Made by a program: the position numbers and the translations under genes. A stretch of DNA of 64,000 nt from Eledone cirrhosa (Eukaryota), in contig OZ024764.1 of the NCBI GenBank assembly GCA_964016885.1, positions 1,054,001 through 1,118,000 on the forward strand, read 5' to 3'. Numbering within the stretch: position 1 is the stretch's first letter; every line of letters begins with the position of its first letter. The notes beneath the pieces were generated by a model that was not told the DNA's origin, ran no database searches, and saw only the letters and a list, made by a program, of their open reading frames with translations. Below, piece after piece: positions 1 through 64,000 of the stretch.

Positions 1-3000
1 TCTCCTACACGACCACTTTACAGCGTGGAGTGGGTGTTTTTTTACTGTCTCTCCTACACGACCACTTTACAGTGTGGAGTGGGTGTTTTTTTACTGTCTC
101 TCCTACACGACCACTTTACAGCGTGGACTGTGTGTTTTTTTACTGTGTCTCCTACACGACCACATTACAGCGTGGACTGTGTTTTTTTACTGTCTCTCCT
201 ACACGACCACTTTACAGTGTGGAGTGGGTGTTTTTTTACTGTCTCTCCTACACGACCACATTACAGCGTGGACTGTGTTTTTTTACTGTCTCTCCTACAC
301 GACCACTTTACAGCGTGGACTGTGTGTTTTTTTACTGTCTCTCCTACACGACCACTTTACAGCGTGGAGTGGGTGTTTTTACTGTCTCTCCTACACGACC
401 ACTTTACAGTGTGGAGTGGGTGTTTTTTTACTGTCTCTCCTACACGACCACTTTACAGCGTGGAGTGGGTGTTTTTACTGTCTCTCCTACACGACCACTT
501 TACAGTGTGGAGTGGGTGTTTTTACTGTCTCTCCTACACGACCACTTTACAGTGTGGAGTGGGTGTTTTTTTACTGTCTCTCCTACACGACCACATTACA
601 GCGTGGACTGTGTTTTTTTACTGTCTCTCCTACACGACCACTTTACAGCGTGGACTGTGTGTTTTTTTACTGTCTCTCCTACACGACCACTTTACAGCGT
701 GGAGTGGGTGTTTTTACTGTCTCTCCTACACGACCACTTTACAGTGTGGAGTGGGTGTTTTTACTGTCTCTCCTACACGACCACTTTACAGCGTGGAGTG
801 GGTGTTTTTTTACTGTCTCTCCTACACGACCACTTTACAGCGTGGACTGTGTTTTTTTACTGTCTCTCCTACACGACCACTTTACAGCGTGGAGTGGGTG
901 TTTTTTTACTGTCTCTCCTACACGACCACTTTACAGTGTGGAGTGGGTGTTTTTTTACTGTCTCTCCTGCACGACCACTTTACAGTGTGGAGTGGGTGTT
1001 TTTACTGTCTCTCCTACACGACCACTTTACAGCGTGGACTGTGTGTTTTTTTACTGTCTCTCCTACACGACCACTTTACAGCGTGGAGTGGGTGTTTTTT
1101 TACTGTCTCTCCTACACGACCACTTTACAGTGTGGAGTGGGTGTTTTTTTACTGTCTCTCCTGCACGACCACTTTACAGCGTGGACTGTGTGTTTTTTTA
1201 CTGTCTCTCCTACACGACCACTTTACAGCGTGGAGTGGGTGTTTTTTTACTGTCTCTCCTACACGACCACTTTACAGTGTGGAGTGGGTGTTTTTTTACT
1301 GTCTCTCCTACACGACCACTTTACAGCGTGGACTGTGTGTTTTTACTGTCTCTCCTACACGACCACTTTACAGCGTGGAGTGGGTGTTTTTTTACTGTCT
1401 CTCCTACACGACCACTTTACAGCGTGGACTGTGTTTTTTTACTGTCTCTCCTACACGACCACTTTACAGCGTGGAGTGGGTGTTTTTACTGTCTCTCCTG
1501 CACGACCACATTACAGTGTGGACTGTGTTTTTTTACTGTCTCTCCTACACGACCACTTTACAGTGTGGACTGTGTGTTTTTACTGTCTCTCCTACACGAC
1601 CACTTTACAGTGTGGAGTGGGTGTTTTTACTGTCTCTCCTACACGACCACTTTACAGCGTGGACTGTGTGTTTTTTTACTGTCTCTCCTACACGACCACT
1701 TTACAGCGTGGAGTGGGTGTTTTTTTACTGTCTCTCCTACACGACCACTTTACAGTGTGGAATGGGTGTTTTTTTACTGTCTCTCCTGCACGACCACTTT
1801 ACAGCGTGGACTGTGTGTTTTTTTACTGTCTCTCCTACACGACCACTTTACAGTGTGGATTGTGTGTTTTTACTGTCTCTCCTACACGACCACTTTACAG
1901 CGTGGAGTGGGTGTTTTTACTGTCTCTCCTACACGACCACTTTACAGCGTGGAGTGGGTGTTTTTTTACTGTCTCTCCTACACGACCACTTTACAGTGTG
2001 GAGTGGGTGTTTTTACTGTCTCTCCTACACGACCACTTTACAGCGTGGACTGTGTGTTTTTTTACTGTCTCTCCTACACGACCACTTTACAGCGTGGACT
2101 GTGTGTTTTTACTGTCTCTCCTACACGACCACTTTACAGTGTGGAGTGGGTGTTTTTTTACTGTCTCTCCTACACGACCACTTTACAGTGTGGAGTGGGT
2201 GTTTTTTTACTGTCTCTCCTGCACGACCACTTTACAGCGTGGACTGTGTGTTTTTTTACTGTCTCTCCTACACGACCACTTTACAGTGTGGATTGTGTGT
2301 TTTTACTGTCTCTCCTACACGACCACTTTACAGCGTGGAGTGGGTGTTTTTACTGTCTCTCCTGCACGACCACTTTACAGCGTGGACTGTGTGTTTTTTT
2401 ACTGTCTCTCCTACACGACCACTTTACAGTGTGGAGTGGGTGTTTTTTTACTGTCTCTCCTACACGACCACTTTACAGCGTGGACTGTGTGTTTTTTTAC
2501 TGTCTCTCCTACACGACCACTTTACAGTGTGGACTGTGTGTTTTTTTACTGTCTCTCCTACACGACCACTTTACAGTGTGGACTGTGTGTTTTTTTACTG
2601 TCTCTCCTACACGACCACTTTACAGCGTGGACTGTGTGTTTTTTTACTGTCTCTCCTACACGACCACTTTACAGTGTGGATTGTGTGTTTTTACTGTCTC
2701 TCCTACACGACCACTTTACAGCGTGGAGTGGGTGTTTTTTTACTGTCTCTCCTACACGACCACTTTACAGTGTGGAGTGGGTGTTTTTTTACTGTCTCCC
2801 CTGCACGACCACTTTACAGCGTGGACTGTGTGTTTTTTTACTGTCTCTCCTACACGACCACTTTACAGCGTGGAGTGGGTGTTTTTACTGTCTCTCCTAC
2901 ACGACCACTTTACAGCATGGACTCTGTGTTTTTACTGTCTCTCCTACACGACCACTTTACAGTGTGGAGTGGGTGTTTTTACTGTCTCTCCTGCACGACC

Positions 3001-6000
3001 ACTTTACAGCGTGGACTGTGTGTTTTTTTACTGTCTCTCCTACACAACCACTTTACAGCGTGGAGTGGGTGTTTTTTTACTGTCTCTCCTACACGACCAC
3101 TTTACAGCGTGGACTGTGTGTTTTTTTACTGTCTCTCCTACACGACCACTTTACAGCGTGGACTGTGTGTTTTTTTACTGTCTCTCCTACACGACCACTT
3201 TACAGCGTGGAGTGGGTGTTTTTACTGTCTCTCCTGCACGACCACTTTACAGCGTGGACTGTGTGTTTTTTTACTGTCTCTCCTACACGACCACTTTACA
3301 GCGTGGACTGTGTGTTTTTTTACTGTCTCTCCTACACGACCACTTTACAGCGTGGAGTGGGTGTCTTTACTGTCTCTCCTGCACGACCACTTTACAGCGT
3401 GGACTGTGTGTTTTTTTACTGTCTCTCCTACACGACCACTTTACAGCGTGGACTGTGTGTTTTTTTACTGTCTCTCCTACACGACCACTTTACAGCATGG
3501 ACTCTGTGTTTTTACTGTCTCTCCTACACGACCACTTTACAGTGTGGAGTGGGTGTTTTTACTGTCTCTCCTGCACGACCACTTTACAGCGTGGACTGTG
3601 TGTTTTTTTACTGTCTCTCCTACACGACCACTTTACAGCATGGACTCTGTGTTTTTACTGTCTCTCCTACACGACCACTTTACAGTGTGGAGTGGGTGTT
3701 TTTACTGTCTCTCCTGCACGACCACTTTACAGCGTGGACTGTGTGTTTTTTTACTGTCTCTCCTACACGACCACTTTACAGCGTGGAGTGGGTGTTTTTT
3801 TACTGTCTCTCCTACACGACCACTTTACAGCGTGGACTGTGTGTTTTTTTACTGTCTCTCCTACACGACCACTTTACAGCGTGGACTGTGTGTTTTTTTA
3901 CTGTCTCTCCTACACGACCACTTTACAGCGTGGAGTGGGTGTTTTTACTGTCTCTCCTGCACGACCACTTTACAGCGTGGACTGTGTGTTTTTTTACTGT
4001 CTCTCCTACACGACCACTTTACAGCGTGGACTGTGTGTTTTTTTACTGTCTCTCCTACACGACCACTTTACAGCGTGGAGTGGGTGTTTTTACTGTCTCT
4101 CCTGCACGACCACTTTACAGCGTGGACTGTGTGTTTTTTTACTGTCTCTCCTACACGACCACTTTACAGCGTGGAGTGGGTGTTTTTTTACTGTCTCTCC
4201 TACACGACCACTTTACAGTGTGGAGTGGGTGTTTTTTTACTGTCTCCCCTGCACGACCACTTTACAGCGTGGACTGTGTGTTTTTTTACTGTCTCTCCTA
4301 CACGACCACTTTACAGCGTGGAGTGGGTGTTTTTACTGTCTCTCCTGCACGACCACTTTACAGCGTGGACTGTGTGTTTTTTTACTGTCTCTCCTACACG
4401 ACCACTTTACAGCGTGGAGTGGGTGTTTTTTTACTGTCTCTCCTACACGACCACTTTACAGTGTGGAGTGGGTGTTTTTTTACTGTCTCCCCTGCACGAC
4501 CACTTTACAGCGTGGACTGTGTGTTTTTTTACTGTCTCTCCTACACGACCACTTTACAGCGTGGAGTGGGTGTTTTTTTACTGTCTCTCCTACACGACCA
4601 CTTTACAGCGTGGACTGTGTGTTTTTTTACTGTCTCTCCTACACGACCACTTTACAGCGTGGACTGTGTGTTTTTTTACTGTCTCTCCTACACGACCACT
4701 TTACAGCGTGGACTGTGTGTTTTTTTACTGTCTCTCCTACACGACCACTTTACAGCGTGGACTGTGTGTTTTTTTACTGTCTCTCCTACACGACCACTTT
4801 ACAGCGTGGACTGTGTGTTTTTTTACTGTCTCTCCTACACGACCACATTACAGCGTGGACTGTGTGTTTTTTTACTGTCTCTCCTACACGACCACTTTAC
4901 AGCGTGGACTGTGTGTTTTTTTACTGTCTCTCCTACACGACCACTTTACAGCGTGGAGTGGGTGTTTTTACTGTCTCTCCTGCACGACCACTTTACAGCG
5001 TGGACTGTGTGTTTTTTTACTGTCTCTCCTACACGACCACTTTACAGCGTGGACTGTGTGTTTTTTTACTGTCTCTCCTACACGACCACATTACAGCGTG
5101 GACTGTGTGTTTTTTTACTGTCTCTCCTACACGACCACTTTACAGCGTGGACTGTGTGTTTTTTTACTGTCTCTCCTACACGACCACTTTACAGCGTGGA
5201 CTGTGTGTTTTTTTACTGTCTCTCCTACACGACCACTTTACAGCGTGGACTGTGTGTTTTTTTACTGTCTCTCCTACACGACCACATTACAGCGTGGACT
5301 GTGTGTTTTTTTACTGTCTCTCCTACACGACCACTTTACAGCGTGGACTGTGTGTTTTTTTACTGTCTCTCCTACACGACCACTTTACAGCGTGGAGTGG
5401 GTGTTTTTACTGTCTCTCCTGCACGACCACTTTACAGCGTGGACTGTGTGTTTTTTTACTGTCTCTCCTACACGACCACTTTACAGCGTGGACTGTGTGT
5501 TTTTTTACTGTCTCTCCTACACGACCACATTACAGCGTGGACTGTGTGTTTTTTTACTGTCTCTCCTACACGACCACTTTACAGCGTGGACTGTGTGTTT
5601 TTTTACTGTCTCTCCTACACGACCACTTTACAGCGTGGACTGTGTGTTTTTTTACTGTCTCTCCTACACGACCACTTTACAGCGTGGACTGTGTGTTTTT
5701 TTACTGTCTCTCCTACACGACCACATTACAGCGTGGACTGTGTGTTTTTTTACTGTCTCTCCTACACGACCACTTTACAGCGTGGACTGTGTGTTTTTTT
5801 ACTGTCTCTCCTACACGACCACTTTACAGCGTGGAGTGGGTGTTTTTACTGTCTCTCCTGCACGACCACTTTACAGCGTGGACTGTGTGTTTTTTTACTG
5901 TCTCTCCTACACGACCACTTTACAGCGTGGACTGTGTGTTTTTTTACTGTCTCTCCTACACGACCACATTACAGCGTGGACTGTGTGTTTTTTTACTGTC

Positions 6001-9000
6001 TCTCCTACACGACCACTTTACAGCGTGGACTGTGTGTTTTTTTACTGTCTCTCCTACACGACCACTTTACAGCGTGGAGTGGGTGTTTTTACTGTCTCTC
6101 CTGCACGACCACTTTACAGCGTGGACTGTGTGTTTTTTTACTGTCTCTCCTACACGACCACTTTACAGCGTGGACTGTGTGTTTTTTTACTGTCTCTCCT
6201 ACACGACCACTTTACAGCGTGGAGTGGGTGTTTTTACTGTCTCTCCTGCACGACCACTTTACAGCGTGGACTGTGTGTTTTTTTACTGTCTCTCCTACAC
6301 GACCACTTTACAGCGTGGACTGTGTGTTTTTTTACTGTCTCTCCTACACGACCACTTTACAGCGTGGAGTGGGTGTTTTTACTGTCTCTCCTGCACGACC
6401 ACTTTACAGCGTGGACTGTGTGTTTTTTTACTGTCTCTCCTACACGACCACTTTACAGCGTGGACTGTGTGTTTTTACTGTCTCTCCTACATGACCACTT
6501 TACAGCGTGGACTGTGTGTTTTTTTACTGTCTCTCCTACACGACCACTTTACAGCGTGGACTGTGTGTTTTTTTACTGTCTCTCCTACACGACCACTTTA
6601 CAGTGTGGAGTGGGTGTTTTTACTGTCTCTCCTGCACGACCACTTTACAGCGTGGACTGTGTGTTTTTTTACTGTCTCTCCTACACGACCACTTTACAGC
6701 GTGGAGTGGGTGTTTTTTTACTGTCTCTCCTACACGACCACTTTACAGTGTGGAGTGGGTGTTTTTACTGTCTCTCCTACACGACCACTTTACAGCGTGG
6801 ACTGTGTGTTTTTTTACTGTCTCTCCTACACGACCACTTTACAGTGTGGAGTGGGTGTTTTTACTGTCTCTCCTGCACGACCACTTTACAGCGTGGACTG
6901 TGTGTTTTTACTGTCTCTCCTACACGACCACTTTACAGTGTGGACTGTGTGTTTTTACTGTCTCTCCTACACGACCACTTTACAGCGTGGAGTGGGTGTT
7001 TTTTTACTGTCTCTCCTACACGACCACTTTACAGCGTGGACTGTGTGTTTTTACTGTCTCTCCTACACGACCACTTTACAGTGTGGACTGTGTGTTTTTA
7101 CTGTCTCTCCTACACGACCACTTTACAGCGTGGAGTGGGTGTTTTTTTACTGTCTCTCCTACACGACCACTTTACAGCGTGGACTGTGTGTTTTTTTACT
7201 GTCTCTCCTACACGACCACTTTACAGCGTGGACTGTGTGTTTTTACTGTCTCTCCTACACGACCACTTTACAGTGTGGAGTGGGTGTTTTTACTGTCTCT
7301 CCTACACGACCACTTTACAGCGTGGACTGTGTGTTTTTACTGTCTCTCCTACACGACCACTTTACAGCATGGACTCTGTGTTTTTACTGTCTCTCCTACA
7401 CGACCACTTTACAGTGTGGAGTGGGTGTTTTTACTGTCTCTCCTACACGACCACTTTACAGCGTGGACTGTGTGTTTTTTTACTGTCTCTCCTACACGAC
7501 CACTTTACAGTGTGGATTGTGTGTTTTTACTGTCTCTCCTACACGACCACTTTACAGCGTGGACTGTGTGTTTTTACTGTCTCTCCTACACGACCACTTT
7601 ACAGTGTGGAGTGGGTGTTTTTTTACTGTCTCTCCTGCACGACCACTTTACAGCGTGGACTGTGTGTTTTTTTACTGTCTCTCCTACACGACCACTTTAC
7701 AGCGTGGAGTGGGTGTTTTTTTACTGTCTCTCCTACACGACCACTTTACAGTGTGGAGTGGGTGTTTTTTTACTGTCTCCCCTGCACGACCACTTTACAG
7801 CGTGGACTGTGTGTTTTTTTACTGTCTCTCCTACACGACCACTTTACAGCGTGGAGTGGGTGTTTTTTTACTGTCTCTCCTACACGACCACTTTACAGCG
7901 TGGACTGTGTGTTTTTTTACTGTCTCTCCTACACGACCACTTTACAGCGTGGACTGTGTGTTTTTACTGTCTCTCCTACACGACCACTTTACAGCGTGGA
8001 CTGTGTGTTTTTTTACTGTCTCTCCTACACGACCACTTTACAGCATGGACTCTGTGTTTTTACTGTCTCTCCTACACGACCACTTTACAGTGTGGAGTGG
8101 GTGTTTTTACTGTCTCTCCTACACGACCACTTTACAGCGTGGACTGTGTGTTTTTTTACTGTCTCTCCTACACGACCACTTTACAGCGTGGACTGTGTGT
8201 TTTTTTACTGTCTCTCCTACACGACCACTTTACAGTGTGGAGTGGGTGTTTTTACTGTCTCTCCTACACGACCACTTTACAGCGTGGACTGTGTGTTTTT
8301 TTACTGTCTCTCCTACACGACCACTTTACAGCGTGGAGTGGGTGTTTTTTTACTGTCTCTCCTACACGACCACTTTACAGTGTGGAGTGGGTGTTTTTAC
8401 TGTCTCTCCTACACGACCACTTTACAGCGTGGACTGTGTGTTTTTTTACTGTCTCTCCTACACGACCACTTTACAGCGTGGAGTGGGTGTTTTTTTACTG
8501 TCTCTCCTACACGACCACTTTACAGTGTGGAGTGGGTGTTTTTACTGTCTCTCCTACACGACCACTTTACAGCGTGGACTGTGTGTTTTTTTACTGTCTC
8601 TCCTACACGACCACTTTACAGTGTGGAGTGGGTGTTTTTACTGTCTCTCCTGCACGACCACTTTACAGCGTGGACTGTGTGTTTTTTTACTGTCTCTCCT
8701 ACACGACCACTTTACAGCGTGGAGTGGGTGTTTTTTTACTGTCTCTCCTACACGACCACTTTACAGCGTGGACTGTGTGTTTTTACTGTCTCTCCTACAC
8801 GACCACTTTACAGTGTGGACTGTGTGTTTTTACTGTCTCTCCTACACGACCACTTTACAGCGTGGAGTGGGTGTTTTTTTACTGTCTCTCCTACACGACC
8901 ACTTTACAGCGTGGACTGTGTGTTTTTTTACTGTCTCTCCTACACGACCACTTTACAGCGTGGACTGTGTGTTTTTACTGTCTCTCCTACACGACCACTT

Positions 9001-12000
9001 TACAGCGTGGACTGTGTGTTTTTTTACTGTCTCTCCTACACGACCACTTTACAGCATGGACTCTGTGTTTTTACTGTCTCTCCTACACGACCACTTTACA
9101 GTGTGGAGTGGGTGTTTTTACTGTCTCTCCTACACGACCACTTTACAGCATGGACTCTGTGTTTTTACTGTCTCTCCTACACGACCACTTTACAGCGTGG
9201 ACTGTGTGTTTTTTTACTGTCTCTCCTACACGACCACTTTACAGTGTGGATTGTGTGTTTTTACTGTCTCTCCTACACGACCACTTTACAGCGTGGACTG
9301 TGTGTTTTTACTGTCTCTCCTACACGACCACTTTACAGCATGGACTCTGTGTTTTTACTGTCTCTCCTACACGACCACTTTACAGTGTGGACTGTGTGTT
9401 TTTTTACTGTCTCTCCTGCACGACCACTTTACAGCGTGGACTGTGTGTTTTTTTACTGTCTCTCCTACACGACCACTTTACAGCGTGGAGTGGGTGTTTT
9501 TTTACTGTCTCTCCTACACGACCACTTTACAGTGTGGATTGTGTGTTTTTACTGTCTCTCCTACACGACCACTTTACAGCGTGGACTGTGTGTTTTTACT
9601 GTCTCTCCTACACGACCACTTTACAGCGTGGACTGTGTGTTTTTTTACTGTCTCTCCTACACGACCACTTTACAGCATGGACTCTGTGTTTTTACTGTCT
9701 CTCCTACACGACCACTTTACAGTGTGGAGTGGGTGTTTTTACTGTCTCTCCTACACGACCACTTTACAGCGTGGACTGTGTGTTTTTTTACTGTCTCTCC
9801 TACACGACCACTTTACAGTGTGGATTGTGTGTTTTTACTGTCTCTCCTACACGACCACTTTACAGCGTGGACTGTGTGTTTTTACTGTCTCTCCTACACG
9901 ACCACTTTACAGCGTGGACTGTGTGTTTTTACTGTCTCTCCTACACGACCACTTTACAGCGTGGACTGTGTGTTTTTACTGTCTCTCCTGCACGACCACT
10001 TTACAGCGTGGACTGTGTGTTTTTTTACTGTCTCTCCTACACGACCACTTTACAGCGTGGAGTGGGTGTTTTTTTACTGTCTCTCCTACACGACCACTTT
10101 ACAGTGTGGAGTGGGTGTTTTTTTACTGTCTCCCCTGCACGACCACTTTACAGCGTGGACTGTGTGTTTTTTTACTGTCTCTCCTACACGACCACTTTAC
10201 AGCGTGGAGTGGGTGTTTTTTTACTGTCTCTCCTACACGACCACTTTACAGTGTGGAGTGGGTGTTTTTTTACTGTCTCCCCTGCACGACCACTTTACAG
10301 CGTGGACTGTGTGTTTTTTTACTGTCTCTCCTACACGACCACTTTACAGCGTGGAGTGGGTGTTTTTTTACTGTCTCTCCTACACGACCACTTTACAGTG
10401 TGGACTGTGTGTTTTTTTACTGTCTCTCCTACACGACCACTTTACAGCGTGGACTGTGTGTTTTTACTGTCTCTCCTACACGACCACTTTACAGTGTGGA
10501 GTGTGTGTTTTTACTGTCTCTCCTACACGACCACTTTACAGCGTGGACTGTGTGTTTTTTTACTGTCTCTCCTACACGACCACTTTACAGTGTGGACTGT
10601 GTGTTTTTACTGTCTCTCCTACACGACCACTTTACAGCGTGGACTGTGTGTTTTTTTACTGTCTCTCCTACACGACCACTTTACAGCGTGGACTGTGTGT
10701 TTTTACTGTCTCTCCTACACGACCACTTTACAGTGTGGAGTGTGTGTTTTTACTGTCTCTCCTACACGACCACTTTACAGCGTGGAGTGGGTGTTTTTTT
10801 ACTGTCTCTCCTACACGACCACTTTACAGTGTGGAGTGGGTGTTTTTTTACTGTCTCTCCTACACGACCACTTTACAGCGTGGACTGTGTGTTTTTACTG
10901 TCTCTCCTACACGACCACTTTACAGTGTGGACTGTTTGTTTTTACTGTCTCTCCTACACGACCACTTTACAGCGTGGACTGTGTGTTTTTTTACTGTCTC
11001 TCCTACACGACCACTTTACAGCGTGGACTGTGTGTTTTTACTGTCTCTCCTACACGACCACTTTACAGTGTGGACTGTGTGTTTTTACTGTCTCTCCTAC
11101 ACGACCACTTTACAGCGTGGACTGTGTGTTTTTTTACTGTCTCTCCTACACGACCACTTTACAGTGTGGAGTGGGTGTTTTTACTGTCTCTCCTACACGA
11201 CCACTTTACAGCGTGGACTGTGTTTTTTTACTGTCTCTCCTACACGACCACTTTACAGCGTGGAGTGGGTGTTTTTACTGTCTCTCCTGCACGACCACTT
11301 TACAGTGTGGAGTGGGTGTTTTTTTACTGTCTCTCCTACACGACCACTTTACAGCGTGGACTGTGTGTTTTTACTGTCTCTCCTACACGACCACTTTACA
11401 GTGTGGACTGTGTGTTTTTACTGTCTCTCCTACACGACCACTTTACAGCGTGGACTGTGTGTTTTTTTACTGTCTCTCCTACACGACCACTTTACAGCGT
11501 GGAGTGGGTGTTTTTTTACTGTCTCTCCTACACGACCACTTTACAGCGTGGACTGTGTGTTTTTACTGTCTCTCCTACACGACCACTTTACAGTGTGGAC
11601 TGTGTGTTTTTACTGTCTCTCCTACACGACCACTTTACAGCGTGGACTGTGTGTTTTTTTACTGTCTCTCCTACACGACCACTTTACAGTGTGGACTGTG
11701 TGTTTTTACTGTCTCTCCTACACGACCACTTTACAGCGTGGACTGTGTGTTTTTTTACTGTCTCTCCTACACGACCACTTTACAGCGTGGACTGTGTTTT
11801 TTTACTGTCTCTCCTACACGACCACTTTACAGCGTGGACTGTGTGTTTTTTTACTGTCTCTCCTACACGACCACTTTACAGCGTGGAGTGGGTGTTTTTT
11901 TACTGTCTCTCCTACACGACCACTTTACAGCGTGGACTGTGTGTTTTTACTGTCTCTCCTACACGACCACTTTACAGTGTGGAGTGGGTGTTTTTACTGT

Positions 12001-15000
12001 CTCTCCTACACGACCACTTTACAGCGTGGACTGTGTGTTTTTACTGTCTCTCCTACACGACCACTTTACAGCATGGACTCTGTGTTTTTACTGTCTCTCC
12101 TACACGACCACTTTACAGTGTGGAGTGGGTGTTTTTACTGTCTCTCCTACACGACCACTTTACAGCGTGGACTGTGTGTTTTTTTACTGTCTCTCCTACA
12201 CGACCACTTTACAGCATGGACTCTGTGTTTTTACTGTCTCTCCTACACGACCACTTTACAGTGTGGAGTGGGTGTTTTTACTGTCTCTCCTGCACGACCA
12301 CTTTACAGCGTGGACTGTGTGTTTTTTTACTGTCTCTCCTACACGACCACTTTACAGCATGGACTCTGTGTTTTTACTGTCTCTCCTACACGACCACTTT
12401 ACAGTGTGGAGTGGGTGTTTTTACTGTCTCTCCTGCACGACCACTTTACAGCGTGGACTGTGTGTTTTTTTACTGTCTCTCCTACACGACCACTTTACAG
12501 CGTGGAGTGGGTGTTTTTTTACTGTCTCTCCTACACGACCACTTTACAGCGTGGACTGTGTGTTTTTTTACTGTCTCTCCTACACGACCACTTTACAGCG
12601 TGGACTGTGTGTTTTTTTACTGTCTCTCCTACACGACCACTTTACAGCGTGGAGTGGGTGTTTTTACTGTCTCTCCTGCACGACCACTTTACAGCGTGGA
12701 CTGTGTGTTTTTTTACTGTCTCTCCTACACGACCACTTTACAGCGTGGACTGTGTGTTTTTTTACTGTCTCTCCTACACGACCACTTTACAGCGTGGAGT
12801 GGGTGTTTTTACTGTCTCTCCTGCACGACCACTTTACAGCGTGGACTGTGTGTTTTTTTACTGTCTCTCCTACACGACCACTTTACAGCGTGGAGTGGGT
12901 GTTTTTTTACTGTCTCTCCTACACGACCACTTTACAGTGTGGAGTGGGTGTTTTTTTACTGTCTCCCCTGCACGACCACTTTACAGCGTGGACTGTGTGT
13001 TTTTTTACTGTCTCTCCTACACGACCACTTTACAGCGTGGAGTGGGTGTTTTTTACTGTCTCTCCTGCACGACCACTTTACAGCGTGGACTGTGTGTTTT
13101 TTTACTGTCTCTCCTACACGACCACTTTACAGCGTGGAGTGGGTGTTTTTTTACTGTCTCTCCTACACGACCACTTTACAGTGTGGAGTGGGTGTTTTTT
13201 TACTGTCTCCCCTGCACGACCACTTTACAGCGTGGACTGTGTGTTTTTTTACTGTCTCTCCTACACGACCACTTTACAGCGTGGAGTGGGTGTTTTTTTA
13301 CTGTCTCTCCTACACGACCACTTTACAGCGTGGACTGTGTGTTTTTTTACTGTCTCTCCTACACGACCACTTTACAGCGTGGACTGTGTGTTTTTTTACT
13401 GTCTCTCCTACACGACCACTTTACAGTGTGGAGTGGGTGTTTTTACTGTCTCTCCTGCACGACCACTTTACAGCGTGGACTGTGTGTTTTTTTACTGTCT
13501 CTCCTACACGACCACTTTACAGCGTGGACTGTGTGTTTTTTTACTGTCTCTCCTACACGACCACTTTACAGCGTGGAGTGGGTGTTTTTACTGTCTCTCC
13601 TGCACGACCACTTTACAGCGTGGACTGTGTGTTTTTTTACTGTCTCTCCTACACGACCACTTTACAGCGTGGACTGTGTGTTTTTTTACTGTCTCTCCTA
13701 CACGACCACTTTACAGCGTGGAGTGGGTGTTTTTACTGTCTCTCCTGCACGACCACTTTACAGCGTGGACTGTGTGTTTTTTTACTGTCTCTCCTACACG
13801 ACCACTTTACAGCGTGGACTGTGTGTTTTTTTACTGTCTCTCCTACACGACCACTTTACAGCGTGGAGTGGGTGTTTTTACTGTCTCTCCTGCACGACCA
13901 CTTTACAGCGTGGACTGTGTGTTTTTTTACTGTCTCTCCTACACGACCACTTTACAGCGTGGACTGTGTGTTTTTACTGTCTCTCCTACATGACCACTTT
14001 ACAGCGTGGACTGTGTGTTTTTTTACTGTCTCTCCTACACGACCACTTTACAGCGTGGACTGTGTGTTTTTTTACTGTCTCTCCTACACGACCACTTTAC
14101 AGTGTGGAGTGGGTGTTTTTACTGTCTCTCCTGCACGACCACTTTACAGCGTGGACTGTGTGTTTTTTTACTGTCTCTCCTACACGACCACTTTACAGCG
14201 TGGAGTGGGTGTTTTTTTACTGTCTCTCCTACACGACCACTTTACAGTGTGGAGTGGGTGTTTTTACTGTCTCTCCTACACGACCACTTTACAGCGTGGA
14301 CTGTGTGTTTTTTTACTGTCTCTCCTACACGACCACTTTACAGTGTGGAGTGGGTGTTTTTACTGTCTCTCCTGCACGACCACTTTACAGCGTGGACTGT
14401 GTGTTTTTACTGTCTCTCCTACACGACCACTTTACAGTGTGGACTGTGTGTTTTTACTGTCTCTCCTACACGACCACTTTACAGCGTGGAGTGGGTGTTT
14501 TTTTACTGTCTCTCCTACACGACCACTTTACAGCGTGGACTGTGTGTTTTTACTGTCTCTCCTACACGACCACTTTACAGTGTGGACTGTGTGTTTTTAC
14601 TGTCTCTCCTACACGACCACTTTACAGCGTGGAGTGGGTGTTTTTTTACTGTCTCTCCTACACGACCACTTTACAGCGTGGACTGTGTGTTTTTTTACTG
14701 TCTCTCCTACACGACCACTTTACAGCGTGGACTGTGTGTTTTTACTGTCTCTCCTACACGACCACTTTACAGTGTGGAGTGGGTGTTTTTACTGTCTCTC
14801 CTACACGACCACTTTACAGCGTGGACTGTGTGTTTTTACTGTCTCTCCTACACGACCACTTTACAGCATGGACTCTGTGTTTTTACTGTCTCTCCTACAC
14901 GACCACTTTACAGTGTGGAGTGGGTGTTTTTACTGTCTCTCCTACACGACCACTTTACAGCGTGGACTGTGTGTTTTTTTACTGTCTCTCCTACACGACC

Positions 15001-18000
15001 ACTTTACAGTGTGGATTGTGTGTTTTTACTGTCTCTCCTACACGACCACTTTACAGCGTGGACTGTGTGTTTTTACTGTCTCTCCTACACGACCACTTTA
15101 CAGTGTGGAGTGGGTGTTTTTTTACTGTCTCTCCTGCACGACCACTTTACAGTGTGGACTGTGTGTTTTTACTGTCTCTCCTACACGACCACTTTACAGC
15201 GTGGACTGTGTGTTTTTACTGTCTCTCCTACACGACCACTTTACAGTGTGGAGTGGGTGTTTTTACTGTCTCTCCTACACGACCACTTTACAGTGTGGAG
15301 TGGGTGTTTTTTTACTGTCTCTCCTGCACGACCACTTTACAGCGTGGACTGTGTGTTTTTTTACTGTCTCTCCTACACGACCACTTTACAGCGTGGAGTG
15401 GGTGTTTTTTTACTGTCTCTCCTACACGACCACTTTACAGTGTGGAGTGGGTGTTTTTTTACTGTCTCCCCTGCACGACCACTTTACAGCGTGGACTGTG
15501 TGTTTTTTTACTGTCTCTCCTACACGACCACTTTACAGCGTGGAGTGGGTGTTTTTTTACTGTCTCTCCTACACGACCACTTTACAGCGTGGACTGTGTG
15601 TTTTTTTACTGTCTCTCCTACACGACCACTTTACAGCGTGGACTGTGTGTTTTTACTGTCTCTCCTACACGACCACTTTACAGCGTGGACTGTGTGTTTT
15701 TTTACTGTCTCTCCTACACGACCACTTTACAGCATGGACTCTGTGTTTTTACTGTCTCTCCTACACGACCACTTTACAGTGTGGAGTGGGTGTTTTTACT
15801 GTCTCTCCTACACGACCACTTTACAGCGTGGACTGTGTGTTTTTTTACTGTCTCTCCTACACGACCACTTTACAGCGTGGACTGTGTGTTTTTTTACTGT
15901 CTCTCCTACACGACCACTTTACAGTGTGGAGTGGGTGTTTTTACTGTCTCTCCTACACGACCACTTTACAGCGTGGACTGTGTGTTTTTTTACTGTCTCT
16001 CCTACACGACCACTTTACAGCGTGGAGTGGGTGTTTTTTTACTGTCTCTCCTACACGACCACTTTACAGTGTGGAGTGGGTGTTTTTACTGTCTCTCCTA
16101 CACGACCACTTTACAGCGTGGACTGTGTGTTTTTTTACTGTCTCTCCTACACGACCACTTTACAGCGTGGAGTGGGTGTTTTTTTACTGTCTCTCCTACA
16201 CGACCACTTTACAGTGTGGACTGTGTGTTTTTTTACTGTCTCTCCTACACGACCACTTTACAGCGTGGACTGTGTGTTTTTTTACTGTCTCTCCTACACG
16301 ACCACTTTACAGTGTGGAGTGGGTGTTTTTACTGTCTCTCCTGCACGACCACTTTACAGCGTGGACTGTGTGTTTTTTTACTGTCTCTCCTACACGACCA
16401 CTTTACAGCGTGGAGTGGGTGTTTTTTTACTGTCTCTCCTACACGACCACTTTACAGCGTGGACTGTGTGTTTTTACTGTCTCTCCTACACGACCACTTT
16501 ACAGTGTGGACTGTGTGTTTTTACTGTCTCTCCTACACGACCACTTTACAGCGTGGAGTGGGTGTTTTTTTACTGTCTCTCCTACACGACCACTTTACAG
16601 CGTGGACTGTGTGTTTTTTTACTGTCTCTCCTACACGACCACTTTACAGCGTGGACTGTGTGTTTTTACTGTCTCTCCTACACGACCACTTTACAGCGTG
16701 GACTGTGTGTTTTTTTACTGTCTCTCCTACACGACCACTTTACAGCATGGACTCTGTGTTTTTACTGTCTCTCCTACACGACCACTTTACAGTGTGGAGT
16801 GGGTGTTTTTACTGTCTCTCCTACACGACCACTTTACAGCATGGACTCTGTGTTTTTACTGTCTCTCCTACACGACCACTTTACAGCGTGGACTGTGTGT
16901 TTTTTTACTGTCTCTCCTACACGACCACTTTACAGTGTGGATTGTGTGTTTTTACTGTCTCTCCTACACGACCACTTTACAGCGTGGACTGTGTGTTTTT
17001 ACTGTCTCTCCTACACGACCACTTTACAGCATGGACTCTGTGTTTTTACTGTCTCTCCTACACGACCACTTTACAGTGTGGACTGTGTGTTTTTTTACTG
17101 TCTCTCCTGCACGACCACTTTACAGCGTGGACTGTGTGTTTTTTTACTGTCTCTCCTACACGACCACTTTACAGCGTGGAGTGGGTGTTTTTTTACTGTC
17201 TCTCCTACACGACCACTTTACAGTGTGGATTGTGTGTTTTTACTGTCTCTCCTACACGACCACTTTACAGCGTGGACTGTGTGTTTTTACTGTCTCTCCT
17301 ACACGACCACTTTACAGCGTGGACTGTGTGTTTTTTTACTGTCTCTCCTACACGACCACTTTACAGCATGGACTCTGTGTTTTTACTGTCTCTCCTACAC
17401 GACCACTTTACAGTGTGGAGTGGGTGTTTTTACTGTCTCTCCTACACGACCACTTTACAGCGTGGACTGTGTGTTTTTTTACTGTCTCTCCTACACGACC
17501 ACTTTACAGTGTGGATTGTGTGTTTTTACTGTCTCTCCTACACGACCACTTTACAGCGTGGACTGTGTGTTTTTACTGTCTCTCCTACACGACCACTTTA
17601 CAGCGTGGACTGTGTGTTTTTACTGTCTCTCCTACACGACCACTTTACAGCGTGGACTGTGTGTTTTTACTGTCTCTCCTGCACGACCACTTTACAGCGT
17701 GGACTGTGTGTTTTTTTACTGTCTCTCCTACACGACCACTTTACAGCGTGGAGTGGGTGTTTTTTTACTGTCTCTCCTACACGACCACTTTACAGTGTGG
17801 AGTGGGTGTTTTTTTACTGTCTCCCCTGCACGACCACTTTACAGCGTGGACTGTGTGTTTTTTTACTGTCTCTCCTACACGACCACTTTACAGCGTGGAG
17901 TGGGTGTTTTTTTACTGTCTCTCCTACACGACCACTTTACAGTGTGGAGTGGGTGTTTTTTTACTGTCTCCCCTGCACGACCACTTTACAGCGTGGACTG

Positions 18001-21000
18001 TGTGTTTTTTTACTGTCTCTCCTACACGACCACTTTACAGCGTGGAGTGGGTGTTTTTTTACTGTCTCTCCTACACGACCACTTTACAGTGTGGACTGTG
18101 TGTTTTTTTACTGTCTCTCCTACACGACCACTTTACAGCGTGGACTGTGTGTTTTTACTGTCTCTCCTACACGACCACTTTACAGTGTGGAGTGTGTGTT
18201 TTTACTGTCTCTCCTACACGACCACTTTACAGCGTGGACTGTGTGTTTTTTTACTGTCTCTCCTACACGACCACTTTACAGTGTGGACTGTGTGTTTTTA
18301 CTGTCTCTCCTACACGACCACTTTACAGCGTGGACTGTGTGTTTTTTTACTGTCTCTCCTACACGACCACTTTACAGCGTGGACTGTGTGTTTTTACTGT
18401 CTCTCCTACACGACCACTTTACAGTGTGGAGTGTGTGTTTTTACTGTCTCTCCTACACGACCACTTTACAGCGTGGAGTGGGTGTTTTTTTACTGTCTCT
18501 CCTACACGACCACTTTACAGTGTGGAGTGGGTGTTTTTTTACTGTCTCTCCTACACGACCACTTTACAGCGTGGACTGTGTGTTTTTACTGTCTCTCCTA
18601 CACGACCACTTTACAGTGTGGACTGTGTGTTTTTACTGTCTCTCCTACACGACCACTTTACAGCGTGGACTGTGTGTTTTTTTACTGTCTCTCCTACACG
18701 ACCACTTTACAGCGTGGACTGTGTGTTTTTACTGTCTCTCCTACACGACCACTTTACAGTGTGGACTGTGTGTTTTTACTGTCTCTCCTACACGACCACT
18801 TTACAGCGTGGACTGTGTGTTTTTTTACTGTCTCTCCTACACGACCACTTTACAGTGTGGAGTGGGTGTTTTTACTGTCTCTCCTACACGACCACTTTAC
18901 AGCGTGGACTGTGTTTTTTTACTGTCTCTCCTACACGACCACTTTACAGCGTGGAGTGGGTGTTTTTACTGTCTCTCCTGCACGACCACTTTACAGTGTG
19001 GAGTGGGTGTTTTTTTACTGTCTCTCCTACACGACCACTTTACAGCGTGGACTGTGTGTTTTTACTGTCTCTCCTACACGACCACTTTACAGTGTGGACT
19101 GTGTGTTTTTACTGTCTCTCCTACACGACCACTTTACAGCGTGGACTGTGTGTTTTTTTACTGTCTCTCCTACACGACCACTTTACAGCGTGGAGTGGGT
19201 GTTTTTTTACTGTCTCTCCTACACGACCACTTTACAGCGTGGACTGTGTGTTTTTACTGTCTCTCCTACACGACCACTTTACAGTGTGGACTGTGTGTTT
19301 TTACTGTCTCTCCTACACGACCACTTTACAGCGTGGACTGTGTGTTTTTTTACTGTCTCTCCTACACGACCACTTTACAGTGTGGACTGTGTGTTTTTAC
19401 TGTCTCTCCTACACGACCACTTTACAGCGTGGACTGTGTGTTTTTTTACTGTCTCTCCTACACGACCACTTTACAGCGTGGACAGTGTTTTTTTACTGTC
19501 TCTCCTACACGACCACTTTACAGCGTGGACTGTGTGTTTTTTTACTGTCTCTCCTACACGACCACTTTACAGCGTGGAGTGGGTGTTTTTTTACTGTCTC
19601 TCCTACACGACCACTTTACAGCGTGGACTGTGTGTTTTTACTGTCTCTCCTACACGACCACTTTACAGTGTGGAGTGGGTGTTTTTACTGTCTCTCCTAC
19701 ACGACCACTTTACAGCGTGGACTGTGTGTTTTTACTGTCTCTCCTACACGACCACTTTACAGCATGGACTCTGTGTTTTTACTGTCTCTCCTACACGACC
19801 ACTTTACAGTGTGGAGTGGGTGTTTTTACTGTCTCTCCTACACGACCACTTTACAGCGTGGACTGTGTGTTTTTTTACTGTCTCTCCTACACGACCACTT
19901 TACAGTGTGGATTGTGTGTTTTTACTGTCTCTCCTACACGACCACTTTACAGCGTGGAGTGGGTGTTTTTACTGTCTCTCCTACACGACCACTTTACAGC
20001 GTGGAGTGGGTGTTTTTTTACTGTCTCTCCTACACGACCACTTTACAGCGTGGACTGTGTGTTTTTACTGTCTCTCCTACATGACCACTTTACAGTGTGG
20101 ACTGTGTGTTTTTACTGTCTCTCCTGCACGACCACTTTACAGCATGGACTGTGTGTTTTTACTGTCTCTCCTACACGACCACTTTACAGCGTGGACTGTG
20201 TGTTTTTTTACTGTCTCTCCTACACGACCACTTTACAGCGTGGAGTGGGTGTTTTTTTACTGTCTCTCCTACACGACCACTTTACAGTGTGGACTGTGTG
20301 TTTTTTTACTGTCTCTCCTACACGACCACTTTACAGCGTGGACTGTGTGTTTTTACTGTCTCTCCTACACGACCACTTTACAGTGTGGAGTGTGTGTTTT
20401 TACTGTCTCTCCTACACGACCACTTTACAGCGTGGACTGTGTGTTTTTTTACTGTCTCTCCTACACGACCACTTTACAGTGTGGACTGTGTGTTTTTACT
20501 GTCTCTCCTACACGACCACTTTACAGCGTGGACTGTGTGTTTTTTTACTGTCTCTCCTACACGACCACTTTACAGCGTGGACTGTGTGTTTTTACTGTCT
20601 CTCCTACACGACCACTTTACAGTGTGGAGTGTGTGTTTTTACTGTCTCTCCTACACGACCACTTTACAGCGTGGAGTGGGTGTTTTTTTACTGTCTCTCC
20701 TACACGACCACTTTACAGTGTGGAGTGGGTGTTTTTTTACTGTCTCTCCTACACGACCACTTTACAGCGTGGACTGTGTGTTTTTACTGTCTCTCCTACA
20801 CGACCACTTTACAGTGTGGACTGTGTGTTTTTACTGTCTCTCCTACACGACCACTTTACAGCGTGGACTGTGTGTTTTTTTACTGTCTCTCCTACACGAC
20901 CACTTTACAGCGTGGACTGTGTGTTTTTACTGTCTCTCCTACACGACCACTTTACAGTGTGGACTGTGTGTTTTTACTGTCTCTCCTACACGACCACTTT

Positions 21001-23560
21001 ACAGCGTGGACTGTGTGTTTTTTTACTGTCTCTCCTACACGACCACTTTACAGTGTGGAGTGGGTGTTTTTACTGTCTCTCCTACACGACCACTTTACAG
21101 CGTGGACTGTGTTTTTTTACTGTCTCTCCTACACGACCACTTTACAGCGTGGAGTGGGTGTTTTTACTGTCTCTCCTGCACGACCACTTTACAGTGTGGA
21201 GTGGGTGTTTTTTTACTGTCTCTCCTACACGACCACTTTACAGCGTGGACTGTGTGTTTTTACTGTCTCTCCTACACGACCACTTTACAGTGTGGACTGT
21301 GTGTTTTTACTGTCTCTCCTACACGACCACTTTACAGCGTGGACTGTGTGTTTTTTTACTGTCTCTCCTACACGACCACTTTACAGCGTGGAGTGGGTGT
21401 TTTTTTACTGTCTCTCCTACACGACCACTTTACAGCGTGGACTGTGTGTTTTTACTGTCTCTCCTACACGACCACTTTACAGTGTGGACTGTGTGTTTTT
21501 ACTGTCTCTCCTACACGACCACTTTACAGCGTGGACTGTGTGTTTTTTTACTGTCTCTCCTACACGACCACTTTACAGTGTGGACTGTGTGTTTTTACTG
21601 TCTCTCCTACACGACCACTTTACAGCGTGGACTGTGTGTTTTTTTACTGTCTCTCCTACACGACCACTTTACAGCGTGGACTGTGTTTTTTTACTGTCTC
21701 TCCTACACGACCACTTTACAGCGTGGACTGTGTGTTTTTTTACTGTCTCTCCTACACGACCACTTTACAGCGTGGAGTGGGTGTTTTTTTACTGTCTCTC
21801 CTACACGACCACTTTACAGCGTGGACTGTGTGTTTTTACTGTCTCTCCTACACGACCACTTTACAGTGTGGAGTGGGTGTTTTTACTGTCTCTCCTACAC
21901 GACCACTTTACAGCGTGGACTGTGTGTTTTTACTGTCTCTCCTACACGACCACTTTACAGCATGGACTCTGTGTTTTTACTGTCTCTCCTACACGACCAC
22001 TTTACAGTGTGGAGTGGGTGTTTTTACTGTCTCTCCTACACGACCACTTTACAGCGTGGACTGTGTGTTTTTTTACTGTCTCTCCTACACGACCACTTTA
22101 CAGTGTGGATTGTGTGTTTTTACTGTCTCTCCTACACGACCACTTTACAGCGTGGAGTGGGTGTTTTTACTGTCTCTCCTACACGACCACTTTACAGCGT
22201 GGAGTGGGTGTTTTTTTACTGTCTCTCCTACACGACCACTTTACAGCGTGGACTGTGTGTTTTTACTGTCTCTCCTACATGACCACTTTACAGTGTGGAC
22301 TGTGTGTTTTTACTGTCTCTCCTGCACGACCACTTTACAGCATGGACTGTGTGTTTTTACTGTCTCTCCTACACGACCACTTTACAGTGTGGAGTGGGTG
22401 TTTTTTTACTGTCTCTCCTGCACGACCACTTTACAGTGTGGACTGTGTGTTTTTACTGTCTCTCCTACACGACCACTTTACAGTGTGGACTGTGTGTTTT
22501 TACTGTCTCTCCTACACGACCACTTTACAGTGTGGAGTGGGTGTTTTTTTACTGTCTCTCCTACACGACCACTTTACAGTGTGGAGTGGGTGTTTTTTTA
22601 CTGTCTCTCCTGCACGACCACTTTACAGTGTGGACTGTGTGTTTTTACTGTCTCTCCTACACGACCACTTTACAGTGTGGACTGTGTGTTTTTACTGTCT
22701 CTCCTACACGACCACTTTACAGTGTGGAGTGGGTGTTTTTTTACTGTCTCTCCTGCACGACCACTTTACAGTGTGGAGTGGGTGTGTTTTTACTGTCTCT
22801 CCTACACGACCACTTTACAGCGTGGACTGTGTGTTTTTACTGTCTCTCCTACACGACCACTTTACAGCGTGGACTGTGTGTTTTTACTGTCTCTCCTACA
22901 CGACCACTTTACAGCGTGGAGTGGGTGTTTTTACTGTCTCTCCTGCACGACCACTTTACAGTGTGGAGTGGGTGTGTTTTTACTGTCTCTCCTGCACGAC
23001 CACTTTACAGTGTGGAGTGGGTGTTTTTTTACTGTCTCTCCTGCACGACCACTTTACAGTGTGGAGTGGGTGTGTTTTTACTGTCTCTCCTACACGACCA
23101 CTTTACAGCGTGGAGTGGGTGTTTTTACTGTCTCTCCTACACGACCACTTTACAGTGTGGAGTGGGTGTTTTTTTACTGTCTCTCCTGCACGACCACTTT
23201 ACAGTGTGGAGTGGGTGTGTTTTTACTGTCTCTCCTACACGACCACTTTACAGTGTGGAGTGGGTGTTTTTACTGTCTCTCCTACACGACCACTTTACAG
23301 CGTGGACTGTGTGTTTTTTTACTGTCTCTCCTACACGACCACTTTACAGTGTGGACTGTGTGTTTTTTTACTGTCTCTCCTACACGACCACATTACAGCG
23401 TGGACTGTGTTTTTTTACTGTCTCTCCTACGCGACCACATTACAGTGTGGACTGTGTTTTTTTACTGTCTCTCCTACGCGACCACATTACAGCGTGGACT
23501 GTGTTTTTTTACTGTCTCTCCTACGCGGCCACTTTACAGCGTGGACTGTGTGTTTTTTTC
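1..23560 (+). repeat. Minisatellite A: 49/47-bp tandem array, roughly 490 units, continues past the window start
   Basis: Unit ACTGTCTCTCCTACACGACCACTTTACAG(C/T)GTGGA(CTGT/GTGG)GTG-T7 or T5. Period is 49 (TCTCCTACAC at 1 and 50) or 47 with the short T-run. It shares the core ACCACTTTACAGtGTGGACTG with the other 47-48 bp arrays. Confidence 0.98.
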
Positions 23561-23600
23561 TCGTGACACCTACACAATTTCGATCTCATTATCTCATTTA

Positions 23601-23788
23601 GAGGACGGGTGAATTGGCAGTATCAGTAGAGGGTAGGACGCCATGCTTTCCAGCATAGTTATGTCCCTTTACGGTCTGAGTTCAAATCCCATCGAGGTTG
23701 ACTTTGCCTTTCATCCTTACGGGGTCGATAAAATAAAGTACCAGTAATGCACTGGGTATTTGCTGGCCTTGTGCCTAAAGTAGAAACA
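23601..23788 (+). mobile_element. tRNA-derived SINE with Meta-domain-like core and 13-bp TSD
   Basis: A-box-like TGGCAGTATCAGTAG, B-box GAGTTCAAATCC, core TTTGCCTTTCATCCTTACGGGGTCGATAAAATAAAGTACC. Flanked by ATTATCTCATTTA at 23588-23600 and 23789-23801. Three more copies lie in the window. Confidence 0.85.
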
Positions 23789-23837
23789 ATTATCTCATTT
23801 ATTTGGACTGGATGTTGTGGTACCGACTTTACAGAGA

Positions 23838-23994
23838 GAGGGTGGTGTTGGTGGGAGTGGGAGGATAGGGTAGGGGTAGTGGATTGGGGGTGTATATTTG
23901 GTTAAGAGGTGCCTACTGACTTACTGACTATAGGTTTCGCTTTGTACATAGGCAAGGCGGGTCTTCTGTATTACTGCATAGTGCCAAAGATCTC
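23838..23994 (-). mobile_element. RTE-type LINE 3' remnant (ORF end plus C-rich UTR), probable host element of minisatellite A
   Basis: Minus strand reads RDLWHYAVIQKT, matching DLWRYAVIQKT at about 62700-62735. In both places it is followed by a C-rich tract and then the 47-49 bp array. Confidence 0.55.
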
Positions 23995-24005
23995 GTATAC
24001 ATATA

Positions 24006-24041
<36 letters not shown>

Positions 24042-24132
24042 TATATATATATATATACTATATGTATACGTATGCAGTAGATGTTCTGGGAAATTTGACA
24101 GTAGAAGTCACAGTGATAGACACATTTTTCAA

Positions 24133-24743
24133 ATGCAGGTGGGTTCTTTACAGGTGGTTGAGAGCTTCCGGTACCTAGGTGATCAGATTAGTAAGGGTGG
24201 AGGGTGCTCCGAGGCCATAGTTTCTAGAATAAGGATGGGTTGGAAGAAGTTTAGGGAGCTGTATCCTCTGTTGACAAAGAAGGGTTTCTTCCTGCGTACG
24301 AAAGGCCGGTTATATGATGCCTGTGTGAGGTGTGCGATGCTGCGTGGTAGTGAGACATGGGCAGCAACTGGGGAGGATATGTGACGGCTGGAGAGAAATG
24401 AAGCAAGTATGGTCCCTTCGATGTGCAATGTCAATGTACGTGAATGACCAACTATAGATGAGTTGAGAGAGAAACTGTGTCTGAGAGGGATAGAATGTAG
24501 TGTGTGGGAGAGTAGACAGATGGTATGGACATGTGATGTGCATGGAGGGTGACTGCTGGGTAAAAACTGCCAAGAAATCCGAGTGGAAGGAAGACACAGT
24601 AGAGGTAGACCATGAAAAACATGGGCGGAGGTGGTGAGGGCAGAACTCAAAGGACCGTGACAAATGGAGAGATGCTGAATAGGACCCATCCTACTGTTGC
24701 ATGCAGGGAAAAACGGATGTAAAATGATGATGATGATGATGAT
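24133..24743 (+). pseudogene. 5'-truncated, degenerate RTE-clade LINE (RT C-terminus plus (GAT)n tail)
   Basis: VESFRYLG..SRIRMGWKKFREL..KGRLYDACVRCAMLRGSETW resembles the RTE/BovB RT thumb region. In-frame stops follow. Ends GAAAAACGGATGTAAAA(TGA)n. Confidence 0.85.
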
Positions 24744-24828
24744 ACATACATATATATAGAAGTTTATCCCGAGTTCAATCGGGGGTAACCACAGGAAGTA
24801 AGGTAATCAATACATAGCAGAGTATAAA

Positions 24829-24962
24829 TATTTAATACAGAAATGGCTTCTACAGGACTAGAACTGTTTCATTTGGGACAAATCATCAGGAAACCCATCA
24901 GGGCTTCATGATGATTTCTCCCGAATGAAACAGTTCTAGTCCTGCAGAAGCCATTTCTATAT

Positions 24963-24968
<6 letters not shown>
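24829..24968. repeat. Inverted repeat with 68-bp arms and a 4-nt loop (probable inverted Penelope-like pLTR ends)
   Basis: 24829-24896 versus the reverse complement of 24901-24968: 6 mismatches in 68 by manual alignment, loop ATCA. Flanked by (TA)n. Confidence 0.9.
24845..24895 (-). ncRNA. Type I hammerhead ribozyme motif (Penelope-like)
   Basis: Minus strand: GGTTTC-CTGATGA-tttgtcccaaat-GAA-ACAG-ttctagtc-CTGT-A-GAAGCC. Helix I is GGUUUC/GAAGCC, helix III is ACAG/CUGU, the cleavage triplet is GUA, and helix II is atypical. Confidence 0.6.
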
Positions 24969-25017
<49 letters not shown>

Positions 25018-25019
<2 letters not shown>

Positions 25020-26753
25020 ACACTGTAAAGTGATCATGTAGGTGTCATAACAAACAACACCCAGTCCACACTGTAAAGTGGTCATATAGGTGTCACAACA
25101 AACAACACCCAGTCCACACTGTGAAGTGGTCATGTGGGTGTCACAACAAAAAGTACCCAGTCCACACTGTAAAGTGGTCATGTAGGTGTCACAACAAAAA
25201 GTACCCAGTCCACACTGTAAAGTGGTCATGTAGGTGTCACAACAAAAAGTACCTAGTCCACACTGTAAAGTGGTCATGTAGGTGACACAACAAACAACAC
25301 CCAGTCCACACTGTAAAGTGGTCATGTAGGTGTCACAACAAACAACACCCAGTCCACACTGTGAAGTGGTCATGTAGGTGTCACAACAAAAAGTACCCAG
25401 TCCACACTGTGAAGTGGTCATGTAGGTGTCACAACAAAAAGTACCCAGTACACACTGTAAAGTGGTCATGTAGGTGTCACAACAAACAACACCCAGTCCA
25501 CACTGTGAGGTGGTCATGTAGGTGTCACAACAAAAAGTACCCAGTCCACACTGTAAAGTGGTCATGTAGGTGTCACAACAAAAAGTACCCAGTACACACT
25601 GTAAAGTGGTCATGTAGGTGTCACAACAAACAACACCCAGTCCACACTGTAAAGTGGTCATGTAGGTGTCACAACAAAAAGTATCCAGTCCACACTGTAA
25701 AGTGGTCATGTAGGTGTCACAACAAAAAGTACCTAGTCCACACTGTAAAGTGGTCATGTAGGTGACACAACAAACAACACCCAGTCCACACTGTAAAGTG
25801 GTCATGTAGGTGTCACAACAAACAAAACCCAGTCCACACTATGAAGGGGTCATGTAGGTGTCACAACAAAAAGTACCCAGTCCACACTGTAAAGTGGTCA
25901 TGTAGGTGTCACAACAAAAAGTACCCAGTCCACACTGTAAAGTGGTCATGTAGGTGTCACAACAAAAAGTACCCAGTCCACACTGTAAAGTGGTCATGTA
26001 GGTGTCACAACAAAAAGTACCCAGTCCACACTGTAAAGTGGTCATGTAGGTGTCACAACAAAAAGTACCCAGTCCACACTGTAAAGTGGTCATGTAGGTG
26101 TCACAACAAAAAGTACCCAGTCCACACTGTAAAGTGGTCATGTAGGTGTCACAACAAAAAGTACCCAGTCCACACTGTAAAGTGGTCATGTAGGTGTCAT
26201 AACAAATAGCACCCAGTCCACACTGTAAAGTGGTCATGTAGGTGTCACAACAAAATGTACCCAGTCCACACTGTAAAGTGGTCATGTAGGTGTCACAACA
26301 AAAAGTACCCAGTCCACACTGTAAAGTGGTCATGTAGGGGACACAACAAAAAGTACCCAGTCCACACTGTAAAGTGGTCATGTAGGTGTCACAACAAAAA
26401 GTACCCAGTCCACACTGTAAAGTGGTCATGTAGGGGACACAACAAAAAGTACCCAGTCCACACTGTAAAGTGGTCATGTAGGTGTCACAACAAAAAGTAC
26501 CCAGTCCACACTGTAAAGTGGTCATGTAGGGGACACAACAAAAAGTACCCAGTCCACACTGTAAAGTGGTCATGTAGGTGTCACAACAAAAAGTACCCAG
26601 TCCACACTGTAAAGTGGTCATGTAGGTGTCACAACAAAAAGTACCCAGTCCACACTGTAAAGTGGTCATGTAGGTGTCACAACAAACAGTACCGAGTCCA
26701 CACTGTAAAGTGGTCATGTAGCTGACATGACAAAAAGCACCCAGTCCACACTG
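25018..26753 (-). repeat. Minisatellite B: 48-bp array, about 36 units
   Basis: Plus-strand unit CCCAGTCCACACTGTAAAGTGGTCATGTAGGTGTCACAACAAAAAGTA, period 48 (25861, 25909). It is the reverse complement of the array at 58655-62580 and is bounded by (TA)n on both sides. Confidence 0.97.
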
Positions 26754-27180
26754 CCCAGTTGAAGTATGCATCCATATATATATATATAATCAGGATGGAT
26801 TCAGTTTGAAACTGGTTAGACGATTGCTCAACAGAGAACTCAATACTTGGGATATGGTGTATACATATATGGTGACATTAATAACCCACAGAAAGGCTGT
26901 TTACTTCTTCCCGTCGTCCCAGAAGACAGAATAGTAAAGCACTTGATTAAAATTTTACTTAAATCATATGCAAGGGAAGTAAATCTTCAAACATACTAAA
27001 GAAAGCTATTCATGAATTACTTCCCCTAAATATTTGAAAAAATGTAAGAAATGGTTATAACACAAGCACACCAAGCATTTAGAGTGTCGCTCTACCAGTC
27101 ACAAGTACCTTAACAAATAAATGAATTGAACCTTTCCACAAAGTGCCAGCTTGTTCGCCATTATTACATTCAGGAGTTTA

Positions 27181-27354
27181 TAATTGTTTCTACTTTAGGC
27201 ACAAGGCCAGCAATTATTACTGGTACTTTATTTTACCGAGCCCGTAAGGATGGAAGGTAAAGTTAACGTCGGCGGGATTTAAACTCAGACCGTAAAGGGC
27301 CGTAACTCTATGCTGCAATGAATAGCGTCCGACGCTCTACCGATACTTCCAATC
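27181..27354 (-). mobile_element. tRNA-derived SINE, same family as 23601-23788
   Basis: The reverse complement has TGGAAGTATCGGTAGAG, GAGTTTAAATCCC, CCTTCCATCCTTACGGGCTCGGTAAAATAAAGTACC and the tail GGCCTTGTGCCTAAAGTAGAAACAATTA. Confidence 0.85.
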
Positions 27355-27365
27355 TATAAGAGTGA

Positions 27366-29601
27366 AATAATTGTGTACAGTGCTCAGGTGCACTACAACT
27401 CATCAAAGGTGCATGTATAGCACATAGAATAATGTACAAATGTCATGAAAGTGAACAGTGTATGAGTCATGATATATATGTGTGTGTGTATGGAGAGAGA
27501 ATATTAGGTTAGTGTTGGTGAATTACTGAAAGCATGGACGTTTTAAATGATGCAGTGTCTCGACAGCTAACAACTGATGCAGGTAGTTTGTTCCATGGAG
27601 GTTTTAAAGGATGCAGTGTCTCGACAGCTAACAACTGATGCAGGTAGTTTGTTCCATGGAGGTTTTAAAGGATGCAGTGTCTCGACAGCTAACAACTGAT
27701 GCAGGTAGTTTGTTCCATGGAGGGTTTAAAGGATGCAGTGTCTCGACAGCTAACAACTGATGCAGGGAGCTTGTTCCATGGAGGTTTTAAAGGATGCAGT
27801 GTCTCGACAGCTAACAACTGATGCAGGTAGTTTGTTCCATGGAGGGTTTAAAGGATGCAGTGTCTCGACAGCTAACAACTGATGCAGGGAGCTTGTTCCA
27901 TGGAGGTTTTAAAGGATGCAGTGTCTCGACAGCTAACAACTGATGCAGATAGTTTGTTCCATGGAGGTTTTAAAGGATGCAGTGTCTCGACAGCTAACAA
28001 CTGATGGAGGCAGTTTGTTCCATGGAGGTTTTAAAGGATGCAGTGTCTCGACAGCTAACAACTGATGGAGGTAGTTTGTTCCATGGAGGTTTTAAAGGAT
28101 GCAGTGTCTCGACAGCTAACAACTGATGCAGGTAGTTTGTTCCATGGAGGTTTTAAATAATGCAGTGTCTCGAAAGCTAACAACTGATGCAGGTAGTTTG
28201 TTCCATGGAGGTTTTAAAGGATGCAGTGTCTCGACAGCTAACAACTGATGCAGGTAGTTTGTTCCATGGAGGTTTTAAATGATGCAGTGTCTCGACAGCT
28301 AACAACTGATGCTGGTAGTTTGTTCCATGGAGGTTTTAAATAATGCAGTGTCTCGACAGCTAACAACTGATGCTGGTAGTTTGTTCCATGGAGATTTTAA
28401 ATAATGCAGTGTCTCGAAAGCTAACAACTGATGCAGGTAGTTTGTTCCATGGAGGTTTTAAGGGATGCAGTGTCTCGACAGCTAACAACTGATGCAGGTA
28501 GTTTGTTCCATGGAGGTTTTAAATGATGCAGTGTCTCGACAGCTAACAACTGATGCTGGTAGTTTGTTCCATGGAGATTTTAAAGGTTGCAGTGTCTCGA
28601 CAGCTAACAACTTATGCAGGTAGTTTGTTCCATGGAGGTTTTAAAGGATGCAGTGTCTCGACAGCTAACAACTGATGCAGGTAGTTTGTTCCATGGAGGT
28701 TTTAAAGGATGCAGTGTCTCGACAGCTAACAACTGATGCAGGTAGTTTGTTCCATGGAGGTTTTAAAGTATGCAGTGTCTCGACAGCTAACAACTGATGC
28801 AGGTAGTTTGTTCCATGGAGGTTTTAAAGGATGCAGTGTCTCGACAGCTAACAACTGATGCAGGGAGTTTGTTCCATGGAGGTTTTAAAGGATGCAGTGT
28901 CTCGACAGCTAACAACTGATGCAGGTAGTTTGTTCCATGGAGGTTTAAAAGGATGCAGTGTCTCGACAGCTAACAACTGATGCAGGGAGTTTGTTCCATG
29001 GAGGTTTTAAAGGATGCAGTGTCTCGACGGCTAACAACTGATGTAGGTAGTTTGTTCCATGGAGGTTTTAAAGGATGCAGTGTCTCAACAGCTAACAACT
29101 GATGCAGGTAGTTTGTTCCATGGAGGTTTTAAAGGATGCAGTGTCTCAACAGCTAACAACTGATGCAGGGAGTTTGCTCCATCCTTCAGCAACTCTGAGC
29201 ATGAAAAAATGTTTCTGAAAGTCATGGGAGCTGTGCTGTTTTCTGACTTTGTGGGCATGCCCATTCAAAAAGGTGCTCAAGGTTGTTGTTGGCAAGATGG
29301 TTAACAATTTTGTGGGTGTTTACCAAGTCAGTTGCCAGACGTCGGAGCTTCAATGTATCGATGCCCAGGGAAGCAAGGCGTTAAGAGTACGGTAGATGCC
29401 TGATGGAGGGTATTTACTTGGTTGCACGTCTCTGAATAGTTTCCAGGCGGTCAATGTTCTGACCAAGATAGGGGTTCTAGACTGGTAATGCAAATTCTAA
29501 GTGTGGCCGCACCATAGCTATATACAGCCTTAAATAGATATCTGGAGAGCGGCTGACAAAGGTCTTGCTGAGTGATGCTAAGACACCCTCGGCCTTCTTG
29601 A
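27366..29601 (-). mobile_element. 5'-truncated CR1-clade LINE (degenerate ORF2 end plus 3' UTR) containing an internal 61-bp array
   Basis: Minus strand 29600-29400 translates KKAEGVLASLSKTFVSRSPDIYLRLYIAMVRPHLEFALPV*NPYLGQNIDRLETIQRRATK*, the CR1 LY..VRPHLE..W.P..QRRATK signature. It runs on into the array, and unique UTR-like sequence follows at 27530-27366. Confidence 0.85.
27533..29183 (-). repeat. Minisatellite C: 61-bp array, about 27 units, derived from the CR1 ORF2 terminus
   Basis: Plus-strand unit GTTTTAAAGGATGCAGTGTCTCGACAGCTAACAACTGATGCAGGTAGTTTGTTCCATGGAG, period 61 (27601, 27662). The minus strand encodes WNKLPASVVSCRDTASFK. Confidence 0.97.
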
Positions 29602-29742
29602 TAAGTAATTCGATGCTGTTTTTTCAGACAATAATTACTTGTGTGTGTTCTGGGGAGAAACTAGGGAGTGGTGCCCATGGCAACCGCCATGGGTACCACT
29701 TGGACTAGGAGGAATTTGTATAAAGCCAAATAAGCTATCATC

Positions 29743-31049
29743 AGAGTAATGTAAATGTTATGTGAGATATTATGTGGGGTAAAGCCTTTACTGTGACAAT
29801 ACAATAGTATATATAGAGTAATGTAAATGTTATGTGAGGTAAAGACTTTACTGTGACAATACAATAGTATATATAGAGTAATGTAAATGTTATGTGAGAT
29901 ATTATGTGAGGTAAAGCCTTTACTGTGACAATACAATAGTATATATAGAGTAATGTAAATGTTATGTGAGATATTATGTGAGGTAAAGCCTTTACTGTGA
30001 CAATACAATAGTATATATAGAGTAATGTAAATGTTATGTGAGGTATTATGTGAGGTAAAGCCTTTACTGTGAAAATACAATAGTATATATAGAGTAATGT
30101 AAATGTTATGTGAGATATTATGTGAGGTAAAGCCTTTACTGTGACAATACAATAGTATATATAGAGTAATGTAAATGTTATGTGAGGTATTATGTGAGGT
30201 AATGCCTTTACTGTGACAATACAATAGTATATATAGAGTAATGTAAATGTTATGTGAGATATTATGTGAGGTAAAGCCTTTACTGTGACAATACAATAGT
30301 ATATATAGAGTAATGTAAATGTTATGTGAGATATTATGTGAGGTAAAGCCTTTACTGTGAAAATACAATAGTATATATAGAGTAATGTAAATGTTATGTG
30401 AGATATTATGTGAGGTAAAGCCTTTACTGTGACAATACAATAGTATATATAGAGTAATGTAAATGTTATGTGAGGTATTATGTGAGGTAAAGCCTTTACT
30501 GTGAAAATACAATAGTATATATAGAGTAATGTAAATGTTATGTGAGATATTATGTGAGGTAAAGCCTTTACTGTGACAATACAATAGTATATATAGAGTA
30601 ATGTAAATGTTATGTGAGGTATTATGTGAGGTAATGCCTTTACTGTGACAATACAATAGTATATATAGAGTAATGTAAATGTTATGTGAGATATTATGTG
30701 AGGTAAAGCCTTTACTGTGACAATACAATAGTATATATAGAGTAATGTAAATGTTATGTGAGATATTATGTGAGGTAAAGCCTTTACTGTGAAAATACAA
30801 TAGTATATATAGAGTAATGTAAATGTTATGTGAGATATTATGTGAGGTAAAGCCTTTACTGTGACAATACAATAGTATATATAGAGTAATGTAAATGTTA
30901 TGTGAGGTATTATGTGAGGTAAAGCCTTTACTGTGAAAATACAATAGTATATATAGAGTAATGTAAATGTTATGTGAGATATTATGTGAGGTAAAGCCTT
31001 TACTGTGAAAATACAATAGTATATATAGAGTAATGTAAATGCTAAAGGG
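29743..31049 (-). repeat. Minisatellite D: 72-bp array, about 18 units, ending in a piggyBac-like MITE terminus (one-ended)
   Basis: 72-bp period. Terminates in TAAATGCTAAAGGG|TTAA (TTAA at 31050-31053). No second TIR at the 29743 end. Confidence 0.95.
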
Positions 31050-31152
31050 TTAAGCCTTTCTACATGTCATCATATACAGGATCATTGTGAATGACAAGGA
31101 TTATCACAGCTCTTTCTGGTCAAAGTGGCCGCCCTTACTTGTGTCAGGGTAA

Positions 31153-31183
31153 ATATAGAGTAATGTAAATGCTAAAGGGTTAA
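31153..31183 (-). mobile_element. Solo 31-bp copy of the same MITE terminus
   Basis: ATATAGAGTAATGTAAATGCTAAAGGGTTAA is repeated 130 bp after the identical sequence at 31023-31053. Confidence 0.8.
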
Positions 31184-31470
31184 AACCAGTTACTTCAGGT
31201 AGCCAGAACATGTCAGCCTTGAGTGGCAGTCTGTTTAGGACAAGGGTCGCTCTGATTTAAAAGCAAGGGTAGATGAGGCTCCTTTATTACAATCATGACA
31301 ATCCATCTGTGTACAGGAACTCAAAAATGCCCCACCCTCCCACCAGCTTTGTTTCAGGGTACACAGTAAGTTCACAGGGAGGGAAGGATCTCGAGACATT
31401 GATGATAATGATGATGATGCAATTCACTCTGAACATGTCAATGGATTTCCCACAGTGGGGTTGTCCTACG

Positions 31471-34400
31471 GGTGCCAAGACAAAAAGCACCCAGTCCACC
31501 CTGTAAAGTGGTAATGCTGGTGACATGACAAAAGCACCCAGTCCACCCTGTAAAGTGGTAATTCTGGTGACATGATAAAAACACCCAGTCCACCCTGTAA
31601 AGTGGTAGTGCTGGTGCCAAGACAAAAAACACCCAGTCCACCCTGTAAAGTGGTAGTGATGGTGACATGACAAAAAACACCCACTCCACCCTGTAAAGTG
31701 GTAGTGCTGGTGTCAAGACAAAAAGCACCCAGTCCACCCTGTAAAGTGGAAATGCTGGTGTCAAGACAAAAAGCACCCAGTCCACCCTGTAAAGTGGAAA
31801 TGCTGGTGTCAAGACAAAAAGCACCCAGTCCACCCTGTAAAGTGGAAATGCTGGTGTCAAGACAAAAAGCACCCAGTCCACCCTGTAAAGTGGTAGTGCT
31901 GGTGTCAAGACAAAAAGCACCCAGTCCACCCTGTAAAGTGGAAATGCTGGTGTCAAGACAAAAAGCACCCAGTCCACCCTGTAAAGTGGAAATGCTGGTG
32001 TCAAGACAAAAAGCACCCAGTCCACCCTGTAAAGTGGTAGTGCTGGTGACATGACAAAAAACACCCAGTCACCCTGTAAAGTGGTAATGCTGGTGACAAG
32101 ACAAAAGCACCCAGTCCACCCTGTAAAGTGGTAATGCTGGTGACATGATAAAAACACCCAGTCCACCCTGTAAAGTGGAAATGCTGGTGTCAAGACAAAA
32201 AGCACCCAGTCCACCCTGTAAAGTGGTAGTGATGGTGCCAAGACAAAAAACACCCAGTCCACCCTGTAAAGTGGTAATGCTGGTGACATGACAAAAGCAC
32301 CCAGTCCACCCTGTAAAGTGGTAGTGCTGGTGACATGACAAAAGCACCCAGTCCACCCTGTAAAGTGGTAGTGCTGGTGCCAAGACAAAAAACACCCAGT
32401 CCACCCTGTAAAGTGGTAGTGCTGGTGTCAAGACAAAAAGCACCCAGTCCACCCTGTAAAGTGGAAATGCTGGTGTCAAGACAAAAAGCACCCAGTCCAC
32501 CCTGTAAAGTGGTAGTGATGGTGCCAAGACAAAAAACACCCAGTCCACCCTGTAAAGTGGTAATGCTGGTGACATGACAAAAGCACCCAGTCCACCCTGT
32601 AAAGTGGTAGTGCTGGTGACATGACAAAAGCACCCAGTCCACCCTGTAAAGTGGTAGTGCTGGTGACATGACAAAAGCACCCAGTCCACCCTGTAAAGTG
32701 GTAGTGATGGTGACATGACAAAAGCACCTAGTCCACCCTGTAAAGTGGTAATGCTGGTGACATGACAAAAGCACCCAGTCCACCCTGTAAAGTGGTAATG
32801 CTGGTGACAAGACAAAAGCACCCAGTCCACCCTGTAAAGTGGTAATGCTGGTGACATGACAAAAGCACCCAGTCCACCCTGTAAAGTGGTAGTGATGGTG
32901 ACATGACAAAAGCACCCAGTCCACCCTGTAAAGTGGTAATGCTGGTGACATGACAAAAGCACCCAGTCCACCCTGTAAAGTGGTAGTGCTGGTGACATGA
33001 CAAAAGCACCCAGTCCACCCTGTAAAGTGGTAGTGATGGTGACATGACAAAAGCACCCAGTCCACCCTGTAAAGTGGTAATGCTGGTGACATGACAAAAG
33101 CACCCAGTCCACCCTGTAAAGTGGTAGTGCTGGTGACATGACAAAAGCACCCAGTCCACCCTGTAAAGTGGTAGTGCTGGTGACATGACAAAAGCACCCA
33201 GTCCACCCTGTAAAGTGGTAGTGCTGGTGACATGACAAAAACACCCAGTCCACCCTGTAAAGTGGTAGTGCTGGTGACATGACAAAAGCACCCAGTCCAC
33301 CCTGTAAAGTGGTAATGCTGGGGACATGACAAAAGCACCCAGTCCACCCTGTAAAGTGGTAGTGCTGGTGACACGACAAAAGCACCCAGTCCACCCTGTA
33401 AAGTGGTAGTGCTGGTGACATGACAAAAGCACCCAGTCCACCCTGTAAAGTAGTAATGCTGGTGACATGACAAAAGCACCCAGTCCACCCTGTAAAGTGG
33501 TAGTTCTGGTGACATGACAAAAGCACCCAGTCCACCCTGTAAAGTGGTAGTTCTGGTGACATGACAAAAGCACCCAATCCACCCTGTAAAGTGGTAGTGC
33601 TGGTGACATGACAAAAGCACCCAGTCCACCCTGTAAAGTGGTAATGCTGGTGACATGACAAAAGCACCCAGTCCACCCTGTAAAGTGGTAGTGATGGTGA
33701 CATTACAAAAGCACCCAGTCCACCCTGTAAAGTGGTAATGCTGGTGACATGACAAAAAACACCCAGTCCACCCTGTAAAGTGGTAGTGCTGGTGACATGA
33801 CAAAAGCACCCAGTCCACCCTGTAAAGTGGTAATGCTGGTGACATGACAAAAAACACCCAGTCCACCCTGTAAAGTGGGTTGCTGGTGACATGACAAAAG
33901 CACCCAGTCCACCCTGTAAACTGGTAGTGCTGGTGACATGACAAAAATACCCAGTCCATCCTGTAAAGTGGTAGAGCTTGTTCCACCACTAAAGGCACCC
34001 AGTCCACGTTGTAAGGTGAACGTGTTAGTGCGATGACAGAAGGCACCCAGTCCACCCTGTATGAGAATAGTGCTTGTTCCACCACAAAAGGCACCCAGTC
34101 CACCCTGTAAGGTGGTAGTGCTGGTGACTGGACAAAAAGCACCTATTCCACCCCGTAAGGGAATAGTGATTGTGCCACCACAAAAAGCACCCAGTCCACC
34201 CTGTAAGGTGGTAGTGCTGGTGACTGGACAAAAAGCACCTATTCCACCCCGTAAGGGAATAGTGATTGTGCCACCACAAAAAGCACCCAGTCCACCCTGT
34301 AAGGTGGTAGTGCTGGTGACTGGACAAAAAGCACCTATTCCACCCCGTAAGGGAATAGTGATTGTGCCACCACAAAAGGCACCCAGTCCACCCTGTAAGG

Positions 34401-34760
34401 TGGTAGTGCTGGTGACTGGACAAAAAGCACCTATTCCACCCCGTAAGGGAATAGTGATTGTGCCACCACAAAAAGCACCCAGTCCACCCTGTAAGGTGGT
34501 AGTGCTGGTGACTGGACAAAAAGCACCTATTCCACCCCGTAAGGGAATAGTGATTGTGCCACCACAAAAAGCACCCAGTCCACCTTGTAAGGTGGTAGTG
34601 TAGGCGCTGATACAAAAACGACCCAATCCACCCTGTGAGTTGGATGAGTGAGTCCCACAATAAAAAGCACTCGGTCGACCCTGTTGGTCCTACAATAAAA
34701 AGCAGCGAGAGCACCTTGTAAAGTGATAGAGGTGGTGCCACGATAAAGCACCTACTACTC
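31471..34760 (-). repeat. Minisatellite E: 47-49 bp array, with a 96-bp dimeric section at about 34091-34570
   Basis: Plus-strand unit GCACCCAGTCCACCCTGTAAAGTGGTAGTGCTGGTGACATGACAAAA. It has the same core as arrays A, B and B' and degenerates into the parental element at about 34740. Confidence 0.96.
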
Positions 34761-34933
34761 GCTGTAAAGAGGTAAACATTAGGCAGGGCATCCAGCCATA
34801 GAAAACCATGCCAAAAGTAGATCTGAAATAGGTAGGCGAGGGCACGGGGCTTGTCTAGACTCAGAGACAGTATGTCAGTGTTTGTCTAAGCCATGCAATC
34901 GAAGAAAATAGACGTTAAGCGGTGATGATGATG
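34735..34933 (+). mobile_element. RTE-type 3' UTR and tail of the element hosting array E
   Basis: GTGCCACGATAAAGCACC..CTGTAAAGAGGT..TTAGGCAGGGCATCCAGCCATAGAAAACCATGCC..GACGTTAAGCGG(TGA)n. Homologous to the reverse complement of 58430-58680, and the tail resembles the RTE tail at 24700-24743. Confidence 0.75.
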
Positions 34934-34981
<48 letters not shown>

Positions 34982-35237
34982 GGAGGTGAGTTTTATTGTA
35001 GTACAATAAAGCAATGCAGATAAAAGCTATCTCTCTCTCTCTATCACCCATCTCTCCTCCTATCTCATTATACTCCTCCCCCTTCACTTTTTACTCTCAT
35101 CTCCTCCTCTTTTATATCCCCCCCCCCTCAAAAATATTTTTTCCTAATATCACACATCAATCTAAAACTACTTTTCATATGTTGATTTAAAACTGCACTA
35201 TCCACAAGTGTTTTTAACCTTCATATCATGTCTTCCC

Positions 35238-35306
35238 ATTTTATCTGATGAAAACACAAATGTTATTGCATGATGATATTTGTTTTTGAAATGCGCATAA
35301 TAAAAT
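35238..35306 (+). ncRNA. Type I hammerhead ribozyme motif with palindromic helix III (Penelope-like)
   Basis: ATTTTAT-CTGATGA-[AAACACAAATGTTATT gcat GATGATATTTGTTTTT]-GAA-ATGCGCAT-A-ATAAAAT. Perfect 7-bp helix I, long helix II, palindromic ATGCGCAT, predicted cleavage after 35299. Confidence 0.7.
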
Positions 35307-35337
35307 ACATGGAACTCTTTTAACCATCTTTTGATCT

Positions 35338-35405
<68 letters not shown>

Positions 35406-35409
<4 letters not shown>

Positions 35410-35712
35410 ATACTTTGGGAGGGTCATGTTGCCAATAAGAAACACACGCACCAGTTGCTTTCACTTCAATTTATTATAAATTAAATTTATAAATTTAGGA
35501 ATTTATAAATTTCCGGTTGGTTGGTTGGTTGGTTGGTTCCACAACCAGACGATTGTTCATATATTGTCAAAGTTCTTTCGTCACGCATTTTGTGACCTCT
35601 TCAGTGAGTGGTGATTCTTTTCTTTGTTTTTGTGCCTCTCCTTTGTTCTGTCCTACGCCATCTTGTTTCTGTGTGTGTTGTGTGCTTAGTTTGACCCTCC
35701 CAAAGTATAACA
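35406..35712. mobile_element. 307-bp MITE with 21-bp perfect TIRs, TGT..ACA ends and ATAT flanks (Ginger-like?)
   Basis: TGTTATACTTTGGGAGGGTCA (35406-35426) and TGACCCTCCCAAAGTATAACA (35692-35712). ATAT at 35402-35405 and 35713-35716. Confidence 0.8.
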
Positions 35713-35771
35713 ATATCGGTTTCAACACACGATTTCAGATGAAGAATCTTGCTAAACAAATTCAGAAACGA

Positions 35772-35772
35772 A

Positions 35773-35844
<72 letters not shown>

Positions 35845-35958
35845 CACGTATGTTATAACTCGGAGACCTATCTTATTGAGTGCTTTGCTAACCCATCACT
35901 TCATATAAGTAGGCCGAATGACTTGCAAACCGCCAGAGATTCGATTTTACTGATTTCC

Positions 35959-36023
<65 letters not shown>

Positions 36024-36376
36024 TATATATATATATGCATGTATATATGTACATATACACATATATATACATGCATATACATATGTATGTATACATGTAT
36101 ATATATATATATATATTATATATGATTATCATCATCATCATCATCACCGTTTTACGTGCATATATAAACATGCATATACATATGTATATATAGATATATT
36201 ATATATAATTATGTATATATATATATAATATATGCATATATATATATAATATATATTATATATATATATATATATATGTACATATATACATATACATATA
36301 TATACGCACACACGTGTATGTATATATGTATGTATATATATATATGCATAAATTATATAATTATGTATATATATAA

Positions 36377-36441
<65 letters not shown>

Positions 36442-36570
36442 CATATATACATATACATATATATATGCACACATGTGTATGAATATATGTATGTATATAT
36501 ATATGCATATATTATATAATTATGTATATATATATATATAATATATGCATATATATATATAATATATATA

Positions 36571-36644
<74 letters not shown>

Positions 36645-36724
36645 CATATATACATATACATATATATTCACACACATGTGAATATATATATGCATATATT
36701 ATATATATATTATATATATATTAT

Positions 36725-36758
<34 letters not shown>

Positions 36759-36783
36759 GTAGATTATATATATATATATATAT
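35772..36783. repeat. (TA)n/(CA)n/TATG low-complexity microsatellite tract
   Basis: Nearly pure alternating purine-pyrimidine AT-rich runs. Further (TA)n runs lie at about 24007, 24965, 34938 and 35340. Confidence 0.95.
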
Positions 36784-36904
36784 TTAAAATCAACCCATGC
36801 CTTCTGGAGATAACATATCTATCAAGGTGACAATTTCATGTGATTGCACCACATTTCTTATTGTTTTTCGGTCGAGTGGCCTACAGTATTATTGTTATTA
36901 TTTC

Positions 36905-37055
36905 GGTGGTGGATTGGCAGAGTCGGGAGAGCGTCAGACACCATGCTTCACAGCATAGAGCTCCGGCCTTTTACAGTCTGAGTTCAAATCCCGCTGAGGT
37001 TAGCTTTGCAATTCATCCTTACAGAAGTCAATAAAATAAAATATCAGTAATGCAC
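36905..37055 (+). mobile_element. tRNA-derived SINE, 3'-truncated
   Basis: TGGCAGAGTCGGGAGAG, GAGTTCAAATCCC, TTTGCAATTCATCCTTAC..AAAATAAAATATCAGTAATGCAC. Stops just before the TTAA at 37059. Confidence 0.8.
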
Positions 37056-37069
37056 GATTTAACCCTTTA

Positions 37070-38286
37070 ACATTTACATTACTCTATATATACTATTGTA
37101 TTTTCATGGTAAAGGCTTTACCTCACATAATATCTCACATAACATTTACATTACTCTATATATACCATTGTATTTTCACAGTAAAGGCTTTACCTCACAT
37201 AATATCTCACATAACATTTACATTACTCTATATATACTATTGTATTTTCACAGTAAAGGCTTTACCTCACATAATATCTCACATAACATTTACATTACTC
37301 TATATATACCATTGTATTTTCACAGTAAAGGCTTTACCTCACATAATATCTCACATAACATTTACATTACTCTATATATACTATTGTATTGTCACAGTAA
37401 AGGCTTTACCTCACATAATACCTCACATAACATTTACATTACTCTATATATACTATTGTATTGTCACAGTAAAGGCTTTACCTCACATAATACCTCACAT
37501 AACATTTACATTACTCTATATATACTATTGTATTTTCACAGTGAAGGCTTTACCTAACATAATTGTTTCTACTTTTGGCACAAGGCCAGCAATTATTCCA
37601 GTGCATTACTGGTACTTTATTTTATCGACCCCGTAAGGATGAAAGGCAAAGTTAACCTCGGCGGGATTTGAACTCAGATCATAAAGGGAGGTAACTCTAT
37701 GCTTCAAAGCATGGCGTCCGACCCTTACCGATACTGCCAATCCAAGTAAAGGCTTTACCTCACATAATACCTCACATAACATTTACATTACTCTATATAT
37801 ACTATTGTATTTTCACAGTAAAGGCTTTACCTCACATAATATCTCACATAACATTTACATTACTCTATATATACTATTGTATTGTCACAGTAAAGGCTTT
37901 ACCTCACATAATATCTCACATAACATTTACATTACTCTATATATACTATTGTATTTTCACAGTAAAGGCTTTACCTCACATAATACCTCACATCACATTT
38001 ACATTACTCTATATATACTATTGTATCGTCACAGTAAAGGCTTTACCTCACATAATATCACACATAACATTTACATTACTCTATATATACTATTGTATTT
38101 TCACGGTAAAGGCTTTACCTCACATAATACCTCACATAACATTTACATTACTCTATATATACTATTGTATTTTCACAGTAAAGGCTTTATCTCACATAAT
38201 ATCTCACATAACATTTACATTACTCTATATATACTATTGTATTTTCACACTAAAGGCTTTACCTCACATAATATCTCACATAACAT
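37070..38286 (+). repeat. 72-bp array, segment 1
   Basis: Unit ACATTTACATTACTCTATATATACTATTGTATT(G/T)TCACAGTAAAGGCTTTACCTCACATAATATCTCACATA, interrupted by a SINE. Confidence 0.96.
37564..37744 (-). mobile_element. tRNA-derived SINE inserted in the 72-bp array, TSD of about 24 bp
   Basis: Full reverse-complement copy of the SINE family. Flanks are AGTGAAGGCTTTACCTAACATAAT (37540-63) and AGTAAAGGCTTTACCTCACATAAT (37745-68). Confidence 0.88.
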
Positions 38287-38497
38287 CTCGTATACGAGAG
38301 ACGTGTGTTGACGTGTGTGAACAAGCTCGGCTACCGAGTCGGATTTACTTACTCAAAAAGTGAGTTTTGATTAATTTTTTTATACTGTAATATACGTTAA
38401 CCCCTTGCCTTGGTCGTCAAACTTTGAGTTTATTTATTTTCGCCCCTTTCTGGGGCGAATTTTCCAGTTAAAAATTTATTACGGCAAACTAATAGAA

Positions 38498-40222
38498 ATG
38501 GACGGAATTTTCACATCTCATCCTAACGTGAAAGCCACGCCCCCTAAGAAAGGTGATACAGAGAAGATAGAAGCACAAGGCTCTAAGTCTTCCCTCCTGA
38601 CTTCTGCAAAAGAAACATGGAACACGGAATTAAAAGAAAAATTTGTAAAAATGGGTGATAACCCAGAAAGTCACATAAACGCAGACAAAAACAACAACGA
38701 CAATAACAGCAATAGTCACAACACCAACCAAGGAAAAAATAACGATAACACCAAACAAAGCGAACCCACTACTGGTGCCTCCTTTGCACAGGCGGTCCGG
38801 AAAACACAAACCTGCAAGCAACTGGACATTACAACTCTGAGAGAAAAGATGAAGGAAGCGAAACAGTATGTAACTTTCAAAGAAGGAGGAGACTTCACAA
38901 TCACCTCCCCACAAGAAATCAAAAGAGACACGACGCTAAGAACGATATCTTTCAGAACAATTTCCAACATAACAAGGAAACCAACTCAATTATCCCAAAA
39001 AGAGATTGAGCTGGTCCTAAAAAATGTGTGGAGTGATATATCGTTCATACAAAAAGGGCCACTCTATGGGAATATAACGGTCCTAATGAAGGATCAATTG
39101 ACGACCAGGAAATACTCTGTGGCACCAATTGTTTCCAAGCTACATACATTTTTCCCCACATATTTAGGGAAAAGAACGCAGAAGATAAGGGTCTCCGGAA
39201 TCCGGCCAAATGCATGCATTTCCTGGGTACTAACAGGATTTTTAGAAGACGAGGACGGAATCCTCTCAGTAGGAGAAGTCACCATAGACGTTTTCGGCGG
39301 TTTGAGCGTGGAGGTTCTGGTCCAAATGAGACCAGAACGAATAGCTAGAATACCACAGAGGGTGTCCCTCGATGGAGAAACATTTATATATATTTCAGCC
39401 GAGGGTAGGAGGCCCATATGTTACTACTATTCAAGCAGGGGTCATCTAAGGGCTGCTTGTCCTCAATTGACAAAAAAAAAGGCTCTTTTGCCTACACCAC
39501 ACACACCACCACCGCCACCACCACCACCACCACCACAACAACAACAAAAACAACACGGAAAAATAACACAAGACACGGCCCCACCCAAAACAACTCCCAA
39601 AACACACACAAATACAACAAAACCCCAAAATACACCACTACCCGACAGCACGGACGAGGACCCAGCGGAAACGGCACCTAGTGACGAAGAGGGGGAACCC
39701 TTCCAACCTGTAAAAAGGAAAAAAAGAAAGCACCACTCGAACATAAACGAAACAAACACACAACCACCAACAAAAACAAAACAAACAGAACAAACAAAAT
39801 CCGCCCCACCCCAAAACATAACACATACAACAAAACGTAAGCACACACAAGAACAACAAACAAACACAACACAAATAAAACAGTATACATACATTAACAC
39901 AAATAACAAAGAACTAGTAAAAACAATACACAAAGACCCTTTGGTGGAAACTGAAGGGCAATTCTTTGCAAGCGCGGCCAACAAACCGCATTTAAAAATG
40001 ATAAGACTCCCAATGGACACCTATGCAAAACTAAGAGAGAACTTTCCTGAGGACGTGGGGAAAACATGTACTCGACCCTATAACCGCGTCCTCTTGAAAC
40101 GTTTCCCCACCCACACCTCACCAAACACCCCCACTCCACCACAGAACAACACCCCACCAAACAACCCCTCCAATACGCCCATGGATATTGTGCAACCTGC
40201 TCCTCAGGAGCCGAACAGGTAG
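38498..40222 (+). CDS. LINE ORF1 nucleic-acid-binding protein (574 aa from first ATG); zinc knuckle has Cys2->Tyr
   Basis: Open frame with SFAQAV, CYYYSSRGHLRAAC (copies 2 and 3 have CYYC, giving CX2CX4HX4C), a P/T/Q-rich tail and a basic KRKKRK motif. Ends 21 nt before ORF2. Confidence 0.85.
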   Translation: MDGIFTSHPNVKATPPKKGDTEKIEAQGSKSSLLTSAKETWNTELKEKFVKMGDNPESHINADKNNNDNNSNSHNTNQGKNNDNTKQSEPTTGASFAQAVRKTQTCKQLDITTLREKMKEAKQYVTFKEGGDFTITSPQEIKRDTTLRTISFRTISNITRKPTQLSQKEIELVLKNVWSDISFIQKGPLYGNITVLMKDQLTTRKYSVAPIVSKLHTFFPTYLGKRTQKIRVSGIRPNACISWVLTGFLEDEDGILSVGEVTIDVFGGLSVEVLVQMRPERIARIPQRVSLDGETFIYISAEGRRPICYYYSSRGHLRAACPQLTKKKALLPTPHTPPPPPPPPPPQQQQKQHGKITQDTAPPKTTPKTHTNTTKPQNTPLPDSTDEDPAETAPSDEEGEPFQPVKRKKRKHHSNINETNTQPPTKTKQTEQTKSAPPQNITHTTKRKHTQEQQTNTTQIKQYTYINTNNKELVKTIHKDPLVETEGQFFASAANKPHLKMIRLPMDTYAKLRENFPEDVGKTCTRPYNRVLLKRFPTHTSPNTPTPPQNNTPPNNPSNTPMDIVQPAPQEPNR

Positions 40223-40243
40223 GTCCTTCCTCTTTTAACCAAC

Positions 40244-43200
40244 ATGGCTGATATAAGAGTTGGGTGTCTGAATGTACGTGGCCTGGGACTGTCTTGGAAA
40301 CAAGGCAAACTTTTAAACGATCTCAGGTCGCATAGAATGGATGTAATGGCTATTTGCGAGTCCAGGATCAGCAGCGAGCACCAACTGGCGCCCCTCTTCG
40401 ACGACTTTGAGATCTTCGCATCTCTCTGTCAACCGGGGGGTGGGGGTGGAGTTGTCGTTCTGCTGCGAAAACACCTGGGCCTCGCCATACAGAAGGTGCA
40501 CCTGGACCCGGAGGGTCGACTGGTGGTTTTAGACGTCGGCAGTAGTGAAAGTGGAGCCCTTAGACTAATAGCTGTGTACGCCCCTTTTTGGGCAGCGCGG
40601 CCGGAATACTTCCAACGTCTGGAAACTTTTCTGGGAACGTCCCGCTCCTTGCTTTTAGTGGGGGACTGGAATGGTATCCTGGATGCACGTTGGGACTATG
40701 TAGGGGCATGTGCCAATAGAGGGGGGTGTAAAAGCCTCAAAAGGTTAATCGGCCGATTTGACCTGGCCGATAGATATCGACTAGATTTTCCGACTGTACC
40801 ACTATGGACGTGGACCAATCGCAGTGGAACATCTAGGTCGTACCTAGATAGGGTCCTAGTTAGAGAGAACGATAGGGACACATTTAGCTGTCCAAAAATG
40901 TTCATGGTTGACTATTCGGATCACAAGTTAGTGACCTGCATAGCCAACCTTGATAGAACCCATAGACAGGGACCCGGTTACTGGAAGCTGAACTTGTCCT
41001 TACCGAGAAGCAAAGCTTACAGTAAACGGATTAGCACGTTAGTTAAGCAGAGTTTGACAGGGGCAATTGTCAACAACAGGTGGTGGAGCTCTCTTAAGAG
41101 AGCAATTAGAATAGAATCGATAGGTTTTAGTCAGGAATTAGCAAGGGATAGGAACAAGACGGAAAGGGAATTAGTAGATAGAGTAGAAGAGGCGATTAGG
41201 AGTGGCAATGTAGCCAGCGTGCTGGCATCAAGAATGGCCTTAGACCAGTTCTTTGAGGTGAAGCATGAAGGCTGCGTTGTCAGGAGTAAAATACGTGCTC
41301 TGGGTAATGAGGGAGCCAAAGCTGTGAGCTGGGCCCGAGTGACAGAGGCAAAAAGTGGGAACAAGTCCACGATTCGGTCTTTGAAGGACCAGGATGGGCG
41401 TGTGATCCTTGAACCTGGGCAGATGTGTGCGGCCTTTCAGCGGCACTTTGCACGACTGTTCGAGAGGGGCGGCGCGCCGGGTGAGACTATGGATTTCAAT
41501 CCATACCTCGACGGTCTGCCGCGCCTCTCGGACGCGGAGGCGAAGTCCTGCGAAAGGACGATTTCAGCTGCTGAGATAGGGGCGGCGCTGAGCCAATGCG
41601 GCAAACGCAAATCCCCGGGTCTCGATGGTCTACCATACGAGCTATATGTAGCGATGCCGGACTTGTTCTCCGATATCCTCGAAGCGGTCTACTGCAACTG
41701 GCAGCAGAACGGGAGAATTCCCAGTTCTGTGACCAAGGGCGTAGTTACGCTGGTGAGGAAGGATGAGAACAAGGGGGATGACATAAGTAACTTCAGGCCC
41801 ATAACTCTGCTAAATACAGAGTTAAAGATTTTGGCCAAGGTGTTAGCGAAGAGGTTGGCGCTTGTCGTTGGAAACCTGGTGGGAGAAGCGCAGACATGCG
41901 CAATCCCGTCCAGGTCCATTCACGACAATCTCCACCTTATGCGATACATCATAGAGAGGGTAGGGAATGAACCCGGCTTTGGTGGGGCCCTGATCAACTT
42001 GGATCAATCTAAAGCTTTCGATAGGGTTGACCATCGTTACCTGGATGCGGTGCTCGCGGCGGCAGGCTTCGGACCCGTTTTCAGGGGTTGGATTGCTGCG
42101 ATGCACAGCAGCAACGTCTGCTCAAGGGTCAAGGTGAACGGCCACCTCTCGGAGCCGTTCCAAATCATGCGATCCATCCGACAGGGATGCCCTCTCTCCT
42201 CCCTACTGTATGTGCTGGCTCTTGAGCCACTACTGCGGAAGTTGGAGCGGTTGCAGGGCATCCCTTTGGAACCGGGATTGCAGAAAGCGGCGTCGGCCTA
42301 CGCCGATGACGTGACAGTAATGGTGTCGAAAACCTCGCAAATCGGTGAGATCGGCACCTTACTGGAGGAATATGAAAGGTTTACAGGAGCCAAGCTGAAC
42401 CGGGACAAGTCCGTCGGTTTGCAACTCGGAACATGGAGAGGCAAACCGATGCCCTCCAACGACGTCGTCGGACGCTGGACGGAGGGCCCGGTGAAGCTGC
42501 TTGGGGTCTGGTTCGGACCAGACCTCCAGGTGGAGAAAAACTGGAACGAGGTAACGGCCAGGGTGTTTGCACTCACCCAGAAGTGGGCCCAGTGCAAACT
42601 ATCCCTGAAAGGTCGAGCGGAGGTGGTGAATACTTATATAGCATCCGTCATCTACTACCGCTTGACCGTCGTGCCTTGCCCAGTGAAAAGACTCGCCAAA
42701 ATGGAGTGCGCGCTGTTCCAATTTCTTTGGAACAAGCGGACCCCTTTGGTGAGGAGATCCATCTGCTGTCAACACCCTTCGAAAGGAGGGCTGGGGATGC
42801 CGTGGCTACAGATGCGTAAACACGCATTAAGGCTACGGCACCTCCAGGTATTCCTCACCGGTCAACCGGTGTGGGCCCCGTTTGTGAGGCGAGCCTTTCC
42901 CAGACTCGTCTCGCTCACCGAGCTGCAATCCTGGGTCAAGCAAAGACCGAGAAAAGTGGGCGACTGGCACATTGAATGTGCCCAGGCGCTCACGGCCCTC
43001 TGGAAAGCGGACCCGGCAATCAGTGGAGACTCCACGTCGACATTCTATAGAGGGTTGGTACGCAGCAGGTGCGACGATGCTCTCGGAGAAGCTCTAGGCA
43101 TGGAGGAAGATGAACTGGCCAGTCTGTTCGGTAGGACGTTTGGCCCTGGACCGATGGACAACTTCCAAAAGTCCCTGGCTTGGCAGTGCTACCAAGGGGC

Positions 43201-43681
43201 TCTACCCGTTCGAGACAAGCTCCACAGGCATGGGAGCCTGGGTAGAGATCCTTTGAATAAGATCTGTCCGAGATGCGTGCATGATGACGAAACCGTTGCG
43301 CACGCATTCGTACACTGCCCAGGCATTGCTGACCTGTGGGGCTATGTGGAACGACTACTGTCGAGGGTGGGACCAATCCGGTTGACCACCGAGTCCATTG
43401 TCACGATCAAACCGCCTCCCCCTTTCAAAAACGAAGGAGAGGCGGTTTTTCTCTGTGTGGTAGCCATGGCTAAAGAAGTTGTATGGTGGACGAGGCTGAA
43501 AGGGCTGAGGTCAGACACCTTTCTCTCCGGCCAACAACTGGTCCCCTTTTTAAAATACCATTTTAAAAGAAGGATCAGAATGGAGAGAGAGGTGCTCTAC
43601 CCCAGCAAGTTTTATGAAAGGTGGGTGAAAGTAGGGAGAATGGCCAGAGTGAATGGGTCTTCTCTCTATATCAGCCTGTAG
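40244..43681 (+). CDS. LINE ORF2: AP-like endonuclease, reverse transcriptase and C-terminal Zn finger, 1145 aa
   Basis: Endonuclease motifs NVRG, E, YAP, GDWN, SYLD, SDH; GYWKLN; RT motifs KSPGLDG, NFRPITLLN, LDQSKAFDRV, QGCPLS, YADD; GGLG; CPRC..ETVAHAFVHC. Confidence 0.96.
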   Translation: MADIRVGCLNVRGLGLSWKQGKLLNDLRSHRMDVMAICESRISSEHQLAPLFDDFEIFASLCQPGGGGGVVVLLRKHLGLAIQKVHLDPEGRLVVLDVGSSESGALRLIAVYAPFWAARPEYFQRLETFLGTSRSLLLVGDWNGILDARWDYVGACANRGGCKSLKRLIGRFDLADRYRLDFPTVPLWTWTNRSGTSRSYLDRVLVRENDRDTFSCPKMFMVDYSDHKLVTCIANLDRTHRQGPGYWKLNLSLPRSKAYSKRISTLVKQSLTGAIVNNRWWSSLKRAIRIESIGFSQELARDRNKTERELVDRVEEAIRSGNVASVLASRMALDQFFEVKHEGCVVRSKIRALGNEGAKAVSWARVTEAKSGNKSTIRSLKDQDGRVILEPGQMCAAFQRHFARLFERGGAPGETMDFNPYLDGLPRLSDAEAKSCERTISAAEIGAALSQCGKRKSPGLDGLPYELYVAMPDLFSDILEAVYCNWQQNGRIPSSVTKGVVTLVRKDENKGDDISNFRPITLLNTELKILAKVLAKRLALVVGNLVGEAQTCAIPSRSIHDNLHLMRYIIERVGNEPGFGGALINLDQSKAFDRVDHRYLDAVLAAAGFGPVFRGWIAAMHSSNVCSRVKVNGHLSEPFQIMRSIRQGCPLSSLLYVLALEPLLRKLERLQGIPLEPGLQKAASAYADDVTVMVSKTSQIGEIGTLLEEYERFTGAKLNRDKSVGLQLGTWRGKPMPSNDVVGRWTEGPVKLLGVWFGPDLQVEKNWNEVTARVFALTQKWAQCKLSLKGRAEVVNTYIASVIYYRLTVVPCPVKRLAKMECALFQFLWNKRTPLVRRSICCQHPSKGGLGMPWLQMRKHALRLRHLQVFLTGQPVWAPFVRRAFPRLVSLTELQSWVKQRPRKVGDWHIECAQALTALWKADPAISGDSTSTFYRGLVRSRCDDALGEALGMEEDELASLFGRTFGPGPMDNFQKSLAWQCYQGALPVRDKLHRHGSLGRDPLNKICPRCVHDDETVAHAFVHCPGIADLWGYVERLLSRVGPIRLTTESIVTIKPPPPFKNEGEAVFLCVVAMAKEVVWWTRLKGLRSDTFLSGQQLVPFLKYHFKRRIRMEREVLYPSKFYERWVKVGRMARVNGSSLYISL

Positions 43682-43917
43682 GTGAAAGAAGAGGAAAAAG
43701 AGGAGACGAGGGAAGCACCTACTCTTTGTGCTCCTGAGGAGAAGGGTTGCACATTTTTTCCGGGGTGTGTGCGACCCATGTTAATGCCCCTCCCTATTGA
43801 GGACTTCGTTTGTTGTTGTTATTTCATTGTTATATTTTTGTACTCGTTAATTATATGTAAACTTCCCCCCTTGTATCTGTCCCAACCTTTTGTGCCCTGG
43901 TGGCAAATAAAGAAACC

Positions 43918-45400
43918 ACTCTATATATACTATTGTATTGTCACATAATATCTCACATAACATTTACGTTACTCTATATATACTATTGTATTTTCACAGT
44001 AAAGGCTTTACCTCACATAATATCTCACATAACATTTACGTTACTCTATATATACTATTGTATTGTCACAGTAAAGGCTTTACCTCACATAATATCTCAC
44101 ATAACATTTACATTACTCTATATATACTATTGTATTGTCACAGTAAAGGCTTTACCTCACATAATATCTCACATAACATTTACGTTACTCTATATATACT
44201 ATTGTATTGTCACAGTAAAGGCTTTACCTCACATAATATCTCACATAACATTTACGTTACTCTATATATACTATTGTATTGTCACAGTAAAGGCTTTACC
44301 TCACATAATATCTCACATAACATTTACATTACTCTATATATACTATTGTATTGTCACAGTAAAGGCTTTACCTCACATAATATCTCACATAACATTTACA
44401 TTACTCTATATATACTATTGTATTGTCACAGTAAAGGCTTTACCTCACATAATATCTCACATAACATTTACATTACTTTATATATACTATTGTATTGTCA
44501 CAGTAAAGGCTTTACCTCACATAATATCTCACATAACATTTACATTACTCTATATATACTATTGTATTTTCAGAGTAAAGGCTTTACCTTACGTAATATC
44601 TCACATAACATTTATATTACTTTATATATACTATTGTATTGTCACAGTAAAGGCTTTACCTCACGTAATATCTCACATAACATTTACATTACTCTATATA
44701 TACTATTGTATTGTCACAGTAAAGGCTTTACCTCACATAATATCTCACATAACATTTACATTACTCTATATATACTATTGTATTGTCACAGTAAAGACTT
44801 TACCTCACATAATATCTCACATAACATTTACATTACTCTCTATATACTATTGTATTTTCACAGTAAAGGCTTTACCTCACATAATATCTCATATAACATT
44901 TACATTACTCTATATATACTATTGTATTGTCACAGTAAAGACTTTACCTCACATAATATCTCACATAACATTTACATTACTCTATATATACTATTGTATT
45001 GTCACAGTAAAGGCTTTACCTCACATAATACCTCACATAACATTTACATTACTCTATATATACTGTTGTATTGTCACAGTAAAGACTTTACCTCACATAA
45101 TATCTCACATAACATTTACATTACTCTATATATACTATTGTATTGTCACAGTAAAGGCTTTACCTCACATATCTCACATAACATTTACATTACTCTATAT
45201 ATACTATTGTATTGTCACAGTAAAGGCTTTACCTCACATAATATCTCACATAACATTTACATTACTCTATATATACTATTGTATTGTCACAGTAAAGACT
45301 TTACCTCACATAATATCTCACATAACATTTACATTACTCTCTATATACTATTGTATTTTCACAGTAAAGGCTTTACCTCACATAATATCTCACATAACAT
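43918..45400 (+). repeat. 72-bp array, segment 2 (21 units)
   Basis: 1483 bp equals 21x72 minus a 7-bp junction loss and 19-bp and 3-bp internal deletions. Confidence 0.96.
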
Positions 45401-45601
45401 CTCGTATACGAGAGACGTGTGTGAACAAGCTCGGCTACCGAGTCGGATTTACTTACTCAAAAAGTGAGTTTTGATTAATTTTTTTATACTGTAATATACG
45501 TTAACCCCTTGCCTTGGTCGTCAAACTTTGAGTTTATTTATTTTCGCCCCTTTTTGGGGCGAATTTTCCAGTTAAAAATTTATTACGGCAAACTAATAGA
45601 A

Positions 45602-47324
45602 ATGGACGGAATTTTCACATCTCATCCTAACGTGAAAGCCACGCCCCCTAAGAAAGGTGATACAGAGAAGCTAGAAGCACAAGGCTCTAAGTCTTCCCTC
45701 CTGACTTCTGCAAAAGAAACATGGAACACGGAATTAAAAGAAAAATTTTTTAAAATGGGTGAAAACCCAGAAAGTCACATAAACGCAGACAAAAACAACA
45801 ACGACAATAACAGCAATAGTCACAACACCAACTAAGGAAAAATAACGATAACACCAAACAAAGCGAACCCACTACTGGTGCCTCCTTTGCACAGGCGGTC
45901 CGGAAAACACAAACCTGCAAGCAACTGGACATTACAACTCTGAGAGAAAAGATGAAGGAAGCGAAACAGTATGTAACTTTCAAAGAAGGAGGAGACTTCA
46001 CAATCACCTCCCCACAAGAAATCAAAAGAGACACGACGCTAAGAACGATATCTTTCAGAACAATTTCCAACATAACAAGGAAACCAACTCAATTATCCCA
46101 AAAAGAGATTGAGCTGGTCCTAAAAAATGTGTGGAGTGATATATCGTTCATACAAAAAGGGCCACTCTATGGGAATATAACGGTCCTAATGAAGGATCAA
46201 TTGACGACCAGGAAATACTCTGTGGCACCAATTGTTTCCAAGCTACATACATTTTTCCCCACATATTTAGGGAAAAGAACGCAGAAGATAAGGGTCTCCG
46301 GAATCCGGCCAAATGCATGCATTTCCTGGGTACTAACAGGATTTTTAGAAGACGAGGACGGAATCCTCTCAGTAGGAGAAGTCACCACAGACGTTTTCGG
46401 CGGTTTGAGCGTGGAGGTTCTGGTCCAAATGAGACCAGAACGAATAGCTAGAATACCACAGAGGGTGTCCCTCGATGGAGAAACATTTATATATATTTCA
46501 GCCGAGGGTAGGAGGCCCATATGTTACTACTGTTCAAGCAGGGGTCTCTAAGGGCTGCTTGTCCTCAATTGACAAAAAAAAAGGCTCTTTTGCCTACACC
46601 ACACACACCACCACCGCCACCACCACCACCACCACCACAACAACAACAAAAACAACACGGAAAAATAACACAAGACACGGCCCCACCCAAAACAACTCCC
46701 AAAACACACACAAATACAACAAAACCCCAAAATACACCACTACCCGACAGCACGGACGAGGACCCAGCGGAAACGGCACCTAGTGACGAAGAGGGGGAAC
46801 CCTTCCAACCTGTAAAAAGGAAAAAAAGAAAGCACCACTCGAACATAAACGAAACAAACACACAACCACCAACAAAAACAAAACAAACAGAACAAACAAA
46901 ATCCGCCCCACCCCAAAACATAACACATACAACAAAACGTAAGCACACACAAGAACAACAAACAAACACAACACAAATAAAACAGTATACATACATTAAC
47001 ACAAATAACAAAGAACTAGTAAAAACAATACACAAAGACCCTTTGGTGGAAACTGAAGGGCAATTCTTTGCAAGCGCGGCCAACAAACCGCATTTAAAAA
47101 TGATAAGACTCCCAATGGACACCTATGCAAAACTAAGAGAGAACTTTCCTGAGGACGTGGGGAAAACATGTACTCGACCCTATAACCGCGTCCTCTTGAA
47201 ACGTTTCCCCACCCACACCTCACCAAACACCCCCACTCCACCACAGAACAACACCCCACCAAACAACCCCTCCAATACGCCCATGGATATTGTGCAACCT
47301 GCTCCTCAGGAGCCGAACAGGTAG
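45602..47324 (+). pseudogene. Disrupted ORF1 of copy 2
   Basis: CAA->TAA at 45833-45835 plus a 1-bp loss nearby, and a 1-bp deletion in the zinc-knuckle His codon at about 46546. Confidence 0.8.
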
Positions 47325-47345
47325 GTCCTTCCTCTTTTAACCAAC

Positions 47346-50300
47346 ATGGCTGATATAAGAGTTGGGTGTCTGAATGTACGTGGCCTGGGACTGTCTTGGA
47401 AACAAGGCAAACTTTTAAACGATCTCAGGTCGCATAGAATGGATGTAATGGCTATTTGCGAGTCCAGGATCAGCAGCGAGCACCAACTGGCGCCCCTCTT
47501 CGACGACTTTGAGATCTTCGCATCTCTCTGTCAACCGGGGGGTGGGGGTGGAGTTGTCGTTCTGCTGCGAAAACACCTGGGCCTCGCCATACAGAAGGTG
47601 CACCTGGACCCGGAGGGTCGACTGGTGGTTTTAGACGTCGGCAGTAGTGAAAGTGGAGCCCTTAGACTAATAGCTGTGTACGCCCCTTTTTGGGCAGCGC
47701 GGCCGGAATACTTCCAACGTCTGGAAACTTTTCTGGGAACGTCCCGCTCCTTGCTTTTAGTGGGGGACTGGAATGGTTTCCTGGATGCACGTTGGGACTA
47801 TGTAGGGGCATGTGCCAATAGAGGGGGGTGTAAAAGCCTCAAAAGGTTAATCGGCCGATTTGACCTGGCCGATAGATATCGACTAGATTTTCCGACTGTA
47901 CCACTATGGACGTGGACCAATCGCAGTGGAACATCTAGGTCGTACCTAGATAGGGTCCTAGTTAGAGAGAACGATAGGGACACATTTAGCTGTCCAAAAA
48001 TGTTCATGGTTGACTATTCGGATCACAAGTTAGTGACCTGCATAGCCAACCTTGATAGAACCCATAGACAGGGACCCGGTTACTGGAAGCTGAACTTGTC
48101 CTTACCGAGAAGCAAAGCTTACAGTAAACGGATTAGCACGTTAGTTAAGCAGAGTTTGACAGGGGCAATTGTCAACAACAGGTGGTGGAGCTCTCTTAAG
48201 AGAGCAATTAGAATAGAATCGATAGGTTTTAGTCAGGAATTAGCAAGGGATAGGAACAAGACGGAAAGGGAATTAGTAGATAGAGTAGAAGAGGCGATTA
48301 GGAGTGGCAATGTAGCCGGCGTGCTGGCATCAAGAATGGCCTTAGACCAGTTCTTCGAGGTGAAGCATGAAGGCTGCGTTGTCAGGAGTAAAATACGTGC
48401 TCTGGGTAATGAGGGAGCCAAAGCTGTGAGCTGGGCCCGAGTGACAGAGGCAAAAAGTGGGAACAAGTCCACGATTCGGTCTTTGAAGGACCAGGATGGG
48501 CGTGTGATCCTTGAACCTGGGCAGATGTGTGCGGCCTTTCAGCGGCACTTTGCACGACTGTTCGAGAGGGGCGGCGCGCCGGGTGAGACTATGGATTTCA
48601 ATCCATACCTCGACGGTCTGCCGCGCCTCTCGGACGCGGAGGCGAAGTCCTGCGAAAGGACGATTTCAGCTGCTGAGATAGGGGCGGCGCTGAGCCAATG
48701 CGGCAAACGCAAATCCCCGGGTCTCGATGGTCTACCATACGAGCTATATGTAGCGATGCCGGACTTGTTCTCCGATATCCTCGAAGCGGTCTACTGCAAC
48801 TGGCAGCAGAACGGGAGAATTCCCAGTTCTGTGACCAAGGGCGTAGTTACGCTGGTGAGGAAGGATGAGAACAAGGGGGATGACATAAGTAACTTCAGGC
48901 CCATAACTCTGCTAAATACAGAGTTAAAGATTTTGGCCAAGGTGTTAGCGAAGAGGTTGGCGCTTGTCGTTGGAAACCTGGTGGGAGAAGCGCAGACATG
49001 CGCAATCCCGTCCAGGTCCATTCACGACAATCTCCACCTTATGCGATACATCATAGAGAGGGTAGGGAATGAACCCGGCTTTGGTGGGGCCCTGATCAAC
49101 TTGGATCAATCTAAAGCTTTCGATAGGGTTGACCATCGTTACCTGGATGCGGTGCTCGCGGCGGCAGGCTTCGGACCCGTTTTCAGGGGTTGGATTGCTG
49201 CGATGCACAGCAGCAACGTCTGCTCAAGGGTCAAGGTGAACGGCCACCTCTCGGAGCCGTTCCAAATCATGCGATCCATCCGACAGGGATGCCCTCTCTC
49301 CTCCCTACTGTATGTGCTGGCTCTTGAGCCACTACTGCGGAAGTTGGAGCGGTTGCAGGGCATCCCTTTGGAACCGGGATTGCAGAAAGCGGCGTCGGCC
49401 TACGCCGATGACGTGACAGTAATGGTGTCGAAAACCTCGCAAATCGGTGAGATCGGCACCTTACTGGAGGAATATGAAAGGTTTACAGGAGCCAAGCTGA
49501 ACCGGGACATGTCCGTCGGTTTCCAACTCGGAACATGGAGAGGCAAACCGATGCCCTCCAACGACGTCGTCGGACGCTGGACGGAGGGCCCGGTGAAGCT
49601 GCTTGGGGTCTGGTTCGGACCAGACCTCCAGGTGGAGAAAAACTGGAACGAGGTAACGGCCAGGGTGTTTGCACTCACCCAGAAGTGGGCCCAGTGCAAA
49701 CTATCCCTGAAAGGTCGAGCGGAGGTGGCGAATACTTATATAGCATCCGTCATCTACTACCGCTTGACCGTCGTGCCTTGCCCAGTGAAAAGACTCGCCA
49801 AAATGGAGTGCGCGCTGTTCCAATTTCTTTGGAACAAGCGGACCCCTTTGGTGAGGAGATCCATCTGCTGTCAACACCCTTCGAAAGGAGGGCTGGGGAT
49901 GCCGTGGCTACAGATGCGTAAACACGCATTAAGGCTACGGCACCTCCAGGTATTCCTCACCGGTCAACCGGTGTGGGCCCCGTTTGTGAGGCGAGCCTTT
50001 CCCAGACTCGTCTCGCTCACCGAGCTGCAATCCTGGGTCAAGCAAAGACCGAGAAAAGTGGGCGACTGGCACATTGAATGTGCCCAGGCGCTCACGGCCC
50101 TCTGGAAAGCGGACCCGGCAATCAGTGGAGACTCCACCTCGACATTCTATAGAGGGTTGGTACGCAGCAGGTGCGACGATGCTCTCGGAGAAGCTCTAGG
50201 CATGGAGGAAGATGAACTGGCCAGTCTGTTCGGTAGGACGGTTGGCCCTGGACCGATGGACAACTTCCAAAAGTCCCTGGCTTGGCAGTGCTACCGAGGG

Positions 50301-50783
50301 GCTCTACCCGTTCGAGACAAGCTCCACAGGCATGGGAGCCTGGGTAGAGATCCTTTGAATAAGATCTGTCCGAGATGCGTGCATGATGACGAAACCGTTG
50401 CGCACGCATTCGTACACTGCCCAGGCATTGCTGACCTGTGGGGCTATGTGGAACGACTACTGTCGAGGGTGGGACCAATCCGGTTGACCACCGAGTCCAT
50501 TGTCACGATCAAACCGCCTCCCCCTTTCAAAAACGAAGGAGAGGCGGTTTTTCTCTGTGTGGTAGCCATGGCTAAAGAAGTTGTATGGTGGACGAGGCTG
50601 AAAGGGCTGAGGTCAGACACCTTTCTCTCCGGCCAACAACTGGTCCCCTTTTTCAAATACCATTTTACAAGAAGGATCAGAATGGAGAGAGAGGTGCTCT
50701 ACCCCAGCAAGTTTTATGAAAGGTGGGTGAAAGTAGGGAGAATGGCCAGAGTGAATGGGTCTTCTCTCTATATCAGCCTGTAG
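47346..50783 (+). CDS. LINE ORF2 (APE-RT-ZnF), 1145 aa, copy 2
   Basis: Intact, with all motifs as in copy 1 and only a few substitutions. Confidence 0.96.
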   Translation: MADIRVGCLNVRGLGLSWKQGKLLNDLRSHRMDVMAICESRISSEHQLAPLFDDFEIFASLCQPGGGGGVVVLLRKHLGLAIQKVHLDPEGRLVVLDVGSSESGALRLIAVYAPFWAARPEYFQRLETFLGTSRSLLLVGDWNGFLDARWDYVGACANRGGCKSLKRLIGRFDLADRYRLDFPTVPLWTWTNRSGTSRSYLDRVLVRENDRDTFSCPKMFMVDYSDHKLVTCIANLDRTHRQGPGYWKLNLSLPRSKAYSKRISTLVKQSLTGAIVNNRWWSSLKRAIRIESIGFSQELARDRNKTERELVDRVEEAIRSGNVAGVLASRMALDQFFEVKHEGCVVRSKIRALGNEGAKAVSWARVTEAKSGNKSTIRSLKDQDGRVILEPGQMCAAFQRHFARLFERGGAPGETMDFNPYLDGLPRLSDAEAKSCERTISAAEIGAALSQCGKRKSPGLDGLPYELYVAMPDLFSDILEAVYCNWQQNGRIPSSVTKGVVTLVRKDENKGDDISNFRPITLLNTELKILAKVLAKRLALVVGNLVGEAQTCAIPSRSIHDNLHLMRYIIERVGNEPGFGGALINLDQSKAFDRVDHRYLDAVLAAAGFGPVFRGWIAAMHSSNVCSRVKVNGHLSEPFQIMRSIRQGCPLSSLLYVLALEPLLRKLERLQGIPLEPGLQKAASAYADDVTVMVSKTSQIGEIGTLLEEYERFTGAKLNRDMSVGFQLGTWRGKPMPSNDVVGRWTEGPVKLLGVWFGPDLQVEKNWNEVTARVFALTQKWAQCKLSLKGRAEVANTYIASVIYYRLTVVPCPVKRLAKMECALFQFLWNKRTPLVRRSICCQHPSKGGLGMPWLQMRKHALRLRHLQVFLTGQPVWAPFVRRAFPRLVSLTELQSWVKQRPRKVGDWHIECAQALTALWKADPAISGDSTSTFYRGLVRSRCDDALGEALGMEEDELASLFGRTVGPGPMDNFQKSLAWQCYRGALPVRDKLHRHGSLGRDPLNKICPRCVHDDETVAHAFVHCPGIADLWGYVERLLSRVGPIRLTTESIVTIKPPPPFKNEGEAVFLCVVAMAKEVVWWTRLKGLRSDTFLSGQQLVPFFKYHFTRRIRMEREVLYPSKFYERWVKVGRMARVNGSSLYISL

Positions 50784-51021
50784 GTGAAAGAAGAGGAAAA
50801 AGAGGAGACGAGGGAAGCACCTACTCTTTGTGCTCCTGAGGAGAAGGGTTGCACATTTTTTCCGGGGTGTGTGCGACCCATGTTAATGCCCCCTCCCTAT
50901 TGAGGACTTCGTTTGTTGTTGTTATTTCATTGTTATATTTTTGTACTCGTTAATTATATGTAAACTTTCCCCCTTTGTATCTGTCCCTACCTTTTGTGCC
51001 CTAGTGGCAAATAAAGAAACC

Positions 51022-52238
51022 ACTCTATATATACTATTGTATTGTCACAGTAAAGGCTTTACCTCACATAATATCTCACATAACATTTACATTACTCTAT
51101 ATATACTATTGTATTGTCACAGTAAAGGCTTTACCTCACATAATATCTCACATAACATTTACATTACTCTATATATACTATTGTATTGTCACAGTAAAGG
51201 CTTTACCTCACATAATATCTCACATAACATTTACATTACTCTATATATACTATTGTATTGTCACAGTAAAGGCTTTACCTCACATAATATCTCACATAAC
51301 ATTTACATTACTCTATATATACTATTGTATTGTCACAGTAAAGACTTTACCTCACATAATATCTCACATAACATTTACATTACTCTCTATATACTATTGT
51401 ATTGTCACAGTAAAGACTTTACCTCACATAATATCTCACATAACATTTACATTGCTCTATATATACTATTGTATTTTCACAGTAAAGGCTTTACCTCACA
51501 TAATATCTCACATAACATTTACATTACTCTATATATACTATTGTATTGTCACAGTAAAGACTTTACCTCACATAATATCTCACATAACATTTACATTACT
51601 CTCTATATACTATTGTATTGTCACAGTAAAGACTTTACCTCACATAATATCTCACATAACATTTACAGTACTCTATATTTACTATTGTATTTTCACAGTA
51701 AAGGCTTTACCTCACATAATATCTCTCATAACATTTACATTACTCTATATTTACTATTGTATTGTCACAGTAAAGGCTTTACCTCACATAATATCTCTCA
51801 TAACATTTACATTACTCTATATATACTATTGTATTGTCACAGTAAAGGCTTTACCTCACATAATATCTCACATAACATTTACATTACTCTATATATACTA
51901 TTGTATTGTCACAGTAAAGGCTTTACCTCACATAATATCTCACGTAACATTTACATTACTCTATATTTACTATTGTATTGTCACAGTAAAGGCTTTACCT
52001 CACATAATATCTCACATAACATTTACAGTACTCTATATTTACTATTGTATTTTCACAGTAAAGGCTTTACCTCACATAATATCTCTCATAACATTTACAT
52101 TACTCTATATATACTATTGTATTGTCACAGTAAAGGCTTTACCTCACATAATATCTCACATAACATTTACATTACTCTATATATACTATTGTATTGTCAC
52201 AGTAAAGGCTTTACCTCACATAATATCTCACATAACAT
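51022..52238 (+). repeat. 72-bp array, segment 3 (17 units)
   Basis: 1217 bp equals 17x72 minus 7 exactly. Confidence 0.96.
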
Positions 52239-52452
52239 CTCGTATACGAGAGACGTGTGTTGACGTGTGTGAACAAGCTCGGCTACCGAGTCGGATTTAC
52301 TTACTCAAAAAGTGAGTTTTGATTAATTTTTTTTTTATACTGTAATATACGTTAACCCCTTGCCTTGGTCGTCAAACTTTGAGTTTATTTATTTTCGCCC
52401 CTATTTGGGGCGAATTTTCCAGTTAAAAATTTATTACGGCAAACTAATAGAA

Positions 52453-54175
52453 ATGGACGGAATTTTCACATCTCATCCTAACGTGAAAGCCACGCCCCCT
52501 AAGAAAGGTGATACAGAGAAGCTAGAAGCACAAGGCTCTAAGTCTTCCCTCCTGACTTCTGTAAAAGAAACATGGAACACGGAATTAAAAGAAAAATTTG
52601 TAAAAATGGGTGAAAACCCAGAAAGTCACATAAACGCAGACAAAAACAACAACGACAATAACAGCAATAGTCACAACAGCAACCAAGGAAAAAATAACGA
52701 TAACACCAAACAAAGCGAACCCACTACTGGTGCCTCCTTTGCACAGGCGGTCCGGAAAACACAAACCTGCAAGCAACTGGACATTACAACTCTGAGAGAA
52801 AAGATGAAGGAAGCGAAACAGTATGTAACTTTCAAAGAAGGAGGAGACTTCACAATCACCTCCCCACAAGAAATCAAAAGAGACACGACGCTAAGAACGA
52901 TATCTTTCAGAACAATTTCCAACATAACAAGGAAACCAACTCAATTATCCCAAAAAGAGATTGAGCTGGTCCTAAAAAATGTGTGGAGTGATATATCGTT
53001 CATACAAAAAGGGCCACTCTATGGGAATATAACGGTCCTAATGAAGGATCAATTGACGGCCAGGAAATACTCTGTGGCACCAATTGTTTCCAAGCTACAT
53101 ACATTTTCCCCACATATTTAGGGAAAAGAACGCAGAAGATAAGGGTCTCCGGAATCCGGCCAAATGCATGCATTTCCTGGGTACTAACAGGATTTTTAGA
53201 AGACGAGGACGGAATCCTCTCAGTAGGAGAAGTCACCACAGACGTTTTCGGCGGTTTGAGCGTGGAGGTTCTGGTCCAAATGAGACCAGAACGAATAGCT
53301 AGAATACCACAGAGGGTGTCCCTCGATGGAGAAACATTTATATATATTTCAGCCGAGGGTAGGAGGCCCATATGTTACTACTGTTCAAGCAGGGGTCTCT
53401 AAGGGCTGCTTGTCCTCAATTGACAAAAAAAAAGGCTCTTTTGCCTACACCACACACACCACCACCGCCACCACCACCACCACCACCACAACAACAACAA
53501 AAACAACACGGAAAAATAACACAAGACACGGCCCCACCCAAAACAACTCCCAAAACACACACAAATACAACAAAACCCCAAAATACACCACTACCCGACA
53601 GCACGGACGAGGACCCAGCGGAAACGGCACCTAGTGACGAAGAGGGGGAACCCTTCCAACCTGTAAAAAGGAAAAAAAGAAAGCACCACTCGAACATAAA
53701 CGAAACAAACACACAACCACCAACAAAAACAAAACAAACAGAACAAACAAAATCCGCCCCACCCCAAAACATAACACATACAACAAAACGTAAGCACACA
53801 CAAGAACAACAAACAAACACAACACAAATAAAACAGTATACATACATTAACACAAATAACAAAGAACTAGTAAAAACAATACACAAAGACCCTTTGGTGG
53901 AAACTGAAGGGCAATTCTTTGCAAGCGCGGCCAACAAACCGCATTTAAAAATGATAAGACTCCCAATGGACACCTATGCAAAACTAAGAGAGAACTTTCC
54001 TGAGGACGTGGGGAAAACATGTACTCGACCCTATAACCGCGTCCTCTTGAAACGTTTCCCCACCCACACCTCACCAAACACCCCCACTCCACCACAGAAC
54101 AACACCCCACCAAACAACCCCTCCAATACGCCCATGGATATTGTGCAACCTGCTCCTCAGGAGCCGAACAGGTAG
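52453..54175 (+). pseudogene. Disrupted ORF1 of copy 3
   Basis: 1-bp loss in a T-run at about 53105, plus the same His-codon deletion as copy 2 at about 53397. Confidence 0.8.
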
Positions 54176-54196
54176 GTCCTTCCTCTTTTAACCAAC

Positions 54197-57100
54197 ATGG
54201 CTGATATAAGAGTTGGGTGTCTGAATGTACGTGGCCTGGGACTGTCTTGGAAACAAGGCAAACTTTTAAACGATCTCAGGTCGCATAGAATGGATGTAAT
54301 GGCTATTTGCGAGTCCAGGATCAGCAGCGAGCACCAACTGGCGCTCCTCTTCGACGACTTTGAGATCTTCGCATCTCTCTGTCAACCGGGGGGTGGGGGT
54401 GGAGTTGTCGTTCTGCTGCGAAAACACCTGGGCCTCGCCATACAGAAGGTGCACCTGGACCCGGAGGGTCGACTGGTGGTTTTAGACGTCGGCAGTAGTG
54501 AAAGTGGAGCCCTTAGACTAATAGCTGTGTACGCCCCTTTTTGGGCAGCGCGGCCGGAATACTTCCAACGTCTGGAAACTTTTCTGGGAACGTCCCGCTC
54601 CTTGCTTTTAGTGGGGGACTGGAATGGTATCCTGGATGCACGTTGGGACTATGTAGGGGCATGTGCCAATAGAGGGGGGTGTAAAAGCCTCAAAAGGTTA
54701 ATCGGCCGATTTGACCTGGCCGATAGATATCGACTAGATTTTCCGACTGTACCACTATGGACGTGGACCAATCGCAGTGGAACATCTAGGTCGTACCTAG
54801 ATAGGGTCCTAGTTAGAGAGAACGATAGGGACACATTTAGCTGTCCAAAAATGTTCATGGTTGACTATTCGGATCACAAGTTAGTGACCTGCATAGCCAA
54901 CCTTGATAGAACCCATAGACAGGGACCCGGTTACTGGAAGCTGAACTTGTCCTTACCGAGAAGCAAAGCTTACAGTAAACGGATTAGCACGTTAGTTAAG
55001 CAGAGTTTGACAGGGGCAATTGTCAACAACAGGTGGTGGAGCTCTCTTAAGAGAGCAATTAGAATAGAATCGATAGGTTTTAGTCAGGAATTAGCAAGGG
55101 ATAGGAACAAGACGGAAAGGGAATTAGTAGATAGAGTAGAAGAGGCGATTAGGAGTGGCAATGTAGCCGGTGTGCTGGCATCAAGAATGGCCTTAGACCA
55201 GTTCTTTGAGGTGAAGCATGAAGGCTGCGTTGTCAGGAGTAAAATACGTGCTCTGGGTAATGAGGGAGCCAAAGCTGTGAGCTGGGCCCGAGTGACAGAG
55301 GCAAAAAGTGGGAACAAGTCCACGATTCGGTCTTTGAAGGACCAGGATGGGCGTGTGATCCTTGAACCTGGGCAGATGTGTGCGGCCTTTCAGCGGCACT
55401 TTGCACGACTGTTCGAGAGGGGCGGCGCGCCGGGTGAGACTATGGATTTCAATCCATACCTCGACGGTCTGCCGCGCCTCTCGGACGCGGAGGCGAAGTC
55501 CTGCGAAAGGACGATTTTAGCTGCTGAGATAGGGGCGGCGCTGAGCCAATGCGGCAAACGCAAATCCCCGGGTCTCGATGGTCTACCATACGAGCTATAT
55601 GTAGCGATGCCGGACTTGTTCTCCGATATCCTCGAAGCGGTCTACTGCAACTGGCAGCAGAACGGGAGAATTCCCAGTTCTGTGACCAAGGGCGTAGTTA
55701 CGCTGGTGAGGAAGGATGAGAACAAGGGGGATGACATAAGTAACTTCAGGCCCATAACTCTGCTAAATACAGAGTTAAAGATTTTGGCCAAGGTGTTAGC
55801 GAAGAGGTTGGCGCTTGTCGTTGGAAACCTGGTGGGAGAAGCGCAGACATGCGCAATCCCGTCCAGGTCCATTCACGACAATCTCCACCTTATGCGATAC
55901 ATCATAGAGAGGGTAGGGAATGAACCCGGCTTTGGTGGGGCCCTGATCAACTTGGATCAATCTAAAGCTTTCGATAGGGTTGACCATCGTTACCTGGATG
56001 CGGTGCTCGCGGCGGCAGGCTTCGGACCCGTTTTCAGGGGTTGGATTGCTGCGATGCACAGCAGCAACGTCTGCTCAAGGGTCAAGGTGAACGGCCACCT
56101 CTCGGAGCCGTTCCAAATCATGCGATCCATCCGACAGGGATGCCCTCTCTCCTCCCTACTGTATGTGCTGGCTCTTGAGCCACTACTGCGGAAGTTGGAG
56201 CGGTTGCAGGGCATCCCTTTGGAACCGGGATTGCAGAAAGCGGCGTCGGCCTACGCCGATGACGTGACAGTAATGGTGTCGAAAACCTCGCAAATCGGTG
56301 AGATCGGCACCTTACTGGAGGAATATGAAAGGTTTACAGGAGCCAAGCTGAACCGGGACAAGTCCGTCGGTTTGCAACTCGGAACATGGAGAGGCAAACC
56401 GATGCCCTCCAACGACGTCGTCGGACGCTGGACGGAGGGCCCGGTGAAGCTGCTTGGGGTCTGGTTCGGACCAGACCTCCAGGTGGAGAAAAACTGGAAC
56501 GAGGTAACGGCCAGGGTGTTTGCACTCACCCAGAAGTGGGCCCAGTGCAAACTATCCCTGAAAGGTCGAGCGGAGGTGGCGAATACTTATATAGCATCCG
56601 TCATCTTCTACCGCTTGACCGTCGTGCCTTGCCCAGTGAAAAGACTCGCCAAAATGGAGTGCGCGCTGTTCCAATTTCTTTGGAACAAGCGGACCCCTTT
56701 GGTGAGGAGATCCATCTGCTGTCAACACCCTTCGAAAGGAGGGCTGGGGATGCCGTGGCTACAGATGCGTAAACACGCATTAAGGCTATGGCACCTCCAG
56801 GTATTCCTCACCGGTCAACCGGTGTGGGCCCCGTTTGTGAGGCGAGCCTTTCCCAGACTCGTCTCGCTCACCGAGCTGCAATCCTGGGTCAAGCAAAGAC
56901 CGAGAAAAGTGGGCGACTGGCACATTGAATGTGCCCAGGCGCTCACGGTCCTCTGGAAAGCGGACCCGGCAATCAGTGGAGACTCCACGTCGACATTCTA
57001 TAGAGGGTTGGTACGCAGCAGGTGCGACGATGCTCTCGGAGAAGCTCTAGGCATGGAGGAAGATGAACTGGCCAGTCTGTTCGGTAGGACGTTTGACCCT

Positions 57101-57634
57101 GGACCGATGGACAACTTCCAAAAGTCCCTGGCTTGGCAGTGCTACCGAGGGGCTCTACCCGTTCGAGACAAGCTCCACAGGCATGGGAGCCTGGGTAGAG
57201 ATCCTTTGAATAAGATCTGTCCGAGATGCGTGCATGATGACGAAACCGTTGCGCACGCATTCGTACACTGCCCAGGCATTGCTGACCTGTGGGGCTATGT
57301 GGAACGACTACTGTCGAGGGTGGGACCAATCCGGTTGACCACCGAGTCCATTGTCACGATCAAACCGCCTCCCCCTTTCAAAAACGAAGGAGAGGCGGTT
57401 TTTCTCTGTGTGGTAGCCATGGCTAAAGAAGTTGTATGGTGGACGAGGCTGAAAGGGCTGAGGTCAGACACCTTTCTCTCCGGCCAACAACTGGTCCCCT
57501 TTTTCAAATACCATTTTAAAAGAAGGATCAGAATGGAGAGAGAGGTGCTCTACCCCAGCAAGTTTTATGAAAGGTGGGTGAAAGTAGGGAGAATGGCCAG
57601 AGTGAATGGGTCTTCTCTCTATATCAGCCTGTAG
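54197..57634 (+). CDS. LINE ORF2 (APE-RT-ZnF), 1145 aa, copy 3
   Basis: Intact, with all motifs present. Confidence 0.96.
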   Translation: MADIRVGCLNVRGLGLSWKQGKLLNDLRSHRMDVMAICESRISSEHQLALLFDDFEIFASLCQPGGGGGVVVLLRKHLGLAIQKVHLDPEGRLVVLDVGSSESGALRLIAVYAPFWAARPEYFQRLETFLGTSRSLLLVGDWNGILDARWDYVGACANRGGCKSLKRLIGRFDLADRYRLDFPTVPLWTWTNRSGTSRSYLDRVLVRENDRDTFSCPKMFMVDYSDHKLVTCIANLDRTHRQGPGYWKLNLSLPRSKAYSKRISTLVKQSLTGAIVNNRWWSSLKRAIRIESIGFSQELARDRNKTERELVDRVEEAIRSGNVAGVLASRMALDQFFEVKHEGCVVRSKIRALGNEGAKAVSWARVTEAKSGNKSTIRSLKDQDGRVILEPGQMCAAFQRHFARLFERGGAPGETMDFNPYLDGLPRLSDAEAKSCERTILAAEIGAALSQCGKRKSPGLDGLPYELYVAMPDLFSDILEAVYCNWQQNGRIPSSVTKGVVTLVRKDENKGDDISNFRPITLLNTELKILAKVLAKRLALVVGNLVGEAQTCAIPSRSIHDNLHLMRYIIERVGNEPGFGGALINLDQSKAFDRVDHRYLDAVLAAAGFGPVFRGWIAAMHSSNVCSRVKVNGHLSEPFQIMRSIRQGCPLSSLLYVLALEPLLRKLERLQGIPLEPGLQKAASAYADDVTVMVSKTSQIGEIGTLLEEYERFTGAKLNRDKSVGLQLGTWRGKPMPSNDVVGRWTEGPVKLLGVWFGPDLQVEKNWNEVTARVFALTQKWAQCKLSLKGRAEVANTYIASVIFYRLTVVPCPVKRLAKMECALFQFLWNKRTPLVRRSICCQHPSKGGLGMPWLQMRKHALRLWHLQVFLTGQPVWAPFVRRAFPRLVSLTELQSWVKQRPRKVGDWHIECAQALTVLWKADPAISGDSTSTFYRGLVRSRCDDALGEALGMEEDELASLFGRTFDPGPMDNFQKSLAWQCYRGALPVRDKLHRHGSLGRDPLNKICPRCVHDDETVAHAFVHCPGIADLWGYVERLLSRVGPIRLTTESIVTIKPPPPFKNEGEAVFLCVVAMAKEVVWWTRLKGLRSDTFLSGQQLVPFFKYHFKRRIRMEREVLYPSKFYERWVKVGRMARVNGSSLYISL

Positions 57635-58426
57635 GTGAAAGAAGAGGAAAAAGAGGAGACGAGGGAAGCACCTACTCTTTGTGCTCCTGAGGAGAAGGGT
57701 TACACATTTTTTCCGGGGTGTGTGCGACCCATGTTAATGCCCCCTCCCTATTGAGGACTTCGTTTGTTGTTGTTATTTCATTGTTATATTTTTGTACTCG
57801 TTAATTATATGTAAACTTCCCCCCTTGTATCTGTCCCTACCTTTTGTGCCCTAGTGGCAAATAAAGAAACCACTCTATATATACTATTGTATTTTCACAG
57901 TAAAGGCTTTACCTCACATAACATTTACATTTCTCTATGGATTTTGATATTATTTATTTTGAGAACAATACCTTAACATAAGTATGAGTGGCCAGTTACA
58001 GCCGGTTTGAACAGAAAGAGGTGAGAGAATTCCAGCGAGATATGGCCGGTTTAAATGCTAAAGGGTTAAAAAAAACCATTATACGTGACAAAAAAAAGTA
58101 CATTACGAGAAATCCCATATGTTATAAAATAAATAGGATGGGTTGGGGTCTCAGTATGTAAACTAAACAACTAAAGGTTTAATGTATAAAGAAAATTGAT
58201 TGTTACAGGAATGTTACCACTTAAAATAAATTTTGTGGAGATAGTGTAGCAAAATTTAATAAGTGAAGGTTTGGGTGGAATAAGGGTGGGTTTTTCTAAA
58301 AAATATTTTGTCAAGTAATGTAACCCCTCCTAACGGCCTTTACACTAATACAGGCAGGATTTTTATTGTCATCAAGTTTTCATGATAACGATTGTTATCA
58401 TTGTTGGTTTGTGTAAGTGAGATCTA

Positions 58427-61400
58427 TCATCATCATCCTAATTGCCATCACCATCATCACCATCAATACCATCATCATAATCATCACCATCATCGTTTAA
58501 CCTCCATTTTCCACGCTAGCATGGGTTAGACAGGTTGTCCCATTTGAGGCAAGTTGAGTCAGGTGACCATGTCTTGCTCATACAGAACTGATCTTGGCTT
58601 GCTTTCTACAGCTGGATGCTCTTCCTAGCGCCAACCTCATTTACAGTGAGTGTTGGGTGCTTTTTTGCCGTGGCACCTCCACGACCACTTTACAGTATGG
58701 GCTGGGTACTTTTTGTTGTGACAGCTACATGACCACTTTACAGTGTGGACTGGGTGTTGTTTGTCATGACACCTACATGACCACTTTACAGTGTGGACTG
58801 GGTGCTATTTGTTGTGACACCTACACGACCACTTTACAGTGTGGACTGGGTGCTATTTGTTGTGACACCTACACGACCACTTTACAGTGGAGACTGGGTA
58901 CTTTTTGTTGTGACACCTACATGACCACTTTACAGTGTGGACTGGGTACTTTTTGTTGTGACACCTACATGACCACTTTACAGTGTGGACTGGGTACTTT
59001 TTGTTGTGACACCTACATGACCACTTTACAGTGTATACTGGGTCCTTTTTGTTGTGACACCTCCACGACCACTTTACAGTGTGGACTGGGTACTTTTTGT
59101 TGTGACACCTACATGACTACTTTACAGTGGACTTGGTAATTTTTGTTGTGACACCTACATGACCACTTTACAGTGTGGACTGGGTGCTTTTTGTTGTGAC
59201 ACCTACATGACCACTTTACAGTGTGGAGTGGGTACTTTTTGTTGTGACACCTACATGACTACTTTACAGTGTGGACTGGGTCCTTTTTGTTGTGACACCT
59301 ACATGACCACTTTACAGTGTGGACTGGGTGTTGTTTGTTGTGACACCTACATGACCACTTTACAGTGTGAACTGGGTGTTTGTTGTGACACCTACATGAC
59401 CACTTTACAGTGTGGAGTGGGTACTTTTTGTTGTGACACCTACATGACTACTTTACAGTGTGGACTGGCTAGTTTTAGTTGTGACACCTACATGACCACT
59501 TTACAGTGTGGACTGGGTACTTTTTGTTGTGACACCTACATGACCACTTTACAGTGTGGACTGGGTACTTTTTGTTGTGACACCTACATGACCACTTTAC
59601 AGTGTGGACTGGGTACTTTTTGTTGTGACACCTACATGACCACTTTACAGTGTGGACTGGGTACTTTTTGTTGTGACACCTACATGACCACTTTACAGTG
59701 TGGACTGGGTACTTTTTGTTGTGACTCCTACATGACCAATTTACAGTGTGGACTGGGTGCTTTTGGTTGTGACACCTACATGACCACTTTACAGTGTGGA
59801 CTGGGTACTTTTTGTTGTGACACCTACATGACCACTTTACAGTGTGGACTGGGTACTTTTTGTTGTGACACCTACATGACCACTTTACAGTGTGGACTGG
59901 GTACTTTTTGTTGTGACACCTACATGACCACTTTACAGTGTGGACTGGGTACTTTTTGTTGACACCTACATGACCACTTTACAGTGTGGAGTGGGTACTT
60001 TTTGTTGTGACACCTACATGACTACTTTACAGTGTGGACTGGGTCCTTTTTGTTGTGACACCTACATGACCACTTTACAGTGTGAACTGGGTGTTGTTTG
60101 TTGTGACACCTACATGACCACTTTACAGTGTGGAGTGGGTACTTTTTGTTGTGACACCTACATGACTACTTTACAGTGTGGACTGGGTCCTTTTTGTTGT
60201 GACACCTACATGACCACTTTACAGTGTGGACTGGGTACTTTTTGTTGTGACACCTACATGACCACTTTACAGTGTGGACTGGGTACTTTTTGTTGTGACA
60301 CCTACATGACCACTTTACAGTGTGGACTGGGTACTTTTTGTTGACACCTACATGACCACTTTACAGTGTGAACTGGGTGTTGTTTGTTGTGACACCTACA
60401 TGACCACTTTACAGTGTGGACTGGGTGTTGTTTGTTGTGACACCTACATGACCACTTTACAGTGTGGACTGGGTGCTATTTGTTGTGACACCTACATGAC
60501 CACTTTACAGTGTGGACTGGGTGCTATTTGTTGTGACAGCTACATGACCACTTTACAGTGTGGACTGGGTACTTTTTGTTGTGACACCTACATTACCACT
60601 TTACAGTGTGGACTGGGTACTTTTTGTTGTGACACCTACATGACCACTTTACAGTGTGAACTGGGTGTTGTTTGTTGTGACACCTACATGACCACTTTAC
60701 AGTGTGAACTGGGTGTTGTTTGTTGTGACACCTACATGACCACTTTACAGTGTGAACTGGGTGTTGTTTGTTGTGACACCTACATGACCACTTTACAGTG
60801 TGGACTGGGTACTTTTTGTTGTGACACCTACATGACTACTTTACAGTGTGGACTGGGTCCTTTTTGTTGTGACACCTACATGACCACTTTACAGTGTGGA
60901 CTGGGTGTTGTTTGTTGTGACACCTACATGACCACTTTACAGTGTGAACTGGGTGTTGTTTGTTGTGACACCTACATGACCACTTTACAGTGTGGAGTGG
61001 GTACTTTTTGTTGTGACACCTACATGACTACTTTACAGTGTGGACTGGGTCCTTTTTGTTGTGACACCTACATGACCACTTTACAGTGTGGACTGGGTAC
61101 TTTTTGTTGTGACACCTACATGACCACTTTACAGTGTGGACTGGGTACTTTTTGTTGTGACACCTACATGACCACTTTACAGTGTGGACTGGGTACTTTT
61201 TGTTGTGACACCTACATGACTACTTTACAGTGTGGACTGGGTCCTTTTTGTTGTGACACCTACATGACCACTTTACAGTGTGGACTGGGTACTTTTTGTT
61301 GTGACACCTACATGACCACTTTACAGTGTGGACTGGGTACTTTTTGTTGTGACACCTACATGACCACTTTACAGTGTGGACTGGGTACTTTTTGTTGACA

Positions 61401-62736
61401 CCTACATGACCACTTTACAGTGTGAACTGGGTGTTGTTTGTTGTGACACCTACATGACCACTTTACAGTGTGGACTGGGTGTTGTTTGTTGTGACACCTA
61501 CATGACCACTTTACAGTGTGGACTGGGTGCTATTTGTTGTGACACCTACATGACCACTTTACAGTGTGGACTGGGTGCTATTTGTTGTGACAGCTACATG
61601 ACCACTTTACAGTGTGGACTGGGTACTTTTTGTTGTGACACCTACATGACCACTTTACAGTGTGGACTGGGTACTTTTTGTTGTGACACCTACATGACCA
61701 CTTTACAGTGTGAACTGGGTGTTGTTTGTTGTGGCACCTACATGACCACTTTACAGTGTGAACTGGGTGTTGTTTGTTGTGACACCTACATGACCACTTT
61801 ACAGTGTGGACTGGGTGTTGTTTGTTGTGACACCTACATGACCACTTTACAGTGTGAACTGGGTGTTGTTTGTTGTGACACCTACATGACCACTTTACAG
61901 TGTGGAGTGGGTACTTTTTGTTGTGACACCTACATGACTACTTTACAGTGTGGACTGGGTACTTTTTGTTGTGACACCTACATGACCACTTTACAGTGTG
62001 GACTGGGTACTTTTTGTTGTGACACCTACATGACCACTTTACAGTGTGGACTGGGTACTTTTTGTTGTGACACCTACATGACCACTTTACAGTGTGGACT
62101 GGGTACTTTTTGTTGTGACACCTACATGACCACTTTACAGTGTGGACTGGGTACTTTTTGTTGTGACTCCTACATGACCACTTTACAGTGTGGACTGGGT
62201 GCTTTTGGTTGGGACACCTACATGACCACTTTACAGTGTGGACTGGGTGTTGTTTGTTGTGACACCTACATGACCACTTTACAGTGTGGACTGGGTGTTG
62301 TTTGTTGTGACACCTACATGACCACTTTACAGTGTGGACTGGGTGCTATTTGTTGTGACACCTACATGACCACTTTACAGTGTGGACTGGGTGTTGTTTG
62401 TTGTGACACCTACATGACCACTTTACAGTGTGGACTGGGTGCTATTTGTTGTGACACCTACATGACCACTTTACAGTGTGGACTGGGTACTTTTTGTTGT
62501 GACACCTACATGACCACTTTACAGTGTGGACTGGGTGTTGTTTGTTGTGACACCTACATGACCACTTTACAGTGTGGACTGCAGACTTCATTAGGGGAGG
62601 TGTATGGGATTGGGGAGGTAGGTGTAGGGACGGAGTGTTAGGATATGGGTGGGGGTCAGTGTCAGGGAGGTGAGTGGAAGGGTGATGGAGGCGAAAGGTG
62701 GGTCTTCTGTATCACTGCATAACGCCAAAGATCTCA
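58427..62736 (-). mobile_element. RTE-type 3' element (ORF end, 3' UTR, (GAT)n tail) carrying an internal 48-bp array
   Basis: (CAT)n-CGTTTAACCTCCATTTTCCACGCTAGCATGGG at the left. TTTCTACAGCTGGATGCTCTTCCTAGCGCCAACC leads into the array. The minus strand reads DLWRYAVIQKT at the right. Confidence 0.7.
58655..62580 (+). repeat. Minisatellite B': 48-bp array, about 82 units
   Basis: Unit TGTTGTGACACCTACATGACCACTTTACAGTGTGGACTGGGTACTTTT, the same consensus as the array at 25018-26753. Confidence 0.97.
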
Positions 62737-62744
62737 CATCATCA

Positions 62745-64000
62745 TTCCATGTCTAACACACGTGGGCATGCCTACAAAGTCAGAAAACAGCACAGCTCCC
62801 ATGACTTTCGGAAACATCTTTTCATGCTCAGAGTTGCTGAAGCATGGAACAAACTACCTGCATCAGTTGTTAGCTGTCGAGACACTGCATCCTTTAAAAC
62901 CTCCATGGAACAAACTCCCTGCATCAGTTGTTAGCTGTCGAGACACTGCATCCTTTAAACCCTCCATGGAACAAACTACCTGCATCAGTTGTTAGCTGTC
63001 GAGACACTGCATCCTTTAAAACCTCCAGGGAACAAACTACCTGCATCAGTTGTTAGCTGTCGAGACACTGCATCCTTTAAAACCTCCATGGAACAAACTA
63101 GCTGCATTAGTTGTTAGCTGTCAAGACACTGCATCCTTTAAAACCTCCATGGAACAAACTACCTGCATCAGTTGTTAGCTGTCGAGACACTGCATCCTTT
63201 AAAACCTCCATGGAACAAACTCCCTGCATCAGTTGTTAGCTGTCGAGACACTGCATCCTTTAAACCCTCCATGGAACAAACTGCCTGCATCAGTTGTTAG
63301 CTGTCGAGACACTGCATCCTTTAAAACCTCCATGGAACAAACTACCTGCATCAGTTGTTAGTTGTCGAGACACTGCATCCTTTAAAACCTCCATGGAACA
63401 AACTACCTGCATCAGTTGTTAGCTGTCGAGACACTGCATCCTTTAAAACATCCATGGAACAAACTACCTGCATCAGTTGTTAGCTGTCGAGACACTGCAT
63501 CCTTTAAAACCTCCATGGAACAAACTCCCTGCATCAGTTGTTAGCTGTCGAGACACTGCATCCTTTAAACCCTCCATGGAACAAACTGCCTGCATCAGTT
63601 GTTAGCTGTCGAGACACTGCATCCTTTAAAACCTCCATGGAACAAACTACCTGCATCAGTTGTTAGCTGTCGAGACACTGCATCCTTTAAAACATCCATG
63701 GAACAAACTACCTGCATCAGTTGTTAGCTGTCGAGACACTGCATCCTTTAAAACCTCCATGGAACAAACTACCTGCATCAGTTGTTAGCTGTCGAGACAC
63801 TGCATCCTTTAAAACCTCCATGGAACAAACTCGCTCTATCAGTTGTTAGCTGTTGAGACACTGCATCCTTTAAAACCTCCATGGAACAAACTACCTGCAT
63901 TAGTTGTTAGCTGTCAAGACACTGCATCCTTTAAAACCTCCATGGAACAAACTCCCTGCATCAGTTGTTAGCTATCAAGACACTGCATACTTTAAGGCCT
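62745..64000 (+). repeat. CR1 ORF2 C-terminal fragment running into 61-bp minisatellite C' (about 19 units from about 62843, open-ended)
   Basis: NTRGHAYKVRKQHSSHDFRKHLFMLRVAEAWNKLPASVVSCRDTASFK is the CR1 TRGH..RV...WN.LP..VV...FK terminus. Its last 61 bp are tandemly repeated. Confidence 0.93.

Follow-up and report, generated by a model that had tools for sequence, protein, structure and literature searches.

Minisatellite families matching internal segments of three transposons in a 64-kb octopus genomic region

The window analysed in this study, a stretch of octopus DNA with a whole length of 64 kb, carries three minisatellite families. We consider it probable that each of them repeats in tandem a short stretch from inside a transposon (an RTE-group LINE, a CR1-type LINE or a MITE), that they started by slippage, grew by unequal exchange and were mostly dispersed in the already expanded state, and that a single LINE insertion was followed by block duplication.

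Transposon segments as minisatellite units

Only three minisatellite families were identified in the window by TRF, with periods of 47-49, 61 and 72 bp and a summed length of 40,209 bp (about 40.2 kb of 64 kb, or 63% of the window) (Table 1). The unit is an internal transposon segment in all three families and transposon sequence flanks their arrays, in good agreement with the original prediction of a transposon origin, and the sequence supports derivation of the families from an RTE-group LINE, a CR1-type LINE and a TTAA-flanked MITE. The 11 arrays form 8 loci, of which three carry transposon flanks on both sides (A3, A6-9 and A10), four on one side (A4, A5 and two that are cut by the window edge) and one, A2, on neither. 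As also noted before, masked self-BLAST of the window detected no homology among the arrays in the outer flanks beyond the transposon parts. Long ORFs spanning the arrays were rejected as genes, being frame artefacts of stop-free units. An Rfam gathering scan of 23500-64000 gave no match. Pattern searches of metagenome, viral and prokaryote-genome collections with the 48-bp unit and the MITE end were also without match, but uninformative, since none of these collections is of animals. Read and contig evidence was taken from four of 12 listed public runs, X1, X2, X4 and X10, with all figures from listed joints and contigs; the number of units upstream of a loose end is beyond the reach of short reads and contigs, and contigs drop rare flanks.

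Table 1. Positions of arrays, transposon parts and LINE copies in the window
Feature	Position	Strand	Remarks
A1, 47/49-bp array, ~489 units, in RTE-group 3' UTR	1..23559	-	runs off window; exact repeats within the array, offset by 7.5-9.9 kb
RTE-group ORF2 C-terminal remnant RDLWHYAVIQKTRL, far side of A1	23954..23995	-	rank 1 of 127,918 six-frame positions
A2, 48-bp array between (TA)n runs	25017..26753	+	commonest unit is that of A10
CR1-type last 8 codons, stop and 3' UTR, downstream of A3	27365..27532	-	
A3, 61-bp array, 27 units, CR1-type ORF2 C-terminal segment	27533..29182	-	
Decayed, 5'-truncated CR1-type ORF2 (~560 bp), upstream of A3	29183..29740	-	adjoins end of A4
A4, 72-bp array, ~18 units	29741..31053	-	starts in MITE TIR (31036-31049); TTAA 31050-31053
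A5, 47/48-bp array with 96-bp dimer zone	31471..34600	+	unit type of its own
Diverged edge units of A5, leading into RTE-type tail and (ATG)n	34601..34935	+	
TTAA-flanked MITE, TIRs 37063-37076 and 58052-58065	37059..58069	+	grown to 21 kb by 72-bp array, SINE and three LINEs
A6, 72-bp units	37068..38286	+	broken by SINE at 37564-37744
LINE copy 1, L1/Tx1-type	38287..43917	+	ORF1 38498-40222 open (574 aa); ORF2 40244-43681 (1145 aa)
A7, 72-bp units, spacer of LINE copies 1 and 2	43918..45400	+	
LINE copy 2	45401..51021	+	ORF2 open, ORF1 frameshifted
A8, 72-bp units	51022..52238	+	private unit variants in common with A7
LINE copy 3	52239..57871	+	ORF2 open, ORF1 frameshifted; rare 1-bp ORF1 deletion in common with copy 2
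Last 60-bp unit, MITE body, right TIR	57872..58065	+	
RTE-type 3' tail with (ATG)n and diverged edge unit, beside A10	58426..58685	-	
A10, 48-bp array, 82 units, within RTE 3' UTR	58640..62581	-	transposon sequence on both sides
RTE-group ORF2 C-terminal remnant DLWRYAVIQKT, far side of A10	62695..62736	-	rank 2 of 127,918 six-frame positions
5'-truncated CR1-type ORF2 piece, upstream of A11	62745..62842	+	96% identity to A3 flank over 80 bp
A11, 61-bp array, 19 units, consensus as in A3	62843..63995	+	reaches window end

The 47-49-bp unit sits between the ORF2 C-terminus and the 3' microsatellite tail of a LINE which we take to be of RTE type; this arrangement was seen on both sides of A10, on the ORF2 side of A1 and on the tail side of A5. 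The ORF2 ends beside A1 and A10 are correctly oriented, and A5 and A10 share a tail ending in (ATG)n, the score of the tail-to-tail alignment being matched by none of 500 shuffles. Homologs of the RTE fragment carry RVT_1 (Pfam); these relatives were found by full profile scan, while 0 of 13 passed in a word-index search. The proposed grading of the 47-49-bp arrays into an RTE-type 3' UTR was thus confirmed for A5 and A10, with their diverged edge units and shared tail, but not for A2, for which no significant RTE flank was detected (443 of 500 shuffles scored as high). In the far flank of A5, no remnant of an RTE element was seen (159 and 82 of 500 shuffles). An RTE fragment at 24100-24745 was rejected as the direct parent of the tails after its tail alignments to A5 and A10 proved non-significant (352 and 64 of 500 shuffles). 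The far spacers of A1 and A10, both G-rich, are weakly alike (10 of 500 shuffles). The units of A1, A5 and A10 represent three distinct types, 76-79% alike, a diversity seen only for the RTE segment; the commonest units of A2 and A10 are identical at 48 of 48 positions, and a 3-site variant is common to both arrays. RTE copies in the reads break off 11 bases into the second unit and continue in one other sequence (20,874 reads; 247 contigs in X4), and further 46-49-bp duplications of this segment carry differing junction letters.

The LINE behind the 61-bp arrays is presumably CR1, judging from motifs of its ORF2 C-terminal region, which shows 73-92% identity to nine proteins, three of them named Octopus. 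Pfam was blank for both of the two homologs scanned, and the window copies retain no RT domain. The 61-bp unit is in-frame protein-coding sequence; in seven of the nine homologs a single unit runs directly into the normal C-terminus, and in none into a second unit. Together with reads of the MITE and RTE elements, these homologs bear out the expectation of transposon copies elsewhere with the segment single or in low copy, and some of the 'low-copy' RTE and MITE reads may represent array ends. The 61-bp unit had been described as the last codons of ORF2, but in A3 eight further codons precede the stop; the upstream ORF and downstream UTR said to remain attached are both present at A3, and at A11 the upstream ORF alone, the downstream side lying beyond the window end. 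A3 and A11 share variants A14C (5/26 and 4/18) and A57C (2/26 and 3/18) as well as the consensus, a flank codon M present in none of the nine homologs, and an identical array junction with a microhomology of only 4 bp. Gene conversion or recurrent CpG change could be a source of this sharing.

The 72-bp arrays start, as predicted, inside a MITE TIR: the unit begins 8 bp into the 14-bp TIR (31036-31049 and 37063-37076), sharing its first 6 bases with the TIR end. TTAA on both sides and TIRs beginning with CCC are marks of nonautonomous piggyBac-type MITEs, and the element at 37059-58069 shows TTAA at both ends and a 14-bp TIR that begins with CCC and has one mismatch. As was overlooked before, the stretch 37063-58065 is, as read from its sequence, one MITE whose array holds three full-length LINEs; the 72-bp arrays at 37068-52238 are no loci of their own, but parts of this single MITE split by a SINE and the LINEs. 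The other MITE end is missing at A4. Two polymorphic unit sites are common to A4 and A6, and variant G35A was found in 4 of 18 units of A7, 4 of 16 of A8 and 0 of 28 elsewhere. The MITE TIR is joined to the beginning of the 72-bp unit in 1,734 reads (169 starts in X10), and the unit end leads into the MITE body in 118 reads, with 5,960 loose ends at 57940.

Three LINE copies within the MITE array

ORF2 of the inserted LINE contains endonuclease, RT and zf-RVT domains (Pfam; 75 homologs found), its best solved match being human L1 ORF2p (E 5.7e-54, versus 2.9e-23 for R2), and ORF1 resembles molluscan CCHC proteins. The APE endonuclease, RT and C-terminal zinc motif of ORF2, together with the CCHC-type ORF1, place the element, as far as such similarity goes, in the L1 group at large, its membership of the Tx1 clade being putative. 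The endonuclease loop aligns ungapped with human L1-EN versus two gaps with LTX, and is 2 residues shorter than that of Tx1L. The 11-residue hairpin loop described for the Tx1L endonuclease (in excerpts of PMC1950540) is absent from the LINE, this loop not being known as a requirement of all Tx1 families.

The three copies are full length and 99.6% identical, with 22-23 substitutions per pair. All three sit at one and the same position of the repeat unit, with identical junctions at the 5' and the 3' end, the same 7-bp target loss and no TSD. The ORF1 deletion of copies 2 and 3 is absent from about 99.6% of X10 reads (27,222 plus 9,295 loose ends of 36,663), and all three copies carry G at 52554, where C was found in 85 of 106 X10 reads and in X1, X2 and X4 contigs. 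These observations are best fitted by one insertion and duplication of a block of about 7 kb: a single L1/Tx1-type LINE likely entered one MITE array, and two duplications of the block of LINE and array likely followed, about 0.5 million years ago at a borrowed rate and, since the three copies form a star-like tree (with 11, 11 and 12 private substitutions), soon after insertion. The variants shared by A7 and A8 and the 7.5-9.9 kb internal duplications of A1 count for block duplication. The ORF2 changes (3 synonymous and 15 nonsynonymous, against an expected synonymous share of 24-29%) are compatible with neutral drift and do not tell duplication apart from insertion of copies of a single master. 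In copy 1, one C is missing at 57740, as in some X1 and X4 contigs, which could point to a separate source.

A possible, if doubtful, alternative for the LINEs is that of two or three independent insertions by an L1/Tx1-type family specific for one fixed site of the 72-bp unit, in the way Tx1L inserts into Tx1D, an element with TTAA ends and tandem repeats inside. The LINE reaches high copy number in organism D (with 37,082 X10 reads starting at 53167), so that insertions besides those of the window exist, and the common junction and the star-like divergence would agree with targeting. The flank is the 72-bp unit in all three window copies, which are probably not independent, and the 5' junction recurs in contigs under two other organism labels, X1 and X2; a contig of X1 extends 22 bases beyond the 3' junction. 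The low depth in X1 (about 10) and X2 (3-5) is, however, compatible with a single orthologous locus, the X1 junction contig contributes just 12.2 to the summed depth of 22 at 57740, and the contig of X2 ends at 57869. Another flank, in 118 X10 reads, leads from the LINE 3' end through a TCTA repeat into a second truncated copy, a joint typical of target-preferring elements, and the insertion site in the window also contains TCTAT. DNA transposons and microsatellites are among Tx1-clade targets, and a Tx1 family is called target-specific when more than 20% of its flanks are of one sequence type (both from excerpts of PMC4494074). Against targeting stand the rare deletion in copies 2 and 3, the minority allele in all three, the A7/A8 variants, the full length of all three copies without TSD, and the L1-like loop.

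Origin and dispersal of the arrays

The unit-segment identities, the transposon flanks, and the consensus and polymorphisms common to paired arrays were observed directly; from here on we infer seeds and mode of growth. Each family likely started by slippage at a short direct repeat, the presumed seeds being 4 bp (CATG) for CR1, an imperfect repeat of about 7 bp for the MITE and about 11 bp for the RTE UTR; these seed differences may be the reason why three unit types arose only from the RTE segment. Growth would have proceeded by unequal exchange, probably the same exchange acting at several scales (the 96-bp dimer, 1-2 kb, and blocks of 7-10 kb), and spread to new sites was likely mostly in the form of an already-expanded array. 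Consensus units, junctions and within-array polymorphisms are identical in the pairs A2/A10, A3/A11 and A4/A6; this sharing therefore indicates, on the sequence evidence, one origin and later dispersal for each.

We consider it quite unlikely that each array grew independently in place from a single-unit transposon copy. Non-homologous outer flanks, transposon sequence on both sides of A3, A10 and the MITE, the distinct units of A1, A5 and A10, and the reads with other RTE-segment duplications would all agree with such growth. The identity of the paired arrays argues against it, as do the same CR1 junction occurring twice despite only 4 bp of microhomology and the lack of a significant transposon flank at A2. 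The original prediction that every array is an in situ, recurrent expansion was thus overstated for the 61-bp and 72-bp families and for A2/A10. Recurrent independent expansion is plausible for the RTE segment only, where the 76-79% unit likeness fits independent expansion of A1, A5 and A10.

That the LINE triplet and the long repeats of A1 are assembly artefacts, with haplotypes or reads stacked in tandem, is very unlikely: A1 does contain kilobase-long exact repeats, and none of the listed contigs covers the whole LINE-array block, but three LINEs differing at 22-23 sites per pair exceed the copies of two haplotypes, the spacer arrays are unlike in length and variants, and both MITE ends are intact. 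The reverse direction, in which transposons captured or landed in satellites already there, has been proposed for Xenopus miDNA4 (in excerpts of PMC12628747), and a SINE and LINEs did here insert into an existing array, but it is extremely improbable for the families as such, being refuted for CR1 by an in-frame coding unit that is single in Octopus homologs, and opposed by the 6 TIR bases in the 72-bp unit and the position of the RTE arrays between ORF2 end and tail.

Known systems and significance

Conversion of transposons to minisatellites is a known process in human, Xenopus and chicken (as described in excerpts of PMC3389668, PMC9659126 and PMC12628747). In human, internal transposon segments underwent local duplication, in some cases seeded by 5-20-bp direct repeats, and the LTR12 repeats are suggested to have been present in the element beforehand and to have spread with its transposition (Ahmed and Liang 2012, PMC3389668, in part). 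The units described here are likewise internal segments, and an LTR12-style spread is proposed here as well, but unlike the human arrays, mostly of two units, those of the window have 17-490 units, occupy 63% of its length and adjoin across three transposon classes. As in Xstir/miDNA4 of Xenopus, a MITE-internal segment is arrayed within a TIR-bearing element, with microhomology-driven growth; unlike there, TIR and unit overlap, the MITE ends are of TTAA/CCC type and LINEs lie within the array (compared with excerpts of PMC12628747 and PMC9659126). Chicken HinfI (SCR1) is also a tandem repeat built from a CR1 3' end, its monomer being partial ORF2 plus UTR instead of a 61-bp coding segment inside the element (PMC9659126, in part). 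The closest parallels of the LINE are Xenopus Tx1L in Tx1D, called a nonautonomous piggyBac family (PMC4494074), and crocodilian Tx1-Mar in Mariner-N4, in both of which an L1-group LINE of APE type occupies a fixed site of a nonautonomous DNA transposon; unlike these, the octopus LINE shows a 7-bp target loss instead of a TSD and an endonuclease loop of L1 length, and its target specificity and clade are only putative (excerpts of PMC4494074 and PMC1950540).

No octopus description of such transposon-derived minisatellites was found in the literature searched, and the O. vulgaris repeat library (Zenodo) may already contain the families. The window provides a clear, textbook case of transposon-to-satellite conversion in this lineage, and combines in one 64-kb region three transposon classes, edge gradients, higher-order repeats and block duplications, so that, given the genome, origin can be separated from spread. 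As a caution, such arrays can be wrongly counted as sequence of LINEs or MITEs in octopus transposon annotations. A tentative and rather doubtful extension is that an octopus L1/Tx1-type LINE uses the MITE-born 72-bp minisatellite as its landing pad, perhaps having shifted from (TCTA)n microsatellite targets, and that satellite, MITE and LINE amplify together as a composite, with copies in the hundreds in one species and just a handful among close relatives, as an independent molluscan parallel of Tx1L in Tx1D within a region turning segments of any transposon into arrays. If the LINE truly targets the 72-bp unit, this would be a new target for sequence-specific non-LTR elements, and an instance of one transposon creating the niche of another.

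Arrays and their parent transposons

In the 64-kb window, TRF found microsatellites, short repeats of low score and three minisatellite families, whose arrays together occupy 40,209 bp. The original prediction that the minisatellites come from transposon segments holds largely as an observation, but the reading of every array as an expansion in situ is too strong.

Minisatellite arrays and SINE-like copies (window positions)
Feature	Position	Family
A1 array	1-23559	47-49 bp
A2 array	25017-26753	47-49 bp
A5 array	31471-34600	47-49 bp
A10 array	58640-62581	47-49 bp
A3 array	27533-29182	61 bp
A11 array	62843-63995	61 bp
A4 array	29741-31041	72 bp
A6 array	37068-38286	72 bp
A7 array	43918-45400	72 bp
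A8 array	51022-52238	72 bp
Last 72-bp-family unit	57872	72 bp
SINE-like copy	23610-23793	SINE-like
SINE-like copy	27180-27354	SINE-like
SINE-like copy	36910-37055	SINE-like
SINE-like copy	37564-37744	SINE-like

The 72-bp arrays had been noted to start inside a MITE TIR, and in both A4 and A6 the unit begins at base 9 of the 14-bp TIR, which is preceded by TTAA. Since a matching TIR plus TTAA lies at 58052-58069, the segment 37063-58065 is a single MITE. In public reads, the TIR is joined to the unit start in 1,734 reads (169 starts), and the unit end is joined to the MITE body in 118 reads, with 5,960 loose ends and 319 contigs of run X4. Because A4 carries the family consensus and two polymorphic sites in common with A6, the two arrays are probably of one origin. 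A4 lacks the other MITE end, and a truncated CR1 abuts it there. A second short MITE fragment beside A4 (31056-31185) carries no array; it has a TIR, some 20 bases from where the unit starts, and a stretch resembling the MITE body.

The 61-bp unit encodes the peptide AWNKLPASVVSCRDTASFKTS, and its parent element is presumably CR1, a label based on motifs. The CR1-type window peptide gave nine protein matches with 73-92% identity, of which three carry the name O. vulgaris or O. sinensis; the window is accordingly repeat DNA of an animal, most probably Octopus. Upstream of A3 lies decayed ORF2 sequence of about 560 bp, and downstream of the array come 8 codons, a stop and the UTR; the prediction that the unit represents the last codons of ORF2 is thus right as to ORF2 but not as to the terminal position, the unit being near, not at, the end because 8 codons precede the stop. 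One unit is followed by the normal C-terminus in seven of the nine homologs, while one stops there and one frameshifts earlier, and none of the nine reads into a second unit. The microhomology at the unit junction is 4 bp. The consensus unit is identical between A3 and A11, which have in common the variants A14C (5/26 and 4/18 units, respectively) and A57C (2/26 and 3/18), upstream flanks of 96% identity over 80 bp, and an encoded M that is found in none of the nine homologs. These features favour a single origin, the second site probably having been seeded by an array-bearing copy.

For the 47-49-bp family, A5 and A10 pass through diverged edge units into a common tail ending in (ATG)n. The RTE-like fragment at 24100 has relatives that served to test for a LINE 3' UTR; among them, P0129 (68% identity to the fragment) has the best full C-terminus. 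When the 14 C-terminal residues of P0129 were scored at 127,918 six-frame window positions, two matches stood out clearly, one at 23995 on the far side of A1 and one at 62736 on that of A10, each on the minus strand. The match at 62736 places A10 between the ORF2 end and the tail, strengthening the earlier view that these arrays grade into an RTE-type 3' UTR. The two ORF2 remnants are cut at almost the same base, a hint of either a nonautonomous RTE derivative whose 5' end is fixed or an old A1-A10 duplication. The units of A1, A5 and A10 are 76-79% alike with no exact unit in common; the commonest unit is identical in A2 and A10, as is one 3-site variant. A2, bordered by (TA)n runs and without a significant RTE flank (a 7-base remnant at most), is probably a dispersed piece. 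It adjoins a 152-bp near-palindromic, MITE-like element (24823-24974; 88% self-complementary).

A total of 20,874 reads of run X10 and 247 X4 contigs exit 11 bases into the second unit to one other sequence, the number of upstream units not being countable from them, and other reads carry 46-49-bp duplications of the RTE segment with differing junction letters. The parent RTE element may contain a short sequence directly repeated one unit apart, and this would make repeated expansion possible in the same phase. The commonest continuation past the unit (58696; X4 and X10) starts with a potential 11-bp hairpin sequence, and none of the four RTE arrays of the window exits through it. Long exact repeats within A1 (3413-20189; offsets 439 to 9,889 bp) represent either recent block duplication or an assembly artefact.

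LINEs and a SINE inside the MITE

The original prediction omitted a SINE and three full-length LINEs inside the MITE. The LINE copies, numbered in window order, are 5,621-5,633 bp long and 0.39-0.41% apart. ORF2, open in all three, carries endonuclease, RT and zf-RVT domains with human L1 ORF2p as the closest solved protein, and ORF1 is similar to molluscan CCHC proteins. Because copy 1, the only one with an open ORF1, has lost the first CCHC-knuckle cysteine (39429), it is likely that none is fully intact. With 0.0036 per million years, the rate given in PMC13282606, the copies would be about 0.5 million years old, an age that assembly error would inflate.

The 5' and 3' junctions are identical in all three copies with 7 target bases lost, and empty sites in reads retain these 7 bases. 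A perfect 14-bp palindrome spans the 5' junction (52238-52251, and the same place in copies 1 and 2); 11 of its bases recur, possibly by chance, at 23991-24001, where the RTE remnant on the far side of A1 is cut. The four SINE-like copies, 78-90% alike, form one family without an Rfam match at the gathering threshold; one is inside a 72-bp array and one has a 13-bp target duplication.

Duplication or targeting

The LINE triplet arose fairly probably by block duplication. Copies 2 and 3 have in common a 1-bp ORF1 deletion that is absent from about 99.6% of X10 reads, and all three have a minority base at 52554. A unit variant of A7 and A8 (8/34 units) is absent from A4 and A6 (0/28), with a naive P of 0.005 for units that are not independent. 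The duplications within A1, being of the same scale as the MITE-array blocks, were also counted for block duplication.

That the LINE family instead targets the 72-bp unit is a possible but less probable explanation. The divergence is star-like (11, 11, 12), and the 5' junction is present in contigs of two other organism labels, one running 22 bases past the 3' junction; however, the X1 junction contig accounts for only 12.2 of 22 summed depth and that of X2 stops at 57869. The low depths in X1 and X2 are compatible with a single orthologous locus, and the loop of the endonuclease is of L1 length. Also in line with targeting, the family reaches high abundance in organism D, where a single site is the start of 37,082 RAD reads, and in 118 reads the LINE end continues into a TCTA repeat and then a further, truncated copy. 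The RAD site lies in ORF1 (53167-53421; X10, about 0.3% of records read), and the family is apparently far more abundant in D than in organisms A or B; in D the LINE contig depth is about 2,000 vs 4.9 for the flank contig, in a library of unrecorded type. The 118 X10 reads run from 57869 through an 11-base TCTA repeat to internal position 57115, a joint that likely reflects insertions in tandem into (TCTA)n at another locus; they also hint that 57869 is the true 3' end.

Mechanism and known systems

The transposon identity of the units, their flanks, the variants in common and the junctions are direct observations. Seeding may have occurred by slippage at microhomologies, and unequal exchange, acting on several scales, may have driven growth; repeats of such scales are the 96-bp dimer of A5, 1,054 bp in A10, 2.2-9.9 kb in A1 and about 7 kb in the MITE. 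Already expanded arrays would then have dispersed via transposition or ectopic copying, in a region that may tolerate or promote exchange.

Conversion of transposons to minisatellites is already known. PMC3389668 puts the number of transposon-derived tandem repeats in human at 7,276 or more, which is 23% of minisatellites and satellites; some have short direct repeats at their flanks, and transposition is the probable means of spread of LTR12 repeats. The reviews PMC9659126 and PMC12628747 describe Xstir and miDNA4 as MITE-derived and HinfI as CR1-derived. As described in PMC4494074 and PMC1950540, elements of the Tx1 clade target microsatellites, Mariner and Harbinger transposons and a nonautonomous piggyBac. 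A repeat annotation of O. vulgaris from 2026 contains 13 young L1-Tx1 families, which total 421 insertions; a term search of its main text found no passage on satellites or targets (PMC13282606). A search of largely open-access papers on octopus minisatellites, satellites, Tx1 and RTE gave no description of these families. The composite of LINEs within a MITE array is a lead that deserves genome-wide attention.

Follow-up and report, generated by a model that had tools for sequence, protein, structure and literature searches.

A 21-kb block in the 64-kb window analyzed here, the whole stretch of Eledone cirrhosa DNA, is enclosed by TTAA-flanked 14-bp inverted ends and contains one SINE, three LINEs and a 72-bp satellite of 53 units. 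The reading that we favor, with a probability of roughly 0.55, is that a satellite arose by expansion of the left 72 bases of a short TTAA-flanked DNA transposon, likely of the piggyBac type, that the LINE likely targets this satellite, and that at least two of the three LINE copies are likely of local origin.

The composite, read along the plus strand, begins with a TTAA that is a putative target-site duplication (37059..37062) and a left terminal inverted repeat, CCCTTTAACATTTA (37063..37076), and ends with a right terminal inverted repeat, TAAATGCTAAAGGG (58052..58065), and a second TTAA (58066..58069). Both inverted repeats were delineated by end comparison and a motif scan, the TTAAs directly from the sequence. 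The initial annotation had placed TTAA-bounded ends enclosing all other components at 37059 and 58069, and both lie exactly there. Between them, and likewise on the plus strand, are satellite array A1 (37071..38286; 14 units), LINE copy 1 (38287..43917; 5631 bp, lacking a poly(A) tail), array A2 (43918..45400; 21 units), LINE copy 2 (45401..51021), array A3 (51022..52238; 17 units), LINE copy 3 (52239..57871), a last unit that is shortened by a 12-bp deletion and runs into the right body of the MITE (57872..57938), and this right body itself, as defined by read-layout tables (57940..58051). One unit of A1 is split by an insert on the minus strand (37564..37744), which we take to be a SINE from dispersed copies of ~185 bp; it gave no Rfam match and is flanked by a ~24-bp duplication (37540-37563 and 37745-37768) matching at 22/24 positions. 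Removal of the LINEs, the SINE and the extra units leaves 212 bp, in keeping with the element of about 200 bp proposed earlier.

The inverted ends agree at 13 of 14 positions (CCC..GGG), and a single G>A change makes the left one read like an array junction (TAACAT). An 18-bp end motif occurs four times in the window at up to two mismatches, while none of 100 shuffles gave any occurrence. These represent three left ends (37059, plus; 31053 and 31183, minus), with a TTAA also adjoining the latter two, and one right end (58069); as the other two left ends are on the minus strand, 37059 is the sole left end correctly oriented for 58069. The end at 31053 belongs to a second copy of the family (29743..31053, minus) with a TTAA, a left end and 18 units, and neither a LINE nor a right end; the third left end comprises a TTAA and 31 bp, beyond which the sequence is unrelated (31149..31183, minus).

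Read evidence came from four of 18 public runs, coded X1, X5, X7 and X16, which were aligned to the window, six further runs with small shares and the remaining rows being left out. In run X7 the left terminus is joined to a unit in 435 contigs (loose ends before 57872), and the right end at 58069 is followed by unrelated flanks in 438 contigs (agreement 0.37). The opposite-strand joint 57872/58052 is seen in 1657 X16 reads at 166 starts, and in 17 X1 and 16 X7 contigs. Loose ends behind 57921 (326 in X1, 512 in X7) and before 57940 (302 in X1, 5793 in X16, 593 in X7) overlap by ~27 nt, which connects the unit with the right body in three runs; none of the reads or contigs listed spans the monomer from end to end, and it is known from these overlaps. 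It is hence very likely from the sequence data that both ends of the composite come from one family, as the initial annotation had supposed, and that the single-unit MITE it postulated exists as an abundant element of ~220 bp (~221 bp when pieced together). The element is short and non-coding, with many dispersed copies in unrelated flanks in run X7. Typical features of piggyBac transposons are TTAA duplications and short terminal inverted repeats starting with CC(C/T). The TTAA and the CCC..GGG ends, the sole basis of the assignment, suggest that this is likely a piggyBac-type non-autonomous element. Inspection by eye of the 45 ORFs of at least 150 aa in the window revealed none resembling a transposase, no empty TTAA allele was present among the read-layout rows listed, and the end patterns matched zero loci in metagenome contigs and zero in prokaryote genomes. 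Three viral contigs matched the 18-mer end motif, and these were taken as chance. Identity with Kolobok/T2-MITEs, which the consulted portion of PMC6004289 defines by a TTAA target and RR (AGG) termini, was rejected because the termini here are CCC.

The 72-bp unit starts inside the left inverted repeat and runs to ..CACATAA; the satellite is thus, as first described, internal to the MITE, with its own left portion as the repeat unit. Each array has its own multi-copy variants, and the unit variants G35A/A6C (10 carriers) sit in the right half of A2 and, in A3, in the left half. LINE-free units in the read data show 7 letters at the joint 52238/57872.

The three LINEs, of ~5.6 kb, are 99.6% identical, with 22-23 substitutions per pair over ~5620 bp. 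Copy 1 has an open ORF1 of 574 aa (38498..40222, plus), with an RRM fold and one CCHC knuckle whose second Cys is changed to Tyr, and an ORF2 of 1145 aa (40244..43681, plus) with APE endonuclease, RT and zf-RVT regions. ORF2 is also open in copies 2 (47346-50783, plus) and 3 (54197-57634, plus), and ORF1 is broken in both, by one stop and two 1-bp deletions in copy 2, and by two 1-bp deletions, one of them common with copy 2, in copy 3. The only Pfam matches of ORF2 are PF03372, PF00078 and PF13966, giving an APE domain, an RT and a C-terminal zinc motif without RNase H, and its best PDB match is human L1 ORF2p; as predicted from these matches, it has the characteristics of an L1-group ORF2. 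The structure model of ORF1 (pLDDT 91) resembles RRM proteins (best Z 10.1, rmsd 2.2, 82 aligned); a zf-CCHC is present in 10/61 aligned relatives (HMMER recovered 82, and 60 of these entered the alignment), and a word search with ORF1 gave no match. The combination of an RRM with a CCHC knuckle is described as Type I ORF1 in the part of PMC5203782 consulted; it is the ORF1 form by which the Tx1 clade is recognized, and the modeled ORF1 appears to have it.

The nearest named relative of the LINE is from Argonauta. A further 71 ORF2 relatives from metagenomes, mostly of 23-35% identity, were used as tree rows only; Rfam matches in 40 of these were two to U2 and one to U1. Against the LINE ORF2, two metagenome loci that each terminate in an A-run fused to U2, L004 and L008, score 386 and 461 bits, compared with 186 bits for human L1. 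A quick RT tree nested the LINE with the U2-flanked rows (SH-aLRT 92) and was set aside, since this fork is open in a careful tree (45 rows, with no named Tx1 or vertebrate L1 row), whose base is unresolved and which has no supported join with these elements. The LINE is thus Tx1-like, by ORF1 type and by scores favoring U2-flanked elements over human L1, in line with the parallel to Xenopus Tx1C drawn in the initial annotation. The 5' UTR folds better than 199/200 shuffles, and Rfam detected no ribozyme or RNA family in 36700-38600. The public run search listed no RNA runs, which says nothing on expression.

All three LINEs have the 5' junction TAACAT/CTCGTATACGAG and the 3' junction AAAGAAACC/ACTCT in the same register, and seven target bases (TTACATT) are missing at the insertions. 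A 65-bp duplication masked by the tandem repeat, in place of the 7-bp loss, can be dismissed, since the partial unit preceding each LINE is unlike the one following it in 3/3 cases. In run X5 (organism B), record 9 (52209-52814) crosses the 5' junction with 30 satellite letters and record 16 (57556-57893) crosses the 3' junction with 22, and one contig of run X7 (organism D), starting at 52209, carries the same 5' junction with 30 satellite letters. These lengths fall below the 31-letter bridging rule, 30 letters being what a k=31 unitig would be expected to give at a branch. The organism B LINE differs at only 10/2684 letters (5 subfamily contigs listed) and therefore contributes little independent time; in the X7 junction contig, 6 or more of 86 LINE letters are substituted, a divergence of at least 7%. 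Among ORF1 rows that are not private to copy 3, 10 of 12 are silent (neutral share 0.22, p about 1e-5), these 12 being drawn from the best-supported 40 of 2566 rows, and among those mainly in X7 the proportion is 7/9 (p 6e-4), though the X7 junction and ORF1 contigs may stem from different copies. This silent-biased divergence between lineages suggests that the LINE lineage has been retrotransposing while the junction recurs. Kojima (2015), in the available portion of PMC4494074, regards a LINE as target-specific if >20% of family copies are flanked by the target. The shared register and the recurrence of the junction in organisms B and D make it likely, from sequence comparisons, that the family targets a fixed position in the unit, and the proposal that it targets the MITE-derived repeat is probably correct.

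The history of the three copies is less straightforward. Their private substitutions number 11, 11 and 12, indicating equal ages; many of those in copy 3 are C>T/G>A, and the private changes are neutral (15 replacing to 3 silent in ORF2, 9:1 in ORF1). Copies 2 and 3 both lack the A at 53397, which shifts the ORF1 frame. This A is present in run X16, from another individual, in 27220 gapped and 9250 loose-ended reads at a depth of 36614, such that 99.6% of reads do not have the frameshift. All three copies also share two sub-lineage variants, G52554 and T53345, relative to the main X1 contig. Because a rare frameshift is common to copies 2 and 3 and the copies are of equal age, the LINEs do not appear to be three independent landings, which weakens the original view of separate colonizations; it is likely that two of the three arose by local copying. 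Certain observations do point the other way, and would fit three separate target-specific insertions into an expanded array, with the frameshift coming from a defective source in trans or by a short gene conversion: A2 and A3 are not collinear, the units directly before and after each LINE differ at 3/3 sites, G35A/A6C on both sides of copy 2 look as if it had entered an existing patch, copies 2 and 3 are separated by 23 substitutions, as many as separate each of them from copy 1, and of seven read-polarized copy-1-only substitutions none represents a derived state common to copies 2 and 3. Nevertheless, a frameshift in at most 0.4% of X16 reads would have to be in two of three neighbors, and the equal ages and common sub-lineage markers also count against this scenario, which we regard as unlikely without being negligible. 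Targeting could also be dispensed with entirely, if one old LINE insertion had been passively amplified with the satellite by unequal exchange, here and elsewhere. The identical junctions without variable tails (3/3), the frameshift common to copies 2 and 3, and the flat X1 depth (~2000) over the 5' third of the LINE, where there is no sign of 5' truncation (nor was any 5'-truncated copy seen in the read data), would all be accounted for; yet the silent bias in ORF1 (10/12) requires rounds of retrotransposition, each of which would make new junctions, and in organism D the same 5' junction adjoins a LINE whose divergence is 7% or more, making this explanation rather improbable.

Two further alternatives concern the integrity of the composite. 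The ends at 37059 and 58069 might be of the same family but from two insertions joined by array recombination, with the intervening DNA lost, a scenario compatible with the other readings. An older SINE copy in the left flank, outside the composite (36908..37055, plus), is cut, without the last ~41 bp carried by three other copies in the window, and, as the initial annotation had cautioned, this tail is not clearly resumed after 58069. Moreover, the three left ends as against one right end in the window imply that arrays here do lose ends. However, orientation and polarity fit a single element, and the bases immediately following the right TTAA agree with the end of the SINE tail at 8/9 positions, a weak hint, reached by 175 of 8238 background 20-mers (2%), that a shortened tail resumes; on balance we consider two insertions unlikely. 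An assembly artefact in which one LINE was written three times is most improbable: long near-identical repeats in a satellite are error-prone and no record among the aligned reads and contigs spans the stretch, but each copy has 11-12 private substitutions and each array its own multi-copy variants.

Under the favored reading of a transposon-derived satellite that is targeted by the LINE, a ~220-bp element would have dispersed to many TTAA sites, as the ends and varied flanks in the reads suggest, presumably using a transposase. Its left stretch up to ..CACATAA would then have been repeated in tandem, with slippage or unequal exchange between short homologies as the probable mechanism. It is likely that the APE endonuclease of the LINE cuts the bottom strand opposite ACTCT, where reverse transcription would then be primed, and second-strand joining 7 bases upstream would account for the loss of TTACATT. 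Since the LINE lacks a poly(A) tail, priming may occur on read-through satellite RNA. After seeding, one copy may have been duplicated, converted or re-inserted nearby, giving copies 2 and 3 their common frameshift, and all three would have decayed neutrally since. A more tentative extension, possible but doubtful, is that the birth of the satellite makes a niche for the LINE. The sole predicted cut site of the single-unit MITE would fall within the left inverted repeat, following base 11 of its 14, and a LINE insertion in the monomer would therefore cripple its carrier; tandem expansion would create internal cut sites. Multi-unit elements that keep both ends would then spread the target, and now and again the LINE with it, in a manner convergent with Xenopus Tx1C and kept across species. 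Transposition of the entire 21-kb block as cargo, which the initial annotation had raised, is very unlikely: no moved composite was found at a second site, the window's other array (29743-31053) having neither a LINE nor a right end, and most likely the block stays put. A "safe harbour" role of the satellite for the LINE would be a matter of fitness and is not supported by any result.

The closest parallel is Xenopus laevis Tx1D, the host of Tx1L (with which it forms the composite Tx1C) and a non-autonomous DNA transposon that is called piggyBac in the consulted part of Kojima 2015 (PMC4494074); a specific endonuclease, Tx1L-EN, is described in PMC1950540, likewise consulted in part. In both systems a LINE of Tx1 or Tx1-like type with an APE endonuclease resides inside a non-autonomous DNA transposon. 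Tx1L inserts within internal tandem repeats of Tx1D with a 23-bp duplication, whereas the octopod LINE loses 7 target bases. The octopod unit is also distinct in being 72 bp long and beginning inside the left inverted repeat, with three LINEs in one host element. The specificity of the octopod LINE is deduced from its junctions, and the likeness to Tx1L is one of description; the octopod arrangement probably arose independently of Xenopus Tx1C. Crocodilian Tx1-Mar, Tx1-9_AMi and other Tx1 families prefer a non-autonomous Mariner, Harbinger or LTR element, and satellites are also among Tx1 targets, according to the same part of Kojima 2015 (PMC4494074), which raises the same hitch-hiking rival. 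Their targets are single sites in old transposons, unlike the octopod target, a satellite from the transposon's own end. The loci L004 and L008, which by their U2 junction would be Keno, have ~28-29% identity to the octopod LINE, a U2 target and an A-rich tail, while the octopod LINE is tailless. Amplification of an internal MITE segment into tandem repeats is recorded in the consulted parts of reports on Xenopus Xmix/Xstir, with Xmix TTAA-flanked (PMC6004289), and on clam DTC84 (PMC3879986), neither of which mentions a targeting LINE. Xmix has AGG ends of the Kolobok type, as opposed to CCC here, and in DTC84 the duplications are AA and the repeats number five at most, as opposed to TTAA and 53 units. 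Annotation of O. vulgaris recognized 13 L1-Tx1 families with recent activity (421 insertions) along with 6 active piggyBac families, and in the text and supplement portions consulted we found no nesting, target or satellite link (PMC13282606). A literature search, which did not extend to Repbase, Dfam or subscription journals, found no description of the octopod system.

The block is probably an independent octopod instance of a known arrangement, comparable to Tx1L in Tx1D, crocodilian Tx1-Mar and MITE-derived satellites, and Xenopus and crocodilians have already established the underlying principle. It also cautions repeat annotation, in that several LINEs at one array register are not independent evidence of targeting. 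If confirmed, it would be an example from an invertebrate, probably one of independent evolution, of a Tx1-like LINE residing in another transposon, and would offer a young family with open ORF2s and a simple 72-bp target unit, suited to a purified-endonuclease test. As empty target, monomer and array coexist, the order of satellite expansion and LINE specificity can be asked.

The composite begins with a TTAA at 37059-37062 (plus strand) and closes with a 14-bp right arm and a second TTAA (58052-58065 and 58066-58069, plus strand), exactly where the initial annotation had placed its termini, and the 14-bp left and right arms match at 13 of 14 positions. An 18-bp end motif occurs four times in the window, as left ends at 37059 (+), 31053 (-) and 31183 (-) and as a single right end, as against no occurrence in 100 shuffles. 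Enclosed by the outermost pair of ends are 53 copies of a 72-bp unit, grouped in four blocks (14, 21, 17 and 1; arrays A1, 37071-38286, A2, 43918-45400, and A3, 51022-52238, and a last unit at 57872-57938), a SINE on the minus strand with a flanking duplication of ~24 bp, and three LINEs measuring 5631, 5621 and 5633 bp (copies 1-3; 38287-43917, 45401-51021 and 52239-57871), which differ pairwise by 22, 23 and 23 substitutions. Subtraction of the inserts and surplus units leaves an element of 212 bp, close to the ~200 bp given initially. The original observation is confirmed, and its interpretation as a whole is partly supported. A second family member on the minus strand (29743-31053) comprises 18 units with a TTAA and left end, and lacks both the LINE and the right end. 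The variants G23T and T53C are common to its array and A1, suggesting that copies with several units spread, whether via transposition or recombination. This array stops abruptly against a decayed RT-like fragment (29200-29742), which, like another at 24080-24700, was identified by eye alone as a piece of a different LINE type.

To place the two ends, four of 18 listed public sequencing runs were compared against 52200-58400 at 85% likeness. In X7 (organism D), 435 contigs running leftward from 57872 reach the left terminus, and 438 exit the right TTAA into unrelated flanks (agreement 0.37). An opposite-strand joint 57872/58052, uniting left arm and unit, is present in 1657 X16 reads (166 starts), 17 X1 contigs and 16 X7 contigs. 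Two sets of loose ends, one behind 57921 (326 X1 and 512 X7 contigs) and one before 57940 (302 X1 and 593 X7 contigs, 5793 X16 reads), overlap by ~27 nt, and a single-unit element of ~221 bp can be pieced together from them, with no end-to-end spans among the records displayed. The satellite unit is itself the left portion of this element, beginning within the left arm. Summed X1 contig depth per bin, which is not a copy number, reaches ~470,000-1,290,000 around the unit and right body versus ~2000 for the LINE subfamily, a difference of hundreds of times. The ends at 37059 and 58069 may derive from a single insertion. The SINE left of the TTAA (36908-37055) lacks a ~41-bp tail present in three other window copies, and the sequence that follows the right TTAA agrees with the end of that tail at 8 of 9 positions, a score equalled by 175 of 8238 background 20-mers, so the caveat originally attached to this SINE holds. 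Head-to-tail MITE dimers (joint 58069/57872) were also encountered in seven contigs each of X1 and X7 and eight X16 reads, as was a related MITE subfamily with the same right arm and a different interior (386 X7 contigs).

The junctions are identical in all three LINE copies (TAACAT-LINE-ACTCT), and the unit's TTACATT is absent. Contigs of X5 (organism B) cover both the 5' (52209-52814) and 3' (57556-57893) junctions, and an X7 contig that has at least six substitutions over its opening 86 LINE letters likewise begins at 52209, a start taken from contig-end coordinates and checked against the known start in X5. Against targeting, the satellite letters in these three contigs number 30, 22 and 30, below the 31-letter bridging threshold, and the organism B LINE is near-identical (10 differences in 2684 letters). 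No loose ends at the LINE termini stand among the rows listed, with 7646 rows beyond that listing, and this absence bears on neither reading. Once differences found in copy 3 alone are set aside, 10 of the 12 ORF1 rows among the best-supported 40 of 2566 are silent, versus a neutral share of 0.22 (p ~1e-5), whereas substitutions private to the three copies fit neutrality (ORF2 15:3 and ORF1 9:1, replacing to silent; contrast at Fisher p 6e-5). Purifying selection means that the lineage must have retrotransposed, and an identical junction recurs with it in another organism; in X7, however, the contig carrying the junction and those carrying ORF1 are not linked. Taken together, the sequence comparisons favor targeting of the satellite unit by the LINE, with a probability of roughly 0.75-0.8.

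The three copies are probably not all independent insertions. Their private substitutions number 11, 11 and 12, and all three share G52554 and T53345, unlike the main X1 contig; these variants occur in ~21% and ~56% of X16 reads, respectively. A 1-bp ORF1 deletion outside any homopolymer is common to copies 2 and 3, and at most 0.4% of 36614 X16 reads could have it. Pointing the other way, A2 and A3 are not collinear, and the units adjoining the LINEs differ at all three sites. G35A or A6C is carried by ten units, all in the right-hand half of A2 or the left-hand half of A3, the distribution expected had copy 2 entered a pre-existing patch. Early duplication with later array turnover, gene conversion, and daughter insertion from a neighboring copy with ORF1p acting in trans all fit this pattern.

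ORF2 (1145 aa; APE endonuclease, RT and zf-RVT domains) is open in all three copies. ORF1 is open in copy 1 only, where the second Cys of the CCHC knuckle is replaced by Tyr, and is frameshifted in copies 2 and 3. The predicted ORF1 structure (38768-39475; 61-row alignment, pLDDT 91) resembles proteins with an RRM fold (best Z 10.1, rmsd 2.2, 82 aligned); zf-CCHC is matched by 10 of the 61 rows. As modeled, it is a Type I ORF1, the kind (RRM plus CCHC) tied to Tx1 in non-mammalian animals in the part of PMC5203782 consulted. The nearest named relative of ORF2 is an Argonauta hians protein (68% across 90% of the RT region), which makes an octopod the likely host. ORF2 bit scores are 461 and 386 against two U2 snRNA-joined metagenome elements (L008 and L004) and 186 against human L1. 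In a careful RT tree of 45 of the 91 extracted rows, the LINE groups with the Argonauta protein and unnamed relatives, the basal branching being unresolved. The LINE belongs to the L1 group, and likely to Tx1. L004 and L008, together with a U1 snRNA-joined LINE (L022), are likely snRNA-targeting Tx1 elements. The LINE has no poly(A) tail. Its 5' end (38287-38500) opens with a perfect 12-bp palindrome, has predicted stacked hairpins (z -2.8) and no Rfam match, and is possibly a processing or promoter element. In X1 and X7, the depth of related LINE families (85-95% identity; 54270-57788) exceeds that of the subfamily by a factor of up to several hundred.

Just past the composite lies a TA-flanked imperfect inverted repeat (58080-58317; 12-nt arms, 92%). 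It is repetitive in both X1 and X7, shows opposite-strand joints 58091/58178, and is probably another small transposon, with its interior flipped in other copies. The regions 1-34600 and 58640-63995 form a satellite mosaic including long (TA)n, with 49-bp (~490 copies), 48-bp (twice, in opposite orientations), 47-bp and 61-bp (twice, in opposite orientations) satellites, of which the 47-, 48- and 49-bp units look related. A 152-bp imperfect palindrome (24823-24974; 88%) beside a (TA)n run is perhaps another fold-back MITE.

In Xenopus, Tx1L inserts into the internal repeats of Tx1D with a 23-bp duplication. The composite works like the Xenopus Tx1L and Tx1D pair, as far as the excerpts of PMC4494074, PMC1950540 and PMC6719617 describe that pair, and like crocodilian Tx1-Mar (PMC4494074). 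Growth of a MITE into a satellite is known from Xmix/Xstir and DTC84, according to portions of PMC6004289 and PMC3879986. Active L1-Tx1 and piggyBac families are tallied in an O. vulgaris annotation, and no nesting of the two turned up in its first third or in term and supplement searches (PMC13282606); the parts consulted of PMC8967140 and PMC8869645 held nothing specific to the composite. The literature search turned up no description of this system; Repbase and Dfam, outside that search, may already hold both families. The composite joins a known class of arrangements, probably by convergent origin.

The ends, arrays, junctions, open ORF2s and neutral decay are all observed. The element would be dispersed by a piggyBac-type transposase encoded elsewhere, and its unit number would grow through slippage or unequal exchange. 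A bottom-strand nick opposite ACTCT may then lead to target-primed reverse transcription with loss of 7 bp, read-through RNA possibly assisting priming; target-site truncation is a known insertion outcome in the section of PMC4494074 consulted. No result here supports the suggested "safe harbour" role or mobilization of the 21-kb composite as cargo. The monomer's equivalent of the LINE site falls within the left arm (TAGCAT, versus TAACAT in the arrays), and the arrays therefore supply sites that spare the ends. On this basis, satellite growth may have created the niche of the LINE.
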